Part shown: positions 1 through 64,000 of the stretch, one piece after another
Layout of the letters: each line of letters begins with the position of its first letter
Numbering within the stretch: position 1 is the first letter of the stretch
Assembly: GCA_041651055.1 (NCBI GenBank)
Contig: JBAZJW010000001.1
Location: forward strand, 306,661 to 370,660
DNA length: 64,000 nt
Source: Minisyncoccota bacterium
GTDB taxonomy: Bacteria; Patescibacteriota; Minisyncoccia; Phycocordibacterales; UBA5272
Reading direction: 5' to 3'
Notes under the pieces: model-generated
Database searches by the model: none
What the model was told of the DNA's origin: nothing
The model's input: the letters and a program-made list of their open reading frames with translations, nothing else
Made by a program: the position numbers and the translations under genes

Positions 1-3000
1 GAAATCTGAGATAGCACGACCGAGTGCTCGTCCTTCTCCTGTCATCTTCATTGCATATCCTGGCATTGTCTTTGATACCGTAAGGAAATCTCCACGCTTT
101 ACTTCGCCGTTTTCTGTTGTAACCTTCACAGGAATACGTCCAGAGAATGCAACCGGTACACCGTCACGTGTATCACCACCAAGTGTAATACCTGCCTTTG
201 TAGAAATAACTCCGATGGCTTCATAGTCTGTGAGCGCCTTACGTACACCTGAGATATCGTACATTTCGGTTGTCGTACTTGTGTTACTTATCTGACCCCA
301 TGCGACGGTCGATGTACCGAATGCCACCACAGTACCCGCATCCACCGCTTCGAGTGCTGGATAATTTTCTGCTAAGTCGGCAGGCGTACCGATAGTTGTA
401 CCACCATCGGTGAACACATCTCCATCTGAATCAATACGGAACTTCACGTTTGATGCACCTCCAACATCTGAAAGAAGTCTGAAGATATCTACGTTCGATG
501 TCGATGTCGCAGAGTATGCATCGAGAACAGAAAGTGGTGTCGCCATGTTGATACCTACACGTGGATACTGTACTGCGGCGTAGCCGTTTGATTCACCATA
601 TACCGTAAGAACACTGGTACCTGCGATTGCTGCTGAATAACTCTCTACGGTACCTGTCGCTGCATTCAATATTGGAAGATCGGTCCACTGTACTATACCA
701 GCATCAGTGTCGAATGAAAGGTTTCCAAGTTCGAGGTTCGAAATTGACGTGACTGATGTAGAAGCATTGTAGAAAAGTCCACCTGAACCGATATTTACGT
801 TACCAGCAAATGTCGATGTCGCTGTACTTGAAGCCGCAGTGAAGAGGTTCGCATATACTTCACCAGCCTGACCAGCGTATGTGGTGGTGCCGAAGAGAAG
901 TGCGCCGAGTTGATTCATCATCATGAGTGATGAGCCGGTCGATGATGCGATGTTGAATGGATTCGTTCCTCCGACACCTTGAACGAAGAGTGATGTCGTT
1001 GGGGTGGTGGTTCCGATACCAATATTTCCTGCGATAAGTGTACCCGTAATACTTCCCTGCGAACCATTTCCGAGTCCTAAGACCCCAGCGGAGATACGTG
1101 AAAAACCAGTATCGCTATTTTCAGGGTTTGTATCTGGACTCCATGACAACACACCAAGAGCCGCGACACCGTGAGATAAGGATGTTGTTTTTATCCAAGC
1201 ATTAGAAGCAGAGTTAAGAAATCGCAGAGAGTTTATCGAGGGTTGTATCGTACCACTTGCAGAAGCACCAGATATATCAATCTTAAGAGATCCACCGCTC
1301 CCAGAAGCAACTATGTCACCACCAACGGAAAGTTTAAAGCTCGGTGTCGATGACCCGATTCCCACATTTCCATTTCCCAAAATCGTCATTGCAGTATTGA
1401 ACGCATTTTGGAATGTGCCTGAGGTACTACTTGCGGCGGCTGTCTGGAATATGAATGCTCCACCGAGACCTGTGCCTGTTCCGGCTGATGCTTTGAAAGT
1501 CGTACTTGTACCTGCAGTGTTCGTTGTTCCTGCAACAACGGACTGCACACTAAATGTCTGTGCAACTGGTGAAGCTGCATCAGCACCTCCAAGCTGGAGA
1601 TTGGCGGCTGCTTTACGAGAAAGAAACAAGTCTGGAGTACTCACAGCATCTAGACCACTTGACCAACTATATGAATAGTTGCTTGGAACAGATATATTCG
1701 AATACTTCCAAACCAATAGTTTTCCCTTAACCCCAGCCCCGTCATCTCCAAAAAAGCCAGTATAAGCATTAGCAATTCCGGTTATGTAATGTGGGCCTCC
1801 AGAAATAATCAATGAACTTGGAGATGAAATACTTCCAGTAGGAACAGTCATAGCACCGTCCTTTCGTACACTGAACTTACTAACTCCACCAACCTGCAAA
1901 TCAACTAAATTAGATGCAGCCAAACTCGCTGTATCGGTAATATTCATCGTAAGACCAGACATTGTAGACCCTGACTGATTCCACGTCTGTGCGAGATTAA
2001 CCAATGAACTCGTCGCTGTGACCGTACCACCATTCACAGAGAGTGGAGATACTGGGCTTGTCGTACCGATACCAACATACCCACCAGCACTTGCGAGAAT
2101 AGTTTGACCTGTGACAGTGAGAGCTGTAGACGAAGCAAGAGCTAACGTTGCATCCCCTGTTACATTAAGTGTCCCTGTCGCGGTAAGATTGTGCGTTGAG
2201 AAATCTGTGACAAGTGTCATGAAGGTGCTCGACGCATACGCATTCGTCACGCCTGAACCCGCTACGATAGTACTCCACAGTGTTGATGTGCCCGTACTTA
2301 CAAGAGCCTGTCCTGATGTGCCTGTAGCATTCGTACTATCGCGGAACCAACCAGAGAGATTAAGATTTGTGGATGTTGAGTTTGTAAACAATGAAGAAGG
2401 TGCGTTGACGGTACCTGTAGCTGTCACATTCCCCGCGAAGTATGAATCTCCGTTTACAGCAAGCTTGGCAGTAAACGTAGTCGTGCCAAGTCCGAGATTT
2501 CCATTAATATCAAATCTTGCTTTTTCTATTCTATTAATACCGAAAAGAATATTATGATACGAAGCTATACCTGTGTCGTTTGCATTATATCCTTCCAATA
2601 CCACGTTCCCTGTCGAGTTACCTGTGAGAGCTTGGAATGTAATACCGTTACCTGTTCCACCCATAAGGCTTTCATTTGTAACTCTAAGAGCACCCGTTTG
2701 GGATGTTGATGGGTAAATATCTATTCCGTATTGATTATCTCTAATTTTTGAGTTACCTACCACGATGCTTGCCGTACCAGCGCCACCGATAGCAGCAGCT
2801 GAGGCATCTGACATAAGTAAAACTTTACCTGTTGTCGTTCCTGCACGAACAGTACCAAAAACATCAAGCGCGTATCCTGGTGTCGATGATCCGATTCCTA
2901 CATTTCCATTCGCAAGCACATTAAATATCGATGTTGATGTAGCAATACTAAAGAGGTTCGAGGTGCCTGTTGCTGTGGATGAAGAAACGGAAAGAAGGGA

Positions 3001-6000
3001 GAGTGGTGTGGTGGTGCCGATACCGACGTTGCCTCTTGTACCACCAAGAATAATATTCCCTGATATGCCTGTTCCGTACCCAAGACCACCATCTAAAGTA
3101 ATATTGCCTCCACTCGCAAGACCTGCTGATCCAGATGAACCATTACCACCAGTGAGTGTAAGGATACCTCCTGTGATATTTGTTACGGCGTCCGGGGAAG
3201 CGTTACCACCGTGAAGGGTGAGTGAGGTCACTGCGTCTTGTCCACTTCCTAAGTTAGCTCCACGAACAGTCAATTTTGCAGAAGGCCCGTCGGTATCATT
3301 TCCAGAAATCACAGCATTAGCATAATAAGCTCGTATTGGTTTATAGAACTTAATTTGATTATCACCTGAACCAAAATTAATAACATTCCCATCTGTATTT
3401 GTAATCAATAGCCCATTCGTAGAAGAATTAAGTGCTCCCGGAATTGTTGGTCGCCCATCTTTTCTTACACTAAACTTACTAATTCCGCCAACCTGCAAAT
3501 CAACTAAATTAGAGGCAGTTAAACTGGCAGTATCTGTAATATTCATCGTAAGACCAGAAAAGGTTGATCCTGACTGGTTCCACGTCTGCACTAAATTCAC
3601 CAATGAACTTGTCGCAGTAACGGTTCCACCGTTAATAGAAAGTGAAGACGCAGGACTCGTGGTACCAATACCAACGTATCCATTATCAAGAACCGTAAGT
3701 CCTGGGATATTTGTACTTCCTGTTGTCTGGAACGCAATACCCGTGCCAGTGCCTGCACCTTTAACACCAAGACGTGCATATGGGGTAGAGGTACCGACAC
3801 CGAGATTGCCCGTACTAGTCACACGCATCGACTCTCGTGCGGTATAACCAACTTGTGATCTAAAGACCATGTCGCCACCAGACCAATAGTTATCAAAAAA
3901 AGTAGTGCCATTTGGCGCATCATAATAAAACTTAAATCCTTCATTAAAAGCGCCTCCACTAAAACCGTTTGATGAAGTAATACCGATAGAAGCAATATCG
4001 TTATTACCAAGACCTTTAAGCACAAGGCTTGGCGCACTTGAAGTAATCTGAAGATCAGCCCCGGGTGCTGTTGTACCAATCCCCACTCTCCCTCCCGCTG
4101 TCGCAAGATACGTACCACCTGTGACAGTGAGTCCTGTTGAGCTTGCGGTAGCGAGTGTACTCTGACCATTTACGTTAAAAGTTCCTGTGAATATTCCATT
4201 TGTTCCTGTGAAGCCTGTTGACGAAAGGTTCGTTGTAGACGCATTTGTAATCGTTGCATTTGTAGAAAAGAGTGATGCGAGGGTAGCTCCTGTTGCAGAG
4301 AGGTTTGTGGTAGATGCATTACCTAACGTAGTCTGACCAGAGATATTGAGTGTCCCTGTCGCAGTGACGTTACCCGCGAAGTATGAGTTGCCATTAACTG
4401 CGAACATTGCTGCGGGAGTGGTGGTGCCGATACCGACATACCCAGAAGTACCATTAATACGCATCGCTTCAGTACCATCAGCTTTGTTTATCATTGTGTT
4501 ACCTGTTGTTCCTAGGAACGTAGTGTCTGGTAATCCAGGTTCGAGAATCACATTTCCACCATTATATGCAGAACCTGATCTTGCAAGGTTATCCCCTCCT
4601 TTGACCAGTACGTGTCCGTTCGATTTATTTGTATATCCTGTAACCAAAAGAGCAGGATTATCATACCCTGCGGAAATAGAGCTCCCAGCAAAACCCTTTA
4701 CCGTTGCTGTATTTAACCACATAAAAGGGTTTGCTCCTCCGGCTGAAAAACCAAGAGTTCCAGCGTATCCGAAAAGCAAACTAACACTATTCCCAAGAAT
4801 ACTATTTGCACCAATATTAAGATTTCCATCTAACTTGGTATCACCAACAACATGAAGCTTTGAACTTGGTGTCGATGTTCCTATCCCCACATTCCCTCCC
4901 GCGGTTGCAAGTGTCGTCGTGCCTGTTGTATTGAAAAGCGTAGCGTAGAGGTTTGTTGCAGTGAATCCGGTTGAAGATGCGTTCGAGAGCGTGGTTTGAC
5001 CAGCGATGTTAAACGTGCCTGTTGCTGTCACATTACCCGCGAAGTATGAGTCTCCATTTACCGCGAACTTAGTGGTAGGAGAACTAGTGCCAATACCTAC
5101 ATTTCCTCTTGTTGTCGCAAGGAGAACGTTTCCTGCAATACCTGCATTCACAGGAGCTCCACCATCTAGGTAAATATTTCCACCATTTCTTGCTGTAGCA
5201 CCGGCATCCGATGAAGCACCACCGATGAGAAGCATATCTCTACCTGCCGCTGAATATGTTCCGTATTCACCAATACTCGTCGGACGAATAGTAAATGTTC
5301 CTGCAGTACTTCCAGCGCTTGGTCCTCCAGATAAAATAGAAGATCCTCCATTATTTATTTGAACGACTCCACTGGTACTATTTGGTGCAATACTAATATC
5401 TGTACCACTTCCACCTCCAAAACTCATTGTTCCACGCAAATCTCCTGTCGTCTGGTAGTAATCCTTAATCGAATTTCCGTTAATAGTAAGAAAATGATTT
5501 GACGGAGCCCCACTAAATGTAGCAATTCCTGCAGAACTTACTTTGAACATGCTAGATCCACCACTGTTTACATCGAACAATGCTGAAGGTGTAGATGTTC
5601 CCACTCCCACATTTCCTCCCGCAGTTGCAAGTGTCGTTGTACCTGTTGTATTGAAAAGCGTAGCGTAGAGGTTTGTTGCAGTGAGTCCTGTCGTTGATGC
5701 ATTCGTCAAAGTTGCAGACGTCGCAGACAAAGTGCCGACTGTCGCAGACGTGGAATATAAGTTCGTAAGTGTTGCTCCTGTTGCGCTTAAGTTCGTAGTT
5801 GACGCATTCGTAATCGTTGCATTTGTAGAGAAGAGTGATGCGAGTGTCGCTCCTGTTGCAGAAAGGTTTGTTGTAGAAGCGTTCGCAAGTGTCGTCTGAC
5901 CTGTTACGTTAAGTGTGCCTGTCGCTGTTACATTTCCTGCGAAGTATGAGTTACCGTTGACTGCGAACATCGCAGCAGGAGTAGTGGTACCGATGCCGAC

Positions 6001-9000
6001 ATTGCCACTATTTATAGACATCGTATTTATTAAACCAGTTGCAGAACCAGTATAGAAATCCATTCTTGCTGGACCTCCATTACCAGCAATTGCATTACCG
6101 TTTTGAACAACATCAATGACAGCTTGGTTATATAATGCCCCCGCCGTATTTACTCCAGAAAAACCAATCTGCCCTAAACCCTCTCCGTTTAAAGTTGTTG
6201 CTAAAGTTCCACTTACGTCTGAATGAGATTTTCCGAGAGTGATTCCTCCAGCCCCTTGCCAATTAGAATATGTACTAGAATAAGATATTGCTCGTAGTTG
6301 TGCAGAACTACCAGTAACACTACCAGTACCAGCTACATCTAGCTTAACACCAGGATTCGTTGTCCCGATGCCGACATTGCCTGTAAAATAGCTTCCATCT
6401 TTGTCTATGTACAGTTTTTCGGCGGCAGTATCATAACCACCCCCTCGTAAACTGATCGAACCCGTACTATTGCTAGCCGAAGCTGCATTTGAAAATACAA
6501 CAATACCATTTGCCCCATCGGGACCAAACGCAGCCTTGCTTGCTAGAGAGGCGACACCGAATGATGACCCGTATGCTCTAAAAAAACCGCCAACGGAACC
6601 ACTATAAGCCCCTACCGTTGCAGAATTTGAATTACTTGTACTATTAACTCGAATTGTACTATTAATCCCTGAACCATCGCCAGTGACTTCCAGTTTACCG
6701 TTTACTGGGTTTGTCGTTCCGATACCAACATTACCGTTGGAAATTATTCTCATCGCTTCAACACCATTGTTTGGAAAGAATCCAATTGAGGCACTAGCAC
6801 CGGCTCTGAGTTCCATAAGACTAGCGCTCATTCCAATACCATAATTATTTACTGGATTCCCATCGTTATACATGGTCCATTTGAGATTGGCAGGGCTTCC
6901 TGGAGTGCTATTGCCGTATGTACCTCCAAACGATACATTTAAAGGAGAAGCTGTGCTCTGACTAACATTTTTTCCAAAAATTGTATCTCCATTCGCAAGT
7001 ACATTAAATATCGGAGAGGTTGTCGAGTTGAAAGAAATAAACGGTGAAGCAAGTGATGTCGATGACGCCATGACGGAGAGCATTGCTATTGGAGAAGTCG
7101 TCCCCACTCCCACATTTCCATTCGAAGCAATAGTCATACGCTCGACACTCGATGTTACGAAGCGTAGATAATCATCCACACCTGCGGTGATGTATGTCGT
7201 CTGCGCTGGATTGATCACACCACCTAGACCTTGCCACACAGCATTGTCCCCGTATCCTTCGAACTGATGCGTAGTGACGTTGTAACGAACCTGTCCCGTG
7301 CCGGCTAATGATGGACGCTGTACCGTTGTACCTACAGGAAGACGAAGTGCATCGGTACCATAAATATCTACGATAGACGCAGGTGTCGCAGTCCCAATAC
7401 CGAGACGTGTGTTTGTATTATCCCAGAAGAAGTTCGCATTATTTTGTGAAAGCTTACCTCCTGTGCTGATGAATGGAATAGAGCCAGAGGTGAGTGCTGA
7501 GAAGTATGAGTCACCAGAGGTAGTAACATTCGTAGTGGATGCGTTGGTGGTCGTAAGACCACCAACGAACGCATTTGTAAGTGTCGCACCTGTCGCACTC
7601 AAGTTCGTAGTAGACGCATTTGTAATCGTTGCATTTGTAGAGAAGAGTGATGCGAGAGTGGCACCTGTTGCAGAGAGGTTCGTAGTAGACGCATTCGTAA
7701 ATGTCACATTCGTTGCAGTAAGTCCTCCGAAGAATCCATTCGTGAAGTTGAGCCCTGAACCAGAGATGTTCGTAGTAGAAGCATTTGTTACAGTAAGTGC
7801 TGAGAGGAATGCGTTTGTTGCAAAGAGTCCTGAAGCAGAGAGGTTCGTGGTGGATGCATTTAGGATTGTAGCTGTACCTGTAGTGTTCGTATTTCCGAAT
7901 ACTGCGCCAGTTGCACTGATGTTCGTTGTCGATGCATTTCCAAGTGTTGTCTGACCCGTAACTGTTAGATTAGAAATCGTTGTCGTTGCTAAAGTTGAAG
8001 TTCCTGTTACAGCAAGTAGCGTTGTGGTAGCGTTCGTAAGTGTTGCGTTTGTAGAGAACAGGGATGTAAGCGTAGCTCCTGTGGCTGAGAGATTCGTAGT
8101 CGATGCATTTCCAAGTGTGGTCTGACCGGTTACGTTAAGTGTACCGTTCGAAGCAAGAGATGATGTCGCGGTGATATTTCCAGCAGTGAAAGAGTTGAAG
8201 GTTGCAGTGATTGCATTTAATATCGTTGCGAAGAAGTTTGATGATGTCGCATTCACAAGTGTCGAACTTGCTGATGTAAAGCCAGTCGCTGAGAGGTTGG
8301 TCGTACTAGCATTCGTAATCGTTGCAGTACCTGTCGTGTTTGTATTTGTAAACGTTGCCCCTGTTGCGGAGAGGTTGGTCGTCGATGCACTTGTGGTGAT
8401 GAGCGAAGTAATAGAACCGTTTGTAGAAGAAATGTTTGTCGATGTAGAATATGTTGCGAGCAAATTCGTCGTATAGAGTGATGTCGCAGTCAGTCCTGTT
8501 GTCGATGCATTCGTAAGATTCGCAGCAATTGCATACAGTGTGTTTGCAGTAAGTGCTGATGATGATGCAGTGGAAAGTGTTGTCTGCCCCGTAACACCAA
8601 GTGTCCCCGTGAAGTTCGCAGCACTTGAAATAGTCTGTCCATTGATAAGGCCAGTAGTGAGGGCTCCAGATCCGAGATCAACAGCACCTACGAATGTGTT
8701 TGTCGCACCAAAAGTAAGACGAGTAGTCCCTGTGGAATCTTTGATAGCATTGCCATTTAATTGAAGCTTGTCATCTACGACAAGCGTATCGGTATTGATA
8801 TTGAAAATCGCATTCTGAATACCGAGAGATGCCTGAATCGTTGTATCACCTTCTGCATCCACTCGGAAACGCTCGACACCATTCACACCGACACCGAGAA
8901 GTGTACTGTTTGTGGAGCCTGACCCTGGATTAATATAAAGACTTCCTTGTCCGAGACCTGTACCGAGTGGTGTGCCAGTGAGTGTAAGCATCCCCGCAAT

Positions 9001-12000
9001 ACTTGATGTTGCAGTACCAGCGACGTTAATTGAATTCGCGAAATTAACTTTGAAGTTATTGAACTCAAACTGTGAAAGTGTAGAATTCCATTTAAGAACG
9101 GCGTTTGGTGTAGCAATACCTCGAGAAAATTCTAACGTTGAATCCTGTGTATCATTGGTGAAATTACCTGTATTAATAATAAAGGTTGATGACGCTGTAC
9201 CACCTGCCACAAGGTTCGAAATTGTCGTCGTTGCAGCATAAATATTTCCAAAACGGAAAGTCGGAGATCCGAGGTCTGCACCAAGGTCTGTTGAAGGCAA
9301 AATTGTCGAAGCGATTTTACCATTAATAGTCACCGTGTCAGCTGAGCTATCCCCCAAGATTGTATTACCATTTGTTGTGAGATTTCCAGAGAAAAGGTTC
9401 GTACCTGTTGTGTTCGTTGAATTAAATGTTCCGACAATTTGCACGTCGCCTTCTGCATCGATACGAGCCTTTTCAGCACCGGCAACCGAAAGACCGAGGA
9501 GAACATTGTTTGTTCCTGCTGATGTTGGATTGACATACACGGTCCCCTGATTGATTCCTGTTCCGAATGGCACAGCAAGGAACTGAATCTGACCATTTGT
9601 GATAGATGATGTGAGCGATCCTGCAACATTAAGAGACCCCCCAATGTACACATTACCAGATGTCTCAATAACACCAGGAGCTGTCGTAGCCACCCCGACA
9701 CCGAAGCCTCCAGAAATATATCCGTTCGTTGCTTTTATATCACTTGAAAAAAGATTTGTCGTCGTTGCATTACCTCCAACAAATGTATTGGTGTAAAGAT
9801 TCGTCGATGTCGCATTCGTAATGATCGCATTTGTTGTCGTGCTGTTACCAACGATGAGGTCTGTAATACGTGCAAGTGTGGACCAGAGGTTTGAGAAGAA
9901 GCCGTTGGTGGATGTGGCACTAGTTGCGGTGAAGCTTGTGGCTGTTGTTGTGGCGAAAGTTGAGGTGCCGACGACAACCACTTGTCCATTTACGTTAAGT
10001 GTTCCGCCTCCGATAACAAGTTTGTCGATGTATGCGTTTGTCGTTGTGGCGTTCGTTGTAGAAGCGTTCACGGCAACGAGATTTGTGGTCGTACCATTTG
10101 CTACCGTAAGGTTTGTCGTTGAGGCAGTACTAGCAGAGAGATTCGTCACAGTTGTGGTTGCAAGCGTTGATGTTCCAACGACGACCACTTGTCCATTTAC
10201 GTTAAGTGTTCCGCCACCAATGACGAGGTTATTGATATATGCGTTTGTTGTCGTGCTGTTCGTTACGATTGCATTTGTTGTTGTACTGTTTGTTACTTCG
10301 AGACCAACAATTGCAGCGAGCGCTGAAAAGAAATTAGTTGTTGTTGCGTTTGTTCCAAAAAGATTCGAAGCAAACAGATTCGTCGATGTCGCATTCGTAA
10401 TGATCGCATTTGTTGTCGTACTGTTACCAACGATGAGGTCTGTGATACGTGCAAGTGTGGACCAGAGGTTTGAGAAGAAGCCGTTGGTGGATGTGGCATT
10501 GTTTGCAGTGAAGCTTGTGGCTGTTGTGGTGGCAAAAGTTGAGGTGCCGACTACGACAAGCTCACCATTTACCGTCACATTACCATTTGATGTAGATGAT
10601 CCAACGACAAGGTTCTGAACATATGCGTTCGTCGTTGTACTGTTCGTCACGATCGCATTTGTGGTCGTTGAATTTCCGATGATGAGGTCAGTTATATTTG
10701 CGAGCGTGGACCAAAGATTTGCAAAGAAACCATTGGTGGATGTCGCGTTTGTTGTAATACTATTTGTTGCAAAAAAATTAGTACTTGAGGCGTTCGTTGT
10801 GGATGCGTTTGTCGCTGCAAGATTTGTGGTTGTAGCACTTGTCGCAATAAGGTTTGTTGTTGTTGCAACGTCGGCAGTAAAGCTTGTCACCGTCGTAGTG
10901 GCAAGCGTTGAAGATCCATATACAACAAGCCCACCATTTACCGTCACATTACCGTTTGATGTCGATGAACCATTTGTAATATATGACCCAACGACAAGAT
11001 TTTGTATGAAGGCATTTGTTGCGGTTGCATTGTCCACCAAGAATCTTGTAGCCGAAACATCTGTGAGAGTAGAGCTTGCAGCGGAAAGATTGGTGATATA
11101 TGCATTTGTTGTCGTGCTGTTTCCAAATGTAGAAGAGCTTGCCGTGAGTGTGTTCGCCGAAACTCCTGCACTAAATGATGCTGACCCTGTAAAGACGTTA
11201 GAACCACTGAATGCCACACCATTTAAGGTTGCATTCGCAAGGTACATATTTGACGATGTGCCATAGTTGAAATTCGCATATTCGATTGTCGTATCGCGAA
11301 GGTATCCAATAGTTGAAACACCGATGAGGCTCTGTGCGAAATATGGCGTCGATGATTGATTAACTGTGGTAGGCGTGATGAATCCACCGAACGATGTTGG
11401 TAAAGAAGGATTTGAAGCACTCTGTCCATCACGACCATCTCGCCCGTTTGCTCCAGCAGGACCGGCAACCGGCACATACTCAGTAATATACTTCGTGAGA
11501 TATATAGGTGAAGCGGCGGGAGTTGTTTTTATGGTAGCTGATGTAACAGATGAAGAAGGAGTGCTTACAGTAGGTGTAGTGACGGCCGGAGCGACTGCGA
11601 CAGTGTTTGTTGTGTTCGTAGATGGAGAAAGCAGTCCTGATGCAAGAATGGTGTAATTACAGCGCTTCTGATCAAGAGTTGATGAAAGAGAGGAAAGTTT
11701 ACAGTAGAGAGAGAGTGAGAGTTGGTCAAGGAAAGGGAGGTTTTTCTTTTGCTGCGCAAGACCACTTGGAGTTTGTGAGGTAAAGGCACCAAGCACTACA
11801 CCTTGATTCTGCGCATGTGGCAGCAATTCAATTTGTGCAAGACGTGGAAGATGAGTGTTCACACTTGATGCATATGTTGCCACTGTTTCTTTACTAAAGA
11901 TTTCTCCATGAAGCGTACCTACGATGTACGAAGTGAGTGTATGCACAAATGGAAGAGCGAGAGGAGTTCCAGCAACACCAACCTCACGAGGAGTCGCACC

Positions 12001-12432
12001 TGAGATAACGAGCTTATTTTCTGAAATAGGAGAAAGGGTTATTGAGTTGAGTGCTTTCGTATAAGTCACCTCCATAGCCAAAACAATGTTTTGTAGAGAA
12101 GATGGTGTAAATGAAAGATTCGGTACGTTTATTTTTTGAATAGCCAGAGGTTCGCTGTAGGCAATCTTTGGGATCGTTGCGAGAGATTGTGAGGCAAGTA
12201 ATTTTGGAAGTGTGTGTGCAAAAGAAAATGAAGTGTGTGCAAGTTTCGAAACAGTAAACGGTCGAGAACGAAGTGTAAGGATAAGTGATGAAAGAGGTCT
12301 TGCTTGTGAAAATGTGTATTGTGTGTCCTTTGTGTCAGCTGCTTTTGCAGGAGAAAAAGAGACGAAGAAGAAAGCGAGAGAGAGTACTGCGAAGACAAGT
12401 TTTTGGAATGTGCGACTACTAAGATCTTGCAT
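1..12432 (-). CDS. Giant secreted repeat protein (tail-fibre-like, beta-helical adhesin-like). It is 5' complete and 3' truncated by the window edge, with at least 4,144 aa in the window.
   Basis: The minus-strand ATG at 12432 (the revcomp of cat 12430-12432) opens MQDLSSRTFQKLVFAVLSLAFFFVSFSPAKA/ADTKDT, a signal peptide. The frame was hand-translated at 12432, 11475, 8709, 4440 and 1371 (all codon tops are congruent to 0 mod 3) with no stops. The track lists no complete ORF starting at 12432, which implies there is no in-frame stop before position 1. Recurrent motifs include YVGIGTTTP (4440-4418) and GNVGIGSSTPSFKLSVGG (1371-1320). There are long T/N/S/A 9-residue periodic repeats and a collagen-like GPAGANGRDGRDGQ stretch (11475-11434). 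Confidence 0.8.
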   Translation of the reverse strand, partial: MQDLSSRTFQKLVFAVLSLAFFFVSFSPAKAADTKDTQYTFSQARPLSSLILTLRSRPFTVSKLAHTSFSFAHTLPKLLASQSLATIPKIAYSEPLAIQKINVPNLSFTPSSLQNIVLAMEVTYTKALNSITLSPISENKLVISGATPREVGVAGTPLALPFVHTLTSYIVGTLHGEIFSKETVATYASSVNTHLPRLAQIELLPHAQNQGVVLGAFTSQTPSGLAQQKKNLPFLDQLSLSLYCKLSSLSSTLDQKRCNYTILASGLLSPSTNTTNTVAVAPAVTTPTVSTPSSSVTSATIKTTPAASPIYLTKYITEYVPVAGPAGANGRDGRDGQSASNPSLPTSFGGFITPTTVNQSSTPYFAQSLIGVSTIGYLRDTTIEYANFNYGTSSNMYLANATLNGVAFSGSNVFTGSASFSAGVSANTLTASSSTFGNSTTTNAYITNLSAASSTLTDVSATRFLVDNATATNAFIQNLVVGSYITNGSSTSNGNVTVNGGLVVYGSSTLATTTVTSFTADVATTTNLIATSATTTNLAATNASTTNASSTNFFATNSITTNATSTNGFFANLWSTLANITDLIIGNSTTTNAIVTNSTTTNAYVQNLVVGSSTSNGNVTVNGELVVVGTSTFATTTATSFTANNATSTNGFFSNLWSTLARITDLIVGNSTTTNAIITNATSTNLFASNLFGTNATTTNFFSALAAIVGLEVTNSTTTNAIVTNSTTTNAYINNLVIGGGTLNVNGQVVVVGTSTLATTTVTNLSASTASTTNLTVANGTTTNLVAVNASTTNATTTNAYIDKLVIGGGTLNVNGQVVVVGTSTFATTTATSFTATSATSTNGFFSNLWSTLARITDLIVGNSTTTNAIITNATSTNLYTNTFVGGNATTTNLFSSDIKATNGYISGGFGVGVATTAPGVIETSGNVYIGGSLNVAGSLTSSITNGQIQFLAVPFGTGINQGTVYVNPTSAGTNNVLLGLSVAGAEKARIDAEGDVQIVGTFNSTNTTGTNLFSGNLTTNGNTILGDSSADTVTINGKIASTILPSTDLGADLGSPTFRFGNIYAATTTISNLVAGGTASSTFIINTGNFTNDTQDSTLEFSRGIATPNAVLKWNSTLSQFEFNNFKVNFANSINVAGTATSSIAGMLTLTGTPLGTGLGQGSLYINPGSGSTNSTLLGVGVNGVERFRVDAEGDTTIQASLGIQNAIFNINTDTLVVDDKLQLNGNAIKDSTGTTRLTFGATNTFVGAVDLGSGALTTGLINGQTISSAANFTGTLGVTGQTTLSTASSSALTANTLYAIAANLTNASTTGLTATSLYTTNLLATYSTSTNISSTNGSITSLITTSASTTNLSATGATFTNTNTTGTATITNASTTNLSATGFTSASSTLVNATSSNFFATILNAITATFNSFTAGNITATSSLASNGTLNVTGQTTLGNASTTNLSATGATLTSLFSTNATLTNATTTLLAVTGTSTLATTTISNLTVTGQTTLGNASTTNISATGAVFGNTNTTGTATILNASTTNLSASGLFATNAFLSALTVTNASTTNISGSGLNFTNGFFGGLTATNVTFTNASTTNLSATGATLASLFSTNATITNASTTNLSATGATLTNAFVGGLTTTNASTTNVTTSGDSYFSALTSGSIPFISTGGKLSQNNANFFWDNTNTRLGIGTATPASIVDIYGTDALRLPVGTTVQRPSLAGTGQVRYNVTTHQFEGYGDNAVWQGLGGVINPAQTTYITAGVDDYLRFVTSSVERMTIASNGNVGVGTTSPIAMLSVMASSTSLASPFISFNSTTSPIFNVLANGDTIFGKNVSQSTASPLNVSFGGTYGNSTPGSPANLKWTMYNDGNPVNNYGIGMSASLMELRAGASASIGFFPNNGVEAMRIISNGNVGIGTTNPVNGKLEVTGDGSGINSTIRVNSTSNSNSATVGAYSGSVGGFFRAYGSSFGVASLASKAAFGPDGANGIVVFSNAASASNSTGSISLRGGGYDTAAEKLYIDKDGSYFTGNVGIGTTNPGVKLDVAGTGSVTGSSAQLRAISYSSTYSNWQGAGGITLGKSHSDVSGTLATTLNGEGLGQIGFSGVNTAGALYNQAVIDVVQNGNAIAGNGGPARMDFYTGSATGLINTMSINSGNVGIGTTTPAAMFAVNGNSYFAGNVTATGTLNVTGQTTLANASTTNLSATGATLASLFSTNATITNASTTNLSATGATLTNLYSTSATVGTLSATSATLTNASTTGLTATNLYATLFNTTGTTTLATAGGNVGVGTSTPSALFDVNSGGSSMFKVSSAGIATFSGAPSNHFLTINGNSIKDYYQTTGDLRGTMSFGGGSGTDISIAPNSTSGVVQINNGGSSILSGGPSAGSTAGTFTIRPTSIGEYGTYSAAGRDMLLIGGASSDAGATARNGGNIYLDGGAPVNAGIAGNVLLATTRGNVGIGTSSPTTKFAVNGDSYFAGNVTATGTFNIAGQTTLSNASSTGFTATNLYATLFNTTGTTTLATAGGNVGIGTSTPSSKLHVVGDTKLDGNLNIGANSILGNSVSLLFGYAGTLGFSAGGANPFMWLNTATVKGFAGSSISAGYDNPALLVTGYTNKSNGHVLVKGGDNLARSGSAYNGGNVILEPGLPDTTFLGTTGNTMINKADGTEAMRINGTSGYVGIGTTTPAAMFAVNGNSYFAGNVTATGTLNISGQTTLGNASTTNLSATGATLASLFSTNATITNASTTNLSSTGFTGTNGIFTGTFNVNGQSTLATASSTGLTVTGGTYLATAGGRVGIGTTAPGADLQITSSAPSLVLKGLGNNDIASIGITSSNGFSGGAFNEGFKFYYDAPNGTTFFDNYWSGGDMVFRSQVGYTARESMRVTSTGNLGVGTSTPYARLGVKGAGTGTGIAFQTTGSTNIPGLTVLDNGYVGIGTTSPASSLSINGGTVTATSSLVNLVQTWNQSGSTFSGLTMNITDTASLTASNLVDLQVGGISKFSVRKDGRPTIPGALNSSTNGLLITNTDGNVINFGSGDNQIKFYKPIRAYYANAVISGNDTDGPSAKLTVRGANLGSGQDAVTSLTLHGGNASPDAVTNITGGILTLTGGNGSSGSAGLASGGNITLDGGLGYGTGISGNIILGGTRGNVGIGTTTPLSLLSVSSSTATGTSNLFSIATSTSIFNVLANGNVGIGSSTPGYALDVFGTVRAGTTTGKVLLMSDASAAAIGGAGTASIVVGNSKIRDNQYGIDIYPSTSQTGALRVTNESLMGGTGNGITFQALTGNSTGNVVLEGYNANDTGIASYHNILFGINRIEKARFDINGNLGLGTTTFTAKLAVNGDSYFAGNVTATGTVNAPSSLFTNSTSTNLNLSGWFRDSTNATGTSGQALVSTGTSTLWSTIVAGSGVTNAYASSTFMTLVTDFSTHNLTATGTLNVTGDATLALASSTALTVTGQTILASAGGYVGIGTTSPVSPLSVNGGTVTATSSLVNLAQTWNQSGSTMSGLTMNITDTASLAASNLVDLQVGGVSKFSVRKDGAMTVPTGSISSPSSLIISGGPHYITGIANAYTGFFGDDGAGVKGKLLVWKYSNISVPSNYSYSWSSGLDAVSTPDLFLSRKAAANLQLGGADAASPVAQTFSVQSVVAGTTNTAGTSTTFKASAGTGTGLGGAFIFQTAAASSTSGTFQNAFNTAMTILGNGNVGIGSSTPSFKLSVGGDIVASGSGGSLKIDISGASASGTIQPSINSLRFLNSASNAWIKTTSLSHGVAALGVLSWSPDTNPENSDTGFSRISAGVLGLGNGSQGSITGTLIAGNIGIGTTTPTTSLFVQGVGGTNPFNIASSTGSSLMMMNQLGALLFGTTTYAGQAGEVYANLFTAASSTATSTFAGNVNIGSGGLFYNASTSVTSISNLELGNLSFDTDAGIVQWTDLPILNAATGTVESYSAAIAGTSVLTVYGESNGYAAVQYPRVGINMATPLSVLDAYSATSTSNVDIFRLLSDVGGASNVKFRIDSDGDVFTDGGTTIGTPADLAENYPALEAVDAGTVVAFGTSTVAWGQISNTSTTTEMYDISGVRKALTDYEAIGVISTKAGITLGGDTRDGVPVAFSGRIPVKVTTENGEVKRGDFLTVSKTMPGYAMKMTGEGRALGRAISDF
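9797..10590. repeat. Near-identical ~200-bp direct repeats inside the giant gene, with units starting at 9797 and 10377 (period about 579 bp). A ~50-bp sub-repeat is duplicated at 9965 and 10172, and a diverged third copy lies near 10661.
   Basis: Direct comparison of 9797-10010 with 10377-10590 shows only a few mismatches. Antisense ORF 9821..10618 contains MIAFVVVLLPTMRSVIRASVDQRFEKKPLVDVAL twice and VPTTTTCPFTLSVPPP twice. Confidence 0.8.
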
Positions 12433-12436
12433 GTAG

Positions 12437-12721
12437 ATTGATACTTATTAGTATAGTAAAAGTGGTGTATAAGTACAGCACAAAGTGGTACTTATCTGTG
12501 GATAAAGTACAAATTAAAATCCCTTATTCTAAAACGTTAAAATAGAAAATTTGCAGGTAAAATTTTTACTTGATAATTAAAAATTTTTAGTGAAATATAA
12601 GTCCTCTATTTCAACACACTTTTAGTAATGATAAAAGCAAAAATTAACCATTTCTTCTACACATTATGTAGGTCTTAGGGTTTTTAATTAAAAATTATCT
12701 ATAAGGGTTCTCCTTATAGAT
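12437..12721 (-). promoter_or_regulatory. AT-rich upstream region of the giant gene, the presumed promoter and leader.
   Basis: This is 285 bp of A/T-rich non-coding sequence between the rnhB stop and the giant-gene ATG, both on the minus strand. No specific boxes were assigned. Confidence 0.3.
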
Positions 12722-13360
12722 TCATTCTGTTTTATCTAATAGTTTAAATGCCTTTAAATACGAGATTCTATGATACTTCGTAATTCCATGTTTACCGATT
12801 GCGTTTCTGTGATCTTTTGTTCCATAGCCAACATTTTTATCCCACGCATACTCTGAGTTACTTTTTGAAAGAGCTCTCATATACCTGTCTCTTGTTTCTT
12901 TCGCTACAATAGAAGCGAGAGCTATCTCTGTAAATCGTTCATCCCCTTTAATATAGGACTTCTGTCGGAGTGATACATTGTTCACACGTATCCCGGCATC
13001 CGTTCTGATCATACAAGACTCAATAGGAACACCTTGCCGCTTCAAATCGTTCACACACCAATCGATACATTCCTGAGTAGCTTTTGTTATTCCATAAACA
13101 TCAATATACTTTGCACTCCGTGAACAAACTGCATATTTAATATCACTATATATCTTTCTGTTTTTTCTAATAGTTAAGAATATGCTGTTACGTAAACCTT
13201 TATTAATCTTCTTAGAATCTCTAATACTGTTATAGAAAAACTCCTTCTTTGCTTTTAAAGGGGTCTTCAGATAGAGAGCAGAGACAGTTACAGGTCCAGC
13301 CAGAGGACCTCTTCCCACCTCGTCGATTCCTATTACTCCGAATTTCTTAGGTAAGATCAT
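12722..13360 (-). CDS. rnhB: Ribonuclease HII
   Basis: It has the GIDEVGRGPLAGPV N-terminal catalytic motif, is 212 aa long and starts with ATG. Confidence 0.9.
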   Translation of the reverse strand: MILPKKFGVIGIDEVGRGPLAGPVTVSALYLKTPLKAKKEFFYNSIRDSKKINKGLRNSIFLTIRKNRKIYSDIKYAVCSRSAKYIDVYGITKATQECIDWCVNDLKRQGVPIESCMIRTDAGIRVNNVSLRQKSYIKGDERFTEIALASIVAKETRDRYMRALSKSNSEYAWDKNVGYGTKDHRNAIGKHGITKYHRISYLKAFKLLDKTE

Positions 13361-13505
13361 TTGCGTAGTATATAAGAATTTACCTAAAACAAACCACCCC
13401 TCTTGTGAAATAAGTGAACAATTTTAATTTGAATTATTAATTTTTAATAAAAATTTCAAATTTTAAATTAAAAATTATTTTTTCACTTTGTGGTAAAATT
13501 ACCCC

Positions 13506-16500
13506 ATGTTCATCCACCTCCGTAACCATACACACTACTCCCTTCTGAAAGCCCTTCCTAAAGTCGACGCACTGGTACGTGAAGCAAAGAAGTACGGAAT
13601 GACGGCGCTCGCGATCACTGATTACAGCAACATGTACGGTACGATCGAGTTCTATTCAAAATGTAAAAAAGAAAATATAAAACCAATCATCGGAGCTGAG
13701 TTCTTACTCCGCTTTCATGAGCGAACATTTAGCATCGTTCTCATTGCACGCACACTTGCTGGTTACAAGAATCTTATGCGCATCACGTCGATTGTAAACG
13801 TGGAGAATCCTCTCGCACCAGTTCTCACCGAAGAACTTCTCGTCACCTACAGAGAAGGTCTCACTGTGCTCTCTGGTGGCGCGTGGGGCGACATCAGTAA
13901 TCTTCTCGTCATTAATAAGAAAGAAGCAGATACACGTCTCGCCTTTTACAAAGAAAATTTTGGTGAATATTTTTATCTCGAAATAAACCCACAGACCGGC
14001 ATGGAGCATGGTGCAGAAATGCGTGCGAAAACTATCGAATACGCACGAGCAACCAACACCCCTCTTGTCGCAACCTACAACACTCACTACCTTCATGATG
14101 AAGACAAGCCTGCACATAAAGTTTTGTACTTAGTGCATGGTGATGAAAACGGCGCGGAAGAATACAATCACCTCTTTCAAAGAGACTCATACGTTTTTGT
14201 AAATAATGAAGACGCAGAAAAGGATTTCAAGGACACACCAGACGCAATAGCAAACACCGTAACAATCGCAGAAGCATGCACACTTGAAATCCCTCTCGGA
14301 GCCTGGGTGTTCCCTGCTATCGAATTTAAGAAAAATTATGATGATGATGTGCGGGATCTTGCCTACGCGGGACTCGCTGTACGTAACATGGAGCTCACCG
14401 ATCACGTAAAAACACGTCTTGAATATGAATTAAAAGTTATCGCAGATAAAGGATATTCACCATACTTTCTTGTGGTGTACGACCTCCTTCGCTTCGCTCG
14501 TGAAAACGATATTCTCACAAACATCAGAGGCTCAGTGGCTGGCTCACTCGTTACGTACCTTCTTCAAATTACCAAATGTGACCCGCTCGCATACAAACTC
14601 CCCTTCGAACGCTTCCTCAATCCAGAGAGACCTTCTGCGCCGGATATCGACATGGACTATTCTGATACTCGTCGTGATGATGTAATTGATTATGCTCGTC
14701 GAAAGTATGGTCTCGATAACGTGGCTCAAATTGGAACATTCGGAACAATGATGGCACGTGGTGCAGTGCGTGATGTGGCACGCGCAATGAAATTCCCATA
14801 CATTGTAGGTGACCGTATCAGTAAAATGATTCCCCCTCCGAAGCAAGGTTTCCCTGTTACAATCGCTGGAGCAATTGAAGAAATACCAGAATTAAAAGAA
14901 CTCTATGATTCAGATCGTGAAGCGCAAATCATTCTCGACATGGCACAAAAAGTAGAAGGATGCGCACGACATATTTCTGTTCACGCGGCTGGTACAGTGA
15001 TCTCACCATCACCACTCTGGGACTTCACACCAATACAAAAAGATCCTAAAGGAGGAAAGATAATTACCCAGTACGACATGTATACCATTGAAGATGCTGG
15101 CCTTCTTAAATTCGACTTCCTCGGTATTCGAAACCTCACCATCTTGGGAGACGCTATTAAGCTTACAAAAAAACTCTATAACGTAGATGTCGACATTGAA
15201 GCTATTCCCCTTGATGACCATGAGACGTTCAGTATGCTTTCTCGTGGCGAGACAATGGGTCTCTTTCAGTTGAACGGTTCTGGTATGACACGCTTCTTGA
15301 AAGAGTTGAAGCCGAACACCATCTTTGACATCAACGCCATGGTGGCACTGTATCGTCCTGGGCCACTTGAAATGATTCCGGAATATATTAAACGTAAACA
15401 TAACCCTTCCCTTATCGAATACCTCGACCCTCGCCTCGAACCAATCCTCGATCAATCCTTCGGTGTTATCGTCTATCAAGATGACGTCATGCTCACTGCC
15501 ATTCACTTGGCAGGATACTCGTGGCTTGAAGCAGACAAGTTACGTAAAGCGATGGGTAAAAAAATCCCCGCCGAAATGCAGGCACAAAAAGAAAAGTTGC
15601 TCGCGGGATTCGTTGAACACGGCCTCTCCCCAAGAAAGTGTCAGCAACTCTGGCTCCTCATCGAACCGTTCGCCGCGTATGGATTCAACAAAGCGCATGC
15701 TGCGAGTTATGGACGTGTGGCGTATCAGACGGCATACATGAAGGCGAACTTCCCTGTCGCCTACATGACCGCTATCATGAGTAATGAAAGTGGTGACATA
15801 GAAAAAATTGCCGAAATTGTTTCTGAGTGTAAGCGTATGAAAATAAATGTACTTCCGCCGGATATCAACAAAAGTGAAGGAGGTTTTAGTGTGGTGAAAG
15901 ACGAAAACGGAAAAGAAGAAATTCGCTTCGGACTCTACACGGTGAAGAATCTTGGTGTTGATATTTCTGACGCCATCATCGCAGAACAAAAAAAGAACGG
16001 ACCATATATTTCGTTCGAAGATTTCATTCGTCGTGTCACCCATAAAAACTTAAATAAAAAATCTCTCGAAGCACTCACCATGTGCGGAGCTCTTGATAAG
16101 TTCGCAGAGCGCGGAGAACTTCTCGCAAATATGGAAAGTATTCTTGATTTTCATAAACATGTCGTAAAAGACAACATTATGCAAGATAGTTTGTTCGGCG
16201 GCATGGAGACATCAAGCTTCGTTATGAAAAAAGCAAAACCAGTATCCCAAGAACAGAAGCTTGCCTGGGAAAAAGAGCTCCTTGGACTTTTCGTTTCCGG
16301 GTTCCCTCTTGACCCGTGGAAAGAAAAAATCGAGGCTCGTGGCGTCGACATCGACAAGGTGCACCATGATACCCCTGACGGAAAAGAAGTCTCTATCGCG
16401 GTTATTATTGAGCGTATTCGCATCACTAAAACAAAAAAAGGAGACCAGATGGGGCTTCTTACTCTACGTGACTATAGAGGCGCAATCGAAGTCGCAGTGT

Positions 16501-16634
16501 TTCCAGAAACCTATAAACGCTATAAAAGCCTTATAGCGCTTGATAACCCTCTCGTTATTCGAGGAAAGGTCTCAACCAGAAATGGCGAAAAAACAATTGC
16601 CGTAGATGAGATTAAAGCACTCGTAAAAAGCTAA
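13506..16634 (+). CDS. dnaE: DNA polymerase III alpha subunit
   Basis: It has an N-terminal PHP domain (HLRNHTHYSLL...ITDYSNMYG) and is 1042 aa long with a polymerase core. Confidence 0.9.
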   Translation: MFIHLRNHTHYSLLKALPKVDALVREAKKYGMTALAITDYSNMYGTIEFYSKCKKENIKPIIGAEFLLRFHERTFSIVLIARTLAGYKNLMRITSIVNVENPLAPVLTEELLVTYREGLTVLSGGAWGDISNLLVINKKEADTRLAFYKENFGEYFYLEINPQTGMEHGAEMRAKTIEYARATNTPLVATYNTHYLHDEDKPAHKVLYLVHGDENGAEEYNHLFQRDSYVFVNNEDAEKDFKDTPDAIANTVTIAEACTLEIPLGAWVFPAIEFKKNYDDDVRDLAYAGLAVRNMELTDHVKTRLEYELKVIADKGYSPYFLVVYDLLRFARENDILTNIRGSVAGSLVTYLLQITKCDPLAYKLPFERFLNPERPSAPDIDMDYSDTRRDDVIDYARRKYGLDNVAQIGTFGTMMARGAVRDVARAMKFPYIVGDRISKMIPPPKQGFPVTIAGAIEEIPELKELYDSDREAQIILDMAQKVEGCARHISVHAAGTVISPSPLWDFTPIQKDPKGGKIITQYDMYTIEDAGLLKFDFLGIRNLTILGDAIKLTKKLYNVDVDIEAIPLDDHETFSMLSRGETMGLFQLNGSGMTRFLKELKPNTIFDINAMVALYRPGPLEMIPEYIKRKHNPSLIEYLDPRLEPILDQSFGVIVYQDDVMLTAIHLAGYSWLEADKLRKAMGKKIPAEMQAQKEKLLAGFVEHGLSPRKCQQLWLLIEPFAAYGFNKAHAASYGRVAYQTAYMKANFPVAYMTAIMSNESGDIEKIAEIVSECKRMKINVLPPDINKSEGGFSVVKDENGKEEIRFGLYTVKNLGVDISDAIIAEQKKNGPYISFEDFIRRVTHKNLNKKSLEALTMCGALDKFAERGELLANMESILDFHKHVVKDNIMQDSLFGGMETSSFVMKKAKPVSQEQKLAWEKELLGLFVSGFPLDPWKEKIEARGVDIDKVHHDTPDGKEVSIAVIIERIRITKTKKGDQMGLLTLRDYRGAIEVAVFPETYKRYKSLIALDNPLVIRGKVSTRNGEKTIAVDEIKALVKS

Positions 16635-16666
16635 AAAAGTTTGTACACACATGTTTCTCTTTGATA

Positions 16667-16696
16667 TTTACAGCAGCATGCCCTATATGCTATAAT
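16667..16696 (+). promoter_or_regulatory. Sigma70-like promoter of secG, with -35 TTTACA, an 18-nt spacer and -10 TATAAT. The ATG is about 7 nt downstream, so the mRNA is probably leaderless.
   Basis: TTTACA lies at 16667-16672 and TATAAT at 16691-16696. The secG ATG is at 16703. Confidence 0.4.
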
Positions 16697-16702
16697 CTAC
16701 AC

Positions 16703-16927
16703 ATGGTTCACCTGCTATCTATTGTGCAATTAATACTAGCTATTCTCCTCGTTACACTCGTTCTCATCCAGCGAGCAAACACCGACGCGTCAGGCGCTTT
16801 TGGTGCAGATGGAGGATCTGGAGCGGCGCTTGAAAAGCGCGGTGCAGAAAAATCACTTCATCGTATGACGATTTTCGTCGCGATTGCTTTTGTGCTTTCT
16901 CTTGCATATCCACTCATTGTTCGCTAG
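16703..16927 (+). CDS. secG: Preprotein translocase subunit SecG
   Basis: MVHLLSIVQLILAILLVTLVLIQRANTDASGAFGADGGSGAALEKRGAEKSLHRMTIFVAIAFVLSLAY has the SecG pattern: TM1, then LIQ...FG, then Gly-rich, then R.T...F. The track ORF starts with TTG at 16661, but the internal ATG at 16703 is preferred. Confidence 0.7.
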   Translation: MVHLLSIVQLILAILLVTLVLIQRANTDASGAFGADGGSGAALEKRGAEKSLHRMTIFVAIAFVLSLAYPLIVR

Positions 16928-16990
16928 TACGTATCACATATAGATAGTCGAGGGTTTGTAAAGTCTACAAAGAAAGAGAGGTATTTCTCG

Positions 16991-17026
16991 CCTTTACTTT
17001 ATGAACTTTACAAACTTTATAGACTA
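16991..17026. repeat. Copy A of the dispersed ACTTT-phased element (cctttactttatgaactttacaaactttatagacta). A partial reverse copy lies at 16955-16975.
   Basis: It was compared by eye with the copies at 22726, 26818, 34260, 37724 and 58602/58651. Confidence 0.6.
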
Positions 17027-17033
17027 ACTCTCT

Positions 17034-18749
17034 ATGGATATCTCTTCATACACATCTTCTTGGTCTAGATTTAGATCACATACATACACACTTTACAAAT
17101 CTCTTTCTCCAGAGAGGGTTCTTGTGTTGTGGAGCCTTGTAGCACTTGCTGTGCTGCTTACTTTTTCTGCACTTGTGGTTTTCAATACACGATTTCTTGT
17201 TAACACACCAAGTTATGGAGGAATAGTTCGTGAAGGTGTCATAGGAACTCCCCGCTTCATCAATCCAATACTTGCAACAAGTGATCAAGATCGAGATTTA
17301 ACATCTCTTGTCTACGCCGGCCTCACAAAACAAAACACTGCCGCACACCCAATACTTGATATGGCAGAATCAATTACAGAGAGCGATGACAGGCTTCATT
17401 ATGATGTCGTACTGTCAAAAACAGCAACCTTTCATGACGGTGTGCGTGTCACTGCTGACGACGTTATCTATACTGTATCACTATTGCAAAACCCAACAAT
17501 CAAAAGCCCTCATCGTGTAGAGTGGGAAGGTGTCTCAATAGAAAAACAAAATGACTACGCGTTTACCTTTTCTTTAAAGAAGCCATTTCCTCAATTCATG
17601 AATGTTCTTTCTATAGGAATCCTTCCGAAGCATGTGTGGAAAAATTTGACCGAGGAACAAATAAGTTTAAGTGACTATAATATCCATGCGATAGGAAGTG
17701 GTCCGTACAAAATTGATACGATCACAACAAACTCAGGCATTCCTGAAGTATTCACATTGTCGAGTTTTGCAAAGTATTCTCTCGGTCGCCCATACATAAA
17801 CACAATTACAATTACGGTGTATCAAAATGAGAAGTACCTCTTGCAAGCATTTCAAAATGGAGACATCGACAGATTCCATGGTGTAACCCCTGAAAAAATA
17901 ACTAACTTACAAATCGCAACGAGCAGCATCCACACATCGCTTCTTCCTCGTACCTTTGCTGTCTTTTTTAACCCGAACAAAGCAAGCGCACTCTCTGAGA
18001 AACAAGTGCGTACAGCTCTACAAATGGCGATCAATAAAGAAGCTATCGTAAGCACCGTGCTTCGTAACTACGGAAAAGTAATTAACGACCCCTACCCCTT
18101 TGACGAAGACACAACAACTTCGGAGTACAATATAACGAAAGCTCGTTCTCTACTAGAAAGCAGTAAGTCTCTCAAAAAAGCATCGAGTACACTTTCCATT
18201 ACTCTCGCTACAGCGAACACCGATGAGATGAAGAAGGTGGCAGAAATGATTAAAGCCGACTGGGAAGCTATCGGTGTAAATACAACGCTCGCTATTTATG
18301 AAGTATCAGATCTTAACCAAACAGTTATTAAAGATCGAGACTTTCAAGCTCTTCTCTTTGGCTCCATTACCGAAAATCCTTCTGATCTATACGCTTTCTG
18401 GCATTCCTCACAGAGGACCTACCCTGGACTCAATATTTCAAACTACGTAAGTAAAAGACTTGATGCAAACCTAGAAGTTCTCCGTGAAGATGAAGATGAG
18501 CTTGCTCGTATCAGCGCGTATGATGATGTAAAGAAAGAATTTAGAGAAGAAGTTCCTGGTATCTTTTTATTCGCACCGTCTCTTATTTATGTGGCACGAG
18601 ATAAAGTAACCACGATACTTCCACAATATAGTTTCGATAATGCCTCACGCTTCATCCTTATAGAAAGCTGGTACAGATACACCGATCGTGTGTGGCCAAA
18701 AACATATTACAAACAACTTATTCAAACAATGGAAAATCTATTACATTGA
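17034..18749 (+). CDS. ABC transporter substrate-binding protein, family 5 (peptide/oligopeptide-binding-like), N-terminally membrane anchored.
   Basis: It has an N-terminal TM helix and an SBP_bac_5-like N-terminus (GIVREGVIGTPRFINPILATSDQDRDLTSLVYAGL), and is 571 aa long. There is no adjacent permease gene. Confidence 0.7.
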   Translation: MDISSYTSSWSRFRSHTYTLYKSLSPERVLVLWSLVALAVLLTFSALVVFNTRFLVNTPSYGGIVREGVIGTPRFINPILATSDQDRDLTSLVYAGLTKQNTAAHPILDMAESITESDDRLHYDVVLSKTATFHDGVRVTADDVIYTVSLLQNPTIKSPHRVEWEGVSIEKQNDYAFTFSLKKPFPQFMNVLSIGILPKHVWKNLTEEQISLSDYNIHAIGSGPYKIDTITTNSGIPEVFTLSSFAKYSLGRPYINTITITVYQNEKYLLQAFQNGDIDRFHGVTPEKITNLQIATSSIHTSLLPRTFAVFFNPNKASALSEKQVRTALQMAINKEAIVSTVLRNYGKVINDPYPFDEDTTTSEYNITKARSLLESSKSLKKASSTLSITLATANTDEMKKVAEMIKADWEAIGVNTTLAIYEVSDLNQTVIKDRDFQALLFGSITENPSDLYAFWHSSQRTYPGLNISNYVSKRLDANLEVLREDEDELARISAYDDVKKEFREEVPGIFLFAPSLIYVARDKVTTILPQYSFDNASRFILIESWYRYTDRVWPKTYYKQLIQTMENLLH

Positions 18750-18777
18750 TAACCAATTACACAGTAACTAAAAAATT

Positions 18778-20679
18778 ATGAACCCAGAAACAACAACACA
18801 ATCTACAGGCGACATGAACCCGAGCTCAGAGAGCACACCGATTTCAACATCACCTTCTGCTCCATTCCGGAGACCAAACGATAGACCTCGCACAGGTGGT
18901 GCGAATCGTTCGCGAAACAACAACCGTCCCCCACGGTCAATGGTTGGACCAAAGTTCGACACAACGGTCACCGGTAAAAGTGAAACCGATCACATCCCCC
19001 CACTCAAGGATGGAGATATTCGCATTATCCATTTAGGTGGCGTAGAAGAAATCGGACGTAACATGAGTATGGTTGAGTACAAAGACACGATTGTAATTGT
19101 TGACTGTGGTGTTCAATTCACAGAAACAAGCACCCCTGGTGTTGATTTCATTTTGCCAAACACACGCTACCTCGAAGAGCACAAGCACAAGATCAAGGGT
19201 GTTGTCGTAACACACGGCCACCTCGATCACATCGGCGCTATTCCGTATATCATGCCACGTATAGGTAACCCACAGATTTATGCGCGCTTCTTTACCTCTC
19301 TTATGATCAAGAAGAGAATGGAAGAGTTCACTCACTTGCCACCGCTTACGATGAATATTATTGAGAAAGGAGACACGGTAACCTTCGGAGATTTGAAGGT
19401 TCGTTTCTTCGGAGTATCGCACGCGATACCAGACTCTATGGGTGTCATTATCGAAACACCGTACGGTGATATCGTTCACACAGGAGATTTGCGTCTCGAT
19501 CATGATGATGGAATCCCAACAGATAATGAAGAGGATCGTTACAAGGTTTTTGAAAACAGAAACATTCTCCTTATGATGGCGGATTCCACAAACTGTGAGA
19601 ACCCAGGATTTTCTATTTCTGATCGTGTTGTGTACAAAAATATCGAGAATGTTATCAGGGATACCCCCGGCCGTCTCATCGTCAGTACGTTTGCAAGTCA
19701 GGTAGAACGCATGCTCTATATGCTAGAAACCGCTGAACGATACGGCAAAAAAGTTGTCGTTGAAGGTCGCAGTATGAAAACAATTATCGAAGTAGCCAAG
19801 CTTGCGAACATGCTCAAGATAAAACCTGAGACACTTATCACGCTTGAAGAAATGCTTCACTACCCAGAGAACAAGCTCGTTATCTTGGCGACTGGTGCTC
19901 AAGGTGAAGAATTCGCTGCGCTCGGTCGTGTTGCAAATAAGACACACAAGTTTATTCGTCTCACACCAAAGGATACGATTCTCATGTCATCATCGGTAGT
20001 TCCCGGCAATGAACGCTCTGTTCAGAACCTCAAAGATAAACTTTCTCGTCAAGGTGCTCACCTTATTCACTACAAAACATCAGATGTTCACTCTTCTGGT
20101 CATGCGAACGCTGACGAACTTGTATGGATTCACCGAAAGATTCACCCTAAATTCTTCATCCCTGTTCACGGATATCACTACATGCTCCGTGTGCATGCCG
20201 ACCTCGAACGCAAGCTCGGTATGATGGAAGAAAATATTGTTATTCCAGATAACGGTATGATTATTGAAATTCAAGATAATGGAAATAAAATTCTTAAACT
20301 AAAAGAAAAGGCACCGTGTGAGATGATTGTCGTAGACGGAACATCTGTTGGTAAAATCCAAGATGTCGTCATGCGTGATCGTCAGACACTTGCTGAAGAC
20401 GGAATGTTCGTGGTTATCGGTGTTATCGATAGTCACACGCACACCCTCAAGAAGTCTCCCGATCTTATTTCTCGTGGATTCGTGTACCTCAAAGAATCAC
20501 AAGATCTTTTGTACCAGACACGTCTTCTTACCAAGAAGGTTATCGATGATTCGCTCGCTCGTGGAGGATTTTCAAACCTCGATGATATGAAGCAGGAGGT
20601 TGCAGAAGCAACAACAAAATTCCTTCTTCAGAAAACAGCGAAGCGTCCGGTAATTATTCCGGTTATCATCTCGGTATAG
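18778..20679 (+). CDS. rnj: Ribonuclease J (metallo-beta-lactamase/beta-CASP) with a ~90-aa low-complexity N-terminal extension.
   Basis: It has the HLGGVEEIGRNMSMVEY...VVTHGHLDHIGAIPY motifs and a beta-CASP region. Confidence 0.85.
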   Translation: MNPETTTQSTGDMNPSSESTPISTSPSAPFRRPNDRPRTGGANRSRNNNRPPRSMVGPKFDTTVTGKSETDHIPPLKDGDIRIIHLGGVEEIGRNMSMVEYKDTIVIVDCGVQFTETSTPGVDFILPNTRYLEEHKHKIKGVVVTHGHLDHIGAIPYIMPRIGNPQIYARFFTSLMIKKRMEEFTHLPPLTMNIIEKGDTVTFGDLKVRFFGVSHAIPDSMGVIIETPYGDIVHTGDLRLDHDDGIPTDNEEDRYKVFENRNILLMMADSTNCENPGFSISDRVVYKNIENVIRDTPGRLIVSTFASQVERMLYMLETAERYGKKVVVEGRSMKTIIEVAKLANMLKIKPETLITLEEMLHYPENKLVILATGAQGEEFAALGRVANKTHKFIRLTPKDTILMSSSVVPGNERSVQNLKDKLSRQGAHLIHYKTSDVHSSGHANADELVWIHRKIHPKFFIPVHGYHYMLRVHADLERKLGMMEENIVIPDNGMIIEIQDNGNKILKLKEKAPCEMIVVDGTSVGKIQDVVMRDRQTLAEDGMFVVIGVIDSHTHTLKKSPDLISRGFVYLKESQDLLYQTRLLTKKVIDDSLARGGFSNLDDMKQEVAEATTKFLLQKTAKRPVIIPVIISV

Positions 20680-20697
20680 TTACTATTCTCCAGTCTA

Positions 20698-20742
20698 CAG
20701 AAATACTAAAGCGGCACCTACGGTGCCGCTTTAGTATTTCTG
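20698..20742 (+). terminator. Rho-independent terminator after rnj.
   Basis: The hairpin is cagaaatactaaagcggcacc/tac/ggtgccgctttagtatttctg, a perfect 21-bp stem. Confidence 0.6.
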
Positions 20743-20748
20743 TTAGCA

Positions 20749-21963
20749 TTGGACTGGCAACTGTCGACTGTCGACTGTATACTTAGCATATCTATGCACG
20801 CCATCACTCGTAATAAGCTTCTCGTCGTGACGTATATGCTCACGATTTTATATGCCCTTCATTATGGCATACCACTGTACGCCACATCATCATACCTTCA
20901 TCAATACTTTAGCGCGTCATGGGTGAGCGCACTCTACATGATAGGAAGTGTCATTTCATTATGGGCGTCAATGTCAGTCACGCAGCGTATTAAAAAATTC
21001 CATAGCTACAAATTCACCGCATCGCTCGCCATCGCAGAGATTCTCATTACCATTCTCTTTGCATTGTCTTCGAATATGTATCTCATTGCCCTGTTCTTCA
21101 TTGTTCACTTTACCTTACAAGCACTACTCTATGTTTCCTTGAATGTTTTTATTGAGAGCTTTAGTAATCACGCCGAAACAGGAAGCATTCGTGGTCTCTT
21201 TCTAGCACTCCTTAATATGGGTATTCTTATTTCCCCTCTCATTGGAGGAACAATTCTCGCGAACGGATCATTTCAGATGCTGTATATCGTTGCATCCCTC
21301 ACCCTTGTACCGTTTCTTTTCTTTCTCCATAAATATCTCCAGCATGTTAAAGAGCCGGCCTATCACACCATCGATATGGCAGGAGCACTTAAGCTTGGGT
21401 GGCAAAACAAAAACCTCCGAGCGGCACTTGTATCCATACTCATTGTGCAATGTTTCTATGCGGTGATGGTGATTTATTCTCCGATATACCTCGCTACGAT
21501 TGGTATATCTCTTCCTACATACCTTTCATTTATTATTCCACTAGCACTTATTCCTCTTGTACTCTTACCGTATGAACTAGGGATGCTTGCAGATACTAAA
21601 CTTGGAGAAAAAGAACTACTTATCATTGGACTTCTTATTCTCGCAGTAACGACACTTCTGTGTGTCGTCGTTACGAGCCCTGACCCACGTGTATGGGTAT
21701 TCCTACTTCTCATTTCTCGTATTGGGGCCGCTTGTGTGGAAACTATGGCGTTTACCTACTACTTCAAAAAGGTTGGCCCCGAAGATGCCTCCCTAACAGC
21801 TCTCTTTAGTAATGCCTATGCTGTGGCGACGATTATTGTGGGCGCGGTTGGTGTCGCGGTGGCACCACTTCTTGTCACACGACCTCAACTGATGTTTGTT
21901 ATCCTCGGATGTGCTATATTGTGGAGTATATCCTACGTTCTTCCGATGAAGGACACGAGATAG
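20749..21963 (+). CDS. MFS-type transporter (multi-pass membrane protein). The true start is probably downstream, for example 20794 or 20836.
   Basis: There are about 12 hydrophobic segments with an MFS-like arrangement. The first 10 codons overlap a (GACTGTC)n tandem motif. Confidence 0.55.
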   Translation: MDWQLSTVDCILSISMHAITRNKLLVVTYMLTILYALHYGIPLYATSSYLHQYFSASWVSALYMIGSVISLWASMSVTQRIKKFHSYKFTASLAIAEILITILFALSSNMYLIALFFIVHFTLQALLYVSLNVFIESFSNHAETGSIRGLFLALLNMGILISPLIGGTILANGSFQMLYIVASLTLVPFLFFLHKYLQHVKEPAYHTIDMAGALKLGWQNKNLRAALVSILIVQCFYAVMVIYSPIYLATIGISLPTYLSFIIPLALIPLVLLPYELGMLADTKLGEKELLIIGLLILAVTTLLCVVVTSPDPRVWVFLLLISRIGAACVETMAFTYYFKKVGPEDASLTALFSNAYAVATIIVGAVGVAVAPLLVTRPQLMFVILGCAILWSISYVLPMKDTR

Positions 21964-21990
21964 CTCAGGCTTTCAGCTTGAGCTAATACT

Positions 21991-22023
21991 CAATGAAACA
22001 ATAATCAATATTCAAAAAGATAC
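21991..22023. repeat. Left arm of a 33-39-bp inverted repeat flanking the pseudouridine synthase gene.
   Basis: The revcomp of caatgaaacaataatcaatattcaaaaagatac matches 22765-22797 with 1 mismatch, and 2 mismatches over 39 bp. Confidence 0.8.
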
Positions 22024-22036
22024 TGATACAACACCT

Positions 22037-22726
22037 ATGAAAGAAATTAAAGTTACAACAAAAGAACCAGTACGCATCAATGTCTTCCTTCGTGATGAAG
22101 GAGTTGGTTCTCGTCGCACTATCGATGAATATATTTCTAGAAATTATGTAACCATCAATGGATCACAAGCAAGTCTTGGTAGTAAAGTATCAAAGGGAGA
22201 CACTGTGTGTATCACCTATCCGCAAAAAGAACTCATCTACGCCCTCTACAACAAACCTCGTGGTGAAGTCACAGGACGAAGACCGGAGCTCGGAGGTTGT
22301 GAACCTCTCGGCCGACTCGATAAAGAAAGTGAGGGATTACTGATGTACAGTAACGACTACCGTGTTGTGGACGCACTTCTTAACCCAAAGTATGGGCGTG
22401 AAAAAGAATATGATGTCGTTATACGAGAAAAAGCCACACCTCGTGTCGTAACGCTTCTCAAGAAAGGTATTTACACACAAGAAGCAACCTACGCCCCTGT
22501 GAAATCTGTCTCTATCTACAACGAAGGTTTTTCATTACGCATAGTTCTCACCGAAGGAAAGAAGCATGAGATTCGTCGTATGTTAAATGCGCTTAACTTA
22601 ACCGTGATGAAACTTGCTCGTACTCGTATCATGTCTTTTTCTGTTCATGGATTAGCTTCTGGTAAAGTACACACCATGACACCGAAACAGGTCACCACAC
22701 TTTTGAAAGATCTGGGTATACAATAG
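22037..22726 (+). CDS. Pseudouridine synthase, RsuA/RluB family (S4 domain plus catalytic domain).
   Basis: It has the GRLDKESEGLL catalytic-Asp motif and an N-terminal S4-like region, and is 229 aa long. Confidence 0.8.
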   Translation: MKEIKVTTKEPVRINVFLRDEGVGSRRTIDEYISRNYVTINGSQASLGSKVSKGDTVCITYPQKELIYALYNKPRGEVTGRRPELGGCEPLGRLDKESEGLLMYSNDYRVVDALLNPKYGREKEYDVVIREKATPRVVTLLKKGIYTQEATYAPVKSVSIYNEGFSLRIVLTEGKKHEIRRMLNALNLTVMKLARTRIMSFSVHGLASGKVHTMTPKQVTTLLKDLGIQ

Positions 22727-22753
22727 TCTATAAAGTCAAAAGTCCATAAAGGA
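22726..22753. repeat. Copy B of the dispersed ACTTT-phased element in reverse orientation (agtctataaagtcaaaagtccataaagg), immediately after the stop codon.
   Basis: It begins at the TAG stop of the pseudouridine synthase gene. Confidence 0.6.
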
Positions 22754-22764
22754 GACGCAGACTT

Positions 22765-22797
22765 GTATCTCTTTGAATATTGATTATTGTTTCATTG
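22765..22797. repeat. Right arm of the inverted repeat flanking the pseudouridine synthase gene.
   Basis: The sequence is gtatctctttgaatattgattattgtttcattg. Confidence 0.8.
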
Positions 22798-22801
22798 AAT
22801 A

Positions 22802-23584
22802 TTACGAGGAAATCCTATACCTCTTCCCTTTCTTTATCACATACCCTTCCTTCACTAATTTTTCCAACACACCTTCTGTGCGCTCATCGTCAGGAGATGT
22901 TTCTCCATGTGTAATTGCAAACAAAACTTTTGCACGCAATTCACGAACAGATCCTTTATATACTGACTGCTTCACATGATGTACACTCTTTGCATTATGA
23001 GAAATAGAAGATGCTTTCAAATGAGCACCATAATCCATCAATGCGTAATACCAGATTCTTGCTCCCAATTTCTTTACCTGTGCACTTTTTTCTAATCGAG
23101 AAAGATCATCATACAAAATTCCATCGTGAATCTTTTCTTCACCTTGATGATAGGTTTCGATAAGCGCTGTGCGAATATTCGTCTCAAGCAATGGATGAGA
23201 AAATGTATCATAGGCAAACGCAGAGATAGCAGACGCAGTGTATGTGCCGATACCCGAGAGCGTGCACAGCTCATCGTATGATACAGGAACACGTGTATGC
23301 TTCTGTGCGAGCTCGTAGAGTGCTTTTGCACGCCGTTGATATCCGAGTCCTTGCCATAACACCAAAACATCTCGAAAACTAGCTTGTGACAAGGCTTTTA
23401 GCGTTGGGTAGCTTTTCATCCACAATGAATACTTCTCGAGCACACGACTCACTTGTGTTTGCTGAAGCATTATTTCACTCACCACAATTCTATATGGAGT
23501 GATATTTTTTCTCCATGGTAATGTATGTCTTCCATTTTTTCTATAGTGAACCAAAACTGTTTTTATGAATGTTTTATCCTGCAT
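22802..23584 (-). CDS. HhH-GPD superfamily DNA glycosylase (MutY/Nth-like) without an Fe-S cluster motif.
   Basis: LPWRKNITPYRIVVSEIMLQQTQV...WQGLGYQRRAKAL resembles the MutY N-terminal domain. There is no C-x6-C-x2-C-x5-C motif. Confidence 0.7.
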   Translation of the reverse strand: MQDKTFIKTVLVHYRKNGRHTLPWRKNITPYRIVVSEIMLQQTQVSRVLEKYSLWMKSYPTLKALSQASFRDVLVLWQGLGYQRRAKALYELAQKHTRVPVSYDELCTLSGIGTYTASAISAFAYDTFSHPLLETNIRTALIETYHQGEEKIHDGILYDDLSRLEKSAQVKKLGARIWYYALMDYGAHLKASSISHNAKSVHHVKQSVYKGSVRELRAKVLFAITHGETSPDDERTEGVLEKLVKEGYVIKKGKRYRISS

Positions 23585-23781
23585 GCAACTATTTCTTGTA
23601 AGGCTATCATGTTTTTCTTGTATATTTTTCTCGTGCGGGACAAAATTCTCGTTTCAACTGAAATCTGAGATTTTCTAAATATGTGAATAACTACCCTCTA
23701 TGTACTTGAGTATATCACTCAAGGTTGTTACACTATGTACAGACAGTTGTTTCTTATCAGCTTATTAGAACTAGTAAAAGA

Positions 23782-24078
23782 ATGTCAAAAACGACAGTCC
23801 TTGAAGTCTATCAAGACAAGAAGGGCATGTACCGATTCCGACTTCTTGCACGCAATGGTGAACCAGTATGTATGTCCGAAGGATATGCAAAAAAATCAGG
23901 GGCACTCGCTGCTTGCAATAAATTATCAGAATGGGTGACCCATGCACTTCTCGTCGATGCCGATAAAAAAGCAGATGCGGCTTCAAAAACAACTGGGAAG
24001 CAATCCGTCAAACAGATTGCTAAGGCGGCCACGTCAAGGGTAACCAAAAAGACAGCTACCAAAAAAGTTGTTTCATAA
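23782..24078 (+). CDS. DUF1508 (YegP-like) domain protein with a Lys-rich, histone-H1-like C-terminal tail.
   Basis: MSKTTVLEVYQDKKGMYRFRLLARNGEPVCMSEGYAKKSGALAACNKL is a YegP-type repeat. The track ORF starts earlier, at 23725. Confidence 0.6.
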   Translation: MSKTTVLEVYQDKKGMYRFRLLARNGEPVCMSEGYAKKSGALAACNKLSEWVTHALLVDADKKADAASKTTGKQSVKQIAKAATSRVTKKTATKKVVS

Positions 24079-24157
24079 GGAAGCCTGAGAAGCAACCGTA
24101 ACGCATCAAACAAAGACGTCGTTCCCCTACGCGCAAGCGTAGAAGAATTACAAAACA

Positions 24158-24192
24158 GAGACCGCCATACTTACCAGAGGGGCGGTTTTTGT
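24158..24192 (+). terminator. Rho-independent terminator after the DUF1508 gene.
   Basis: gaccgcc...ggggcggttttt is a hairpin followed by a T-run. Confidence 0.45.
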
Positions 24193-24591
24193 TTTTAGTC
24201 CATACATTGTGCCATCTGCTTCGCTAAGAAAAGTTTTTACTTCTGCGTCGTATGTCTGTATACGCCTTAGTCATAAAAACTTTTCTTAGCTTGCACCTGA
24301 CGCAATATCTGAACTAAAATTAGACATATTTACTTTGTTACAGGAAATTTTTCTCGGTCAATGTACTCATATGTACATCTCTCTCAAAAAATTTTCCTGC
24401 GTCGCACATCTTGAACCGTTTTATGCGGTAAAAACCTTTTGTTAGAAAAAAACATACATCGCGCATTACTACAAAAGTAAAAACCGCCCCATCATTGTGA
24501 TTACCATAAAGACTCTATGTCGTTTTACCTCAACAGCAAATATACAATAATAAAAATAGTAGGTAGTCCCAATATAAGACTTAGTAGCGTT

Positions 24592-25536
24592 CTATCTCTT
24601 GAGTTCATGTTCTATGCGTGAATGCACATACTGACCAGCGTCTACTCCTGTCGTCGCGAGTGACTGCATAAATCGTCCATCTTTTCTAAGTGACGGCGCG
24701 GTGTCAATATTCACTACGGTATATCCATCTGCATGCGAAATCATATCAATACAAACTGGCCCCGTAAGATCGAGCGCCTCGTATACTTGGGTGACGAATT
24801 TCTTCATTTGTTCTTTTTTCCATTCTGGAGCATGGACATGCGCACGCATCGGAGCCTCTTCGTTTGGGATACCTTGCAAGCTTGCAAAGGTTTCTACCCA
24901 TAGTGGCGTATACAACTTTTCTCCACGAAAATCAGGGAGCGCTGCGATGGATGATGTCGGTGCTTTTTTATACGTGAGCACATGTGTGTCTATTCCCTTT
25001 GCATGATAATCACGAATGATAGTTTCTAGATCTGTAAAAAGTTTTATTAATCGTGAAGGAGCGCCTGCTGTACGCACAAGTGGTCGTACCATAAGTGGTG
25101 TGTGATACGTAGACCACAGCTCACGAAAGAGACTGTCTTTGAGTGGAGCACTCGCACGGACGACGACAGTCTCGGGAACTTTGATACCTTGCTGACGCAA
25201 TACTCTGTACATGTCTTCTCTATCCATAGTCACTTCGTGTGCTCGAGAAAAGAGAAGCGGTATACCCATATCCTTGGCAAGTGCCTGATACGCTTCCCCT
25301 TTCATGCGTGTCGTGTCCACAACCGTGTGTGCAATAGTGAATATATAGTGCGCGTCCGTTGGCAAGCCTTGAAGCGTCCATTTACCTTCGGTGTCAATAA
25401 CCACATCAAGCGGCTTGTATCCTATTTTCGTAAGAGAAATTAAAACCTCTGCACCTTCAGCGAGAGATGTTTTGAAATTATGATTCCCTCCGCGAAGGAC
25501 TGCGATATCTGGCATGCTACGAGATACGTTTAACAT
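24592..25536 (-). CDS. ddl: D-alanine--D-alanine ligase-like ATP-grasp enzyme
   Basis: IAVLRGG...GYKPLDVVIDTEGKW matches the Ddl N-terminal domain, and there is a C-terminal ATP-grasp region. Confidence 0.7.
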   Translation of the reverse strand: MLNVSRSMPDIAVLRGGNHNFKTSLAEGAEVLISLTKIGYKPLDVVIDTEGKWTLQGLPTDAHYIFTIAHTVVDTTRMKGEAYQALAKDMGIPLLFSRAHEVTMDREDMYRVLRQQGIKVPETVVVRASAPLKDSLFRELWSTYHTPLMVRPLVRTAGAPSRLIKLFTDLETIIRDYHAKGIDTHVLTYKKAPTSSIAALPDFRGEKLYTPLWVETFASLQGIPNEEAPMRAHVHAPEWKKEQMKKFVTQVYEALDLTGPVCIDMISHADGYTVVNIDTAPSLRKDGRFMQSLATTGVDAGQYVHSRIEHELKR

Positions 25537-25573
25537 AGCTTTAGTATAGCAGTCGCTTCGCTAAATTTTAAAT

Positions 25574-25593
25574 TTTTAATTTCTAATTGATAA
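25574..25593 (-). promoter_or_regulatory. Shared 20-bp A/T-rich element (tttaatttctaattgataac) about 40-60 bp upstream of ddl. It is identical to the copy upstream of nrdB.
   Basis: An identical 20-mer occurs at 29294-29313 and a variant at 55540-55570 upstream of tRNA-Trp. Confidence 0.5.
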
Positions 25594-25870
25594 CAAGGCC
25601 CAAACACACTACATAAAAGGCTCGCGTCAAAATTTGACAAGAATACGAGTCTCTGGTATGAATAAGATATGGTAGTAATGATCGCATCACAGACGAATAT
25701 GTCAGCCAATTTCCTCGGGGGATACACCCCTAAGGGATTTCCTGATTATGTGATGCTGGGTGGGTCGTTGCAATAAAACACTAACAACCTCATAAGGACC
25801 TACAGTGCATCACATAATTCATGTGATGCACTTTGTGTATAAGTTCTTTTACACGCTTAGGAGGTTTATC

Positions 25871-26431
25871 ATGAGTGCTATTTTTCTCATCGGAAAGAAG
25901 ACAGTTCTGCGTCCCATTTCCGTGTCCGATATCGTGATTTTTACGAAGTGGATGAATAATTCTGAAACGAGAAGATATCTCACACAGAGATTCCCTATGA
26001 CAGAAACGGCAGAAGAGTCGTGGATCAAAAAGGTTAGTCTTTCACCAAACAACCCAACTGATGTTCGCCTTGTTATTCAAACAAAAGATGAAGGAAAGCC
26101 TATTGGAACAATAGCGCTACACAACATCAATTGGGTTGACCGAAATGCCACGACGGGCACGATCATCGGTGAAGCAGACTTCCGTAGCAAAGGATACGCC
26201 ACAGATGCCAAGATGGTTTTGCTTGAATATGCGTTTCAAACTTTAGGAATGCACAAGATCATCTCACGGGCCTTCGCATCAAATACCGCGAGCATCGAAT
26301 ACAGCAAGCGCTGCGGCTACACGGTCGAAGCAACTCTGAAAGATGAAGTTTTCGGTGAAGGGTCATGGCAGGACATTGTCCTTCTTGCCTGTTTCTACCC
26401 CGCATGGAAACTGGCAGCAGAAAAGCGGTAA
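25871..26431 (+). CDS. GNAT family N-acetyltransferase (RimJ/RimL-like).
   Basis: It has an Acetyltransf_3-like pattern (VRLVIQTKDEGKPIGTIALHNINWVDRNATTG). A strong RBS, taggaggtttatc, precedes the ATG. Confidence 0.75.
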   Translation: MSAIFLIGKKTVLRPISVSDIVIFTKWMNNSETRRYLTQRFPMTETAEESWIKKVSLSPNNPTDVRLVIQTKDEGKPIGTIALHNINWVDRNATTGTIIGEADFRSKGYATDAKMVLLEYAFQTLGMHKIISRAFASNTASIEYSKRCGYTVEATLKDEVFGEGSWQDIVLLACFYPAWKLAAEKR

Positions 26432-26759
26432 TTTTTTTCTCGGGCCAGAGGTTGTCATCAACCCCTGGTCCTTTTTATATTCTATAAATAGAATAAAGAA
26501 AAATCTGTCCATGTAAAGATTGACATGGTGTTACATTTTTATCATACTGAAATTCTACGGACTGTATTTACTGCATGTTGCCGCTGGCGGTCCTGTATGG
26601 GAAGCCGTCAGGTCATATCATGGGTGGATAAGCATGGGTTTAATTATGAATCACAAACAACCCAAAGGTGATGATCATACTCGTAGCAATGTGATGCACC
26701 TGACCGATACGAAAGTATCGGTTTCCCTTTTTATATAGCAGATATTTTAGAAGTTAAAA

Positions 26760-26812
26760 AACAATAACCGTCATTGCATATGCAATGACGGTTATTGTTT
26801 TTTCTTTTTTTG
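26760..26812. terminator. Bidirectional rho-independent terminator between convergent genes.
   Basis: It is a perfect 20-bp palindrome, aacaataaccgtcattgcat/atgcaatgacggttattgtt, flanked by an A-run and a T-run. Confidence 0.7.
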
Positions 26813-26817
26813 TATTT

Positions 26818-26855
26818 CCTTTATGGACTTTACAGACTTTTGACTTTATAGACTG
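26818..26855. repeat. Copy C of the dispersed ACTTT-phased element, immediately 3' of the PPIase stop.
   Basis: The sequence is cctttatggactttacagacttttgactttatagact. Confidence 0.6.
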
Positions 26856-26858
26856 GCT

Positions 26859-27377
26859 CTATTTCCCTGTCTTAATTAGCTCTACTTCGAAAATCAAAGT
26901 TGAATTCGCTGGAATGACACCTCCCACCGCCTGATTGCCATATGCGAGATCGGCTGGAATGGTGAGCTTACGCTTGCCGCCCACTTTCATACCTGCTACA
27001 CCCATATCCCACCCTTTAATTACTTCACCTGCTCCGAGAGTAAACATGAATCCCTGATCACCGTGATTACGTGATGCATCAAAAATCGTACCATTCATAA
27101 GCGTACCCACATACTGTACGGTCACCTTGTCCCCTGCGACAGCTGTGGCCCCTGTTCCCACCACTTCATCTTCCATCTTTAATTCTGTTACTAGCATATT
27201 GTTTGTTGTTACGTTTGTATTTGTAGTTTGTGTTGTCTGTGTCGTCGATGTTGCATTAATATTTGATATAAACTCATCATGAGTACCGCTATTGGGAGAC
27301 AAACCCAACGGGTCCCATAAAATTAATGCTCCAGCAATCACTACCCCAATTCCAATGTATATGTATGTTGATTTCAT
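26859..27377 (-). CDS. FKBP-type peptidyl-prolyl cis-trans isomerase, membrane anchored.
   Basis: It has an FKBP domain (GDKVTVQYVGTLMNGTIFDAS...GEVIKGWDMGVAGMKVGGKRKLTIPADLAYG) and an N-terminal TM helix. Confidence 0.85.
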   Translation of the reverse strand: MKSTYIYIGIGVVIAGALILWDPLGLSPNSGTHDEFISNINATSTTQTTQTTNTNVTTNNMLVTELKMEDEVVGTGATAVAGDKVTVQYVGTLMNGTIFDASRNHGDQGFMFTLGAGEVIKGWDMGVAGMKVGGKRKLTIPADLAYGNQAVGGVIPANSTLIFEVELIKTGK

Positions 27378-27386
27378 AAGTTTTTA

Positions 27387-27956
27387 TTATAGCAAACTAT
27401 TATCTATAACCACATGAGCAATTTCTTTTGGTTTAAATGATTCAAAGCACTCAATGTCATTTTCCCTCCAGATTCCATCCCATAGTTCATCTTGTGGATT
27501 ATTATATTCCTCTCGATCCCTCTTCTTCCCCCTTTCCGTAGCAATTTCAATTGGACAATCAATCCATATTGTATATCCAAAGTAGTGAAGCAACTCTGGA
27601 CGAAACAATCCAACCCCTTCAATAATTACTATTGAATGATTAGAAACACTAACAATGTTATCTATATTATTTTTACCATAATCAAAATGACCGTAGGAAA
27701 AAACTCCGTCTGTATAAAGAAAAGGATAGAGAACCTCCTTTTCTAGCCGCTCGTAATCCATAACACTCCACATTGAATACTTTGAAAGAGTTTTATCTTT
27801 CATAAATGAATCAACTCCAATAATGGGGGCGCCAAGTTTTTCAGCCAACAGATTCGCATACGTTGATTTTCCAGAACCACCAAAACCAGAAATACCTATA
27901 ATTAATGGCTTTGGCAAATTGTTTATTTTATCAATCAAGGCTTGATTAATAGTCAT
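27387..27956 (-). CDS. P-loop nucleoside/nucleotide kinase-family protein (uridine-kinase-like).
   Basis: It has the Walker A motif IIGISGFGGSGKST. Confidence 0.5.
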   Translation of the reverse strand: MTINQALIDKINNLPKPLIIGISGFGGSGKSTYANLLAEKLGAPIIGVDSFMKDKTLSKYSMWSVMDYERLEKEVLYPFLYTDGVFSYGHFDYGKNNIDNIVSVSNHSIVIIEGVGLFRPELLHYFGYTIWIDCPIEIATERGKKRDREEYNNPQDELWDGIWRENDIECFESFKPKEIAHVVIDNSLL

Positions 27957-28016
27957 AGAAATTATTTTGTATTTTTATTTTTTCAGAGACTGCTTCAGAT
28001 ACACAACTTTGAGGGG

Positions 28017-28144
28017 GTAATTATTTTCTAAAGAAATTGGATGCAGTACGAGGAGCTTAGGAATTTTTCAAGGAGACGTACGAGAAAGTACGTTGACGAG
28101 AAAAATTCCGTAGCGACAAAGTAATGCGCCAATTTCTTTAGAAA
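28017..28144. terminator. Long inverted-repeat structure immediately 3' of nrdB, the likely terminator of the nrd operon.
   Basis: ggtaattattttctaaagaaattgg (28017-28041) is inverted against ccaatttctttagaaaattacc (28123-28144). A nested acgtac/gtacgt palindrome lies between them. Confidence 0.4.
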
Positions 28145-28145
28145 A

Positions 28146-29258
28146 TTACCAGGATAAGGTGCCACCAGTCTTATACTCAGTAACTCGTGTTTCGAAAAAG
28201 TTCTTCTCCTTATTCAAATCCACCGCTTCACTCATCCATGGGAACGGATTTGAACTACCATACACCTGATCAATTCCTACACGTGCGAGACGTCTGTCCG
28301 CGATGTGTTCGATGTACTGTTTGAAACCATCTGCATTCAAACCAAATATTCCTGTAGGGAATACGTCCACAGCGAACTTGTATTCGAGCTCTACGGCCTT
28401 CTTCACGAGATTCGTAATACGCGTCACGAATTCCGGAGTCCAGAGTTCTGGTTGCTCTTCCTTAATCGTATTAATCATATCGATACCGAAGTTCATATGA
28501 TTACTTTCATCACGCATGATGTACTGAATTTGTTCAGCGCTTCCAACCAACTTCCCTTGTCTCTGGAATCCGAAAATAACGGCGAATGATGAGTAGAAGA
28601 AAATACCTTCGAGAATAAGCGAGAACACACACATATTCTCCAAAAACTTCTGATCACTCTCAAATGTCCCCGTCTTGAAATTGTCGTCAAATATTCCCGT
28701 GTTGAAAGAAAGAATAAATTCTTCTTTGTTGTAAATAGCATCCACCTCACGATACATGTTGTAGATTTCTGTACCGTCTAACCCAAGCGACTCCACCATG
28801 TACTGATACGCATGCGTGTGCACCGCTTCTTCATACGCCTGACGAAGAAGATAGAGGCGTGCTTCTGGCGAAGTGATGTGCTTATAGAATGCGAGCACGA
28901 GATTGTTCGCCGCAATAGAGTCCGCTGTCGTAAAGAATCCGAGCACGGTCTTGAACGCATGACGCTCATCATCTGAGAGAACGGTCTGAGATCTCCACTG
29001 TTCTATGTCAGATTGCATACTGATTTCGGTTGGAAGCCAGTGATTCGCATTTCCAACATTGTACGCATCCCATGCGAACTTGTGCTTGATCGGCCACAAC
29101 TGCACCACATCTGCTCCTCCGCCGTTGATTATTTTTCTTTCATTAACATCTACACGACTAGCACCACGCTGAATGATTGGCTGGTGATTTGGATCTCCAA
29201 ATGGAGGATTTGGGACTTGAGGGTTGGCTGAATTATTTGAAGGTGTTACAGGAGGCAT
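28146..29258 (-). CDS. nrdB: Ribonucleoside-diphosphate reductase beta subunit (class I).
   Basis: It has di-iron ligand motifs EEAVHTHAY and RDESNHMNFG, and is 370 aa long. Confidence 0.9.
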   Translation of the reverse strand: MPPVTPSNNSANPQVPNPPFGDPNHQPIIQRGASRVDVNERKIINGGGADVVQLWPIKHKFAWDAYNVGNANHWLPTEISMQSDIEQWRSQTVLSDDERHAFKTVLGFFTTADSIAANNLVLAFYKHITSPEARLYLLRQAYEEAVHTHAYQYMVESLGLDGTEIYNMYREVDAIYNKEEFILSFNTGIFDDNFKTGTFESDQKFLENMCVFSLILEGIFFYSSFAVIFGFQRQGKLVGSAEQIQYIMRDESNHMNFGIDMINTIKEEQPELWTPEFVTRITNLVKKAVELEYKFAVDVFPTGIFGLNADGFKQYIEHIADRRLARVGIDQVYGSSNPFPWMSEAVDLNKEKNFFETRVTEYKTGGTLSW

Positions 29259-29293
29259 GGTGGGTAGTTATTAGTTAATAGTTTCTAGTTTTT

Positions 29294-29313
29294 AGTTAAT
29301 GCATTTAATTTCT
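29294..29313 (-). promoter_or_regulatory. Shared 20-bp A/T-rich element (tttaatttctaattgataac) 36-55 bp upstream of nrdB.
   Basis: It is identical to 25574-25593. Confidence 0.5.
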
Positions 29314-29371
29314 AATTGATAACGAATCTACCTGTATTTCTGTTGACTGTCAGCTGTAGACTGTCGACTAT

Positions 29372-32335
29372 TTATTGGCATCCATCACACGTTGCTTCTG
29401 GCATGACAGTGATGTTGTACTTGGTGTTTGTCTTTGGCATCATCGCCATTTCTGATTGCACAGCAGGTGTCACGATAGAAGCAATCGGTGACATCACAGA
29501 GACTTGTGGTTCTGCGATTACTGCTACCACTTCTGGTGTAGTAATCATTGCTTCTGATGGCATACCGACAGAAACCGAACTCACGACAGGTTGACCAGCG
29601 ATTACGACACCGGCTTGGCTTTGTTCACCAGCACCACGTGTATGTGTCGATCCGAATTCAGATGCATTCACGGTACTCTTTTCTACTTGTGATGCTCCGA
29701 GAGAACGAAGGTAGTACGTCGTCTTAAGGCCGAGTGACCATGCGTACTCATAAATATTCGCAAGTTCACGACCAGATGTTCCAGCGAAGTAAATGTTGAG
29801 TGACTGTGACTGATCCACCCACTTACCCCTGTGTGCTGCTGACTTGATAAGCCATGATGGGTCGATTTGGAATACTTCTTTGTATTTACTCTTTAGATTC
29901 GCCGGAATACTTGGAATATCTTTCACCGAGCCGTCGTTATATTTAAGAAGACCAATCATTTCGAAGTCCCAAAGTTTGAGAGCTTTTAAGTCTGCGACGA
30001 GGTATGGGTTCACGACGATGAATTCACCGTTCATGTTTGACTTCACGTAAATATTTTTGTAAATCGGTTCGATACATGGAACAGACCCAACGATATTCGA
30101 AATCGTTGCAGTAGGTGCCATAGCCATCGTATTACTATTTCGCATACCATACTGTGCGACTGATGCACGTACTGGTGTCCAGTCGAGACGAGCTTCTTTC
30201 GATACTGCAATCTCCACACCGCGTTCCTTTTCAAGGAGGTCGATTGTGTCTACTGGGAAAATACCCCTGTCCCATTTACTTCCCTTAAAGCTTGAGTAGC
30301 TTCCTCTCTCACGAGCGAGCTCCGAAGAAGAAAGAATGGCGTGGTACGAGATGAGTTCCATTGATTCATCCGCGAACTGTACCGCTTCATCAGAATCAAA
30401 ATTAATATCCATCATATAGAGTGCGTCATGGAAGCCCATGAGACCGAGTCCAATCGGGCGATGACGGAAATTACTTCGTTCTGCTTCGACAGTTGGATAG
30501 AAGTTCACATCAATAACATTATCGAGCATACGAATAGCGGTACGTGTCGTTGTCGCCACGAGGTCCACATCGAACTTTCCATTTAACATTAGACGCTGAT
30601 AATTGAGTGACCCCAAGTTACACACAGCTGTTTCGTCTTCACTATTATTCAGTGTAATTTCGGTACAGAGGTTTGAATTGTGAACAATACCTGCATGATC
30701 CTGAGGTGAACGCACATTTGAAGGATCTTTCCACGTAATCCATGGGTGCCCTGTTTCGTAGAGCATGGTCACCATTTTTCGCCAGAGTTCACGAGCCTTT
30801 ATTGTCTTAAAGATTTTTATCTTTCCTTCCTCAGCAAGCTTTTCATATTCTGCATAATGCTTCTCGAATGTTGAACCAAACGTTTCTGAAAGAAGAGGCG
30901 CTTCGCTTGGTGAAAAGAGTGTCCAATCTTCATCTGCCTGCGCACGCTTCATAAAGAGATCCGAAATCCAGAGTGCGGTATCCATATCATGGGTACGACG
31001 ACGATCGTCTCCTGTGTTCTTGCGAAGTTCGAGGAATTCTTCTACATCGTAGTGCCAGTTTTCGAGGTACGCACATGTCGCTCCACGACGACGACCAGAT
31101 CTATTGATGGCGACGGTAACGTCGTTCGCGATTTTAAGAAACGGAATGATACCGTTTGATTTGATACCAGACTTTTTCACGAGTGCACCTGACGCACGCA
31201 CTGATGTCCAGTTCGTACCGATACCTCCTGCCCACTTCGAGAGCTGTGCGTTGTCTGAGTACACCTTGAAAATACTTTCAAGAGAGTCCCCGACGGTGTT
31301 CAAGTAGCAACTCGAAAGCTGAGGATGCTTGGTGCCAGCATGAAAGAGCGTCGGTGATGAAGGTACGAAACGAAGTGTCGACATTGATTCATAAAATTCA
31401 ATAGCACGTGTCGTACGATCGAGATCCTTTTCTGCAAGCGCGACACCCATGGCGACACGCATCCAGAATCCTTGGATATTCTCGATGATTTTTCCATCAC
31501 CTTCCACATCACGCACAAGGTATCTCTCATAGAGTGTCTGAGCACCGAGATACATAAAGAGATCGTCATGTGATCTGACGAGCGCAGATGCGAGACGATT
31601 GAGGTCAAAGTTTGCCATACGTGCATCGAGAAGTCCTGTAGCTACTCCTTTCTTGATACCAGCAATGAAAGTCTCTTTATACTGTTCGTCTATCTTGGTG
31701 TAATCAAGTGTCTCACCGAGAAGGTCTTCGTTAATCTGCGCGAGAATCATACGAGCGGCGACGTATGAGTACGCAGGATCTTGTTCGATCATAGAACGCA
31801 CTGTCATGATAAGTGCCTTCGAGATTTCCTTGGTGGTCATTCCTTCATAAATCTCAAGCTTGATCTGGTTGACGATTTGCTCGACATTGATTTCCTTTTC
31901 GTACCCCTTCACAACATAGAGCACTGACGCTCGAATCTTTTCAATATCAAACTTCTGCTTTGTGCCGTTAGCTTTCGTGACATACAAACCTCCTTCCTCT
32001 ACCTTTTCGAGAACTTCCATCTTTTCTTCTTCACGAAGTTTCTGATGTTCAAAACGATAAATGATGTAATGTTTAGCGACATCAAAAAAACCAGCACTCA
32101 TCAAGTGCTTTTCGACTAAATCCTGCGTATGTTCTACTGTCGGCACGTACCCTTCACGAGTAATAGCCTCGAGCTCGAGTTCCTTCCCCACCAATTCAGT
32201 AATGTGTTTTGCAACCGCGGCTTTTTCGTCGCGAGTAACACTTATGAATGCCTTCTTGATAGCACGTTCAATTTTCTCTGATTCAAAAGGCACAATTTCA
32301 CCATTTCTTTTCTTGATAATTTGCAGAATAGCCAT
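29372..32335 (-). CDS. nrdA: Ribonucleoside-diphosphate reductase alpha subunit (class I) with an ATP-cone and a ~100-aa S/T/V/P-rich C-terminal linker ending in CDGCQ.
   Basis: It has an ATP-cone N-terminus (MAILQIIKKRNGEIVPFESEKI) and an NLCTEITL active-site region, and is 987 aa long. Confidence 0.9.
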   Translation of the reverse strand: MAILQIIKKRNGEIVPFESEKIERAIKKAFISVTRDEKAAVAKHITELVGKELELEAITREGYVPTVEHTQDLVEKHLMSAGFFDVAKHYIIYRFEHQKLREEEKMEVLEKVEEGGLYVTKANGTKQKFDIEKIRASVLYVVKGYEKEINVEQIVNQIKLEIYEGMTTKEISKALIMTVRSMIEQDPAYSYVAARMILAQINEDLLGETLDYTKIDEQYKETFIAGIKKGVATGLLDARMANFDLNRLASALVRSHDDLFMYLGAQTLYERYLVRDVEGDGKIIENIQGFWMRVAMGVALAEKDLDRTTRAIEFYESMSTLRFVPSSPTLFHAGTKHPQLSSCYLNTVGDSLESIFKVYSDNAQLSKWAGGIGTNWTSVRASGALVKKSGIKSNGIIPFLKIANDVTVAINRSGRRRGATCAYLENWHYDVEEFLELRKNTGDDRRRTHDMDTALWISDLFMKRAQADEDWTLFSPSEAPLLSETFGSTFEKHYAEYEKLAEEGKIKIFKTIKARELWRKMVTMLYETGHPWITWKDPSNVRSPQDHAGIVHNSNLCTEITLNNSEDETAVCNLGSLNYQRLMLNGKFDVDLVATTTRTAIRMLDNVIDVNFYPTVEAERSNFRHRPIGLGLMGFHDALYMMDINFDSDEAVQFADESMELISYHAILSSSELARERGSYSSFKGSKWDRGIFPVDTIDLLEKERGVEIAVSKEARLDWTPVRASVAQYGMRNSNTMAMAPTATISNIVGSVPCIEPIYKNIYVKSNMNGEFIVVNPYLVADLKALKLWDFEMIGLLKYNDGSVKDIPSIPANLKSKYKEVFQIDPSWLIKSAAHRGKWVDQSQSLNIYFAGTSGRELANIYEYAWSLGLKTTYYLRSLGASQVEKSTVNASEFGSTHTRGAGEQSQAGVVIAGQPVVSSVSVGMPSEAMITTPEVVAVIAEPQVSVMSPIASIVTPAVQSEMAMMPKTNTKYNITVMPEATCDGCQ

Positions 32336-32461
32336 ACAGCGCCGTGAAAAATTACATCTTTATTAATATATAGAGTGTACACATTCAAAGGCTAAAAGCC
32401 ATCTTTTTTGTCTTTCATTTCCATGTCAAGAGTAACTCTTGACACTCTGTTCTACATATTT

Positions 32462-33676
32462 CTACACAACCTTATTTCGCAAGGCCTTGTGGTAACCGAT
32501 AGCGAAGCGGTGAGATTCGGCATTAGCAAGAAGTATTTCCTTTTTATGGTTATCCACATGTATAGCGCTACCCAAAATGTCTTTTGGTTTATGGCGTTCA
32601 TCTTTTACTACCGATACACATGGAATAGGAAGGCCGAGATGAGCGAGTACTTTTTCGGCAGTTTGCTTGTGTGCCATTCCCCCGTCGATAACAATAAGGT
32701 CTGGGTATCGCCATTCTTTATGAGCAAACCGTCGTAGAAGTATCTGGCGTAAGCCTTCGTAGTCATCGTTTACTTTTTCTTCCAGCTTAAACTTTCTGTA
32801 GGAATCTTTTGCTTTCTCTTTTCCTTCGAGCACGACCATGACTCCGACGCGTGATGTACCAGAAATATGTGCCACATCATAGGCTTCGATACGAAAGGTT
32901 GTATCCTTAAAAGACATAATCTCTTCTTCTTGTATCAGGCTTATGTCTTTTATGTGATCGAGTGCAAAGAGCGTGTTACGCGCCTGTGCTGCCTTTTCAA
33001 ATAACTGTTTCTTGGCATAGGCTTCCATATCTTTCGTAAGGACTCGTTTAATATCTGTCTTTTTACCTTCGAAGAATTTTCGAATATTATCAATATGTCC
33101 TTTATATTCAACCTCGCTAATAGCACCTATACATACCCCCGGGCAAAGCTTTATCTGAGCGTTAAAGCAGGGCTTCGTTTGACCAAGTTCACATCTATCT
33201 CGATACGGAAACATCTTTCGAATAATCTTCATGGCCGCGCGTAATTGTGTAAGCGAAGCAAATGGTCCATATACCGCGAGGGTCTCTTTCTTGGTGAATT
33301 TCTTTTCATAATCCCTGATGCGCATACTGAGTACCCGTGGATACGGCTCTCTCGTAATGACGACACAGGTAAAACTTTTGTCATCCTTTTCCTTGGCGTT
33401 GTACATCGGGACATGCTCTTTAATGAGCTTACTTTCAAGCAGGAGCGCTTCGAGAACACTCCCTGTTTCTTGGTGAGTCACCGTGTCTGCAAGCGTCACC
33501 ATGGTCACTAGACGGAGCCCACGAGCCTTCATGAGGTCTGGGTTGAAGTAGCTGCGCACCCTATCCTTGAGCGACGTCGCTTTTCCTATATATAAGATGC
33601 TTCCTTCCTTGTCACGAAAAAAATACACCCCCGGATTATCCGGAAGTTTGAGTGTGGACAAGTCTTGCCTTTTCAT
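32462..33676 (-). CDS. uvrC: Excinuclease ABC subunit C, a short form (404 aa) lacking the C-terminal (HhH)2 domain.
   Basis: The GIY-YIG region is MKRQDLSTLKLPDNPGVYFFRDKEGSILYIGKATSLKDRVRSYF. A UVR domain and an RNase H-like endonuclease domain follow. The track ORF extends 153 aa upstream with no homology there. Confidence 0.8.
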   Translation of the reverse strand: MKRQDLSTLKLPDNPGVYFFRDKEGSILYIGKATSLKDRVRSYFNPDLMKARGLRLVTMVTLADTVTHQETGSVLEALLLESKLIKEHVPMYNAKEKDDKSFTCVVITREPYPRVLSMRIRDYEKKFTKKETLAVYGPFASLTQLRAAMKIIRKMFPYRDRCELGQTKPCFNAQIKLCPGVCIGAISEVEYKGHIDNIRKFFEGKKTDIKRVLTKDMEAYAKKQLFEKAAQARNTLFALDHIKDISLIQEEEIMSFKDTTFRIEAYDVAHISGTSRVGVMVVLEGKEKAKDSYRKFKLEEKVNDDYEGLRQILLRRFAHKEWRYPDLIVIDGGMAHKQTAEKVLAHLGLPIPCVSVVKDERHKPKDILGSAIHVDNHKKEILLANAESHRFAIGYHKALRNKVV

Positions 33677-33814
33677 TGATTGTATTGTATAATAAAAGCT
33701 CGCCTTTGTACACTGGCGTGCCCGCCTAAAGGGTAAGCATATCATTGTGTGATGAGCGAAGGGTGGTCCCTGTAAGAAGGGGCTGGAAGAAAAATAAGTT
33801 AGGAGAATTTTTTT

Positions 33815-34054
33815 ATGGGCCAAAAAGAGCTCGATGATGCCGAAGCAATCGTTCCCCACGGTTGCAGAGGATGCGAGAAAGCGGAGGCGTGCGGAAAGAC
33901 TGCGCGCCAGATGATTGGGGAAGAGCGTGCTGCAAACCGGGAGAAATATCTCCGGTGTCACAGCATACTTGAGGAACGTCGGATTGCCGAACGCCCAGCG
34001 CTTTCCGTTTGGAAAGCGCGAAAAATGTACGGCGACGCTGCCGTTCAGTTCTAG
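33815..34054 (+). CDS. Small hypothetical Cys-containing protein (79 aa) in a GC-rich island.
   Basis: An AGGAG RBS lies 9 nt before the ATG and a terminator follows. The protein is MGQKELDDAEAIVPHGCRGCEKAEACGKTARQ...RCHS. Local GC is visibly higher than in the flanking sequence. Confidence 0.5.
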   Translation: MGQKELDDAEAIVPHGCRGCEKAEACGKTARQMIGEERAANREKYLRCHSILEERRIAERPALSVWKARKMYGDAAVQF

Positions 34055-34082
34055 GATTCGAGCACAAGCTCGGCCTAGGAAC

Positions 34083-34112
34083 AAAGCCACCCCTCGGTGG
34101 CTTTTTATTTTG
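34083..34112 (+). terminator. Rho-independent terminator after the small ORF.
   Basis: The hairpin is aaagccacccctcggtggcttttt. Confidence 0.65.
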
Positions 34113-34153
34113 CATACTAAAGAATTCTTAATCACTAAAATTTACAAAACAGT

Positions 34154-34176
34154 TTACATAGGGTGGCCCTATGTAA
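34154..34176. promoter_or_regulatory. Perfect palindrome TTACATAGGG-TGG-CCCTATGTAA, copy 1. It is 3' of uvrA.
   Basis: An identical 23-mer occurs at 38382-38404. Confidence 0.5.
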
Positions 34177-34259
34177 ACTATTAATATTTCACCTTGCTAA
34201 TATGCTACCCGCACTCATCTAGGCAAGACCTAGACAAATCAAAGTTTCAAAAGAGTATT

Positions 34260-34297
34260 CCCTTTATGGACTTTTGACTTTATAGACTTTACAAACT
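34260..34297. repeat. Copy D of the dispersed ACTTT-phased element, immediately 3' of the uvrA stop.
   Basis: The sequence is ccctttatggacttttgactttatagactttacaaact. Confidence 0.6.
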
Positions 34298-34304
34298 GAT
34301 ACAC

Positions 34305-36917
34305 CTATTTTTGACGCTTGAGGACTTTCTTTAAATACTGACCGGTATAACTATTCGGATTCGATGCCACTTGCTCTGGCGTCCCTGTCGCGATTACCTT
34401 TCCTCCCCCGACACCTCCTTCGGGACCGATGTCGATCACATGATCGGCACATTTAATAATATCCAAGTTGTGTTCGATGAGAAGTACCGTATTTCCTTTA
34501 TCAACCAATTTATTCAAAATCTCAATCAACTTCACAATGTCTTCGTAGTGAAGTCCGATAGATGGTTCATCTAGGAGATAAATAGTTTTCTCTACATGAG
34601 GACGATAGAGCTCACTCGAAATCTTCACACGCTGAGCCTCCCCTCCTGAAAGTGTCGTAGCCGACTGACCGAGCTCAAGGTAGCCGAGGCCTACATCGTC
34701 GAGTGTCTTTACTCTGTCGTATACCGCAGGAATATCATAAAAGAATGTGAGTGCTTCTTCGACAGTCATACAGAGCACATCATAAATACTCTTCCCTTTC
34801 CATTTCACTTCGAGTGTTTCTTTCATGAATCTTTTTCCAAGACAGACATCGCACTCCACATACACGGTCGGTAAGAAGTGCATTTCGACAGCTATTTCAC
34901 CATTACCCTGACACACTTCACAACGTCCACCTTTCACGTTAAAAGAAAAGCGAGATGGCTTCCATCCACGAATACGAGCCTCTTCTGATTCTGCGAAGAG
35001 GTCACGAATGTGTGTCCATGCACCAGTATATGTCGCAGGGTTCGATCTCGGCGTGCGACCAATAGCTGATTGGTCGATGAGCACGACACGAGAAACATAC
35101 TCAGTTCCAGAAAACGAAGCCACATTGTAAATCTGCGCACTGCGATGACGACGTTCCAATCGTGCAAGTAAGTTCTTGTACAAAATCTCGTACATGAATG
35201 AACTCTTACCAGACCCAGACACGCCCGTGATGACACCGAGCTTGCCAAGTGGCACATTCACGTTCATATCTTTGATATTAAAAATATTCCCACCGGTCAC
35301 ACGAAGTGCTCCCTTATCTGTTTGGCGACGAACTGGAATAGGGATTTGTTTTTCCCCACGCAAGTATGCAAGTGTCACACTGCCAGACTTATTGTTCGGT
35401 GCAGTGAGTAGTTCGTCCAGATATCCAGAAACTACCACCTCGCCACCATGCACCCCCGCCTTCGGACCAATGTCCACAATAAAATCAGATGCGAAGATAG
35501 TATCTTCATCATGTTCGACGATGATAATAGTGTTTCCGATATCACGAAGATGGAGCAGTGTTTGGATGAGACGTTCGTTATCTCGCTGATGAAGTCCAAT
35601 AGTTGGCTCATCGAGCACATAGAGAGCGCCGACAAGTTTGGACCCAAGCTGGCTCGCCAGACGAATACGTTGTGCTTCCCCTCCTGAAAGCGTGTCTGCT
35701 TTTCTATTGAGTGAAAGATAATCAAGGCCGACATTCAACATGAATTGTAGTCGTGACTGTATTTCTTTAATAACAACAGAAGCAATTTCTTGTTCTTTCT
35801 TGGTGAGAGGAATACGTGCGAAGTAGCTTTCTGCATCTTTAATAGAAAGCGCCGTGATATCCACGATATTTATTTTTTCAACATCATCTAGGTACACGTG
35901 AAGCGCTTCAGGACGAAGACGCTTGCCGTGACAATCATCACATTCATCTAAGCCGCCAAAATACTTGGTGCCGAGACCATTACACGTCGGACATGCACCA
36001 TACGGTGAGTTGAACGAAAACAAACGAGGTTCAATTTCGGGAAATGAAAATCCACAAGAAGCGCACGAGAACTTATTACTCATAATGGTTTTCTCGCCGA
36101 GAATTTCCACTTCGAGAAGCCCGTTTGATTCTTGAAGCGCGCGTTCGATAGCTTCTGAGAGTCGAGTCATGGCATCTTTTTCTGATGCTTTGTTTCGCAA
36201 TTCATCAATAGCAATAGAATCCACTACGATTGAAATTTCGTGCTTCTTTGTTTTCGAAAGGACTATTTGTTCACGCAGTGACTTACGGTGTCCATCGATG
36301 ACAGCTTCGGTGTAGCCTTTACCGAGCATGTCGTAAAGCATTTGATAGTGTTCCCCTTTTCTTCCACGCACAAGTGGCGACATGATGTGAAGTTCCGCAT
36401 GAGAAAATTCAACACCCATCATCTCTGTTTTTATTTTTTTGTAATCAACAGCTTTTACCTTACCCAAAATGAAATGCATAATTTCTTCATTCGAAAGTTT
36501 TTGAATTCGTTCACCGCATTCTATACAGTATGGCTTGCCAACGCGCGCATAGAGTACACGTAAGTAGTCATAGATTTCGGTAATGGTCGCAACTGTTGAA
36601 CGAGGGTTACGACCGGCTGACTTTTGGTCGATAGAAATAGCAGGAGAAAGGCCAACGATTTCATCAACGTCCGGCTTTTGCATTTGATTCAAAAACTGAC
36701 GGGCGTATGCAGAAAGTGATTCTACGTAGCGACGCTGTCCTTCGGCGAATATCGTATCAAAAGCAAGTGATGACTTTCCACTTCCAGACAATCCCGTGAA
36801 TACGATCATCTTATGGCGTGGCATCTCAACGGTAATGTTTTTGAGATTGTGTGTACGCGCACCCCGAACAATAATGCTTTCTAAATGTGCATGATTTTCT
36901 TGTTTTTTTGAGGCCAT
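34305..36917 (-). CDS. uvrA: Excinuclease ABC subunit A
   Basis: It has two ABC ATPase modules with Zn-finger insertions. The N-terminus is [54 protein letters not shown]. Confidence 0.9.
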
Positions 36918-37040
36918 AGGGATAGATGTTAGATGCTAGATTTTAGACTTTAGGTTCTCCCAAAATACAAACACGTCGGTCAAGGTAATTTTCGGATTAT
37001 ACCATATTTGACAATATTTTTCAAAAGATGCAGAATAATT

Positions 37041-37448
37041 ATGGACAAAAAACCAACTGAAAAGGAAATGACTATGACAAATTATTCCCGCGACCCCCTC
37101 ATAGACGAATGGATGATATTCCTGGTCTATGACGTTCTCATGACCATTTGTGTCATTGGGCAGCACGTGGTGGCATACAACTATTTCGGAGTAATCATGA
37201 TGCCCATCATGATTCTCGGTTATTTGGTGGTTCTCTATAACGACGGTAACTACTTGAAGGAACTACGCAGGTCGAGTTTTAGGGACGGCTCTGCTTTTGT
37301 TCTTGCGGGCTGGGCACTGTGCGTGAGCTTTATGTGGGTGTGGGGATTATGCATCATCTGCTTTGTCCTCCCCTATCGTGCATGGAAGAAAGTTAAGAAA
37401 TGGGTACACGATTCGAAAGAAGACGTCGACCACATGCTCGGTCTTTGA
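37041..37448 (+). CDS. Hypothetical small multi-pass membrane protein.
   Basis: It has three to four hydrophobic segments, and a terminator follows at 37471-37497. The track ORF starts with TTG at 37008, but the ATG at 37041 is preferred. Confidence 0.5.
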   Translation: MDKKPTEKEMTMTNYSRDPLIDEWMIFLVYDVLMTICVIGQHVVAYNYFGVIMMPIMILGYLVVLYNDGNYLKELRRSSFRDGSAFVLAGWALCVSFMWVWGLCIICFVLPYRAWKKVKKWVHDSKEDVDHMLGL

Positions 37449-37470
37449 AACTACCCCTTCGGAAACCTTC

Positions 37471-37497
37471 AAGGCCCTCACATGAGGGTCTTTTTTA
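37471..37497 (+). terminator. Rho-independent terminator after the membrane protein gene.
   Basis: The hairpin is aaggccctcacatgagggtctttttt. Confidence 0.55.
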
Positions 37498-37499
37498 AT

Positions 37500-37720
37500 C
37501 TCTCTTAGGGTCAATTCCCCGCAGCTTGCTGCGGTATCCGTGTCATCCTCGCGAAGGCGGGCGAATCAGCAGATTCGGATCTTGGATCACGCCAGTGTCT
37601 AGGACCTGGATTCCGGATCAAGTCCGGAATGACACCTGATACCTCGTCAGCTTGCTGCGAGGTGTTTCATTGCAAGAAACACAAAGAGCGGCCACGAAGT
37701 GGCCGCTCTTTGTGTTTTGT
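37500..37720 (+). ncRNA. Candidate structured small RNA of about 220 nt, class unknown. It lies between two terminators.
   Basis: The region is GC-rich and has a chain of perfect hairpins. These are ccgcagc-ttg-ctgcgg, attccgga-tcaag-tccggaat, cctcg...cgagg and gtgtttc-attgcaa-gaaacac. The 12-mer cagcttgctgcg occurs twice. It ends in the terminator acaaagagcggccac-gaa-gtggccgctctttgtgttttgt. There is no ORF. Confidence 0.35.
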
Positions 37721-37723
37721 ATC

Positions 37724-37753
37724 CCCTTTTGACTTTAAGGACTTTATAGACTA
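37724..37753. repeat. Copy E of the dispersed ACTTT-phased element, immediately 3' of the stop of gene 37758..38291.
   Basis: The sequence is cccttttgactttaaggactttatagacta. Confidence 0.6.
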
Positions 37754-37757
37754 CCCC

Positions 37758-38291
37758 TTACTTCATCGTCGCACTTTCCAAAATCTTGATCGCATCATCG
37801 TGTACTGTCTTCTTACTTTCCACGACAACAAGCCATTGATTATCAAGAACACGCGCAATATGCCATTCACTACCAGCTGATTCAGCAACCTGCCACTCAT
37901 ATGAGCCGATAGTTGTCGTACCTGTGGTATTTATCACAGAAATCTGTGGTGCAATAAATTTATTAATATACATAAGAGGTGTAAGACCACGACCACCCTC
38001 ATAGCTGAAGTAAATGTTTGCAATAATATTAGAACCATCAACAACTCTAATAAGCGCACCATCCATACTGATCGTTGTCGTAGCAACTTCTGGAATAGAG
38101 AAACTATATTCGATTTGATTGTCTCCTTCGAATGTACGCACAACTTTTCCTGTAACCGTTTTCATGTTCACAGTACTCACAACCTGATTCTTTGGGGCAC
38201 GAGCAGTGTGCTTTTTCATATAATAATAACTTCCGAACACAATAGCAGCCAAACTGACAACAACAAGCAAAAGGGATATATATGTTTTCAT
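37758..38291 (-). CDS. Hypothetical membrane-anchored protein.
   Basis: It has an N-terminal TM helix (MKTYISLLLVVVSLAAIVF) and a beta-rich ectodomain. No family was recognised. The track ORF starts at 38339. Confidence 0.5.
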   Translation of the reverse strand: MKTYISLLLVVVSLAAIVFGSYYYMKKHTARAPKNQVVSTVNMKTVTGKVVRTFEGDNQIEYSFSIPEVATTTISMDGALIRVVDGSNIIANIYFSYEGGRGLTPLMYINKFIAPQISVINTTGTTTIGSYEWQVAESAGSEWHIARVLDNQWLVVVESKKTVHDDAIKILESATMK

Positions 38292-38381
38292 ATGCCCACT
38301 AGTATACGCTTCAAAAAATAGTCTGCAAAGACTAGACAAATAAAGAAAAACCTATACAAAACAGTATATTCTTCTCTTTTT

Positions 38382-38404
38382 TTACATAGGGTGGCCCTAT
38401 GTAA
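38382..38404. promoter_or_regulatory. Perfect palindrome TTACATAGGG-TGG-CCCTATGTAA, copy 2. It overlaps the uvrB stop codon and lies 45-70 bp upstream of gene 37758..38291.
   Basis: It is identical to 34154-34176. Both copies are preceded by ACAAAACAGT, at 0 or 22 nt. Confidence 0.5.
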
Positions 38405-40508
38405 GGCTTGGATTTACCATTCTTCCTTTTAAAACTTCTATTTCGTCGCGAAGTATAGCGGCTGTTTCAAAGTCGAGAATCTTAACAGCTTCTTTCATTG
38501 CCTTCTCCTTAAGCTTTACCAACTTATCCGGATTTTTGGCAAATAACTTCTTGTCGATCGCCAGCTCTGCATTCACCGCTTTCGCGTGATCACTTTGCAT
38601 TTCTTCGGTAATGTCTTTGATATTCTTTTCAATGGTCGTCGGTGTAATACCGTGCTTTTTGTTGTACTCTTCCTGAATAGTCCGTCTGCGGTTCGTCTCA
38701 TTGATGGCACGCTCCATAGAACCTGTCATCACATCCGCATACAAAATAACTCTTCCACGTGAATTACGTGCGGCACGACCAATAGTCTGAATGAGTGATG
38801 TCTCAGAACGGAGGAACCCTTCCTTATCCGCATCCATGATTCCGATTAAGGTTACTTCTGGCAAGTCCAAACCTTCACGAAGCAAGTTCACCCCCACGAG
38901 ACAGTCGAATTCCCCACGACGAAACTTCGTAAGAATCTGAATTCTATCCATCGTTTTAATATCACTGTGTACATACTCTGCTTTCACTCCTTGTTCCTTC
39001 AAATATTCCGAAAGACTCTCCGCCATTTTCTTGGTAAGTGTCGTCACGAGCACGCGGCCACCGATTTTTACATCCTTGAGCACTTCCGCAATAAAATCAT
39101 GCACCTGGCCCTTGTACTTTCCACTTGCGCCAACTTTTCTAACTTCAAGAACAGGATCGAGAAGTCCTGTCGGTCGAATGATTTGCTCGACAACTTGTTC
39201 TGACTCTGTGCGTTCGAAGACTCCTGGTGTCGCACTCACATAGATAACTTCATGCACTCGGCCTTCAAATTCTTCATAACGAAGAGGACGGTTATCCTTT
39301 GCGCTTGGTAAACGAAAACCATATTCCACAAGTGTTGACTTTCGAGACTGATCACCTGCATACATGCCATGCAATTGTGGCAATGTCACATGAGACTCAT
39401 CAATCACAGTTAAAAACTCTGGTTCCCCTTTTGCATTGTGAGGGAAATATTCAAGAAGAGTGTCAGGTGCGACACCTGGTTCTTTTCCTGAGAGATGTCG
39501 TGAATAGTTTTCGATACCCTGACAAAAACCAACTTCCTTTATCATAGCCACGTCATATCTCGTGCGACGCTTGAGACGTTCGGCTTCCAATATCTTTCCT
39601 TCTTTGTCGAATTCCGCGAGACGGACTTTGAGTTCCGCTTCAATAGTCTTCACCGCACGTTCACGTGTCGGCACATCAGAAATAAAGTGCTTTGCTGGGA
39701 AAATAAAATATTCTCCGACAACCTTGAGCAACTTCATCGATACAGGGTCGACAATTTGCATGTGAGAAATTTTCCCACCAGCTATTTCTATTTGTAGCAT
39801 AACCGTTTCAGAAATTGGCATGACATCAATGCGATTTCCAAGCGCGCGAAATGTTCCAGGGTTTAAGTCTGCATTTGTTCTTTCATACTGAATACCGACA
39901 AAACGTTGCATAAGCGATATTTTTGAAAGTGAATCACCGACAGATAGTTTTATATTTTCTCTCTCATAATCTTTCGGGGAACCGAGACCATAAATACACG
40001 ATACTGATGCGACGATAATAGTATCTTTTCGTGTGAGCAGTGCCTGTGTCGAAGCGTGACGAAGTCTATCTATCTCTTCATTTATCTGAGCGTCTTTTTC
40101 TATATACGTATCTGTCACCGGCATGTAGGCTTCCGGTTGATAGTAGTCGTAGTACGATACAAAATAATGCACCGCTGCATCTGGGAAAAAGGTACGAAAT
40201 TCTTGCGCGAGCTGAGCCGCGAGTGTTTTGTTGTGAGCGATCACAAGTGTCGGCTTTTGTATTTGTTGTATAACGTTTGCAATGGTAAAGGTCTTCCCTG
40301 TTCCTGTGGCACCGAGAAGTGTCTGACGCTTCACACCCTTCTTCAGTCCCGCTACAAGCTCTTTGATGGCCTTTGGCTGATCCCCCGCAGGTACGAATCC
40401 TTTCAGGTTAAAAGACCCCTCATGTCTATGAGCTGAGGCGTTTTGCATAGGCGTCGATACTTCCGGTGTCTGTATGGTTGCTTTTGGTTTCTTGAGATTA
40501 CTTGACAT
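38397..40508 (-). CDS. uvrB: Excinuclease ABC subunit B
   Basis: It has helicase motifs (LLGATGTGKTF), a beta-hairpin region and a C-terminal UVR domain, and is 703 aa long. Confidence 0.9.
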   Translation of the reverse strand: MSSNLKKPKATIQTPEVSTPMQNASAHRHEGSFNLKGFVPAGDQPKAIKELVAGLKKGVKRQTLLGATGTGKTFTIANVIQQIQKPTLVIAHNKTLAAQLAQEFRTFFPDAAVHYFVSYYDYYQPEAYMPVTDTYIEKDAQINEEIDRLRHASTQALLTRKDTIIVASVSCIYGLGSPKDYERENIKLSVGDSLSKISLMQRFVGIQYERTNADLNPGTFRALGNRIDVMPISETVMLQIEIAGGKISHMQIVDPVSMKLLKVVGEYFIFPAKHFISDVPTRERAVKTIEAELKVRLAEFDKEGKILEAERLKRRTRYDVAMIKEVGFCQGIENYSRHLSGKEPGVAPDTLLEYFPHNAKGEPEFLTVIDESHVTLPQLHGMYAGDQSRKSTLVEYGFRLPSAKDNRPLRYEEFEGRVHEVIYVSATPGVFERTESEQVVEQIIRPTGLLDPVLEVRKVGASGKYKGQVHDFIAEVLKDVKIGGRVLVTTLTKKMAESLSEYLKEQGVKAEYVHSDIKTMDRIQILTKFRRGEFDCLVGVNLLREGLDLPEVTLIGIMDADKEGFLRSETSLIQTIGRAARNSRGRVILYADVMTGSMERAINETNRRRTIQEEYNKKHGITPTTIEKNIKDITEEMQSDHAKAVNAELAIDKKLFAKNPDKLVKLKEKAMKEAVKILDFETAAILRDEIEVLKGRMVNPSLT

Positions 40509-40578
40509 AGTTGATATATGATTATAGCATAAAAACTAGAAGAACCCTCAACCGCCCTAACCACCAAGGAGACTAGCG

Positions 40579-40932
40579 ATGACCACAAGCCAAAAGCATG
40601 AAGACTGGCAAGATCCTGACGAAGTCGGGAAGCTGCTGGAGGATTTCAAAAAAAATATCGCCCCCTTCCTCCAATTCGTCGGCATTTTGGCCGCGCTCGG
40701 ATTCATATTCGGATACAGTTATATCAACTGGGATCTGGTTTGGAAAAAGATTGAGCCCACCGTGCCGATACTGGCGCAGGCAACCCTGATCGGCACTGCG
40801 TTGTCGCTGACGTGCTGGTATCAGTTGAGCGTCTTTGTACGTCGCTCAGCTGTCATCGTCGGACTGATCGCTTTCCTCGTCCTCCTGTATAGCGGAGTGA
40901 CCACGGGAAGGTATCATCCCTTATACCGATGA
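40579..40932 (+). CDS. Hypothetical small membrane protein (117 aa).
   Basis: An AAGGAG RBS lies 8 nt before the ATG, there are three hydrophobic segments, and a strong terminator follows. Confidence 0.55.
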   Translation: MTTSQKHEDWQDPDEVGKLLEDFKKNIAPFLQFVGILAALGFIFGYSYINWDLVWKKIEPTVPILAQATLIGTALSLTCWYQLSVFVRRSAVIVGLIAFLVLLYSGVTTGRYHPLYR

Positions 40933-40948
40933 GATGGCCATGTGCACA

Positions 40949-40988
40949 GAGGGCCCTGCTTCGCGAGAAGCAGGGCCCTTTTTATTTC
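40949..40988 (+). terminator. Rho-independent terminator.
   Basis: The hairpin is agggccctgcttc-gcga-gaagcagggccc followed by tttttattt. Confidence 0.7.
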
Positions 40989-41002
40989 TTGTTATTTCTT
41001 TT

Positions 41003-42340
41003 TTATTTATAGTATCGCTTGATAAATGTATTCTTAAAATCTTCAAATGTTCCTGCAAGAATATGTTCACGCGCTTCTTCACATAACACCGTCAAAAATT
41101 TAAGATTGTGCAGTGAAGCAAGTGTTGCTGCAAGCATTTCATCAGAACGAAAAAGATGGGAGATATACGCCTTTGTGTACTTATGGGTATACCAACTGTC
41201 TTCTTCCGAAAGTGGAGACATGTCATCCTTGTACTTTACATTGTGCAAATTAACGCGTCCGTCTTTTGTATATATCGCACCATTACGCGCAATACGTGTC
41301 GGTGACACACAGTCAAACGTATCAATACCATTTTCTATACCAAGCAAGATATCAAGTGGCTCACCGATACCGAGCAAATGACGAGGCTTTCCTTCGGGCA
41401 AGATTTCATTCACCCATCTCACCGCTGTACCCATGTCTTCTTTTGTAAAACTCCCCCCGATACCATACCCATCGAAATCCATAGCGCCCAACTCTCGCGC
41501 TGATTCTTTTCGTAAATCTTCATAGGCGCCACCCTGCACCACGCCGAAGAGCGCCTGCATTTCCCCTGTCGCTTCTGACACACCGAGGCGTTTGTGTTCA
41601 TCAAGTGATCGCTTGGCCCACTCATGCGTACGAGCAATTGCTTCTCGTTGGTACTCGATAGGCGCAAGTGGTGACGTACATTCATCAAATGCAAAGAAAA
41701 TATCCGCACCAAGATTGTGCTGTATCTGCATACTTCTCTCTGGTGTGAATCTATGTTCACTACCATCATGAATAGATTTGAATGTCACACCATCGTCATC
41801 AATGTGTGCCAACTTTTCATGTGGACTTTTCTCCTCTTTCTCCATGCGCTTCACCTGACTTTTACTCTGGGCTTCACTGGCAGAAATTTCTTCGCTCGTT
41901 GCGATTTTACTCACACCATGACCGAGCGCTTGTCCAAGAGAAAACACCTGAAACCCTCCCGAGTCAGTAAATGTCGGCATCGGAATCTTTCCTTCTTTTT
42001 GTATTGTATTTTTCTCTAAACTGTTAACTCTTGACTCTTGGCTATTTCTAACCCATCCCATCATCTTTGCGAATCCACCATGATTTTTTACAAGTTCATC
42101 CCCTGGCTGAAGATAGAGATGATAGGTATTCGCGAGCACTGCTTGAGCACCGACATGTTCGGCGACGTCTTCAGGGCGAAGTGACTTCACTGTAGCTTTT
42201 GTACCTACAGTAATAAACGCTGGAGTCTTAATGTCTCCGTGCGGAGTATGAATAATACCCGCGCGCGCCAAAGGCGCGCGCTCCTTACCCTCACCATCCA
42301 CCTCCTCACATTTTTTTACTACCTCAAATGAAAATGACAT
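41003..42340 (-). CDS. tgt: Queuine tRNA-ribosyltransferase (tRNA-guanine transglycosylase) homologue lacking the CxCxxC zinc site.
   Basis: It has the ANTYHL, TDSGGFQV, FAFDEC, VQGG and DTFDCVSPTRIARNG motifs. The zinc-site region reads SEEDSWYTHKYTKAY where CxCxxC would be expected. Confidence 0.8.
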   Translation of the reverse strand: MSFSFEVVKKCEEVDGEGKERAPLARAGIIHTPHGDIKTPAFITVGTKATVKSLRPEDVAEHVGAQAVLANTYHLYLQPGDELVKNHGGFAKMMGWVRNSQESRVNSLEKNTIQKEGKIPMPTFTDSGGFQVFSLGQALGHGVSKIATSEEISASEAQSKSQVKRMEKEEKSPHEKLAHIDDDGVTFKSIHDGSEHRFTPERSMQIQHNLGADIFFAFDECTSPLAPIEYQREAIARTHEWAKRSLDEHKRLGVSEATGEMQALFGVVQGGAYEDLRKESARELGAMDFDGYGIGGSFTKEDMGTAVRWVNEILPEGKPRHLLGIGEPLDILLGIENGIDTFDCVSPTRIARNGAIYTKDGRVNLHNVKYKDDMSPLSEEDSWYTHKYTKAYISHLFRSDEMLAATLASLHNLKFLTVLCEEAREHILAGTFEDFKNTFIKRYYK

Positions 42341-42382
42341 ACAGACACTCTACCACGCCCTTCACGAAATCCCCACTCTTGA

Positions 42383-43525
42383 TTACCGCACCGTCGCTGC
42401 AATAACATCCACCAATTCTTTATCGAACATCGTTGGAAGAATTGATTCATGTGTCGGATTCTTTACATGCGCAGCGAGTGCGAGTGCCGCCTTGGTAAAC
42501 ATGCCGATTTCAAACTGCTTCACATTTCCATTAAGCACACCTTTGAAAAGTCCTGGGAAAATAAGTGAGTTGTTCAACTGATTCGCGAAGTCACTTCGTC
42601 CGGTAGCAATCACTGCAACTCCGGCTTCTTTGGCGACATCTGGCATAATTTCAGGAATTGGATTCGCAAGTGCAAAGACAATAGCATCTTTGTTCATTGA
42701 TTGTGCCATTTCTTTTGTGAGTGCTCCCGCTTTTGAAACCCCGACGAATACATCTGCGCCGACCACTGCGAGAGCGAGCGATCCTTCACTTCCTTTAAGC
42801 GCACTCTTTCCTATGAGTTCCAATTTTTCTTTAGTAAGCTCTTCACGTCCTTCATGAATAATTCCTTTACTATCACAAAAAAGAATATTAGAGAACCCGT
42901 ATGAAAGTAAAATTCGTGAGATTGCCACTCCTGCTGAACCAACACCGTTCACTACAATCTTCACATCTTTACCTTCGCCTCTTCCTGTAACTTTAAGCGC
43001 GTTGATAATACCACCGAGCACCACTGTTGCTGTCCCCCATTGATCATCATGCATCACCGGAATAGATAATTCTGCGCGAAGTCGTTCTTCAATTTCAAAA
43101 CATCGAGGTGCTGCGATATCTTCGAGATTCACTGCACCGAATACTGGAGCGAGCTGCTTCACTGCTTTAATAATTTCTTCTGTGTCTTGCGTGTCCAAAC
43201 AAATAGGAAAGGCGTCCACATCCGCAAAACTTTTCAATATCGCAGCCTTACCTTCCATCACAGGAATAGCTGCGAGTGCTCCAAGATTTCCGAGACCCAA
43301 AATAGCTGAACCATCAGAAATAATAGCCACTGTATTTCGCTTGAGTGTGTACTCGCGAGCAAGTGATGGATCGCGCGCAATTTCACGACACACCTCTGCT
43401 ACCCCTGGCGTATACGCACGAGAAAGATCATCTCTATCATTCATCGGAACTTTTGTGACAAGTCCGATTTTCCCGTGATGTTTTTTGTGAAGCTCTAGCG
43501 CTTCTTTGTTGTAGTCGTGAGGCAT
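42383..43525 (-). CDS. NAD(P)-dependent malic enzyme (short form).
   Basis: It has a malic-enzyme N-terminal domain and an NAD-binding domain (VVNGVGSAGVAI), and is 380 aa long. Confidence 0.85.
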   Translation of the reverse strand: MPHDYNKEALELHKKHHGKIGLVTKVPMNDRDDLSRAYTPGVAEVCREIARDPSLAREYTLKRNTVAIISDGSAILGLGNLGALAAIPVMEGKAAILKSFADVDAFPICLDTQDTEEIIKAVKQLAPVFGAVNLEDIAAPRCFEIEERLRAELSIPVMHDDQWGTATVVLGGIINALKVTGRGEGKDVKIVVNGVGSAGVAISRILLSYGFSNILFCDSKGIIHEGREELTKEKLELIGKSALKGSEGSLALAVVGADVFVGVSKAGALTKEMAQSMNKDAIVFALANPIPEIMPDVAKEAGVAVIATGRSDFANQLNNSLIFPGLFKGVLNGNVKQFEIGMFTKAALALAAHVKNPTHESILPTMFDKELVDVIAATVR

Positions 43526-43629
43526 GGATAGTTAATGGTTACTGGTTTATAGTCATACTAGTGTACGCAGTTCGTGGATTATTGTCTATCTTTGAAAGGT
43601 GGACACCGTGTTACTAAAGGAAAAGAATT

Positions 43630-44514
43630 TTATTTTTTGAGCAACGCATGCTTTTTGTCATACACGGCACTGATTCCAAAAGATATGACCATGACAAGCC
43701 CGCCCAAAACCTGAAGAACAGAAGTTGCTTCAAAGAAAATAAACCAAGCAACGATTCCACCAACAAGCGGCTCTACAACACCATCATACATACTCACCAT
43801 CATCTCATTGCTATGTTTACTAGACCACTGAATCAAAGCATACGGCAGCGCTGTGAAAATAATAATTAATAGAATAAAATGCGAAGCTGTATCTTTTGGA
43901 ATAAGAAAGTCATAATTATTCAACATCATGTATACACCAGATAAAAAGCTCACCGTAAGAAACTGCTGAGCACACAGTACACTTAGATGCACACCGGACT
44001 CCCCTTCGTATCTCTGAGACATCAAAAAATAAAATGCCATAAAAAATGCCGACATAAGTAAAAACAAATCTCCAAAAGCCAGACCGTCTAAGCCTCCAAC
44101 CAAAAAATACATGCCGACACCGGCTCCCAAGAGTGCAAAAGTATCTGTTGTTGTAACGTTGTGTCTGTACATCAAATAACCAAGATACGGAATAAACAAC
44201 ATTCCTAAGTTTGAAATAAAGGAAGTGTTCGCTGCTGTACTTAAATGAAGCCCATACATCTGTGCTATTTCCATAACCGTAATCAAAGAGCCGAGCAATA
44301 TCCCTTCTCTTATTCTGTAAAAGATATTTTTCTTTTTATAGATAGAGTAGACAAGAAAAACTATACCAGTCAATAGAAAGTTGTAAAAAGTAAATGTGAC
44401 AGGATCTATAAAATCAAGAATTCCTTTTTGGAAGGCAAACGATGATCCCCATAAAAAAGCCACAAGTATTATTGCAAGCTTTGTCTTATCCATACGAATC
44501 AAAATATCTTTCAT
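43630..44514 (-). CDS. DMT superfamily (EamA-like) transporter.
   Basis: It has 10 hydrophobic segments and two EamA-like halves. Confidence 0.6.
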   Translation of the reverse strand: MKDILIRMDKTKLAIILVAFLWGSSFAFQKGILDFIDPVTFTFYNFLLTGIVFLVYSIYKKKNIFYRIREGILLGSLITVMEIAQMYGLHLSTAANTSFISNLGMLFIPYLGYLMYRHNVTTTDTFALLGAGVGMYFLVGGLDGLAFGDLFLLMSAFFMAFYFLMSQRYEGESGVHLSVLCAQQFLTVSFLSGVYMMLNNYDFLIPKDTASHFILLIIIFTALPYALIQWSSKHSNEMMVSMYDGVVEPLVGGIVAWFIFFEATSVLQVLGGLVMVISFGISAVYDKKHALLKK

Positions 44515-44517
44515 AGA

Positions 44518-44829
44518 TTATCTATTTGTTTCACCCAGAATCCACTGACCATACGAATCATTTACTTCTGCATCCAATTTTAGTATGCACGGAGTGTCAT
44601 ATGGATGAATGTTTAAGATTTCATCTCGTACGATTTCAAAGTTTTCTTTTCTTGTTTTCAAAAGCGAAACAATTTCTTCTTGATTTTCAATAGAGCCCTT
44701 CCACCAATACCTGCTTGTAATCGGAAAAAAGTTCGCACATGCAATCAATTTATTTTCTAACAAATAATCGACAACTTTATCTGCTTCTTCTTGGTTTTTG
44801 TGCGTTACATAAAGAGTGAGTATTTCCAT
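44518..44829 (-). CDS. cutA: Divalent-cation tolerance protein CutA.
   Basis: EILTLYVTHKNQEEADKVVDYLLENKLIACANFFPITSRYWWKGSIENQEE shows the CutA1 fold pattern. The track ORF starts earlier, at 44868. Confidence 0.7.
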   Translation of the reverse strand: MEILTLYVTHKNQEEADKVVDYLLENKLIACANFFPITSRYWWKGSIENQEEIVSLLKTRKENFEIVRDEILNIHPYDTPCILKLDAEVNDSYGQWILGETNR

Positions 44830-44904
44830 ATCCATAATTATATCATGCATGGTATGACAAAAGACCACCCTTTTATCGTAGCCGAATAGACCAAAAAAGA
44901 TTGC

Positions 44905-44933
44905 TTGACAAAAAATCCTATTTTTATAGGCTA
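44905..44933 (+). promoter_or_regulatory. Candidate sigma70 promoter for 44993..45457, with -35 TTGACA, a 16-17-nt spacer and -10 TAGGCT/TATAGG.
   Basis: TTGACA lies at 44905-44910 and tttttatagg at 44921-44930. Confidence 0.35.
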
Positions 44934-44992
44934 CGTCTAGAGATGTTCACAATCGCGTGACATCATACCCAAAACCTTTGGCAGGAGGCCAT

Positions 44993-45457
44993 ATGACAAC
45001 ATCAACTGTTACCGACCAACTCGTTATTGATGGGAGAATTTTTCTTCCGACAGACAAAAGACTACATTTTGATTCCTATCATTATGAGGGACACGGAGCT
45101 CTATCTTTAAGTAGCTGCATACGTGGTACACATTTTTACCAAAAAGGTAGAAACTTCTGCGGTGTCGAATTTGCCAATTATCACAGTGGTCAATTCAGTA
45201 TTGCTGTGGGAGACGAAATTCAACTGCGGCGTCGAAAAAAGGCCTACATCCAAACACCTGCAAAGATTCTTGGTGTCTATGTCAATAACGATGAAGGAGC
45301 TAGGAAAATAAAAGAGGACAATAAAGACACTGCGGTGAGTTGGCGGAGAACGACCATAACAACTGACTTAATCGTTGTTGTGAAAACCACATCTGGATTG
45401 CTTTTTGGAGAATCCTACTACGAGGAAAGCAATTGGGGCAACAGTCGAAGAAGATAG
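44993..45457 (+). CDS. Hypothetical protein (154 aa).
   Basis: An AGGAGG RBS lies 6 nt before the ATG at 44993 and a strong terminator follows. No family was recognised. The track ORF starts at 44957. Confidence 0.5.
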   Translation: MTTSTVTDQLVIDGRIFLPTDKRLHFDSYHYEGHGALSLSSCIRGTHFYQKGRNFCGVEFANYHSGQFSIAVGDEIQLRRRKKAYIQTPAKILGVYVNNDEGARKIKEDNKDTAVSWRRTTITTDLIVVVKTTSGLLFGESYYEESNWGNSRRR

Positions 45458-45474
45458 TTTTTTGCAAATACCTA

Positions 45475-45503
45475 AGCCGCTCCCTCCAAGGGAGCGGCTT
45501 TTA
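45475..45503 (+). terminator. Rho-independent terminator.
   Basis: The hairpin is agccgctccc-tccaa-gggagcggctttt. Confidence 0.7.
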
Positions 45504-45616
45504 ACAAATTATATTACTACACGTCTTCTCAAAAACCCGATAGCCGAGTCAGAAAATGGATGAGGTACGCCGTTGATTTTTTAAAAATGTTTGGAGACGT
45601 ACTCATTTAAAAATGA

Positions 45617-46519
45617 TTAATGGAGCACCACCCCTTTACTAGCCAAACTCTCTTTGAGGCGGTCAGCTATTTCTTGCTTATTATATTTGTTCATTCTTTC
45701 TTTACCATATGCATCCGAAAACTGTACTGGAGTTATTGGAGCAGCCACAAACTCAACACGTTTTGCTTTCTCATCTATCTTTCGTATTATATACATTTGA
45801 TTAGAGTCGTCCATAAACATGGTTTTGCCTCGCTTGTTCATTTCAAGCAAAACAGAAAAAGGTTTGTCAAAATTTTCACCCGTAGGCTTCCCAAATTTAT
45901 CTACAGGGTTTGAAAAATCCACAACACCTATTTTGGTTACTACTTTTTCTCCATCATAATAAGTACTTTCTTCATCTTCGTAACTTGTACGTTTTGCCAT
46001 CGTTTCAAGCTTCATAAAACCAGCAGAAACTTCAGGATTTTTGAGTATTATTTCATTGTATGATTTACCGTGACCAAAATTCTGTCGATCTATTGCTCTG
46101 TCTATATCTTCTGAAGAATTACGATCACCTCCGATTACTTTTCTTTCTGTAAGAGAAAGTACAACTGAACCATCTTCCCCCCGAGACACCGAAGCAATTT
46201 CTCCATGAGAAAAAATAACACCGAAACCACCAAAAAAAGTACCGTCATTTGTATTTGGACGCACAGTACTTGCGGATAATGTCGGATTAACTCCGTACAA
46301 CAAATCTAATTTATCTGCCACACTTAACTTACGGGTATCTATGCTTTTATTATTTTCAGAAACATCCAAAGCGTCGCCAACTTGAACGGTGTGCACAAAA
46401 AATGCATTTTTCTCCTTCATTTGAGCAACTACATCCAAATGCGAAAGGTTTTCTTTTTTAGAATCTACAGACTCTTGATTTTTCTCCACCGTTCTCGTTG
46501 GAAATGTTTGATCCTCCAT
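45617..46519 (-). CDS. Hypothetical protein (300 aa).
   Basis: It is a long ORF with no recognisable motifs. Its stop is 1 nt from the fba start. Confidence 0.45.
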   Translation of the reverse strand: MEDQTFPTRTVEKNQESVDSKKENLSHLDVVAQMKEKNAFFVHTVQVGDALDVSENNKSIDTRKLSVADKLDLLYGVNPTLSASTVRPNTNDGTFFGGFGVIFSHGEIASVSRGEDGSVVLSLTERKVIGGDRNSSEDIDRAIDRQNFGHGKSYNEIILKNPEVSAGFMKLETMAKRTSYEDEESTYYDGEKVVTKIGVVDFSNPVDKFGKPTGENFDKPFSVLLEMNKRGKTMFMDDSNQMYIIRKIDEKAKRVEFVAAPITPVQFSDAYGKERMNKYNKQEIADRLKESLASKGVVLH

Positions 46520-46520
46520 G

Positions 46521-47411
46521 CTATTTCATATATAACTCCATCTTGGCGCGAACTACTTTCTTCATCTCCTCCTGCCCCTGATGGCCGAATTTATACGGTG
46601 CAACTTCGAGCGGATTTTTGTCCATATATTCTTTTTCACCATCCCTGAATGCTTTACGAATTTCTGTATTGATATGCACAATAGCGATACCAGCATCCAC
46701 GGCCGCAATCAAATCTTCGTCGGTGTTTCCACTCGCACCATGAAGTACAAGCGGCACATCTACCGCACGAGCGATTTCTCGCAATCTCTCAATGTGCAAT
46801 TTTGGCTCAGGTGCATCGATAAGCATGCCATGTATATTTCCAATTGCCGGTGCGAACATATCCACTCCTGTACGAATAATAAAATCCTTCGCTTGCCCCA
46901 TCGTTGTAATATTTTCTTCACTCACCCCTTCTGGAAGAGCACTGTTGAGCGATGACGACTGTCCGATATACCCAAGTTCAGCTTCGACGAGCACACGCTT
47001 ACCGGTCTTTTCCTCATAATTTCTCACGTAATCAACGCATTTCTTTACAAGTGCTACGTTTTCTTCATATGGAAGCTTGGCGCCATCGACAATGACACTG
47101 TCATACCCCGCCTCAACAACTTCCATCACTTTCTCAAACGTATACGTATGGTCGGCATTCAAGAAAATCGCCACATCGTATTCTTGGTTAAGCTCATCCA
47201 CAATCTGTCGTATCATCATCGTCCCCATGTACGCTCGTTCCCCCTCACTCGCACCGATGATAACCGGTTGACCAAGCTCTTGTGCGACTTCGACAATGGC
47301 ACGCGCTTGATCAAGGTTCGAAATATTAAAATGGGCAATGGCATTGCCCCTATCTTTGTACTCACTAATAGTCTCTAGATACACTTCACTTTGAGGGGTT
47401 AGGGATTTCAT
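46521..47411 (-). CDS. fba: Fructose-bisphosphate aldolase class II
   Basis: It has the AIAHFNISNL, NADHTYTFE, ELGYIGQ and LVLHGASG motifs. The track ORF starts at 47480 and would overlap the divergent kinase gene, so the start is probably at MKSLTPQ. Confidence 0.8.
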   Translation of the reverse strand: MKSLTPQSEVYLETISEYKDRGNAIAHFNISNLDQARAIVEVAQELGQPVIIGASEGERAYMGTMMIRQIVDELNQEYDVAIFLNADHTYTFEKVMEVVEAGYDSVIVDGAKLPYEENVALVKKCVDYVRNYEEKTGKRVLVEAELGYIGQSSSLNSALPEGVSEENITTMGQAKDFIIRTGVDMFAPAIGNIHGMLIDAPEPKLHIERLREIARAVDVPLVLHGASGNTDEDLIAAVDAGIAIVHINTEIRKAFRDGEKEYMDKNPLEVAPYKFGHQGQEEMKKVVRAKMELYMK

Positions 47412-47452
47412 ATCAACACAGTATATCGCACCTCGCGTGATACCATAAGTGC

Positions 47453-48442
47453 ATGGAAAAAACCTATGATTTGATTGCAATCGGAGACACGGTGGTGGAT
47501 GTTTTTATCAAATTAAACGTTGGACATGTACAAGAGACAGCTAACGGTGCGGAGTTATGCCTTCCTTACGGTGCAAAAGTTCCGTACGAATCGGCAACCC
47601 CTGTGCCTGCGGTAGGAAATAGTGCGAACGCTGCAGTGTCGGCTTCTCGTCTTGGACTTTCGTCTGCTCTTATTGCTTTTGTTGGAAAAGATGAGCACGG
47701 AGAGGAATGCCTCACGAGACTAAAGGAAGAGAATGTTGGCGTAGAATTTATGAGTCAAGAAGAAGGTAAGTCGACAAATTACCACTATGTATTGTGGCAC
47801 GGAAGTGACCGAACTATTCTCATCAAACACTCAGACTTTCTTGAAAAATTACCAGAAAATCTTACCCCTCCGAAATGGCTGTACCTTTCATCACTCGGTG
47901 CACACACAGAAGCTTTTCATGATGAGATATCGGATTATGTGATCGCGCATCCAGATGTAAAGCTCGCTTTCCAGCCAGGAACATTCCAGTTACAAGCAGG
48001 AGATACTCTTGCTGAAATCTACAAACATACAGAAGTGGTCTGTATGAATAAAGAAGAGGCGCAAGGATTACTACAAACGAATGAACACGAAATAAAAATA
48101 TTGCTTGATGCTTTGCAAAACTTTGGACCAAAAACAGTTATCATAACGGATGGAGCAGAAGGTGCCTATATGAAATATGATAATACGTATTTTAATATGC
48201 CGATATATCCTGACATTGCGCAACCTGTTGAGCGCACTGGTGCAGGAGATGCATTCTTCTCAACCTTCGTCGCCTATCTCGCAAAAGGATATGACGCGCC
48301 GTATGCCATTCGTCGTGCACCGATCAACAGTATGAATGTTGTGCAACATGTCGGAGCGCAGGAAGGACTTTTATCTGAATCGGAAATCGAAGAGTATTTG
48401 AAAAAGGCGCCAGAGAATTACAAGCTAACGATATTAGAATAG
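47453..48442 (+). CDS. PfkB-family carbohydrate kinase (ribokinase/fructokinase-like).
   Basis: It has the N-terminal GD(T)VVD motif and the C-terminal TGAGDAF anion-hole motif. Confidence 0.75.
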   Translation: MEKTYDLIAIGDTVVDVFIKLNVGHVQETANGAELCLPYGAKVPYESATPVPAVGNSANAAVSASRLGLSSALIAFVGKDEHGEECLTRLKEENVGVEFMSQEEGKSTNYHYVLWHGSDRTILIKHSDFLEKLPENLTPPKWLYLSSLGAHTEAFHDEISDYVIAHPDVKLAFQPGTFQLQAGDTLAEIYKHTEVVCMNKEEAQGLLQTNEHEIKILLDALQNFGPKTVIITDGAEGAYMKYDNTYFNMPIYPDIAQPVERTGAGDAFFSTFVAYLAKGYDAPYAIRRAPINSMNVVQHVGAQEGLLSESEIEEYLKKAPENYKLTILE

Positions 48443-48461
48443 TTAGGAGCTAGCAGTTAGG

Positions 48462-48545
48462 GGTACATACATAAAGCGCGACCTTCGGTCGCGCTTTATG
48501 TATGTAGTATGTATCATGTGTTTACTCCTAACCCCTAACTGGGCC
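48462..48545. terminator. Long imperfect palindrome forming a bidirectional terminator between convergent genes.
   Basis: The stem is tacatacataaagcgcgacc-ttcg-ggtcgcgctttatgtatgta. It is flanked by cagttagggg and cccctaactg arms. Confidence 0.55.
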
Positions 48546-48546
48546 C

Positions 48547-49533
48547 CTAATAAATCACTGTCTTTATTTTCTCCGCAATATGCTTCGCAGTCAACCCATA
48601 CTCTTCATAAAGTTCTTGAGGTTTTCCTGATTGTCCGAATCTATCTTCTATACCAACACGTGCCACACGAATAGGTGAATGTTCTGCCAAAAATTCTGCA
48701 ACGGCGCTCCCCAATCCTCCGGTCACCTGATGTTCTTCCACTGTTACAATCGCCTTCACATCTTTCACAAAACGAAGGAGGAAGGCAGCGTCGAGTGGTT
48801 TTACTTGTGGCATATTAATAACCGTCACGCCAATACCTTCTTTTTCTAATTCCTTTGCCGCCTTGAGTGCTTCATAAATCACTGGACCACAAGCAATCAC
48901 ACCGATTGAATGTGCGAACTCTCCACCATTCTTTTTTTGAGGAATATGCATCACATACGCCTTTCCATTATTAAACGAGTGATCTTCCGAAAGCATAAGG
49001 GGGGTCTTCTCACGCGTAAGCCTCAAGTACGAGGGATGTTTCGTGGTAGCAATGTACTCCGTAATGATACGTGCTTCAACAGCGTCACACGGAACGAATA
49101 CCTGCATGTTTGGAATCAAACGCATAAGACCGATATCTTCGAGCGCTTGATGTGTCGCACCATCTGGTCCAACAGAAATACCAGCGTGTGCTCCAACAAT
49201 TTTTACTGGCACATTATTGTATGCGATGGTGGTACGAATTTGTTCCCAATTTCTCCCTGGAGAAAACATAGCATAACTCGCCATAAAAGGAATATACCCC
49301 ATAGCTGCAATACCACTTGCGAGTCCTGACATTGCTTGCTCGGTAATACCCACTTCAAAAAATCGTCCGTGGAAAGCGTCCCTGAAATCCCCCATCTTCA
49401 CTGAGTCGGTCAAGTCTGCACACAAAGCGACTACACGTGAATCCAATTTTCCCGCACGTAGAAGACCCTCGCCGAATCCTTCGCGTGTAGCTTTCTCTTC
49501 TTCTTTAGCGGTGAATAATGTATTTCGTATCAT
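48547..49533 (-). CDS. Transketolase, C-terminal section (pyrimidine-binding and C-terminal domains). This is half of a split tkt.
   Basis: It is 328 aa long with Transket_pyr/Transketolase_C-like motifs. Its stop is 2 nt from the next gene. Confidence 0.85.
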   Translation of the reverse strand: MIRNTLFTAKEEEKATREGFGEGLLRAGKLDSRVVALCADLTDSVKMGDFRDAFHGRFFEVGITEQAMSGLASGIAAMGYIPFMASYAMFSPGRNWEQIRTTIAYNNVPVKIVGAHAGISVGPDGATHQALEDIGLMRLIPNMQVFVPCDAVEARIITEYIATTKHPSYLRLTREKTPLMLSEDHSFNNGKAYVMHIPQKKNGGEFAHSIGVIACGPVIYEALKAAKELEKEGIGVTVINMPQVKPLDAAFLLRFVKDVKAIVTVEEHQVTGGLGSAVAEFLAEHSPIRVARVGIEDRFGQSGKPQELYEEYGLTAKHIAEKIKTVIY

Positions 49534-49534
49534 G

Positions 49535-50401
49535 TTACTCTAATTCGTTCTTAATCTTACCCTTGAGCGTTCGCAACTCTTTGAGAGCCATTCTCCCCTC
49601 TTCCACACTAGGAGTTTTGCCATGCCATCTAAAGTCTCCTTCAAAAGCTGTCACCCCTTTTCCTGGAATCGTGTGAGCAATAATGACGGTTGGTTTATCC
49701 AATGAACTTTTTGCAGCACCAACAGCTCGCACGATATCGCGAAAGTTGTGCCCATCTATTTCTATGACATGAAAATTAAAACTTTCCAATTTATCTTTAA
49801 GAGATTCAAGGGGTAAAACGTCTTCCGTATAGCCATCTATTTGAATCGTGTTTCTGTCGATTATCGGAATAACTTTTGTGAGCTTGTACTTGTTCAACAA
49901 TAAAAAAGATTCCCATACTTGTCCTTCATTTATTTCACCATCACCCATACAGCAATAAAAATATCTATCTGGTTTGTGATTCTCTAGTTTATCCATGAGC
50001 GCCATACCGACTGCTTGTGATAGTCCACAACCGAGAGGACCAGATGTCGTTTCAAGTCCAGGGAGCGACTCGCGATGAGGGTGACCCTGAAGACGAGAAC
50101 CAAACCTGCGAAGTGTTTTTAATTCAGACACAGAGAAGTATCCCGCATGTGCCATGGTCGCATAGAGCACGGGCACGATGTGGCCATTAGAGAGGATCAC
50201 TCGATCACGCTGAACCCAGTCCGGATGTCGTGGATTGTGATTGAGAATACGAAAGTAGAGCGCAGTGAAAATATCCGCCATACCAAGTGGTCCAGCAGTG
50301 TGACCACTACCTGCCTCTACGAGCATCTTCACAATACTCTCACGTATATCTTCTGCACGAAGTGTGAGTGCTTGTACTTCTACGTCAGTGAGTGAGTGCA
50401 T
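49535..50401 (-). CDS. Transketolase, N-terminal section (TPP-binding). This is half of a split tkt.
   Basis: It has the TPP-binding GDGEINEG motif and HTAGPLGMADI. Confidence 0.85.
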   Translation of the reverse strand: MHSLTDVEVQALTLRAEDIRESIVKMLVEAGSGHTAGPLGMADIFTALYFRILNHNPRHPDWVQRDRVILSNGHIVPVLYATMAHAGYFSVSELKTLRRFGSRLQGHPHRESLPGLETTSGPLGCGLSQAVGMALMDKLENHKPDRYFYCCMGDGEINEGQVWESFLLLNKYKLTKVIPIIDRNTIQIDGYTEDVLPLESLKDKLESFNFHVIEIDGHNFRDIVRAVGAAKSSLDKPTVIIAHTIPGKGVTAFEGDFRWHGKTPSVEEGRMALKELRTLKGKIKNELE

Positions 50402-50557
50402 ATAGATAGTATACAGCCTACAGTCAACAGTAGGCAGTGGAAAATGAGCAGGTACAGTTTTTAGTTTCCAGTTTTTAGTTTTTAGTGATACAAATACAGA
50501 GAATTTACATAAAAATTAGAAATTAAAAATTTAAAATTCTTTTGTAATCAAAAGTAC

Positions 50558-51217
50558 CTATCCATTCACTGCAGCATTGATTTCTTCAAGCGAGGCACCT
50601 GCGTCATCACGTCCGAATATATAGGAACCAACAACAAGCGTATCCGCTTCTGCTTGTCGTACCAACTTTCCTGTTTCAAGAGTGATGCCTCCATCCACCT
50701 GAATATGCACATCACCAAACTGCTGCTTAAGGGCTTTTACTCGTCCTGGTGTATTTTCGTCAAAGGATTGTCCCTGCTCTCCAATATTTACAATACCCAT
50801 CACTTGAATAAAAACATGAGGATACAGCGTCCGAGCTTTTCGTATCATGTCTGCATGAAAGTCCAACCCTTTGTCATTTGATACAGCAATACCAAGCGCA
50901 GCGGAATGAGGAGAAACCATTCCAACCAATGTAGAGAGATCCTCGTCCGTAAACATATCTACATGCGCGACGATACTTTTCGCACCAAGAGAAAGAGCAT
51001 GAAGTGTGTGGAGTTGCCAAGTATCGAGCATGATATCGAACTCGTATGAAAAAGAAGAAGGCAATACTTCTGTACCTTCTGGCAACCATGTCTTCTCTCG
51101 ACCGAATACACCATCACAAAGGTCAATCTGTACTTTCGAAACAAGACCTTCTACACGTGAAAGTTTTTCTATAAGTTCTTCGAAGTTATGAGGCAAGATG
51201 GCGGGAGTGATTTGCAT
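50558..51217 (-). CDS. rpe: Ribulose-phosphate 3-epimerase-like TIM-barrel enzyme.
   Basis: It has motifs VQIDLCDG, AHVDMF, MGIVNIGEQGQ and VDGGI and sits in a PPP gene context. The sequence is divergent. Confidence 0.6.
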   Translation of the reverse strand: MQITPAILPHNFEELIEKLSRVEGLVSKVQIDLCDGVFGREKTWLPEGTEVLPSSFSYEFDIMLDTWQLHTLHALSLGAKSIVAHVDMFTDEDLSTLVGMVSPHSAALGIAVSNDKGLDFHADMIRKARTLYPHVFIQVMGIVNIGEQGQSFDENTPGRVKALKQQFGDVHIQVDGGITLETGKLVRQAEADTLVVGSYIFGRDDAGASLEEINAAVNG

Positions 51218-51276
51218 GGGAATTAAGTATTAAGGATTAAGGATTAAATATCAGAAATTAACTTTTAGAAAAGTCA

Positions 51277-52290
51277 TTACAGGCTTTCATGTATCTTTTC
51301 ATTATACCTTCCCACCTCGTCTCTACCAAATAATGCCCACGTAAATAGTTTCTCCTGGTGAGAGAGTTCATTCTTAACAAAATCAAGAGACTCTTTATTA
51401 TACCCAACAGGTATATTCCTCTTGGCAACGGCAAGCATTTCAAGTAAAGTTTCGTCATTTGAAACTAATTCTTTAATTTCATCACGATGAAACCCTTCTC
51501 CGGCGAAGTACTCTGCGACCATTGATCTCGCTGTCTCATCAAGACCCAAACCAGACACCCTGGAAAACTCTTCCATAAATTCATACGCAAATAGTCGCCC
51601 TTCTTCATACTCCATAGGAGATCCAATTAAACCAAAAGACATGCCTGATTCTGGGTCCACTTCTTCAAACACCGGAGAGGTTACCTCTCCTTTACGTGCT
51701 AAATATTCACTATAAATTGCATCAGTAATCAGTTCAGTCAATCCTTCATTGAGGTCATTAAACTCTCTACCAACAATCTCTTCCTTATTGGTAAGCTTTT
51801 TTGAAAAAAGATTAGTCACACCCGTTAGTTTCATTTCGTGACTTAAAGAGAAAAATTTAGAAGATGCTATATGAAGAGACTCATGTATACTCGCAGACAA
51901 CAACCTTCCTTTATCAACCGACCCCTTATCGTAAAATGATCGTGCATAAAAATAAATAGATTTTCCGTCTGTTGCTGCTAAAGCGTCGACTATCTGTGAT
52001 TCTTGAGAAAAATGGACACCCTCTCTCTTCTTTGGCTCTTGATAAGAAATTGTATAATCCACTACAATTGAAGGACGATAAACATCATCGAGCACTTGTC
52101 GAACATCCTCTTGTTTTATTTCTGGAAATGATTTTCTATACAATTCAGAAATGATATCCCCAATGAGGTTAAAATCAATTTCTCTCTCAAGAACCTCCTT
52201 AACTTCACTTATTCTTTCGTTCCAGACAAGCTCTTCTTGAGATAAAGATTCTTGTGTGAGTGCAGACTGAGAATAAGGAGGGTGTTCCAT
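51277..52290 (-). CDS. Hypothetical protein with an HExxH motif (HESLH) embedded in the pentose-phosphate operon.
   Basis: SIHESLHIASS is a zincin-like HExxH motif. No other family signature was seen. Confidence 0.45.
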   Translation of the reverse strand: MEHPPYSQSALTQESLSQEELVWNERISEVKEVLEREIDFNLIGDIISELYRKSFPEIKQEDVRQVLDDVYRPSIVVDYTISYQEPKKREGVHFSQESQIVDALAATDGKSIYFYARSFYDKGSVDKGRLLSASIHESLHIASSKFFSLSHEMKLTGVTNLFSKKLTNKEEIVGREFNDLNEGLTELITDAIYSEYLARKGEVTSPVFEEVDPESGMSFGLIGSPMEYEEGRLFAYEFMEEFSRVSGLGLDETARSMVAEYFAGEGFHRDEIKELVSNDETLLEMLAVAKRNIPVGYNKESLDFVKNELSHQEKLFTWALFGRDEVGRYNEKIHESL

Positions 52291-52291
52291 G

Positions 52292-52750
52292 TTATTTCAC
52301 CAATTCCTCAATCTGGATAATTCTATCAGCATGACGCTCATCATGTGAAAATGGTGTTGCTAAAAATAAATCAATCGCCTGCTTGGCTTCGCTCACCGTG
52401 ACAAAACGTGCACCTATAGCAAGAACATTTGTATCATTGTGTTCACGAGATACCTTAATCACATCAAGCGGGCCACCAGCGTAGACAACGGCGCGCACAT
52501 GAGCGAACCTATTCGCTACAATTGATTCTCCTACTCCTGATCCACCAAAAATAACCGCCATAGCCGGTGCATGCATTGCATCTTCTTGCACCTTTTCAGC
52601 AGCTCTGGCCATGTATTCCGGATAATCATCTCCGTCCTCTAGTGTGAGAGCACCACAATCGTACACTTCATTTCCTTTTTCTTCTAAATAACTTTTAATG
52701 TTCTCCTTCAATTCGAACCCCGCATGATCAGTTGCTAAATAAATTTTCAT
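52292..52750 (-). CDS. rpiB: Ribose-5-phosphate isomerase B
   Basis: MKIYLATDHAGFELKENIKSYLEEKGNEVYDCG is an RpiB/LacAB signature. Confidence 0.9.
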   Translation of the reverse strand: MKIYLATDHAGFELKENIKSYLEEKGNEVYDCGALTLEDGDDYPEYMARAAEKVQEDAMHAPAMAVIFGGSGVGESIVANRFAHVRAVVYAGGPLDVIKVSREHNDTNVLAIGARFVTVSEAKQAIDLFLATPFSHDERHADRIIQIEELVK

Positions 52751-52895
52751 ACTTTTAGTATATCATTTTACTCATAATGAATCTGGTTTTGGAAAGTCAG
52801 AAAATAGATTAGATTCTAGGCGCGGGAAAGCGAAAGAGAAGCCGTACGTACTAGTACGGTGACGAGAGAGCTGGGACCCGCAACAACGAAGCTAA

Positions 52896-53993
52896 CTATT
52901 TTATGACTTTTCCAGCACGAGCAACGTGTTCCACGAGAGTATGCGTATACCCCATTTCATTGTCATACCACGCCAACACCTTCACAAGGTTTCCCCCTAC
53001 CACACGCGTCATTTTGAGATCAGCGATAGACGCAAAAGGAAGACCCAGGATATCGCTGGAAACAAGTTCTTCTTCTGTCACTGTGAAAATATCTTTCCAT
53101 GCATCGGTACGAGATGCCTTCGTGAGAATGTCGTTCACTTCTTCCGCTGTCGTGTCACGCTTTGCTATAAAGGTAATATCAACGATTGATCCAGCTGGCA
53201 CTGGTACACGCATAGAAATACCGTCAAAGAGCCCGACAAGTGGTGGAAAGGCTTTGGTGACGGCAATAGCGGCACCTGTTGATGATGGCACGATATTCTG
53301 CGCTGCAGCACGCCCTTCACGAAAATCTTTTTTGTTCGGACCATCCACGATTGATTGCGAGGCAGTATACGCATGTACAGTATTTAAGAGTGCTTTTTCT
53401 ATACCAAGAGCTTCATCCAAAATAGCAATGAGCGGACTTGAAGCATTCGTTGTACACGACGCATTCGAAGTAATATTACACGTGCCGAATTTTTCTTCAT
53501 TCACACCCATGAGAATGGTTTCACCGGGCACCGTACCTGTCGTATCTTCTTTTGCTGGCGCTGAGATGACGACATGCTTTGCTCCGGCGACGATATGCGC
53601 TTGTGCTTTATCGTATGCTGTGAAAAGTCCAGTAGACTCAACAACCACATCGATGTCCATAGCCTTCCATGGAAGCAATGTCGGATCTTTTTCTTGAACA
53701 ACCTGCACACGAGAATCTATTTCCCCTTCGATAACCAAAAATTGTTCGGTCTTTACTATTTCTGTCCCTCCACTTTGGTCGGGACCTCGGTCCACTTCGT
53801 GGACCTCGGCATGCACATCAAACGGTGACACGCGATATACCGTATCATACTGAAGTAAGTATGCGAGATTATGCACGTCTCCTAAATCATTAATTGCTAC
53901 TACTTCTATATCGTCACGAGTTAGTGCAACTTTATAGAAAGCTCGCCCGATACGCCCGAAACCATTGATTGCTACGCGAAGTTTTTTGTCCAT
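52896..53993 (-). CDS. gap: Glyceraldehyde-3-phosphate dehydrogenase
   Basis: It has the VAINGFGRIGR NAD-binding motif and the ASCTTN catalytic Cys region. Confidence 0.9.
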   Translation of the reverse strand: MDKKLRVAINGFGRIGRAFYKVALTRDDIEVVAINDLGDVHNLAYLLQYDTVYRVSPFDVHAEVHEVDRGPDQSGGTEIVKTEQFLVIEGEIDSRVQVVQEKDPTLLPWKAMDIDVVVESTGLFTAYDKAQAHIVAGAKHVVISAPAKEDTTGTVPGETILMGVNEEKFGTCNITSNASCTTNASSPLIAILDEALGIEKALLNTVHAYTASQSIVDGPNKKDFREGRAAAQNIVPSSTGAAIAVTKAFPPLVGLFDGISMRVPVPAGSIVDITFIAKRDTTAEEVNDILTKASRTDAWKDIFTVTEEELVSSDILGLPFASIADLKMTRVVGGNLVKVLAWYDNEMGYTHTLVEHVARAGKVIK

Positions 53994-54089
53994 ATGTAAG
54001 ATAGTATATAGTTAATAGTTAGTAGTTGATAGTTAATAACTAAAAAACACCCCCAAATTATTTTGAAGTGTTTTTAGATATCAGTTAAA

Positions 54090-54974
54090 CTATCTGCGTC
54101 CGTCGGGAACATCATCTTCACCATCTTCCTGACCATTAACATCTTTAAGGTCACGAACTTCAGTGTTTACCTTAAGGGTACTAGTTGCCCTGTTTTCGTT
54201 TTTTATTTCTAGTTTTACACCCACCTTGTTCTCAGATTCTTTATTTGAGTCCACAGAATCTGTATCTTCTACATCTTCTGTATCCTCATTTTCGGATTCC
54301 ATCGTATCTTTCTCTTGATCTTCTTTTGACATTTCTTCTTCTATGCTTCTTTTTTCATCTTGGAAAGATTTTTTTATTTCATCTTTTTTATCCTTAAAAT
54401 CTTCCGCTGATTTCTTGGCATCTTCTAAAGCTTTTTCGGCGTCAGTTATTTTAGCCTCATCTTTTGTCACTTTAGCTTCTTCTAGAAGTTTTTTAAAGGA
54501 CTCGATTTTCACATCGACAATTTCTTTGTGAGCATCTGAAAGAGATTTCGAAAGATCACTTTCTTCTGAATCAAATTCATCATTGGCCTCTTTGGCTAAT
54601 TTTGTGACATCGTTTCCTGCGGCTTTTTCTGTCTTAATAATCTCTGCTGTTTTTTGTACAGTATCTATAATACTTGTATGCACACTATCTAAACCTTTTG
54701 AGTGATCACCAGATTCTGCAAGCATAGCCTTTGCTTCCGCAACACGCTCAGCCACGAAAGCTATTTGAAGTTTTACTTTAGCTTCCGGAGTAAATGCAAA
54801 AAGTTCCTGCAAAGATTCTGTTAGTTTATCGAAAAAATAAAAAGAACTTTCTGGAGTAAGTCCAGCTGAAGCAGAAACATTAGACGAAGAAACTGGAGTT
54901 GTTGTACTTGTTTGAGCAAAAGCAAAGGACACTGCTGCCCCAAACAATAACACTGATGATAGTATTTTTTTCAT
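54090..54974 (-). CDS. Secreted acidic coiled-coil-like hypothetical protein.
   Basis: It has a signal peptide, MKKILSSVLLFGAAVSFAFA, and a K/E/D-rich low-complexity C-terminal half. Confidence 0.55.
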   Translation of the reverse strand: MKKILSSVLLFGAAVSFAFAQTSTTTPVSSSNVSASAGLTPESSFYFFDKLTESLQELFAFTPEAKVKLQIAFVAERVAEAKAMLAESGDHSKGLDSVHTSIIDTVQKTAEIIKTEKAAGNDVTKLAKEANDEFDSEESDLSKSLSDAHKEIVDVKIESFKKLLEEAKVTKDEAKITDAEKALEDAKKSAEDFKDKKDEIKKSFQDEKRSIEEEMSKEDQEKDTMESENEDTEDVEDTDSVDSNKESENKVGVKLEIKNENRATSTLKVNTEVRDLKDVNGQEDGEDDVPDGRR

Positions 54975-55052
54975 AGTAATTTATTACTTTTAATAAGTAC
55001 TAACAGTATATCACTATAATAACCCTAGGCTCGCCTCGTACAAAAAACCAGA

Positions 55053-55203
55053 AGTACTTCTGGTTTTTTGTATTTTGCTTGGTCGTAGAATATTGCTTCA
55101 TAGAAATGTTGCTACATTTCTATGTCTTCGAAGCCAAGCTTCTCGACCTGCAAAAATACAGTCGTAAAGTACTTCTATTTTTTGTATTTTGCTTGGTCGT
55201 GAT
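55053..55203. repeat. Direct repeats of about 33 bp (gtacttct..ttttttgtattttgcttggtcgt) at 55053-55088 and 55169-55203. Each forms a hairpin, and the first includes the perfect palindrome acaaaaaaccagaagt/acttctggttttttgt.
   Basis: The two copies were compared directly. Further small palindromes lie at 55090-55150. Confidence 0.7.
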
Positions 55204-55245
55204 TACACGACACCCAGCAAAAATATAGTCATGAATACTCTCCTT

Positions 55246-55267
55246 ATTTTTGCGGGCCCACGAAGAA
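55246..55267 (-). repeat. Duplicated tRNA-Trp 3' end. It is a 22-bp direct repeat of 55439-55460, comprising the last 15 nt of the tRNA plus 7 nt of trailer. It is a candidate att-like scar.
   Basis: atttttgcgggcccacgaagaa is identical at both sites, and the two copies are 193 bp apart. Confidence 0.8.
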
Positions 55268-55398
55268 GTTCGGTCACCTCGTCTCGTTTTATGAGTACAT
55301 AAAACAGGAGACTCCTCGAAGTCACGTTTGACACTCGTCTACTGACTCGCCCTATTCGATTCTCCACGCATGTGACACAGGTCACATGCTGTGGGTCC

Positions 55399-55446
55399 GC
55401 AAAAATATAAAAACAGTATTCGAAAATACTGTTTTTATATTTTTGC
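55399..55446 (-). terminator. Perfect 22-bp-stem hairpin immediately 3' of tRNA-Trp.
   Basis: The hairpin is gcaaaaatataaaaacagtatt-cgaa-aatactgtttttatatttttgc. Confidence 0.6.
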
Positions 55447-55516
55447 GGGCCCACGAAGAATCGAACTTCGACCAACGGATTTGGAGGCCGTTGTTCTACC
55501 ATTAAACTATAGGCCC
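55446..55516 (-). tRNA. tRNA-Trp (anticodon CCA), 71 nt, with no encoded CCA.
   Basis: The revcomp is GGGCCTATAGTTTAATGGTAGAACAACGGCCTCCAAATCCGTTGGTCGAAGTTCGATTCTTCGTGGGCCCG. It has a 7-bp acceptor stem, the anticodon loop CUCCAAA (U33, CCA, A37), and a T-arm CGAAG-TTCGATT-CTTCG. Confidence 0.85.
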
Positions 55517-55539
55517 ATGTGTGCTATTCTAGCACAAAT

Positions 55540-55570
55540 TTTTTAATTTCTAATTTCAATTGATAAATTA
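55540..55570 (-). promoter_or_regulatory. Variant of the shared A/T-rich element (ttttaatttctaatttcaattgataaatta) 24-54 bp upstream of tRNA-Trp. A TAGAAT -10-like box lies 8-13 nt upstream of the tRNA 5' end.
   Basis: It resembles 25574-25593 and 29294-29313. Confidence 0.4.
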
Positions 55571-55600
55571 AAAACCAGACGATTGTCTGGTTTTTAATTT
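55571..55600. terminator. Bidirectional terminator hairpin 3' of rpmG.
   Basis: The hairpin is aaaaaccagac-gatt-gtctggttttt. Confidence 0.6.
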
Positions 55601-55603
55601 GAA

Positions 55604-55765
55604 TTACTTCTTTGTTTCCTTAAACATAACATGCTTTCGGAGTTTCTTTGAATACTTCTTGAGTTCAATTTTACGAGTTACAAGCTTTTTATTCTTTGAA
55701 GTCCAATATACTTCACCTGTTTCCTTGTGTTTTAGTAAAATGAGATTATCTTGTGCCTTTGCCAT
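55604..55765 (-). CDS. rpmG: 50S ribosomal protein L33 (53 aa). It is absent from the ORF track because it is under 60 aa.
   Basis: The minus-strand translation is [53 protein letters not shown]. It has the L33 pattern (YxTxKNK...ELKKY...KHV..KE.K). Confidence 0.8.
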
Positions 55766-55810
55766 AGTTTTGCAATTATACTTTATATTTTACCATTTAG
55801 CAACCCCGTA

Positions 55811-57211
55811 TTATCCGAGTTTCCCTTCAAAATAAGCCGAGAGTTCCGCTACAGGAATACGCACCTGCTCCATCGTATCTCTGTCTCGCACAGTCACCGC
55901 ATTATCTGTAAGCGTATCGAAGTCCACTGTCACGCAATACGGTGTGCCGATTTCATCCTGACGACGATAACGTTTACCGATTGACTGAGTTTCATCATAC
56001 GTAACTCTGGCAATTTTCTTTAAAGACTTTACCAGTTCCCGAGAAGGGGTAAGTAGCTCTTCTTTTTTAGAAAGAGGAAGTACGGCTATTTGGAATGGAG
56101 CGATCACAGGACTGAAGTGAAATACAGTACGAGTATCACCCTCGCCAACGGTTTCTTCGTCGTAGGCACTCGTAAGAATTGCCAGTATCGTTCTATCGAT
56201 ACCAAATGTTGGCTCAATAACATGAGGAATAAATTTCTCCCCTGTCTGATCATCTACATATGCTTGAGAAACACCACTGTACTTTTCGTGTTGCGTAAGG
56301 TCAAAATCTGTTCGGTAGGCAAGGCCGTATAATTCTTTTTGTCCAAAAGGAAAATCAAATTCAATGTCGATAGTACGCTTTGAATAGTGAGCAAGGTCAA
56401 CTCCAGCTTTTTCAATTTCATGAGTACCTTCTTTTTTAATACCAATATACTCTATCCAGGCATACATTTCCTTGCGCCACATTTCAAATAATTCTGCCCA
56501 GTCACCTTTGCGTGGGTCAAAGAAATATTCAAACTCCATAAGATTAAACTCACGAGAACGAAAAATAAAGTCTCTCGCAGCAATTTCATTTCTAAACGCT
56601 TTACCGATTTGAGCCAAACCAAAAGGAAGCTTAGGGTGAATACTATCTAAAACATTTTTGTAATTCGTAAACATTCCCTGTGCAAGCTCTCCTCGCAGAT
56701 ATCCCGTTGTGCTCGTCTCACTTGATGCCCCCATACGAACTGGAAAGAGAAGGTTAAAATTCTTTGCCTCACTGAATGGATTTCCATCTTTACTTTTAAT
56801 TCCTTTTTCTACAATAAGTGCAGTCATTTGGTCTGGCGTTAATCCTGCAGCTGAGATGCCAGCATCTTCCAAAACATGGTCAGTGCGGTATGTTTTTTTG
56901 GTAACACTGTCTTCAATAAGAGGGTCATGAAACCCTGCCAAGTGACCACTTGCTTCCCATATTTTCTCACTACTTATCTGTGCAGCATCGAGACCGTACA
57001 TGTCGTCTCTTTTGTTCACAAAAAAATCCCACCACGCATTTTCAAGTGCACGTTTCAAAAGGACACCTGTTGGCCCGTAGTCAAAGGTTCCTGCAAGCCC
57101 TCCATAGAGATCACTTCCTGGGAAAATAAATCCACGGCGTTTACAAAGCGATACGATCGCTTCCATTCGTGCTTGTGAGTCAGTTGTATTCATATCATTT
57201 GATTCTACCAC
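55811..57211 (-). CDS. glyQS: Glycine--tRNA ligase (alpha2 dimeric type).
   Basis: It has the GlyRS class II motifs (YGGLAGTFDYGPTGV, FDPLIED...) and is 466 aa long. Confidence 0.85.
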   Translation of the reverse strand: MVESNDMNTTDSQARMEAIVSLCKRRGFIFPGSDLYGGLAGTFDYGPTGVLLKRALENAWWDFFVNKRDDMYGLDAAQISSEKIWEASGHLAGFHDPLIEDSVTKKTYRTDHVLEDAGISAAGLTPDQMTALIVEKGIKSKDGNPFSEAKNFNLLFPVRMGASSETSTTGYLRGELAQGMFTNYKNVLDSIHPKLPFGLAQIGKAFRNEIAARDFIFRSREFNLMEFEYFFDPRKGDWAELFEMWRKEMYAWIEYIGIKKEGTHEIEKAGVDLAHYSKRTIDIEFDFPFGQKELYGLAYRTDFDLTQHEKYSGVSQAYVDDQTGEKFIPHVIEPTFGIDRTILAILTSAYDEETVGEGDTRTVFHFSPVIAPFQIAVLPLSKKEELLTPSRELVKSLKKIARVTYDETQSIGKRYRRQDEIGTPYCVTVDFDTLTDNAVTVRDRDTMEQVRIPVAELSAYFEGKLG

Positions 57212-57255
57212 AAAGTGTCGCTAGGCGTAAAAACAAGACCATTCCCACCACGTAA

Positions 57256-58221
57256 TCATTTGAGGTACGTCGCAAAAAAATCCTCCATCTTCTGATCCGT
57301 AAAATCATTCACACGCTTAACCACATCCATAGTGTGAGGCCATAAAGGAAGCCGGTAATAGGTCACAGGTACGCCCAAGGTATGAAGATATGCTTTCAAT
57401 ACATCTGATTGACTAAGAGGAACAAGCTCGTCAGATGTCCCATGAAAAATAAGTGTTGGGGGATCTTTTGAATCAAGGTATGTTATTGGTGAAGCCTCTT
57501 TGTAAAGTTCTGGAGAATCTTCGTATGGGTGACCAATGAACGACGTTACGAGCGAGTGATTTCTCATATAGCCTGTTGTGAGATCTGTCGGCCCATATAA
57601 ATCGACAACAGCTTTTATTGGATGAGAGACAGAACCGCCCCATCCATATGCCGCAAGAAGCGCGAGATGTGCTCCCGCTGAACCTCCGATAATTGCGATA
57701 TTATTTTTATCATACCCATACGTCTCACTGTGTGAAGACAGCCATGTCACTGCATCGTTAACATCTTCAATAGCTGCGGGATACGGAGTGTCAGCATCTA
57801 GTCTATACGAAATGGTCGCCGTGATATATCCTTTCTTGGCGAACGAAAGAAGGTACACCAAATAGTCCGATCTTTTGCCGCCACTCCATCCACCACCATG
57901 AACAAAAATCAAAAGCGGTGCCAGCTTGATGCTCTTTTTTTGTGGAATATACATGTCGAGCTGTAGCGACTGACCATTCACATTTTTATATTCAATATTC
58001 TTTATCTCCTTAATATCTGCGGGAATCTCTGGCGTTTTGTTTATTAAGGTTTCTAGTCCTACATCAATCGCCAGATATAATGGTGTGACAAAATGGTACC
58101 CAAGCGGAGGATCGTGAGGATGTAGAGCAGACCATGCTCGCGGAATAACCATCAGGAAGCAAATCAAGACAAGCACACATAACAAACCAAGAATGGTTCG
58201 TTTGAAAAGTTTTGATTTCAT
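57256..58221 (-). CDS. Secreted/membrane-anchored alpha/beta hydrolase (esterase/lipase family).
   Basis: It has an HGGGW oxyanion motif (IFVHGGGWSGG), a GGSAGAHLA nucleophile elbow and an N-terminal TM/signal region. Confidence 0.75.
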   Translation of the reverse strand: MKSKLFKRTILGLLCVLVLICFLMVIPRAWSALHPHDPPLGYHFVTPLYLAIDVGLETLINKTPEIPADIKEIKNIEYKNVNGQSLQLDMYIPQKKSIKLAPLLIFVHGGGWSGGKRSDYLVYLLSFAKKGYITATISYRLDADTPYPAAIEDVNDAVTWLSSHSETYGYDKNNIAIIGGSAGAHLALLAAYGWGGSVSHPIKAVVDLYGPTDLTTGYMRNHSLVTSFIGHPYEDSPELYKEASPITYLDSKDPPTLIFHGTSDELVPLSQSDVLKAYLHTLGVPVTYYRLPLWPHTMDVVKRVNDFTDQKMEDFFATYLK

Positions 58222-58279
58222 GAAAAGTTACGTATGTATTGTGTATAGTATTGCACCCCCCTAACCCCTAACAGGGGAC

Positions 58280-58534
58280 CTAGTACACGAAAAATCCTCC
58301 GAAAATACTATTGATAAGTGGAATAATTCCACCAACAGAAAATACAATAAATAATCCGATAAGTCCCCAGAACAAATGACTCTTACCATCATTCTTTTTC
58401 GTAGGATCATTCATATCGTAGATGAACTTCGCAGCACCATAGAGAAAGTATATAAAAGCACAGACAATAACAATTTGATACAGTGGCTGTACGAAGCCAA
58501 TGACGATATTTCTAAAAAGAGTTTCTCCGTTCAT
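58280..58534 (-). CDS. Small 2-TM protein, a VirB2/TrbC-like T4SS-pilin-type module (84 aa).
   Basis: It has two TM helices separated by a charged loop (DMNDPTKKNDGKSH) and shares the 2-TM module with the four downstream paralogues. Confidence 0.55.
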   Translation of the reverse strand: MNGETLFRNIVIGFVQPLYQIVIVCAFIYFLYGAAKFIYDMNDPTKKNDGKSHLFWGLIGLFIVFSVGGIIPLINSIFGGFFVY

Positions 58535-58544
58535 GGATATGAGT

Positions 58545-58744
58545 ATACCGCGTGCGACCCTAAATACAAACTTGTAAGTTTGTATTTAGGGTCGCACGAG
58601 TCGAAAGTCCGTAAAGTTTGTAAAGTCAAAAGGAAATACGGGTTCGTAATTTACTTTATGGACTTTTTACTTTATGGACTTTATAGACTAAAGTTTTTAT
58701 ACAAAAAATCCTGACATATAGTCAGGATTTTTTATATAAAAACT
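58545..58744. repeat. Hairpin- and repeat-dense intergenic block. It contains the perfect palindrome gtgcgaccctaaatacaaacttg/caagtttgtatttagggtcgcac, copies F1 (58602-58633, reverse) and F2 (58651-58690, forward) of the ACTTT-phased element, and the perfect hairpin aaaaaatcctgacata/tagtcaggatttttt.
   Basis: The palindromes were read directly from the sequence. Confidence 0.7.
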
Positions 58745-59308
58745 TTAGCAGGAGGTCTCCCCTGGCAAGCATGTCTTCGGTGCCATCCCTCCTTGATTGA
58801 TACCAAGAACAGATCCAGCAAACCCAATGATTCCCCACACAGATACCATTACGAAAAGTGCGAGCACGGAATACGCCATCCCTCTTAATGACTTCTGCTG
58901 CTCATCTGCACTATTTCTTCCTTTCCAAATGAATTCAATGAGAAACCAAAAGAATGCAAGCATCGCCATCCCAACCAAAAACGGAGCGAGGCGCTTTATG
59001 ATAAGTTGCGCAAGAGCAAGTAGACCAAGAACTCCGTTTGATCCACTCGTACCGCCGACATTTAACGTACCGTTGCCCACAGTAATAGGTACGCCACCTA
59101 TCGTCCCTCCTATTTGATACCCTCCTGTGTTTGCGTTATAGATGAGGCCCCCTCCATTTCCATTACTTACTTGTATGACACCTGTCTGGCCATTAACACC
59201 AACAGGAAGACCGTTTAAGGTGCCGTTCACTTGACCCACCTGAATCTGAGCAGATGTTAACGTACAGCTACTAAGGATGAGCACTGCACCAAGTAATAAT
59301 TTTTTCAT
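58745..59308 (-). CDS. Secreted pilin-like protein. It has a signal peptide, a Gly/Asn-rich region and a C-terminal VirB2/TrbC-like 2-TM module.
   Basis: The signal peptide is MKKLLLGAVLILSSCTLTSA. The module LLALAQLIIKRLAPFLVGMAMLAFFWFLIEFIW...SLRGMAYSVLALFVMVSVWGIIGFAGSVLGINQGG is nearly identical to that in 59440..59838. Confidence 0.6.
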   Translation of the reverse strand: MKKLLLGAVLILSSCTLTSAQIQVGQVNGTLNGLPVGVNGQTGVIQVSNGNGGGLIYNANTGGYQIGGTIGGVPITVGNGTLNVGGTSGSNGVLGLLALAQLIIKRLAPFLVGMAMLAFFWFLIEFIWKGRNSADEQQKSLRGMAYSVLALFVMVSVWGIIGFAGSVLGINQGGMAPKTCLPGETSC

Positions 59309-59373
59309 ATAGTAAAAGTATACCATAGGGTAGTTTTTAGTTTTTAGTTTTTAGTAGATGCAAATACATCAAT

Positions 59374-59431
59374 GCTTTATTTTTACATAAACAAAAAACC
59401 AAGTCGTACGACTTGGTTTTTTGTTTATGTA
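59374..59431. terminator. Long perfect palindrome, a terminator for the pilin-like gene 59440..59838.
   Basis: The palindrome is ttttacataaacaaaaaaccaagtcgta/tacgacttggttttttgtttatgtaaaa. Confidence 0.65.
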
Positions 59432-59439
59432 AAAAGCGT

Positions 59440-59838
59440 TTACGCTGCTGGAACCGGAACACCAGGAATCGGAACTGATCCACCTTGATTGATACCTACG
59501 AGTGACCCGAAGAATCCTACCAACCCCCAGATAGAAACCATTACGAAAAGTGCGAGCACAGAGTATGCCATTCCTCTGAGAGAGGTTGATTTGTTCTCAG
59601 CACTGTCAGCACCCAACCAAATGTACTTGATAAGGTACCAAAAGAATGCAAGAACAGCGAGACCTACAGCAAAAGGAACGAGACGTGTGACGATAGTCTG
59701 CGCAAGTGCAAGAAGAGAAAGAAGAGCACCTCCGTTCACAGCTCCTTGCTGTACTGAGTTACCGATAGTAATTGTTTGTGCAGATGCTGACATGATACTG
59801 CCAGCTGCGAGTGTGAATAATGTTAGTGCTTTTTTCAT
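59440..59838 (-). CDS. Secreted pilin-like protein with a signal peptide and a VirB2/TrbC-like 2-TM module (132 aa).
   Basis: The signal peptide is MKKALTLFTLAAGSIMSASA. The conserved module is LLSLLALAQTIVTRLVPFAVGLAVLAFFWYLIKYIW...SLRGMAYSVLALFVMVSIWGLVGFFGSLVGINQGG. Confidence 0.6.
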   Translation of the reverse strand: MKKALTLFTLAAGSIMSASAQTITIGNSVQQGAVNGGALLSLLALAQTIVTRLVPFAVGLAVLAFFWYLIKYIWLGADSAENKSTSLRGMAYSVLALFVMVSIWGLVGFFGSLVGINQGGSVPIPGVPVPAA

Positions 59839-59936
59839 ATGTTTTTATGTGTGTATGTTAAGTATAGCGTTCTTGTGATTCTTTGCAAGAATAGCTGGGG
59901 ATAGTAATGGTTAAGCAAACAAAGTAAGTCAATACT

Positions 59937-61163
59937 CTATATCATAATAATAGAAGGGTCAAGATAAACTCCATCTGTGGCTGGAGGTGTGGTTCCTCCT
60001 GCAGAAGTGTCTGCTGCAGGGTCAGAAACAGAAGAATTTATCTCTTGCATTTGCGCAGCTTCAGTCACACAGGTTCCATTTGAACCTACAACCATACCAA
60101 AATCACAACTAGCAGAAAAATCAGAAGAAGGGAGTGTTGGCCCTACTGTACCTGATGCAGGAGGTGTTACTCCTGTTGAAGCGGCACAAAGATCTTCCAG
60201 GCCGGGATTATTGGTTACACATTGAGCATATGTAACGGTTGCTGGTCCATTTCCAGTCATTGCAGCTTGAGCGGCTGTCTGACACGTGGCCATGTCCCCT
60301 CCTGTATTTGTCATGCAGTTTGTGTACACCGTATTAGTTAAATTTTCCTGAGCAGAGCCTATTCCTCCATAGGCTGCATATGCAGTCTGACACTCTGCGG
60401 AAGAGTTACCATTTGTGAGACATGAATTATAGGCCTGACTGGCTAGATTCTGTGCAGCAGAGCCCGTTCCTCCGGCCGATTGATACGCACTTTGACAGGA
60501 GGCATCTGTACCATTATTTCCAATACACGTATTATACGCAGATTGAGCTGCTGAAACAGTACCTCCGGCAGCAGGTACTACGGAAGAAGTTCCACCTGCG
60601 CAATTTTGCGAGACACATCTTCCTCCTGTGCCACATGTAGAGCCGTCAGCTTTTCCAGTACAAGCATTTGTTCCAGCCGCACTAGGGTTAACAAGAGCTC
60701 CTCCACTCGGAGCAATACCAGAACTTGCACCTCCGAAATCAAACGAAGGGATTTTGATTGTCGTCACATCAGAACCGCTAAAAAGAATTCCTTGTCCGAA
60801 TTTAATAATTCCATATACCGAGAACATGACAAAAAGTGCGAGCAATCCCCACCCCATGAATTGATTTCCAATTTTTACTTTATCAGCCTTTCCTTCACGT
60901 GCACCCCAAATGTACTGAACGATACCGAAGAAAAATACCACCAGTGCTGCTGCGAGAAGAAGTGTTCCCACAGCTTTCACCACCGTCGTCGTAAAGAGTG
61001 TAACAAGAACCGCGAATGTTCCGATACCTGTTGCGATATTTGTCACTGCGGCAGGAGTGGCTGCGGCGGCGCCAGTAACGTCCCCTGCGGCGGCAAAAAC
61101 AACAGATGGCACAGCTACTAAAAGAACACTAATAAGTACACGTGGGCTGAGAAGTTTTTTCAT
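59937..61163 (-). CDS. Pilin-like protein with a signal peptide, an N-proximal 2-TM module and a 280-aa Cys-rich repeat ectodomain.
   Basis: It has four repeats of about 30 aa with paired Cys (AQSAYNTCIGNNGTDASCQSAYQSAGGTGSA...). The module is LLLAAALVVFFFGIVQYIW...GWGLLALFVMFSVYGIIKFG. Confidence 0.55.
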   Translation of the reverse strand: MKKLLSPRVLISVLLVAVPSVVFAAAGDVTGAAAATPAAVTNIATGIGTFAVLVTLFTTTVVKAVGTLLLAAALVVFFFGIVQYIWGAREGKADKVKIGNQFMGWGLLALFVMFSVYGIIKFGQGILFSGSDVTTIKIPSFDFGGASSGIAPSGGALVNPSAAGTNACTGKADGSTCGTGGRCVSQNCAGGTSSVVPAAGGTVSAAQSAYNTCIGNNGTDASCQSAYQSAGGTGSAAQNLASQAYNSCLTNGNSSAECQTAYAAYGGIGSAQENLTNTVYTNCMTNTGGDMATCQTAAQAAMTGNGPATVTYAQCVTNNPGLEDLCAASTGVTPPASGTVGPTLPSSDFSASCDFGMVVGSNGTCVTEAAQMQEINSSVSDPAADTSAGGTTPPATDGVYLDPSIIMI

Positions 61164-61233
61164 AAATGTAATATCTATAAGTGTATACCATACTTCCTGT
61201 GCCGACTAGGGAGTTGTTCAGTATTTAAAAAAA

Positions 61234-62397
61234 CTAATTTGTGCAGGCACTGTTCGCATCTGGTGTGCCATCTCTCGTTATGTTATTTACTACATCAAAA
61301 CATCTTTGTTGAACAGTACTACGAGGGGTGGTTGAAGCAGTCGCTGGATTCACTGTGGCTGGTGTAACAACAACTGTTGGTGAACCTCCACTACTTTGAG
61401 GAGTAATAACAAAGTCTGCCTGAGAAGAAGAGCTCGGAACAGATGCTGTCGGAGTAACAGTTAAGGGAGCAACATATGAATCACTTCTACTCACACAACT
61501 TCCATCCAACCCTCTTTGTCCAGATAGTCCATTTTGTGTAGTACATACGGAGTTAGTGGTTCCTGCTGCAGGAACCACACGCCCATCTGGATTAATAGAT
61601 GTAGTAGAAGAGCCTACTGGTGCAGTAACAGTGCTAGCACTAGGCATGGTAGACGCCGGTGTAGTAACCGTAGAACTTCCAATAACTTGCAATGCGGTAT
61701 TTCTCACTGCGAAAACAAATCCTTGCACCATCACTACCGCAATTGTAATAATCGCTGCCAACAACGTGTACGAGTGCGCCTTTTTAAGTTCTTCAGGTTT
61801 ACCTTGCGCGTACACATATGCGAATCCTGAAAAAAGCCACATGCCGACAATGGATGGATATACGAACCACCTAATAATTATCCTGGCGAGACTAAGCAAT
61901 ACATCATAGAGATTATTCATTGTCGTAGGGTTCGGCAACAATGATCCGGTATCTGCATACGCGTGGGTAACAAATGCTTCAGAAAATAATTTTAAAATAA
62001 AATCTTGTACGCCAAATGATTTCAAAATAAAGGTAAGGGCTCCGGCGGCAATAGCGAAGACAACCACAAAACCAATAAGTGACTGAAAGGCTTCGTACCC
62101 TACTTTCTTAAGAGCCGCACCGCTAGGATCTTTACGAGCCCACACTATCATCACCATACGAACAACAAGAACAAGAACAACGAAAACTGATCCTATAACC
62201 GTGAAGAGTGAGAGCAGGCTCGAAACCATTGCTTTGAAGTTAGTAACATTACATTCTGTCTGTGCTGTCGCTCCACAGAGATCATTCCCAGAAATAGACT
62301 TCGTAGGATATGCAGATGTCTGTGCATACAGAGGTACAAAAGAAATTACTATGAAAAATGATGCGAGCAATGCAGTGAGGATGTATTTATTTTTCAT
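61234..62397 (-). CDS. Secreted membrane protein with two tandem 2-TM pilin-like modules (4 TM in all) and an S/T/P-rich C-terminal tail.
   Basis: It has a signal peptide plus four hydrophobic helices, then a TTPASTMPSASTVTAP...VVVTPATVNPATASTTP low-complexity tail with Cys pairs. Confidence 0.5.
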   Translation of the reverse strand: MKNKYILTALLASFFIVISFVPLYAQTSAYPTKSISGNDLCGATAQTECNVTNFKAMVSSLLSLFTVIGSVFVVLVLVVRMVMIVWARKDPSGAALKKVGYEAFQSLIGFVVVFAIAAGALTFILKSFGVQDFILKLFSEAFVTHAYADTGSLLPNPTTMNNLYDVLLSLARIIIRWFVYPSIVGMWLFSGFAYVYAQGKPEELKKAHSYTLLAAIITIAVVMVQGFVFAVRNTALQVIGSSTVTTPASTMPSASTVTAPVGSSTTSINPDGRVVPAAGTTNSVCTTQNGLSGQRGLDGSCVSRSDSYVAPLTVTPTASVPSSSSQADFVITPQSSGGSPTVVVTPATVNPATASTTPRSTVQQRCFDVVNNITRDGTPDANSACTN

Positions 62398-62450
62398 GGT
62401 TGTGGATAGTTAGGGGCTGGCAGTTAGGAGTTAGGAGAAGTCTCTACCAA

Positions 62451-63773
62451 TTATTGTGGAGTGTAGAGATCACGAAGGCGAGCAACAAAAGTATTCGCCG
62501 CATCCGTCACTCCTGCGCGCCCACTAATAACATCCGAAAGCATACTCATGACATATGCCGTGGATGCGTCCGAAAAGCTATCATACCATCCGCGCGCATT
62601 TAACATACTAAGAGAGATGACTGCATCGACACCGGGCACGCTTGCGTACGACCTGAGTGCTGGCACCGATCCTACTATTCCAGCAATGGTCGGAGATACA
62701 CCTCCGCCTGCGAATTGTGCTTCTACACTGAGCGCTGTTACCGGATTCTTCGAAGATTTAAGCGTAGCGATGCCGTACATTTTCATACCTGTCGCAAATG
62801 TACCATAACCACGTGTTTGTGGAAGGTATGTCATTTCGATATCTGCTTTTGGATTGCGTGCGCGCAGCGTGCCAAGCTCGCTCGCGTAGCCTACATACAT
62901 GGCCACCTTTTCTGCAACGAATTGATCGTCTGCATTTCCTGAAAATTGATTCCACGTATACGTACGTTGTGTAGGGTCTGCGAATTGTGTGAAGAATCTA
63001 ATCACTGTAGAAAGTGGGAACACGTCCCCTCCTTCTGTTGTCGGAGTGTTCGCTGCAATTTGAAGCGAGATAGCCCCTGCTTGGTCATAAAAGGCAAGCA
63101 CAGGCACTTGTCCAAGTTGCCAGATGATTGCCATGATAATATCTTTTGCATACGCGAGGTTCGGTGCACCGAGAGCAATACCTGATTCCAAGAATTGGCC
63201 CTGTGCATTAGCAGATGTAAGAGTTGGAACGACGTTTACCACTTCATCCCAATAGGTCGGAGGATTCGCAATGCCATGTTTTGAAAAAAGAGAACGATTA
63301 TAGAAAAGCACCATTGGATCCACTGACACGGGAAGCGCGAGTGCTCCGAGTGGTGTCCACATGACATTGGATCCATCTACGTACGTATCTTTAAAAGCCT
63401 TTTCACCGAGCGAGGCGAGAGGGAAAGGATATAGACGAGGAGACTGAGTGAGAATCATCTGATATGGTGCGAGAATCATATCCGGACCAGCTCCATTTGC
63501 AAGTGCTTCCAAAAGCGTTTGGTTGAATTTGTCTTCACGTATTTCTTTGTACACCACGCGATAGGTTTTTGCTTTTGGATTAAACTCCTGAACGACTTTG
63601 TTCATTTCTGGTTCTGGAAGAGTTCCCCAGAGAACTACCTCACCAGCTGCGGTTTGATCAGGATTTCCAAGAGGAATCTTTCCTGAGAAAATAAGAACAG
63701 CAAGTAGCGCGGCGAAAACGCCAGCCCCGAGAATTAATTTACGTAACATTACTACAGTATATAGGTTATACAA
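62451..63773 (-). CDS. ABC transporter substrate-binding protein, family 1 (sugar-binding-like), membrane anchored.
   Basis: It has an N-terminal TM helix, is about 440 aa long and has SBP_bac_1-like composition. There is no adjacent permease gene. Confidence 0.55.
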   Translation of the reverse strand: MYNLYTVVMLRKLILGAGVFAALLAVLIFSGKIPLGNPDQTAAGEVVLWGTLPEPEMNKVVQEFNPKAKTYRVVYKEIREDKFNQTLLEALANGAGPDMILAPYQMILTQSPRLYPFPLASLGEKAFKDTYVDGSNVMWTPLGALALPVSVDPMVLFYNRSLFSKHGIANPPTYWDEVVNVVPTLTSANAQGQFLESGIALGAPNLAYAKDIIMAIIWQLGQVPVLAFYDQAGAISLQIAANTPTTEGGDVFPLSTVIRFFTQFADPTQRTYTWNQFSGNADDQFVAEKVAMYVGYASELGTLRARNPKADIEMTYLPQTRGYGTFATGMKMYGIATLKSSKNPVTALSVEAQFAGGGVSPTIAGIVGSVPALRSYASVPGVDAVISLSMLNARGWYDSFSDASTAYVMSMLSDVISGRAGVTDAANTFVARLRDLYTPQ

Positions 63774-63903
63774 AACAAGAACTAGTGGATACGTATCCTT
63801 TACTCAAAATTTCTTTTTATTAAATGCTCTTAATTCCAAAGTTTCTTTTCTTTTTTCACGTAACCCCTAACTGTTAGCCCCTAACTGGGTCTAGGCCTGA
63901 ACT

Positions 63904-64000
63904 CTACGAAGAAATCGCGATGAACGCATAGTGGTATCCGCCGGCGGGGAGACGTTTTTGCATTCTGAAGCCATGCTTTTGCACGAGATCCTCGGCTTTT
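63904..64000 (-). CDS. 3' end of a minus-strand gene truncated by the window edge. The product is unknown.
   Basis: The frame reads ...KAEDLVQKHGFRMQKRLPAGGYHYAFIAISS and then a stop (the revcomp of cta 63904-63906). Confidence 0.3.
   Translation of the reverse strand, partial: KAEDLVQKHGFRMQKRLPAGGYHYAFIAISS

What the first reader, a model, noticed from the sequence alone, without database searches (positions are those of the whole stretch)
1..12432. A hidden giant gene encodes a tail-fibre-like, collagen-containing secreted repeat protein of more than 4,100 aa
The ORF track suggests 12 kb of short junk ORFs, but it omits ORFs truncated by the window edge. The minus strand, starting at ATG 12432, is one continuous frame. 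Hand translation at 12432, 11475, 8709, 4440 and 1371 is in phase (codon tops congruent to 0 mod 3) and stop-free. Any in-frame stop would have produced a listed ORF starting at 12432, and none is listed. The N-terminus, MQDLSSRTFQKLVFAVLSLAFFFVSFSPAKA, is a signal peptide. The body carries dozens of G-N/Y-V-G-I-G-T-T/S-x-P motifs, 9-residue T/N/S/A-rich periodic repeats (beta-helix/beta-roll-like) and a GPAGANGRDGRDGQ collagen-like stretch. This combination is established for phage tail fibres and for giant adhesins. The inferred role is a cell-surface attachment fibre, which would be useful to an episymbiont or a lineage with a small genome. All listed + ORFs here are in a single frame and are antisense shadows.
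Basis: partly seen in the sequence, partly recalled or inferred. Interest (0 to 1): 0.8.

Follow-up and report, generated by a model that had tools for sequence, protein, structure and literature searches.

The report
Giant phage-tail-fibre-like surface fibre, CPR bacterium
A tiny-genome bacterium (Candidatus Paceibacterota) spends 13 kb on one secreted 4,335-residue protein, built like a phage tail fibre and ending in a phage-phi29-type folding domain predicted to cut itself off, so it is most likely a long surface fibre for gripping a host cell.

Summary
The hidden ORF is real. The minus strand from ATG 12432 to base 1 is 4,144 codons with no stop, and the full product (P0183) is 4,335 aa. 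The genome is a Candidatus Paceibacterota (CPR) chromosome, and the window holds no phage genes.

Layout of the protein:
- a signal-peptide-like N-terminus;
- a lineage-specific N-region with a short conserved collagen-like stretch (5 G-X-Y triplets);
- T/N/S/A-rich regions with a 5-residue period (not 9);
- about 2,200 aa of fibre body with 18 GNVGIGTT.P units, homologous to crystallised Bdellovibrio MAT surface fibres (profile E=1.9e-30 to Bd2133) and to phage tail-fibre families;

The giant's A-D-L-A-E motif aligns on gp12's S691|D692 cleavage site. This module defines a family of about 24,800 cluster representatives, mostly CPR, many 2,000-7,800 aa and mostly signal-peptide-bearing.

Trimeric assembly, self-cleavage, surface display and host binding are inferred, not shown. 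I found no paper linking CPR to this fibre type. Verdict: observation confirmed, interpretation supported, a new variant of a known kind.

The parts
1..12432 (-). Coding sequence of the giant fibre protein: codons 1-4144 of 4335. The last 191 codons lie beyond window base 1.
   Evidence: 0 stops in 4,144 codons. Full-length P0183 is identical over the window part. Gene called as 4,335 aa on the source contig.
12340..12432 (-). Signal-peptide-like N-terminus, aa 1-31 (MQDLSSRTFQKLVFAVLSLAFFFVSFSPAKA|AD).
   Evidence: Only segment with 19-residue hydropathy above 1.6 in the window-encoded 4,144 aa. It has K/R residues before the hydrophobic stretch and A-x-A before the predicted cut. 59 of 81 long family members have a similar N-terminus. 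No SignalP run was available.
11464..12339 (-). Lineage-specific N-terminal region, aa 32-323, with the conserved Cys pair C244/C258. Candidate cell-proximal anchor (inferred).
   Evidence: Only one homologue among the 8,000 candidates scored from the 5.8-billion-cluster database: P0052 at the syntenic locus, 45% identity over aa 194-398. No Pfam or PHROG hit.
11419..11463 (-). Short collagen-like stretch, aa 324-338 (GPA GAN GRD GRD GQS). Possible trimer-registering element (inferred).
   Evidence: Only G-X-Y run longer than 3 triplets. Conserved as GPAGRDGTDGKDGVDG in P0052. No Pfam Collagen hit.
9613..11145 (-). T/N/S/A-rich region I with 5-residue periodicity, aa ~430-940. Almost free of charged residues.
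   Evidence: Autocorrelation peaks at multiples of 5. Composition table. Internal paralogy. phrog_12216 match.
8653..9612 (-). Intermediate beta-rich region, aa 941-1260, containing a diverged internal duplication (aa 933-999 and 1134-1199).
   Evidence: Self-comparison. No family hit.
7471..8652 (-). T/N/S/A-rich region II with 5-residue (and 25-residue) periodicity, aa ~1261-1654.
   Evidence: Autocorrelation. phrog_6005 'virion structural protein' E=4.7e-12. Weak resemblance to a pentapeptide-repeat protein, 5dra, E=0.64.
943..7470 (-). MAT-type / tail-fibre-type fibre body, aa 1655-3830. It has 18 units marked by [VIL]-G-[IVL]-G-[TS]-x-x-[PF] (GNVGIGTT.P..L.V), spaced 42-237 aa apart, interspersed with short period-5 stretches.
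   Evidence: 18 motif copies against about 0 in shuffles. PHROG tail-fibre families phrog_9942 and phrog_18345, E 1e-12 to 8e-15. Profile A4 against PDB: Bd2133 1.9e-30, Bd1334 4.6e-17, Bd3182 1.9e-14, Bd2439 8e-10. The giant segment alone against Bd2133, E=6e-5. Foldseek top hits are MAT fibres.
403..942 (-). Region just before the chaperone, aa 3831-4010. Predicted distal tip of the mature fibre (inferred).
   Evidence: Conserved in other proteins, where it is followed either by the gp12-like module or by Peptidase_S74 (P0033, P0034, P0037).
1..402 (-). First 134 residues (aa 4011-4144) of the C-terminal phi29-gp12-like auto-chaperone module. The module runs to aa ~4239 outside the window and is followed by a 96-aa P/V/D/T-rich tail.
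367..381 (-). A4018-D4019-L-A-E4022, the motif aligned on the phi29 gp12 autocleavage site S691|D692-F-A-E695. Predicted self-cleavage between A4018 and D4019 (inferred).
   Evidence: hhalign alignment. Chain 3GQH_A starts at D692. The Glu is invariant and the motif nearly universal across 71 loci.
12433..12721 (-). AT-rich 289-nt spacer upstream of the gene. It holds a terminator-like hairpin directly after RNase HII (12697-12721) and sequence conserved with the orthologous locus next to the start codon. Probably the gene's own promoter region (inferred).
   Evidence: Terminator scan. Upstream conservation with L083. GC 0.37 here against about 0.45 in the gene.

Best explanation
This is one chromosomal gene of a Candidatus Paceibacterota (CPR/Patescibacteria) bacterium. 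It encodes a 4,335-aa exported protein built from phage-receptor-binding-fibre parts.

Shown here:
- an intact ORF;
- a signal-peptide-like N-terminus;
- a fibre body of about 2,200 aa homologous to the Bdellovibrio 'mosaic adhesive trimer' (MAT) surface fibres and to phage tail-fibre families;
- a C-terminal module with the fold and cleavage-site motif of the phage phi29 gp12 intramolecular chaperone.

Inferred mechanism:
1. The chain is exported through Sec.
2. Three chains are brought into register by the C-terminal gp12-like module, possibly helped by the short N-terminal collagen-like stretch.
3. The chains fold into an intertwined trimeric beta-helical fibre. Scaling from Bd2133 (370 aa span 142 A) gives a length of the order of 100-150 nm, comparable to the cell itself.
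4. The chaperone module then cuts itself off between A4018 and D4019. This exposes the region before it (aa ~3830-4018) as the distal tip.
5. The lineage-specific N-terminal region holds the fibre on the cell.

The most likely role is recognising and tethering the host or partner cell of this episymbiont. It may work together with the secreted triple-lectin protein whose gene starts 4 nt downstream.
For: ORF and completeness.
Organism and context: RNase HII and DnaE are exact matches to MFA5132028/9, 'Candidatus Paceibacterota bacterium'. All other window genes that matched a family are housekeeping.
Export: an N-terminal hydrophobic segment. Only 4 Cys in 4,335 aa, in two conserved pairs. 73% of long family members have a signal-peptide-like start, against 13% of short S74-type fibre homologues.
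Fibre body: PHROG tail-fibre hits. Profile hits to the Bd2133, Bd1334, Bd3182 and Bd2439 crystal-structure sequences, E 1.9e-30 to 8e-10, through the same repeating unit. The giant's own segment hits Bd2133 at E=6e-5 as the only PDB hit. Foldseek ranks MAT fibres first, then T4 gp34 and T5 pb1. Homologues of the body carry Peptidase_S74, Phage_T4_gp36 and K1-lyase_C domains.
Known biology: gp12 is a homotrimer whose IMC domain is absent from the virion (PMC9863714). MAT fibres are trimeric, displayed on the predator surface and bind prey glycans (PMC10769870).
Family: 24,847 representatives, many giant, overwhelmingly in CPR genomes.
Against: No experiment or expression data exist for this protein.
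- Trimerisation could not be modelled. Only monomer AF2 was available, and the body model is weak (mean pLDDT 62).
- The chaperone fold was modelled on P0001 (75% identical in the module), not on the giant itself.
- Pfam PF11962 is not reached by the giant's own window-encoded fragment nor by its complete C-terminal 335 aa. It is only sub-threshold in relatives.
- Some family members have G instead of D in the motif.
- No cell-anchoring motif was recognised: no LPXTG and no second hydrophobic segment in the window-encoded part. The proline-rich C-terminal tail could itself be wall-associated, which would reverse the proposed polarity.
- The N-terminal domain shows no detectable similarity to anything except one orthologue.
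Confidence: 0.72

Rival explanations
1. It is a phage or prophage tail fibre (a virion part) that happens to sit in the chromosome, not a cellular surface structure.
For: The body and the C-terminal module are both phage-type. The module also occurs in virion structural proteins of PA5oct-like jumbo phages. An IS200-like ORF lies two genes downstream.
Against: No capsid, portal, terminase, tail or integrase gene was found among the window ORFs scanned or in the 8 kb downstream. The neighbours are RNase HII, DnaE, L32, NusB and RNase III, in conserved synteny with a relative. The protein has a signal-peptide-like N-terminus, which virion proteins assembled in the cytoplasm do not need. 73% of long family members share that feature. 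At 4,335 aa it is several times longer than the 400-900-aa fibre homologues recovered here.
Confidence: 0.05
2. It is a structural envelope or matrix protein (an S-layer-like or glycosylated coat component, or a cell-cell tether within the same species) rather than a host-recognition adhesin. The gp12-like module would then be a permanent trimerisation or foot domain that is not cleaved.
For: The composition is extremely rich in T, S, N, A and G. N-x-S/T sequons are enriched: 132 observed against 103 +/- 8 in shuffles. The proline-rich C-terminal tail resembles wall-spanning segments. The module's fold is shared with uncleaved capsid-decoration proteins. A close relative does without the fibre body.
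Against: The closest characterised homologues are adhesive MAT fibres with variable tips (PMC10769870). The gp12 cleavage motif is conserved, with an invariant Glu. Size and module content vary strongly between relatives, as expected for a host-range determinant rather than a core envelope part.
Confidence: 0.18
3. The ORF is an assembly artefact or a decaying pseudogene whose length is inflated by mis-joined repeats.
For: It comes from a short-read metagenome assembly (contig name k141_...). The gene is internally repetitive. The syntenic gene in a relative is only 475 aa.
Against: There are no stops in 13,005 nt, while the other frames have 77-349 stops over 12.4 kb. Repeats are diverged (at most 92% over at most 231 nt), below what collapses assemblies. 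The module order is coherent: signal peptide, N-domain, body, chaperone, tail. That order is shared by many independent giants of 2,000-7,800 aa. The protein is recorded on at least 2 contigs.
Confidence: 0.04

Closest known systems
Bdellovibrio bacteriovorus mosaic adhesive trimer (MAT) fibres: Bd2133, Bd1334, Bd3182, Bd2439 (Caulton et al. 2024, PMC10769870; PDB 8OND, 8OML, 8ONC, 8OL4)
   Same: Both are cellular, signal-peptide-bearing, phage-tail-fibre-like proteins. The body is homologous, with the same repeating unit '..ermrI..sGNVGIGT..P..kL.V.G' (profile E=1.9e-30, single sequence E=6e-5), and MAT fibres are the top fold matches. Both have mosaic, swappable C-terminal ends. Both occur in bacteria that live on other bacteria.
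   Different: This protein is about 4 times longer (4,335 against ~1,000 aa). Its C-terminus is a phi29-gp12/Peptidase_G2-type module, whereas MATs end in S74 or an adhesive tip domain. Its N-terminal region has no detectable similarity to anything but one orthologue, so the conserved ~130-aa MAT N-domain is not evident. It adds about 1,200 aa of 5-residue-periodic T/N-rich sequence and a short collagen-like stretch. The host is a CPR bacterium, and no CPR organism appears in the supplementary files of the MAT paper that I could search.
Phage phi29 gp12 pre-neck appendage (tailspike) and its C-terminal auto-chaperone (PDB 3GQH, 3SUC; MEROPS/Pfam Peptidase_G2, PF11962)
   Different: The giant does not reach the Pfam threshold. 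The module carries an extra conserved extension of about 100 aa ('TTGN.DLNANGVAI.NIKSLASANGTWSIDENGRI..K.LCLEDVCI') and a proline-rich tail that gp12 lacks. The part upstream is a MAT-type fibre, not gp12's enzymatic beta-helix. It is a cellular exported protein, not a virion part. Cleavage and any ATP dependence are untested.
Phage tail fibres and endosialidases with a Peptidase_S74 intramolecular chaperone (T5 pb1, K1F; PF13884)
   Same: The fibre-body units are the same: many body homologues of 400-900 aa end in S74. The overall logic is also the same, with a C-terminal chaperone at the end of a beta-helical fibre. The giant's region just before the chaperone occurs elsewhere fused to S74.
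   Different: No S74 domain or SD..K motif region was detected in the giant. The chaperone is of the unrelated gp12 type.
Giant surface proteins of CPR bacteria (Vampirococcus lugosii, PMC8080830; Strigamonas, PMC13059738)
   Same: These are very large (1,392-4,163 aa) envelope-targeted proteins in small CPR genomes, proposed to mediate host recognition and attachment.
   Different: The proteins described there carry WD40, TPR, PKD, FN3, RTX-like adhesin, integrin or concanavalin domains. Neither paper mentions fibres ('fiber'/'fibre' absent from both), and neither came up in the library search for Peptidase_G2, pre-neck appendage, intramolecular chaperone or tailspike.

Membership tests
MAT (mosaic adhesive trimer) fibre superfamily (PMC10769870) | N-terminal signal peptide | tested here: met
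   K/R residues, a hydrophobic stretch of about 18 residues and AKA|A. It is the only strongly hydrophobic segment in the window-encoded part. This is a heuristic; SignalP was not available.
MAT (mosaic adhesive trimer) fibre superfamily (PMC10769870) | [quoted passage not shown] | tested here: not met
   A search with aa 1-400 against 5.8 billion clusters returned a single protein, the syntenic orthologue P0052, and no Bdellovibrio protein. This holds at sequence level only; fold-level similarity was not tested.
MAT (mosaic adhesive trimer) fibre superfamily (PMC10769870) | Fibre body homologous to the crystallised beta-helix/prism regions, with recurring capping-loop motif | tested here: met
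   Profile A4 hits Bd2133 1.9e-30, Bd1334 4.6e-17, Bd3182 1.9e-14 and Bd2439 8e-10. The giant segment alone hits Bd2133 at 6e-5. There are 18 motif copies. The paper's printed consensus V-G-G/N-pi-x-x-P-x-x-x-L has 0 literal matches, but the aligned Bd2133 units (GNLGLGTAAP, GNVGIGATAP) have the same spacing as the giant's.
MAT (mosaic adhesive trimer) fibre superfamily (PMC10769870) | Intertwined homotrimer | not testable with these tools
   Only monomer AF2 was available. The monomer body model is weak (pLDDT 62), as expected for an obligate trimer but not proof of one.
MAT (mosaic adhesive trimer) fibre superfamily (PMC10769870) | Display on the cell surface and binding of partner-cell epitopes | not testable with these tools
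   This requires microscopy or biochemistry.
Peptidase_G2 / phi29 gp12 C-terminal auto-chaperone (PF11962; PDB 3GQH) | Match to the Pfam model at its gathering threshold | tested here: not met
   No hit for the giant's window-encoded pieces or for its complete C-terminal 335 aa. 8 of 33 homologues hit PF11962 below threshold, best E=8.2e-4.
Peptidase_G2 / phi29 gp12 C-terminal auto-chaperone (PF11962; PDB 3GQH) | Fold of the gp12 C-terminal fragment | tested here: met
Peptidase_G2 / phi29 gp12 C-terminal auto-chaperone (PF11962; PDB 3GQH) | Cleavage-site motif (gp12 S691|D692-F-A-E695) at the start of the domain | tested here: met
   hhalign (92.9%, E=3.7e-7, 93 columns) places A4018-D-L-A-E4022 on S-D-F-A-E. 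3GQH_A begins at D692. The motif is present in 71 of 78 relatives' loci, and the Glu is invariant in A5.
Peptidase_G2 / phi29 gp12 C-terminal auto-chaperone (PF11962; PDB 3GQH) | Autocatalytic release of the domain after trimer assembly | not testable with these tools
   This needs expression of the fragment and of site mutants.
Peptidase_S74 intramolecular chaperone (PF13884) | S74 domain with SD..K catalytic motif at the C-terminus | tested here: not met
   No PF13884 hit in the whole protein, in ten overlapping pieces or in the complete C-terminal 335 aa. It is present in 9 of 33 relatives, at other positions.
Collagen triple-helix repeat (PF01391) | Extended run of G-X-Y triplets | tested here: not met
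   One run of 5 triplets (aa 324-338), and all others are 3 or fewer. No Pfam Collagen hit at E<=1. The short run is conserved in P0052 with 6 triplets.
Pentapeptide-repeat proteins (PF00805 and relatives) | Tandem 5-residue repeats matching the A(D/N)LXX family models | tested here: not met
   The 5-residue periodicity is real, but there is no Pentapeptide Pfam hit at E<=1. There is only a chance-level PDB match to 5dra, E=0.64.
Phage virion tail fibre (gene of a phage or prophage) | Location among phage structural and morphogenesis genes | tested here: not met
   All neighbours that matched a family, across the 64-kb window and 8 kb downstream, are housekeeping genes in conserved synteny.

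The most novel reading that the evidence does not exclude
CPR/Patescibacteria as a group may have taken over the phage receptor-binding-fibre toolkit as their main apparatus for recognising host cells. The toolkit would be a MAT-type trimeric body plus a phi29-gp12-type self-cleaving chaperone. On this reading, the family of about 24,800 members defined by the C-terminal module, largely undetected by current domain models, sets which hosts each episymbiont can attach to. The fibres would evolve like phage host-range genes, by module duplication, tip or chaperone swapping and wholesale deletion: 4,335 aa here against a 475-aa remnant at the same locus in a relative. This particular fibre, of roughly 100-150 nm, would work with the co-transcribed triple-lectin protein.
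Probability: 0.3. Interest if true: 0.78.

Novelty: new variant of a known kind. Interest (0 to 1): 0.58.

Why it matters
How ultrasmall CPR bacteria find and hold their hosts is an open question. So far type IV pili and unnamed 'adhesins' are implicated (PMC10633639, PMC11665869).

This gene takes up about 2% of the bases assembled for this genome (13 kb against contigs of 559 and 775 kb). It points to a concrete, structurally interpretable candidate: a phage-style receptor-binding fibre with a predicted self-cleaving assembly domain.

The C-terminal module gives a simple search handle that picks out tens of thousands of such proteins. Some lie in genomes labelled Saccharimonadales, the order that holds the cultivated, genetically tractable Saccharibacteria. 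That makes host-range prediction and direct tests (cleavage mutants, fibre imaging, binding assays) feasible. It also extends the recently defined MAT fibre concept from predators to episymbionts, and adds a second, unrelated chaperone type to it.

Tried and rejected
- Whole-protein scans against Pfam, PHROGs, NCBIfam and PDB gave nothing. This was a composition and length artefact, because scanning pieces recovered the matches.
- The Peptidase_S74 expectation was rejected for this protein.
- A true collagen domain was rejected.
- The 9-residue repeat was rejected in favour of 5. Membership of the pentapeptide-repeat family was rejected.
- The strict literal MAT capping-loop regex gave 0 matches, and the direct alignments were more informative.
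- The genome-contig scan did not contain the source genome (best 75% identity), so the missing C-terminus could not be read there. It was later recovered as P0183 and L086.
- The search with the N-terminal 400 aa gave only one homologue, so that domain stays unassigned.
- The monomer AF2 model of the body was too weak (pLDDT 62) to interpret beyond its local fold matches.
- The prophage hypothesis was rejected on gene context.
- An exact look-up of the 466-aa tRNA-synthetase-like ORF failed, and Pfam was used instead.
- Literature searches found no paper linking CPR to MAT fibres or to gp12-type chaperones.
Full report
**Observation**

Translating the minus strand from ATG 12432 to window base 1 gives 4,144 codons without a stop. 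The other five frames carry 77-349 stops. In-frame stops lie just upstream of the ATG.

The window matches contig k141_1044737 of ENA assembly ERZ27247363 with 0 mismatches over 20,639 nt. The gene is called there as 4,335 aa. The full-length protein was recovered as P0183 and is identical over all 4,144 window-encoded residues. The window therefore lacks only the last 191 residues.

Internal DNA repeats are diverged, at most 92% over at most 231 nt, which argues against repeat-driven mis-assembly. All ten + strand ORFs of >=80 aa in the region share one frame, as expected for antisense shadows.

The GNVGIGT-type motif occurs 18 times, not dozens. The T/N-rich repeats have a period of 5 residues, with a 25-residue super-period, not 9.

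**Genome and context**

RNase HII and DnaE next to the gene are exact matches to NCBI proteins MFA5132028.1 and MFA5132029.1 of a 'Candidatus Paceibacterota bacterium' (Patescibacteria/CPR). The longest contig is 775 kb.

Every other window gene that matched a family is housekeeping: DnaE, SecG, RNase J, RNR, UvrABC, transketolase, GAPDH, a class II aminoacyl-tRNA synthetase and others. No phage genes were found.

A terminator-like hairpin follows RNase HII. The 289-nt AT-rich spacer before the start codon is partly conserved in a related genome. The gene therefore probably has its own promoter.

Downstream, outside the window, the next gene starts 4 nt after the stop. It encodes a 709-aa protein with a signal peptide and three tandem Laminin_G_3 (ConA-like lectin) domains (E=2.6e-71). 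An IS200-like ORF follows, and then synteny with the relative resumes at L32, NusB and RNase III.

**Anatomy of the protein**

| Residues | Feature | Evidence |
|---|---|---|
| 1-31 | Signal-peptide-like N-terminus; the only strongly hydrophobic segment in the window-encoded part | |
| 32-~400 | Lineage-specific region with one homologue, P0052 | |
| 324-338 | Collagen-like stretch, 5 G-X-Y triplets | |
| ~430-940 and ~1261-1654 | T/N/S/A-rich, nearly uncharged, 5-residue period; shorter stretches recur further along | |
| 1655-~3830 | Fibre body with 18 '..GNVGIGTT.P..L.V.G' units | |
| ~3831-4010 | Region before the chaperone; predicted distal tip | |
| 4011-~4239 | Conserved C-terminal module | |
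| last 96 | P/V/D/T-rich tail ending in 'TP' | |

P0052 is a 475-aa protein at the same syntenic position in GCA_021733405.1. It shares 45% identity over aa 194-398, including a conserved Cys pair and the collagen-like stretch: GPAGANGRDGRDGQ in the giant and GPAGRDGTDGKDGVDG in P0052.

Only four cysteines exist in the whole protein. They form two conserved pairs, C244/C258 and C4216/C4221. This fits an extracellular protein.

**What the body is**

Scans of the whole protein found nothing, because of its length and compositional bias. Scanned in pieces, the body matches PHROG 'tail fiber protein' families phrog_9942 and phrog_18345 (E down to 8e-15) and a virion structural family.

At least 1,281 homologues of aa 1655-2160 exist. 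The best 120 listed are 280-885 aa long, and about a quarter of them end in Peptidase_S74; others carry Phage_T4_gp36, K1-lyase_C or Shufflon_N domains.

A profile of these sequences hits the crystallised Bdellovibrio bacteriovorus MAT fibres as the only significant PDB sequences: Bd2133 at 1.9e-30, Bd1334 at 4.6e-17, Bd3182 at 1.9e-14 and Bd2439 at 8e-10. The alignments run through the same repeating unit. The giant's own 506-aa segment finds Bd2133 as its sole PDB hit, at E=6e-5.

A monomer AF2 model of the segment is weak (pLDDT 62). Its best fold matches are nevertheless the same MAT fibres, followed by T4 gp34 and T5 pb1 tail fibres.

MAT fibres are signal-peptide-bearing, intertwined trimeric beta-helical fibres. 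They are displayed on the predator's surface, have swappable C-terminal tips, and one of them binds prey glycans (PMC10769870).

**What the C-terminal module is**

It is absent from the giant. Four independent lines identify the module instead as the phi29 gp12 (pre-neck appendage) C-terminal auto-chaperone type, known as Peptidase_G2.

1. The module profile's top PDB sequence hit is 3GQH, at a marginal E=0.078.
2. hhalign of a 72-sequence module alignment against gp12 aa 661-854 gives 92.9% probability and E=3.7e-7. It places A4018-D-L-A-E4022 on gp12 S691-D692-F-A-E695. Chain 3GQH_A begins exactly at D692, which is the N-terminus of the released fragment.
3. 8 of 33 homologues hit PF11962 below threshold.

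The [GA]-[AS]-D-[LVIF]-A-E-x-[YF] motif is present in 71 of 78 related loci, and the Glu is invariant in the curated alignment. gp12 is a homotrimer whose intramolecular chaperone is absent from the mature virion (PMC9863714).

**The family**

The module profile finds 24,847 cluster representatives at E<=1e-3 and 14,614 at E<=1e-10, out of 1.84 billion.

In species-representative genomes, 183 stretches encode the module. Nearly all are in CPR lineages: Saccharibacteria, Paceibacterota, Nomura-, Gracili-, Levy-, Moranii-, Woese- and Doudnabacteria, WWE3 and others. A few carry Omnitrophota, Elusimicrobiota or Bdellovibrionales labels. Many of the open frames exceed 2,000-3,600 aa.

Of module-bearing proteins of at least 1,000 aa, 59 of 81 start with a signal-peptide-like segment. 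Only 14 of 107 of the short fibre-body homologues do. This supports a cellular, exported role for the long proteins.

The giant's region before the chaperone occurs in other proteins fused to S74 instead. Chaperones and tips therefore appear to be swapped, as in phage receptor-binding proteins and MATs.

**Mechanism**

Shown here:
- an intact exported-type ORF;
- homology of the body to trimeric MAT and tail-fibre beta-helices;
- the gp12-type fold and cleavage motif at the C-terminus.

Inferred:
1. The chain is exported through Sec.
2. The C-terminal module nucleates the trimer.
3. The chains fold into an extended fibre.
4. The module releases itself by cleavage at A4018|D4019.
5. The N-terminal region retains the fibre on the cell.
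6. The new distal end binds a partner cell, possibly together with the downstream triple-lectin protein.

Scaling from Bd2133, where 370 aa span 142 A (PMC10769870), gives roughly 90 nm for the MAT-type body. The total would be about 140 nm if the period-5 regions are similarly extended. This is an estimate only.

**Rivals**

| Rival | Main evidence against | Probability |
|---|---|---|
| Prophage tail fibre | Gene context and the signal peptide | about 0.05 |
| Structural envelope or matrix protein with an uncleaved foot domain | Not excluded; supported by composition, sequon enrichment, the proline-rich tail and the uncleaved decoration-protein relatives | about 0.18 |
| Assembly artefact or pseudogene | Intact frame, diverged repeats, and many independent giants with the same architecture | about 0.04 |

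**Novelty**

Large surface proteins in CPR are known (PMC8080830, PMC13059738). Phage-like MAT fibres are known in Bdellovibrio and were noted in a few other lineages (PMC10769870). I found no paper in the library linking CPR to MAT fibres or to a gp12-type chaperone, and the module is not captured at threshold by Pfam.

I therefore rate this a new variant of a known kind. It is a CPR giant version of the MAT / tail-fibre design, with a different chaperone and a different N-terminal domain.

Noticed in passing
L086:21013-23142 (source contig, 4 nt downstream of the giant gene; outside the window): A 709-aa protein with a clear signal peptide and three tandem Laminin_G_3 / ConA-like lectin domains (Pfam E=2.6e-71). 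It is probably co-transcribed with the fibre gene and may be a partner adhesin or tip-associated lectin.
   Followed up: partly
L083:10001-11560 (GCA_021733405.1, syntenic locus): The orthologous slot after RNase HII holds only a 475-aa protein (P0052) with the giant's N-terminal region, collagen-like stretch and a few period-5 repeats. Across its stop, the +1 frame reads 'TPEPTPEPTPTPEP...ASTTP**', which resembles the P/T-rich 'TP'-ending tail of the module family. It looks like a deletion remnant of a full fibre gene.
   Followed up: partly
L086:23233-23901: A 222-aa ORF with a borderline IS200-like Y1 transposase match (E=9.5e-5, 23.0 bits against a cutoff of 23) sits between the lectin gene and L32. 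The relative has a 23S_rRNA_IVP gene at that position instead, so this slot is a variable island.
   Followed up: no
window 1-12432 (-), whole protein: N-x-S/T sequons are enriched (132 against 103 +/- 8 in shuffles, maximum 129). Only four Cys occur in 4,335 aa, as two conserved pairs (C244/C258 and C4216/C4221 in 'CLEDVCI'). This hints at glycosylation and disulfides in an extracellular protein.
   Followed up: partly
window 403-942 (-), aa 3831-4010, compared with P0033, P0034 and P0037: The same region before the chaperone is followed by the gp12-like module in this protein and by a Peptidase_S74 domain in other proteins. Two unrelated intramolecular chaperones appear to be interchangeable on one fibre end.
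   Followed up: partly
L029, L033, L034, L040, L043 and others: Many loci carrying the module are labelled 'uncultured Bdellovibrionales' or 'Gammaproteobacteria' in one large MAG series. Whether these are true predators with gp12-type MAT fibres or mis-labelled CPR bins was not resolved.
   Followed up: no
window 12433-12470 (-) and L083:9960-10000: The 40 nt before the start codon are conserved between the two genomes ('TTTTACTATACTAA.TAGTATCAA..TAC ATGCAAGA'). They contain a TATACT box about 20 nt upstream and no obvious Shine-Dalgarno sequence, so the mRNA may have a short leader or none.
   Followed up: no
window 54090-54974 (-), 59937-61163 (-), 61234-62397 (-), 51277-52290 (-): One DUF5667 protein and three ORFs of 337-408 aa with no Pfam match lie among the housekeeping genes. 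They were not examined further.
   Followed up: no

Follow-up and report, generated by a model that had tools for sequence, protein, structure and literature searches.

Tandem GACTTT arrays behind stop codons in a Paceibacterota genome: probable gene-less arms of an element resembling rRNA intervening sequences

In a stretch of 64,000 nucleotides from a Minisyncoccota bacterium (the whole of the DNA analysed here, called the window), a short repeat recurs at the ends of several functionally unrelated genes, and we asked what kind of element it is. The initial annotation had located seven copies, and all of them were confirmed at their positions (Table 1); together with a weak partial copy they make up the arrays of the window. 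Each array is a tandem series of units with a GACTTT core, either 9-mers (GACTTTAYR) or 7-mers (GACTTTY).

Chance does not account for these copies. With at most 2 mismatches, GACTTTATAGACT had 14 matches for 1.94 expected, and CTTTATGGACTTT had 13 for 2.25 expected; none of 100 shuffles reached 14 for the former or 13 for the latter. A profile built from the seven copies (nhmmer) recovered exactly these seven, with E values from 6e-12 to 2e-6, and in addition a weak eighth one at 16954-16972 (E 0.44), the short arm that lies inverted to copy 1 and is its partner. At the gathering threshold, Rfam 15 detected only a tRNA-Trp in the whole window, meaning that the arrays match no curated RNA family, and a permissive scan of positions 58400-58800 returned generic hairpins, all sub-threshold. 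Intrinsic (Rho-independent) terminators were also discarded, as the arms are AT-rich direct repeats rather than a GC-rich hairpin followed by a U tract. Gene-less arms occur about once per 10 kb in this Paceibacterota genome.

Table 1. Arrays of the window and the genes that adjoin them.
Feature	Position	Strand	Description
Copy 1	16988..17028	-	4-5 units; minus strand reads AGTCTATAAAGTTTGTAAAGTTCATAAAGTAAAGG; secG-SBP spacer; pairs with 16954-16975
Partner arm of copy 1	16954..16975	+	2 units (GTTTGTAAAGTCTACAAAG); 30 nt past secG stop; inverted
Copy 2	22723..22761	+	Solo arm, 4 units; first AGTC overlaps TAG stop (22724-22726)
Pseudouridine synthase gene	22037-22726	+	Copy 2 at 3' end
Copy 3	26812..26857	-	Solo arm, 5 units and inner motif AAAGGAAATAC; 4 nt past FKBP stop (26859-26861)
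FKBP gene	26859-27377	-	Copy 3 at 3' end
Copy 4	34253..34299	-	5 units and inner motif AAAGGGAATAC; 7 nt past uvrA stop (34305-34307); uvrA-uvrC spacer
UvrA-like gene	34305-36917	-	Copy 4 at 3' end
Copy 5	37717..37755	-	Solo arm, 4 units and inner motif AAAAGGGGATAC; 5 nt past stop (37758-37760)
Hypothetical gene	37758-38339	-	No family match; copy 5 at 3' end
Copy 6	58599..58645	+	Left arm of gene-less inverted pair; 5 units and inner motif AAAGGAAATAC
Copy 7	58647..58691	-	Right arm of the same mini-element; 5 units

The window holds two hairpin-forming inverted pairs and four solo arms. Copies 6 and 7, whose arms are about 17 nt apart, form what we call a mini-element, i.e. a gene-less inverted arm pair, and fold at -32.6 kcal/mol (z -6.1). 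The stem of copy 1 and its partner, in a fold of 16950-17030 on the minus strand, reaches -25.3 kcal/mol (z -5.0). The solo arms are unpaired: no significant fold was found for copy 2 (z -1.7), nor for copy 4 (z -1.7) in spite of a possible degenerate partner at 34225-34245, and copies 3 and 5 lie upstream of terminator hairpins (26760-26799 and 37677-37717, respectively). All four solo arms have an inner boundary in common, AAAGGRRATAC.

The four genes initially assigned to these copies (pseudouridine synthase, FKBP, UvrA-like and the gene without a family match) hold, and so does the abutment on their stop codons. In the four stop-adjacent copies, 0-7 nt separate the AGTC end from the stop, and it is the AGUC...AAAGUC strand that is present in the mRNA. 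The element had further been read as belonging to 3' UTRs. Copies 3 and 5, each preceded by a stop codon and followed by a strong terminator hairpin, are indeed located in 3' UTRs. Copies 1, 6 and 7, the members of the inverted pairs, are not adjacent to a stop codon. The fixed orientation relative to the upstream gene was found beyond the window too: in other genomes, 63 arrays touch or overlap a converging ORF's stop with their AGTC end, against 10 in the opposite orientation. The stop codon is often inside the first unit (TAGTC.., TGAGTC.., or TAA within AGTCTATAAAGTC), and in other genomes, ribosomal-protein operons included, arms span the entire stop-to-ATG spacer.

Orthologous gene ends without arrays were found in four syntenic relatives (L219-L222). 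Copy 2 is absent from all four, and their ORFs stop at the same residue with TAA; L219 and L220 have no copy 3 behind their FKBP gene, and L222 has no copy 4 at the uvrA 3' end. As for copy 5, the uvrA-uvrB stretch that corresponds to its site is present in L222, and no array was detected anywhere in that relative. The spacer of copy 1, for its part, has a degenerate counterpart in L219. Since syntenic relatives lack the solo arms, we conclude that these are recent gains in this Paceibacterota lineage. More widely, the same arrays were found in more than 119 loci, from many classes of Patescibacteria, from Bacteroidota and from some gammaproteobacterial MAGs. A phage origin was set aside, with the pattern in only 17 of 2.9 million viral contigs.

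The origin of the arms was suggested by the genes that they flank. Among the array-seeded genome loci, all 6 PF05635-type genes lay between an upstream AAAGTC arm and a downstream GACTTT arm. The complete element is made up of a gene and two arms. The gene has about 115 codons, and its product is a 23S_rRNA_IVP / four-helix-bundle protein (PF05635, TIGR02436) related to Avd. It is preceded by an arm rich in purines, with about five units of the AAAGTC type, that runs from the stop of the upstream gene to a few bases before the ATG, and followed by the complementary arm, about five GACTTT units that overlap the gene's own stop. A second set of 80 metagenome loci was picked solely for encoding a PF05635/TIGR02436 protein (23S_rRNA_IVP). 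AAAGT cores were present upstream in 63 of the 80, ACTTT cores downstream in 63, and both in 56, the two arrays lying directly upstream and directly downstream of the gene. In most of the remaining loci the mirrored arrangement is kept, with different short repeats. The upstream ORF was co-directional, its stop directly followed by the arm, in 64 of 72 of these loci, with a median stop-to-ATG distance of about 50 nt. The inner motif AAAGGRRATAC of the window arms resembles the AAAGTAAAATACA-ATG leader of the armed PF05635 genes.

The window itself contains no PF05635 gene or pseudogene detectable by tblastn with three IVP proteins (best E 0.36). There is a PF05635 gene on the same contig, 7 kb outside the window, with arms of a different type (CGTTCTT/AACGAAG), and no GACTTT-armed one was found on the contig up to 8 kb past the window. 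The density of gene-less AAAGT arrays did not differ clearly between the surroundings of AAAGT-armed genes (0.76 per 10 kb) and those of other-armed genes (1.47 per 10 kb), a class that is not clean. Taken together, these results indicate that the PF05635 gene is almost always accompanied by two mirrored arms, each with about five short repeats, that it lodges exactly behind the stop of a co-directional gene, that the arms spread also without the gene, and that the number of repeats agrees with a protein family that is pentameric. Because the arrays are arms flanking PF05635 genes, the kind of element is a known one, the intervening sequence (IVS), which has tandem heptamers and termini complementary to each other (PMC4990558). 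The initial annotation knew of no such element by sequence, and the repeat itself, queried by sequence strings, was found in no bacterial paper of the searchable literature.

The number of units per arm peaks at five, with 103 of 194 array-seeded arms, and these represent 100 distinct sequences with many orders of 7- and 9-mers. Five is also the mode in the protein-selected loci (26/73 left arms, 26/77 right arms). A constraint on length instead of count was rejected, as five-unit arms made only of 7-mers or only of 9-mers (6 observed of each) are not depleted. As to the protein, two relatives with solved structures, 2GSC and 2RLD, contain five chains each, and Xcc0516 has been described as a homopentamer (PMC4990558). 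The five-unit mode could have a cause other than binding by a pentamer. Cognate arms pair at -36.2 kcal/mol, versus -28.0 for non-cognate and -19.5 for shuffled partners, and array pairs are head-to-head in 38 cases versus tail-to-tail in 3. Selection for a register-perfect stem in gene-less pairs was not retained, since in these a cognate partner gives no better match than a non-cognate one of the same type (p = 0.10).

That the arrays are arms of an IVS-like element is well supported by these sequence comparisons. Gene association, stop-codon polarity, the five-unit mode, arm complementarity and presence or absence between relatives were directly observed; binding by the protein, RNA as its ligand, cleavage by RNase III and the route of spread are what we infer. 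The interpretation that we favour, and hold to be rather probable, is that the arrays of the window are gene-less, MITE-like derivatives of this element, probably acting as RNA platforms for a pentamer, and as RNase III-type stems when paired. The arm would be transcribed as part of the host mRNA, and its five AAAGUC units, with their flexible 7-9 nt spacing, would offer a single-stranded platform for one four-helix-bundle pentamer, with one repeat unit per protein subunit, as in TRAP-type ring proteins. When both arms are present, a long imperfect stem would form, of the kind cut by RNase III in rRNA intervening sequences. The inverted arm pairs of the window would be deletion-type mini-elements. 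For the solo arms, a common inner boundary AAAGGRRATAC would be hard to obtain by independent deletions, which counts against a deletion-derived origin and suggests that the solo arm may itself be a spreading unit.

Purely selfish DNA was considered as well: the arms would be the ends recognised by some recombinase or transposase, the gene cargo or helper, and the window copies inert scars that act neither as RNA nor in protein binding. Much of what is described above would suit such scars, namely variation between close relatives, a varied set of housekeeping host genes with no common theme, the strong preference for inverted arms (38 vs 3) and the lack of special matching between cognate arms of gene-less pairs. 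IVSs have moreover been viewed as selfish, and their protein S23p may not be made in Coxiella (PMC4990558). We nevertheless regard this explanation as rather unlikely. No transposase family is present among the 25 most recurrent protein clusters of 119 array-bearing loci, and no clear target-site duplication was seen. A TA duplication (TA-GTC...GAC-TA) was attractive in that the Rlu stop is TAA in the relatives and TAG followed by TC in the window, but only 52 of 162 arms have T directly before the terminal AGT (T 52, A 44, G 40, C 15). A mode of five units over 100 distinct arms, with free 7/9 spacing, is unexpected for transposon ends, and the base-precise abutment on stop codons with its fixed polarity would need an extra explanation.

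The arrays could instead serve the host without any four-helix-bundle protein, as A-rich 3'-UTR modules that bind S1, a cold-shock protein, Rho or an RNase, and thereby adjust termination, decay or the coupling of translation with the next gene. Arrays left unpaired between stop and terminator speak for it, as do the arms that fill stop-to-ATG spacers elsewhere, in ribosomal-protein operons among others. A Rho loading or cold-shock-protein site came into consideration because a UC dinucleotide recurs every 7-9 nt in the arrays and because CspB reportedly prefers GTCTTT-like heptamers. However, Rho loading sites are C-rich and G-poor, which the array is not, and as a main reading such a site was rejected, for it explains neither the PF05635 link nor the five-unit mode. 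The same two features are left aside by the host module in general, and with arrays at only about 5 of the roughly 45 gene ends of the window, and not conserved at orthologous ends, we find it improbable. Operator arrays in double-stranded DNA, for a transcription factor or a nucleoid protein, appear very improbable. A 6-bp core in direct repeat is what cooperative DNA binders typically recognise, and the omega repressor binds heptad arrays; yet the variable spacing of units (7, 8 or 9 bp in 180, 73 and 413 cases, respectively) ignores helical phase, and the arrays are found at gene 3' ends, not at promoters. It is for this position and this spacing that CtsR-type and omega-type operators were rejected, and strict stop-codon polarity without conservation between relatives is also unlike a regulon. 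Nothing pointed to the A-tract bending or nucleoid-protein site proposed initially.

To our knowledge, PF05635/TIGR02436 proteins and their rRNA intervening sequences, known since the 1990s, have no accepted function. Our results tie a puzzling dispersed repeat to this old, unexplained selfish element, and suggest a possible interaction of the two. They explain a class of stray repeats, and of probable spurious ORF calls, in candidate-phyla genomes, and the arms provide a marker of recent insertions in lineages beyond culture. A bolder and doubtful proposal is that 23S_rRNA_IVP / Avd-like pentamers may read five tandem 7-9-nt repeats of single-stranded RNA sequence-specifically, and control host mRNAs through gene-less arms shed precisely at stops. 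If so, the uvrA, FKBP and pseudouridine synthase mRNAs would be governed by a protein whose gene lies in another part of the genome, rRNA intervening sequences would gain a function, and a mobile, self-spreading post-transcriptional network would extend across Patescibacteria, Bacteroidota and other phyla.

Among known systems, TRAP is a ring of 11 subunits that reads 11 (G/U)AG triplets with flexible spacers in a single-stranded ligand. The likeness is one of possible mode, repeats equal to subunits (five and five here), rather than of membership: the fold of TRAP is unrelated to that of the four-helix-bundle protein, whose binding is putative. MITEs and REP/BIME sequences share with the arrays a short, non-coding, dispersed and intergenic nature, variability between close relatives, and paired copies whose inverted ends form hairpins. 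Flanking duplications are not consistent here, and what the larger relative encodes is a four-helix-bundle protein instead of a transposase; the arms differ also by their tandem 7/9-nt units and five-unit mode. In spite of the likeness drawn initially, the arrays are not hairpin repeats of the REP/BIME type, whose units are imperfect palindromes of 20-40 nt: single arms are direct repeats without a fold of their own, and there is neither a palindrome with a GTAG motif nor a transposase/RAYT partner.

TAACTGA heptamer repeats occur in Beggiatoaceae, Cyanobacteria and Bacteroidetes, with a patchy distribution across phyla suggesting horizontal spread, and it has been proposed that an RNA-binding protein recognises them (PMC4679880). 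Like the cyanobacterial STRR, they are tandem 7-mers of intergenic regions, and a set has 2-6 copies. The TAACTGA sets differ from the arrays in sequence, are located a short way before start codons and hardly ever occur inverted, and no PF05635 link is reported for them (PMC4679880).

The closest system is the ORF-containing 23S rRNA IVS of Coxiella burnetii and Leptospira, whose protein belongs to the same PF05635/S23p family (PMC4990558; 10.1101/2024.02.27.582315). In Coxiella, tandem heptamers precede the S23p ATG directly, in a number that varies between strains, and the two termini, complementary to each other, pair into a stem of about 28 bp, which RNase III cuts (PMC4990558); ORF-less versions exist. 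The arrays differ by their unit, GACTTT(Y/AYR) instead of GACAGAT, and by their site, as they lie in spacers behind stops of protein-coding genes instead of in rRNA helices, the window having no rRNA gene. The window copies have no PF05635 ORF, which the same repeat flanks elsewhere (6/6 array-seeded and 56/80 protein-selected loci), and four are one arm only. Termini able to form a long stem are seen in the two inverted pairs and not in the solo arms. Tandem repeats directly upstream of the ORF, as in the IVS, are found in the related armed loci, and the arms of the window have kept the AAAGGRRATAC motif.

The repeat is built on a GACTTT core, which can be read in the window at all seven sites claimed by the initial annotation. 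Its units are either 9-mers (GACTTTATA, and variants ending in ATG, ACA, ACG or AAG) or 7-mers (GACTTTT and GACTTTC). Two core 13-mers had 14 and 13 matches in the window with at most 2 mismatches, against ~2 expected by chance, and none of the shuffles scored as high. A scan of the window for clustered ACTTT/AAAGT cores gave the same seven copies and no others, and a profile made from these copies refound all of them (E-values from 6e-12 to 2e-6), together with an extra, weak eighth copy at 16954-16972. The seven copies are therefore genuine, far above the shuffled background.

The repeat had also been placed immediately 3′ of stop codons, in a fixed orientation relative to the mRNA. This stands for four copies, at the genes of the table below: here, 0-7 nt separate the stop codon from the AGTC end of the array, and in the pseudouridine synthase gene the TAG stop and the first AGTC overlap. 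All other copies belong to inverted pairs.

Genes bordered by single arrays, and inverted pairs of arrays, in the window
Feature	Position	Strand	Paired with	Assigned by
Pseudouridine synthase	22037-22726	+		Pfam
FKBP	26859-27377	-		Pfam
UvrA-like	34305-36917	-		Pfam
Gene without Pfam match	37758-38339	-		
Inverted pair	16954-16975		16988-17028	
Inverted pair	58599-58645		58647-58691	

Both inverted pairs are predicted to fold, with energies of -32.6 kcal/mol (z = -6.1) for 58599-58691 and -25.3 kcal/mol (z = -5.0) for 16954-17028. No fold was found for the solo arms, and those at the FKBP gene and at the gene without Pfam match remain unpaired in the stretch that separates the stop codon from a strong terminator hairpin. 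A perfect 20-bp hairpin (GTGCGACCCTAAATACAAAC / GTTTGTATTTAGGGTCGCAC), at 58550-58598, adjoins the left arm of the 58599-58691 pair; a 112-aa ORF called on the contig (58376-58714), which has no family match, spans this hairpin and both arms, and is probably a false call due to the repeat.

Species-representative genomes were scanned with the pattern ACTTT-N(1-4)-GACTTTATAGACT, and at least 119 stretches matched. The matches listed come mostly from many classes of Patescibacteria (Paceibacteria, Magasanikbacteria, Zambryskibacteria, Saccharibacteria, Roizmanbacteria, Campbellbacteria, Gracilibacteria and Peribacteria), and also from Bacteroidota and from MAGs labelled Gammaproteobacteria. The pattern is rare in viral contigs (17 matches). 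From 119 stretches among the matches listed, plus the window, 194 arrays of three or more cores were collected, in which neighbouring cores are spaced by 7 nt in 180 cases, by 8 nt in 73 and by 9 nt in 413. The GACT end lies between -3 and +15 nt from the stop of a long converging ORF in 50 of these arrays, and 13 are overlapped by such an ORF, versus 5 abutting and 5 overlapping in the opposite orientation. The proposed position 3′ of stop codons and the fixed orientation thus extend beyond the window. The first unit often includes the stop codon itself, as TAGTC, TGAGTC, TAAGTC or a TAA within AGTCTATAAAGTC. Between convergent genes the arrays form inverted pairs that often enclose a terminator hairpin, and between co-directional genes an array may occupy the entire spacer as far as the next ATG. 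Head-to-head pairs (an AAAGT array, then an ACTTT array) outnumber tail-to-tail pairs by 38 to 3. As a separate observation, in six Bacteroidota loci, Butyricimonas-like (L030, L048, L091) or Odoribacter-like (L051, L102, L119), the arrays adjoin recurring GC-rich hairpins, either GGAGGTGTG..CACACCTCC or GCGCCCCGCAGGGGTC preceded by AAGCTGCCGT, which suggests a composite repeat.

When the ORFs of array-bearing loci among the matches listed were clustered, only one family recurred more often than that of a ~115-aa protein of PF05635, 23S_rRNA_IVP (E = 5.9e-33), also recognised by TIGR02436, four helix bundle protein. An AAAGTC array directly 5′ and a GACTTT array directly 3′ of this gene were found in 6 of 6 array-seeded loci. 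Because array seeding had biased this first set, 80 metagenome loci were picked by protein similarity alone. At least two AAAGT cores were present within 100 nt upstream in 63 of these 80 loci, at least two ACTTT cores within 110 nt downstream in 63, and both in 56; most of the remaining loci carry other mirrored short tandem repeats, e.g. AACGTC/GACGTT, AGTACTA/TAGTACT, AAGTGNC/GNCACTT or GGGAAAA/TTTTACC. The mean pairing energy of the two arms at PF05635 loci is -36.2 kcal/mol for cognate arms, -28.0 for non-cognate arms and -19.5 for shuffled partners. In 64 of 72 loci, a co-directional upstream ORF stops exactly where the left arm starts, with a median distance of ~50 nt from this stop to the ATG of the PF05635 gene, and the right arm overlaps the last codons and stop of that gene (..KTL*, AAAACTTTATAA). 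The window arms share an inner motif, AAAGGRRATAC, which is similar to the leader AAAGTAAAATACA-ATG of armed PF05635 genes.

Ten loci (L168, L177, L178, L185, L188, L197, L205, L207, L211 and L218) hold PF05635 relatives flanked by quite different mirrored repeats, of types such as AACGTC, AGTACTA, GTAAGTC, AAGTGNC, GGGAAAA and GAAAGTG. Repeat sequence and gene have therefore diverged together, which may reflect recognition specificity or merely shared descent. At loci L139-L210 (e.g. L162, L196 and L210), the right arm often extends to 3-10 nt before the ATG that opens the next host gene (..GACTAATATG), meaning that the element takes over the whole spacer, including the position where a ribosome-binding site would be expected.

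Units were counted with a relaxed core, and their number peaks sharply at five: among the 194 arms of the array-seeded set (matches listed, plus the window), 103 have five units, 21 have four and 22 have six. The same mode was found in the protein-selected loci (26 of 73 left arms, 26 of 77 right arms), and 5 of the 7 strong window copies have five units. Among the 103 five-unit arms there are 100 distinct sequences, in which 7- and 9-nt spacings follow each other in many orders, and neither all-7 nor all-9 arms are depleted; it is therefore the count that is constrained, and neither a fixed length nor descent from a single master explains it. Arms of 12-25 units were also seen (L012 at 3665-3810 and 6015-6164, L015 at 45-146, L017 at 4015-4129, and the upstream arms of L140, L192 and L218), which shows that growth by slippage is possible although five units are usual. 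Both solved structures that are matched by the profile of the armed proteins, 2GSC and 2RLD, have five chains per entry, and the solved relative Xcc0516 is a homopentamer as described (PMC4990558).

No PF05635 gene or remnant was detected in the window by tblastn. The same contig carries a PF05635/bAvd-like gene of 121 aa (L223 2730-3165), ~7 kb past the window on its right side. Its arms are of another repeat type, CGTTCTT/CGTTAGG x4 on the left and, on the right, AACGAAG AACGAAG AACGTCCT AACGAAT AACGATAC, where five AACG cores can be counted. The 72 kb examined (window and L223) yielded no gene-less copies of the CGTTCTT/AACGAAG type. Other features of the region are an AIPR (abortive-infection-type) gene just outside the window (L223 6223-7836), a weak match to the type IV secretion-system pilin PF18895 at 59440-59838 (- strand, E = 1.6e-5, just under the Pfam cut-off), and, at 1-12432 (- strand), the 3′ part of one gene for a protein of 4335 aa, for which no Pfam hit is recorded. 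As this stretch is a single minus-strand gene, the plus-strand ORFs listed there are spurious.

In four syntenic relatives, whose pseudouridine synthases are 77-84% identical, no arrays were found to border the ends of the genes for pseudouridine synthase, FKBP and UvrA; the only copy kept is a degenerate one between secG and SBP, on the closest long contig (L219). On this contig the last residue of the pseudouridine synthase ORF is the same as in the window, and in L220 and L222 the ORF ends within one residue of it, with a TAA stop in the relatives and TAG|TC.. in the window. TA-targeted insertion regenerating a stop was an attractive explanation for outer ends that sit exactly on stop codons, but flank statistics gave it no support.

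We conclude that the window arrays are well supported as repeat arms of an element resembling an rRNA intervening sequence (IVS) and built around a PF05635 gene, and that the window holds its gene-less pairs and solo arms, equally well supported as recent gains of the lineage. The placement and orientation first proposed are right, and it is the suggested nature of the element, reminiscent of REP/BIME repeats, that gives way to this better-supported one. Because of the five-unit mode, the flexible 7-9-nt spacing, irrespective of DNA helical phase, and the fixed strand relative to transcription, each arm would be a single-stranded ligand with five equivalent sites, read by one four-helix-bundle pentamer. 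By analogy with rRNA intervening sequences, the stem formed by paired arms may be an RNase III substrate. A purely selfish element is a serious rival explanation. The arm-pentamer idea can be tested, and offers a possible role for a functionally uncharacterised protein family.

No description of the GACTTT repeat, its stop-codon placement or its gene-less arms was found in the literature searched. Among dispersed heptamers, the TAACTGA repeat (PMC4679880) comes closest; it lies before start codons, unlike the GACTTT arrays at stop codons, and its description does not mention the PF05635 family. The 23S rRNA IVS of Coxiella burnetii carries an ORF of the PF05635 family, S23p, and has, 5′ of the ATG, a degenerate GACAGAA and a tandem array of the heptamer GACAGAT, whose copy number is two or three according to the strain; its termini are complementary, forming a 28-bp stem, and it is cut out by RNase III (PMC4990558). 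Insertions holding PF05635-family genes are also known in the 16S and 23S rRNA genes of CPR bacteria (10.1101/2024.02.27.582315), such genes are placed inside cas operons (PMC3936711), and Avd, the accessory protein of diversity-generating retroelements, is a relative of PF05635 (PMC10053308). The element of the window is thus of the IVS type, outside rRNA and with gene-less derivatives: the variant is new, and its kind is already known.

Follow-up and report, generated by a model that had tools for sequence, protein, structure and literature searches.

A partial copy of a tRNA 3′ end next to an intact tRNA gene is routinely taken as proof of an integrase event. The att site of mycobacteriophage Ms6 in tRNA-Ala has such a geometry with its start in the T-loop (PMC1762012), and the ssrA islands of Dehalococcoides form tandem arrays that are separated by repeated 3′-end fragments (PMC3146451). 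The region 3′ of tRNA-Trp in the 64,000-nt stretch of DNA analysed here (referred to as the window) shares with these att sites an intact tRNA gene with a displaced 3′ copy, a repeat that starts in the T-loop and extends past the gene end, empty sites, 3′-end fragments between tandem units, and neighbouring variable cargo including a restriction-modification system. It differs from them in that the same signature is found without a visible integrase, a coding payload, a matching attP or a distal repeat around the cargo, and in that the payload is a conserved strand-specific structure with an antisense copy of a tRNA segment.

Functional tRNA 3′ spacers and terminator hairpins that overlap a tRNA 3′ end are represented in E. 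coli by 3′ETS-leuZ and the leuX terminator. As in these cases, the structure described here lies directly 3′ of the tRNA on the same strand, with a hairpin that extends into the 3′ strand of the acceptor; it differs by its far longer stem of 30 bp, by additional conserved hairpins in which the T-arm is copied in sense and antisense, and by its occurrence in tandem. Small non-coding hairpin units that are found in tandem downstream of genes and undergo mosaic recombination are also typical of REP/BIME, RPE and Correia-type repeats and of MITEs. In contrast to these, the units at tRNA-Trp are not dispersed, occupy one type of locus in one orientation, and have terminal repeats that copy the adjacent tRNA. 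The 17-nt inverted repeat that flanks positions 55245 to 55407 of the window (55245-55261 and 55391-55407) consists of tRNA-end copies, the 23-nt direct repeat well exceeds the usual length of a target duplication, and dispersed copies of the module, such as a MITE would have, were not found in the 64-kb window.

We propose with moderate confidence that the displaced tRNA fragment marks the right-hand junction of a 193-bp trailer module, located at a tRNA-anchored hot spot and kept as RNA. The feature is accordingly judged a recombination scar and not the remnant of an integrase attL/attR pair.

Copies of the tRNA-Trp 3′ end and structure of the adjacent gap

The tRNA-Trp(CCA) gene that the first-pass annotation had located on the minus strand was confirmed by ARAGORN and Rfam (Table 1); ARAGORN, which called only this one tRNA, gave its position as 55445-55516. 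The 22-mer described there as a direct repeat (55246-55267 and 55439-55460) is real and is one nucleotide longer than claimed, as the 23-nt sequence TATTTTTGCGGGCCCACGAAGAA occurs exactly at both sites. It comprises the last 15 nt of tRNA-Trp and 8 nt of trailer and starts near the end of the T-loop, at about U59. No match to the repeat was obtained in 100 shuffled sequences. A search for further copies that would mark it as a generic repeat detected none in the 64-kb window, even when three mismatches were allowed. The independent contig L002 from a second public assembly contains the identical sequence including both copies of the repeat.

A third copy of the tRNA end and trailer, missed in the first-pass annotation, is inverted, resulting in the order direct, inverted, direct within 215 bp. 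This inverted copy has two possible partners: the tRNA end itself, with which it forms hairpin H1, or the distal repeat, with which it forms 17 bp that close a domain of 163 nt. The distal copy was also considered as a degenerate second tRNA; this was rejected because the local alignment of the tRNA with the gap did not exceed that of shuffled sequences beyond the 15 nt, and because a single tRNA was called by ARAGORN.

Table 1. Features of the tRNA-Trp 3′ flank, with positions counted from the first nucleotide of the window
Feature	Position	Strand	Basis
tRNA-Trp (CCA), canonical; CCA end not encoded	55446..55516	-	ARAGORN; Rfam RF00005, 64.8 bits
23-nt repeat, proximal copy: 15 nt of tRNA (positions about 59-73), then 8 nt of trailer	55438..55460	-	
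H1: 30-bp hairpin with 4-nt loop, 29 Watson-Crick pairs and one mismatch	55391..55454 (arms 55391-55420 / 55425-55454)	-	-40.1 kcal/mol
Inverted copy of tRNA end and trailer, sense strand TATTTTTGCGGACCCAC	55391..55407	-	inverted-repeat search; fold z = -5.8
H2: perfect 9-bp hairpin, loop CTGT, preceded by a single A (55390)	55368..55389	-	sequence
T-loop/T-stem segment of the tRNA in antisense (sense GTGGAGAATCGAA), forming the 5′ side of helix P1	55355..55367	-	read from sequences
Module body: H2, antisense T segment, expanded internal loop with extra hairpin, P3 (55277-55319), GTGACC (55272-55277)	55268..55390	-	R1 model; alignment; blastn
Distal copy of the 23-nt repeat: 3′ end of the putatively inserted module, fused to the match of the former tRNA end and trailer	55245..55267	-	repeat search; L102 alignment
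U2, putative older trailer layer: hairpin GCAAAAATA...TATTTTTGC and hairpin GTCGTG/CACGAC	55195..55253	-	L102 trailer match, z = 15.6
Second exact 23-nt direct repeat pair (55064-55086, 55178-55200), start-to-start distance 114 bp	55064..55200	-	repeat search
U4: perfect 34-nt palindromic terminator	55039..55072	-	inverted-repeat search; L097 trailer match, z = 11.2

The 521-nt stretch from the tRNA to the next gene folded far better than shuffled sequences (z = -12.5). No credible ORF was identified in the 470-bp gap, in agreement with the earlier description of this stretch as non-coding; a public call of a 99-aa gene at 55203-55502 overlaps tRNA-Trp and has no Pfam match. The hairpin previously described as a perfect 22-bp stem does exist, whereas its length and perfection required correction: H1 has a stem of 30 bp, interrupted by one mismatch, and a loop of 4 nt, and the tRNA end is part of one of its arms. 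On the plus strand, the tRNA 3′ end and trailer form the right-hand arm. In H1, the final 10 nt of the tRNA gene region (GTGGGCCCGC), together with 20 nt of A-rich trailer, are base-paired to a reverse-complement copy; the inner part of the hairpin resembles a terminator. The antisense T segment carries a change that matches the T-stem variant of this very genome (C-G to U-A); thus, the tRNA has changed jointly with its antisense and sense copies. The module body gave blastn matches to the contigs L093, L091 and L090.

Further away from the tRNA, the pair of 33-bp direct repeats reported earlier was retrieved as an exact match over 23 nt and is imperfect beyond that. A perfect 11-bp hairpin at 55099-55124 is enclosed by this pair. 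The terminator U4 is similar both to the hairpin directly 3′ of tRNA-Trp in L097 and to the terminator of rpmG (55565-55600), and Logan contigs break in its palindrome. Two other candidate identities of the gap were rejected. A tblastn search for a decayed gene using 65 proteins from the flanks of relatives gave a best E value of 0.03, which is not significant for 65 queries, and the similarity to an L1-stalk-like element upstream of tRNA-Trp in L083 and L085 was not above that of shuffled sequences.

A 193-bp block absent from two relatives

In this Candidatus Paceibacterota (CPR) genome, the minus strand carries, in order, the genes for an esterase, GlyRS, rpmG and tRNA-Trp, then the 470-bp gap, followed by the genes for a secreted DUF5667 protein, GAPDH and RpiB. 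The order GlyRS, rpmG, tRNA-Trp, variable slot, GAPDH and RpiB recurred in four relatives (L083, L085, L097 and L102), the flanking genes of which are only 67-78% identical to the window at the DNA level. The missing secE-nusG genes, which had been interpreted as a sign of local rearrangement, are therefore a feature of the clade.

Relatives differ from the window by an indel at the position of the suspected scar. A three-way alignment with L102 and L097 revealed one clean 193-nt gap in both, corresponding to the 193 bp between the repeats. The segment 55178-55267 of the window, comprising the distal copy and the sequence beyond, aligned with the tRNA end and trailer of L102 with 80% identity over 92 nt, compared with only 67-71% identity for the L102 genes near tRNA-Trp. 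The matching L102 trailer of U2 lies directly 3′ of tRNA-Trp, and U4 (55025-55078 compared) matched the L097 hairpin that adjoins the tRNA. U2 and U4 are separated by a 114-bp unit with the second 23-nt repeat at its borders, and the sequence between these repeats had no counterpart in L102.

From these alignments, the 470-bp gap looks like a stack of layers consisting of U1 (193 bp), U2 (L102-like), U3 and U4 (L097-like). In our reading, trailer layers were inserted one after another next to the tRNA end, each in front of the older ones, so that the event at the repeats would be an insertion rather than a deletion. The empty sites in relatives could equally be the result of precise deletions between repeats. 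At the strain level, look-ups with L33 and DUF5667 for an indel polymorphism gave identical sequence only.

A family of modules located 3′ of tRNA-Trp

The 193-bp block belongs to a previously undescribed family of structured non-coding modules in Paceibacterota. A scan of metagenomes with the 3′ half of tRNA-Trp yielded 14 loci, and members of the family with the same architecture and different sequence were seen in six other Paceibacterota metagenome contigs, always 3′ of tRNA-Trp, on the tRNA strand, and in one to three copies. Single copies are present in L088, L091 and L099, two tandem copies each in L090 and L093, and three in L100; in L093 and L090 the tandem units are 95 nt long. The modules have the order H1, a single A, H2, GTGAGGAATCGAATAGGGGTCG, a variable hairpin and (T)GTGACCGATTCCTC.

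The H1-type hairpins have a length of 62-67 nt with 28-32 Watson-Crick pairs and an inner sequence that differs between loci, and they always include GTGGGCCCGC of the tRNA. They occurred with the tRNA end in nine of about 21 distinct flanks: besides the window, in L088, L090, L091, L093, L097, L099, L110 and L103, with L097, L103 and L110 containing the hairpin without the rest of the module. All family members have an H2 with a 9-bp stem and the loop CTGY, and the six stem sequences observed are all fully paired. H2 interrupts a stretch (GCGGGCCCAC...GAGGAATCGAA) that is the reverse complement of the final 21 nt of the tRNA. CGATTCCTC(GTGG) repeats the tRNA in direct orientation, starting at T-loop position C56; in arrays, the core CGATTCCTC is repeated at the unit boundaries. 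The antisense and direct copies of the T-arm pair as helix P1, the outer helix of a long hairpin in which RNAalifold placed a one-sided 7-nt loop (AAUAGGG), a conserved helix P2 with an invariant G-U pair, and a variable tip P3. The conserved sequence that is not derived from the tRNA comprises AATAGGGGTCG, GTGAC and the H2 loop CTGY. A local source was found for none of the segments H2, AATAGGGGTCG, P3 and GTGAC, which are common to several genomes.

The covariance model R1 detected the window copy at 55304-55390 (minus strand) with 34.8 bits and E = 6e-5, compared with 83-103 bits for the four top copies at other loci. The window copy is thus a divergent or degenerate member; its P1 reads GGAGAA/UUCUUC, it has an extra loop hairpin, P1 and P2 are disturbed, and its own fold has a z value of -2.2. 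In other genomes, the downstream sense copy covers only 9-13 nt of the T-loop and T-stem; the exceptional length of the repeat in the window results from the module 3′ end running on through the full tRNA end and trailer. Across the whole window and further related DNA, about 370 kb in total, R1 had no match away from tRNA-Trp 3′ flanks, a result that is biased by the sampling of loci via tRNA-Trp or the nearby GlyRS gene. Among the Rfam families only tRNA passed the threshold, with sub-threshold hits confined to generic hairpin models, and the literature search for tRNA islands in CPR bacteria retrieved generic papers only.

The P3 variants, as read from the sequences and blastn alignments, were identical in 51 of 52 nt between the window and L093a, in 36 of 36 nt between L090a and L093b, and to about 94% between L090b and L100c, whereas the housekeeping genes of the respective genomes are only 66-78% identical. 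In addition, H2 variants reassort among P3 variants. The near identity of P3 in such diverged genomes indicates either a constraint on the modules as strong as that on a tRNA, or their exchange between genomes.

Strand-biased fold of the module

The consensus fold was evaluated with five sequences, which are related to one another. In this set, 93.3% of the cells were paired, compared with 79.3% in shuffled sequences and about 40% when the partners were slid, and 14 of the 36 pairs changed on both sides; the observed values were reached by none of 500 shuffles. The covariance alignment A4, obtained with the filters switched off, was contaminated by antisense H2 and H1 and was left out of the pair counts. 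Individual copies folded with z values between -5.2 and -7.7. In all 11 copies, which are not independent of one another, the sense strand had the more stable fold, by a margin of 2.8-15.7 kcal/mol over the antisense strand; G-U pairs numbered 35 in the sense and 11 in the antisense orientation. This bias points to probable selection on the transcript of the tRNA strand, or on that single DNA strand. The stems of H1 and H2 are almost entirely made up of Watson-Crick pairs and nearly free of G-U, and such near-perfect stems fit a templated origin at the DNA level as well as selection on RNA. Judged from the alignments, the module appears to have the properties of a conserved structured RNA, with a structure that is kept through compensatory changes and is specific to one strand.

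As suggested by the strand-biased structure, a role of the module at the RNA level is most likely. The module may be kept through its action as RNA in the 3′ trailer of tRNA-Trp, probably as a terminator or processing structure. H1 could serve as the terminator and possibly as a double-stranded processing stem, and P1 would prevent invasion of the tRNA by the antisense T segment. If the module does act as RNA, it would constitute a new family of tRNA-linked RNAs in the Candidate Phyla Radiation, and an unusual case of a tRNA with its own antisense and a decoy copy behind it.

The three tRNA-end segments may also be read as a switch or tRNA mimic, in which the antisense segment (2) would pair either with the tRNA 3′ end (1, forming H1) or with the sense copy (3). 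H1 would then sequester the acceptor and T arm and control termination, processing by RNase III, P or Z, or the yield of tRNA-Trp; in the mimic variant, a released RNA would bind tRNA-Trp or a protein that recognizes the T-arm. We consider this explanation of the locus unlikely. The alternative pairings it demands were obtained in the energy calculation, with -40.1 kcal/mol for H1 and -67.3 kcal/mol for the 163-nt domain closed by the 17-bp 2:3 stem. The unconstrained minimum paired the 5′ acceptor strand of the tRNA with the distal copy (-121.1 kcal/mol, compared with -104.7 kcal/mol when the cloverleaf was enforced), in a calculation that ignores the tertiary structure of a tRNA that folds co-transcriptionally. 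Selection for pairing would also explain the joint C-G to U-A change, the lasting identity over 23 nt and the conservation of structure on the sense strand only. However, the full switch of the window is not conserved, since the shorter sense copies of other genomes comprise only the T-loop/T-stem, and the downstream genes are different or convergent and thus offer no obvious regulated target. In a broader form, which is still doubtful though slightly less so, sense and antisense copies of the 3′ third of tRNA-Trp would make up a functional RNA in CPR bacteria, a cis-encoded anti-tRNA or tRNA-mimic switch that governs termination, processing or availability of the tRNA and spreads from genome to genome, its tRNA-like end serving for recombination into the tRNA gene.

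Origin of the block

In the preferred reading, the 193-bp block would have been added between tRNA-Trp and its former trailer by recombination that was anchored on the conserved tRNA on one side, and on the tRNA-like end of the module or the A-rich start of the trailer on the other. The new module would land in front of the older trailer and leave the direct repeat behind; as every module ends in a direct tRNA copy from the T-loop onwards, a repeat of this kind is the expected product of such recombination. The exact identity over 23 nt, including 8 nt of trailer that are specific to this genome, fits local duplication or selection for pairing better than import.

Tandem inversion duplications have an arrangement of direct, inverted and direct copies, and the tRNA ends within the 215 bp are arranged in this way. 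The block may hence be ascribed to a local replication accident, in which a template switch at the palindrome of the terminator led to copying of the tRNA 3′ end first backwards and then forwards, giving a neutral and decaying sequence. Template switching has been documented to create and repair hairpins (PMC8794818). The resulting hairpins resemble those at tRNA-Trp in having a reverse-complement copy beside its source, near-perfect stems and the direct-inverted-direct order, and the near-perfect Watson-Crick stems of H1 and H2 are predicted by templated copying. Moreover, both the inverted and the direct copy carry the genome's own trailer and T-stem variant. The locus differs from such hairpins by its non-tRNA core (AATAGGGGTCG, GTGAC and CTGY), which is conserved in genomes with housekeeping genes of 66-78% identity, and by its strand-biased G-U pairs. 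The P3 variants of about 94-100% identity between such diverged genomes, read from the sequences, the invariant G-U pairs and the strand bias of the fold are not accounted for by neutral copying, and the existence of a family disfavours a one-off neutral accident. We therefore assign a low probability to this origin.

No sign of an integrase near tRNA-Trp

The size of an attP is roughly comparable to the payload of 170 bp plus core. Alternatively to the addition of a trailer module, a tyrosine-integrase element targeting the tRNA from the T-loop to the 3′ end may have lost nearly all of its interior, or an att-only miniature may have moved in trans, with the module representing joined attP arms. 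The geometry proposed in the first-pass annotation for an attL/attR scar of an excised or decayed element is indeed present: downstream of the intact tRNA lies a correctly oriented direct copy of part of its 3′ end, the repeat extends from the T-loop to 8 nt past the gene, and L102 and L097 have empty sites, which a deletion between repeats would also produce.

However, neither the enzyme nor a free form of the element nor a distal repeat around cargo was found in the sequences covered. The 170-bp interval contains no integrase and no ORF, and Pfam identified no recombinase among the 10 ORFs of the window that were unassignable from their N-terminal sequence. ORF listings of about 20 relatives, read by eye, contained no integrase-sized gene beside tRNA-Trp. 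Neither the tRNA core nor the module core had an exact match in IMG/VR, blastn searches of a phage collection with the window module and of a plasmid collection with the L090a-based module gave no hit, and no distal tRNA repeat was detected within 10 kb around the gene cargo of relatives. The tandem 95-nt units of L093 and L090 are too short to circularise, and neither the strand-biased G-U pattern nor a built-in antisense tRNA copy is expected of attP arms. An integrase origin is thus improbable: what stands of the proposed scar is the recombination event, with 193 bp absent from two relatives, and what does not is the integrase-borne element, for which no integrase and no phage or plasmid match was found.

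An attC site consists of an R box, a spacer, an L box and a variable terminal structure. Although P1, the one-sided loop, P2 and the tip of very different lengths resemble these boxes, and strand-specific folding and the core CGATTCCTC at unit boundaries are shared as well, it is very improbable that the long hairpin is an attC-like folded single-strand site at which a recombinase inserts units at the T-loop, since no recombinase was found, the units are free of genes and an attC sequence signature is absent.

Gene content of the tRNA-Trp/GAPDH slot

The 3′ flank of tRNA-Trp is a gene-content hot spot in this clade, in line with the recombination hot spot suspected earlier. In at least eight relatives, unrelated genes occupy the slot between tRNA-Trp and GAPDH. 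Its content is a DUF5667 gene in the window and L097, an HD-domain gene together with DUF5667 in L096, an inverted ABC-transporter operon in L090 and L100, and unrelated membrane proteins in L083 and L085, with nothing in L102. In L101, the start of a type I restriction-modification system lies 138 nt downstream of tRNA-Trp, and the contig ends before GAPDH.

At the strain level, two pairs of contigs have near-identical backbones, L108/L110 (99.77% identity over 5.1 kb) and L104/L105 (100% identity over 4.3 kb), and both pairs diverge within 3 nt of the tRNA end. Conversely, identical flanks were found on backbones that are only about 75% identical. These breakpoints, drawn from metagenome contigs, fit recombination anchored on the invariant tRNA; as the reciprocal breakpoint pattern of one sample is also expected of a misjoin at the shared tRNA, they are only suggestive. 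Several contigs end 20-107 nt after the tRNA, and in L005 the tRNA is inverted. The interval from tRNA-Trp to GAPDH may serve as a marker for a hot spot of gene turnover in Paceibacterota.

Gene order and flank divergence at tRNA-Trp

Comparison of the contigs carrying tRNA-Trp revealed that backbones with 99.8-100% identity diverged completely ≤3 nt from the tRNA-Trp end. The reverse case was also found, with identical flanks attached to backbones that were only ~75% identical, and in sample ERZ27314315 the pattern of backbones and flanks was reciprocal. This abrupt divergence reflects either an exchange of flanks at the strain level or misjoining of metagenome contigs at the tRNA that they share.

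The genes beside tRNA-Trp also differed among relatives. In L101, tRNA-Trp was directly followed by type I restriction-modification genes with HsdR first and HsdM second. In L096, an HD-domain gene separated tRNA-Trp from the DUF5667 gene. In L005, a relative with 71% identity in GlyRS, tRNA-Trp was inverted and followed by a gene for a 180-aa secreted protein. The closest relative, L083, contained a gene with 23S_rRNA_IVP/bAvd domains, a type related to the diversity-generating retroelement accessory protein; this gene had no counterpart in the window.

Features in the window and in compared public or metagenome contigs (L-numbers)
Feature	Location	Strand	Context
ORF, >4144 aa	window 1-12432	-	extends beyond window start
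99-aa protein (public annotation)	window 55203-55502	-	overlaps tRNA and repeats
9-codon ORF MTIFLLGVV	window 55209-55236	-	AAGGAG, 8 nt, ATG; just past distal repeat of the tRNA-Trp 3' end
Perfect 34-nt palindrome	window 55039-55072		
Assembly ends at palindrome	L002 end = window 55043; L115 start = window ~55068		
Divergence points	L108 7304 / L110 5132; L104 6225 / L105 4280; L107 3200-3291		at tRNA-Trp end
Type I restriction-modification system	L101, 138-2507 nt after tRNA-Trp		HsdR (EcoEI_R_C domain), then HsdM
HD-domain gene	L096, 29-610 nt after tRNA-Trp		between tRNA-Trp and DUF5667 gene
Inverted tRNA-Trp	L005 3549-3622		opposite to GlyRS/rpmG
23S_rRNA_IVP/bAvd gene	L083 7837-8211		between GAPDH and RpiB
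L1-stalk-like sequence, ~150 nt	L083 5650-5800; L085 5850-5990		between rpmG terminator and tRNA-Trp
23S rRNA gene	L004 7148-10803		after GlyRS
L1 stalk of 23S rRNA	L004 10320-10400		

L1-stalk-like sequence upstream of tRNA-Trp

In some relatives, the stretch preceding tRNA-Trp resembles the 23S rRNA L1 stalk (GTAGGATAGGTGGGAGGCTTTGAAG...GGAGCCAACGTTGAAATACCAGCCCTC). It was shared by L083, L085, L086 and L087, with a partial copy in L095, and was absent from the corresponding place in the window. An Rfam search with the stretch gave no match at E ≤ 0.1. The L1 stalk of the clade's own 23S rRNA (L004) was far more divergent than this stretch, which may represent an L1-binding mimic.

Reading frames and assembly breaks around the repeats

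The publicly annotated 99-aa protein overlaps tRNA-Trp and the repeats and has no Pfam match; it is almost certainly spurious. The MTIFLLGVV frame falls inside the U2 hairpin, in its loop and 3' arm; U2 is an older trailer layer resembling the L102 tRNA-Trp trailer. In L102 its ATG is not kept (GTG CGA instead), and its occurrence with AAGGAG is probably due to chance. In the Logan assembly of SRR8542065, a both-sided break was located within the perfect palindrome.

Large genes

The product of the >4144-aa ORF has a signal-like N-terminus and probably represents a giant surface protein. The L004 23S rRNA gene spanned 3656 nt for 2599 positions of the Rfam LSU model, implying ~1 kb of insertions.
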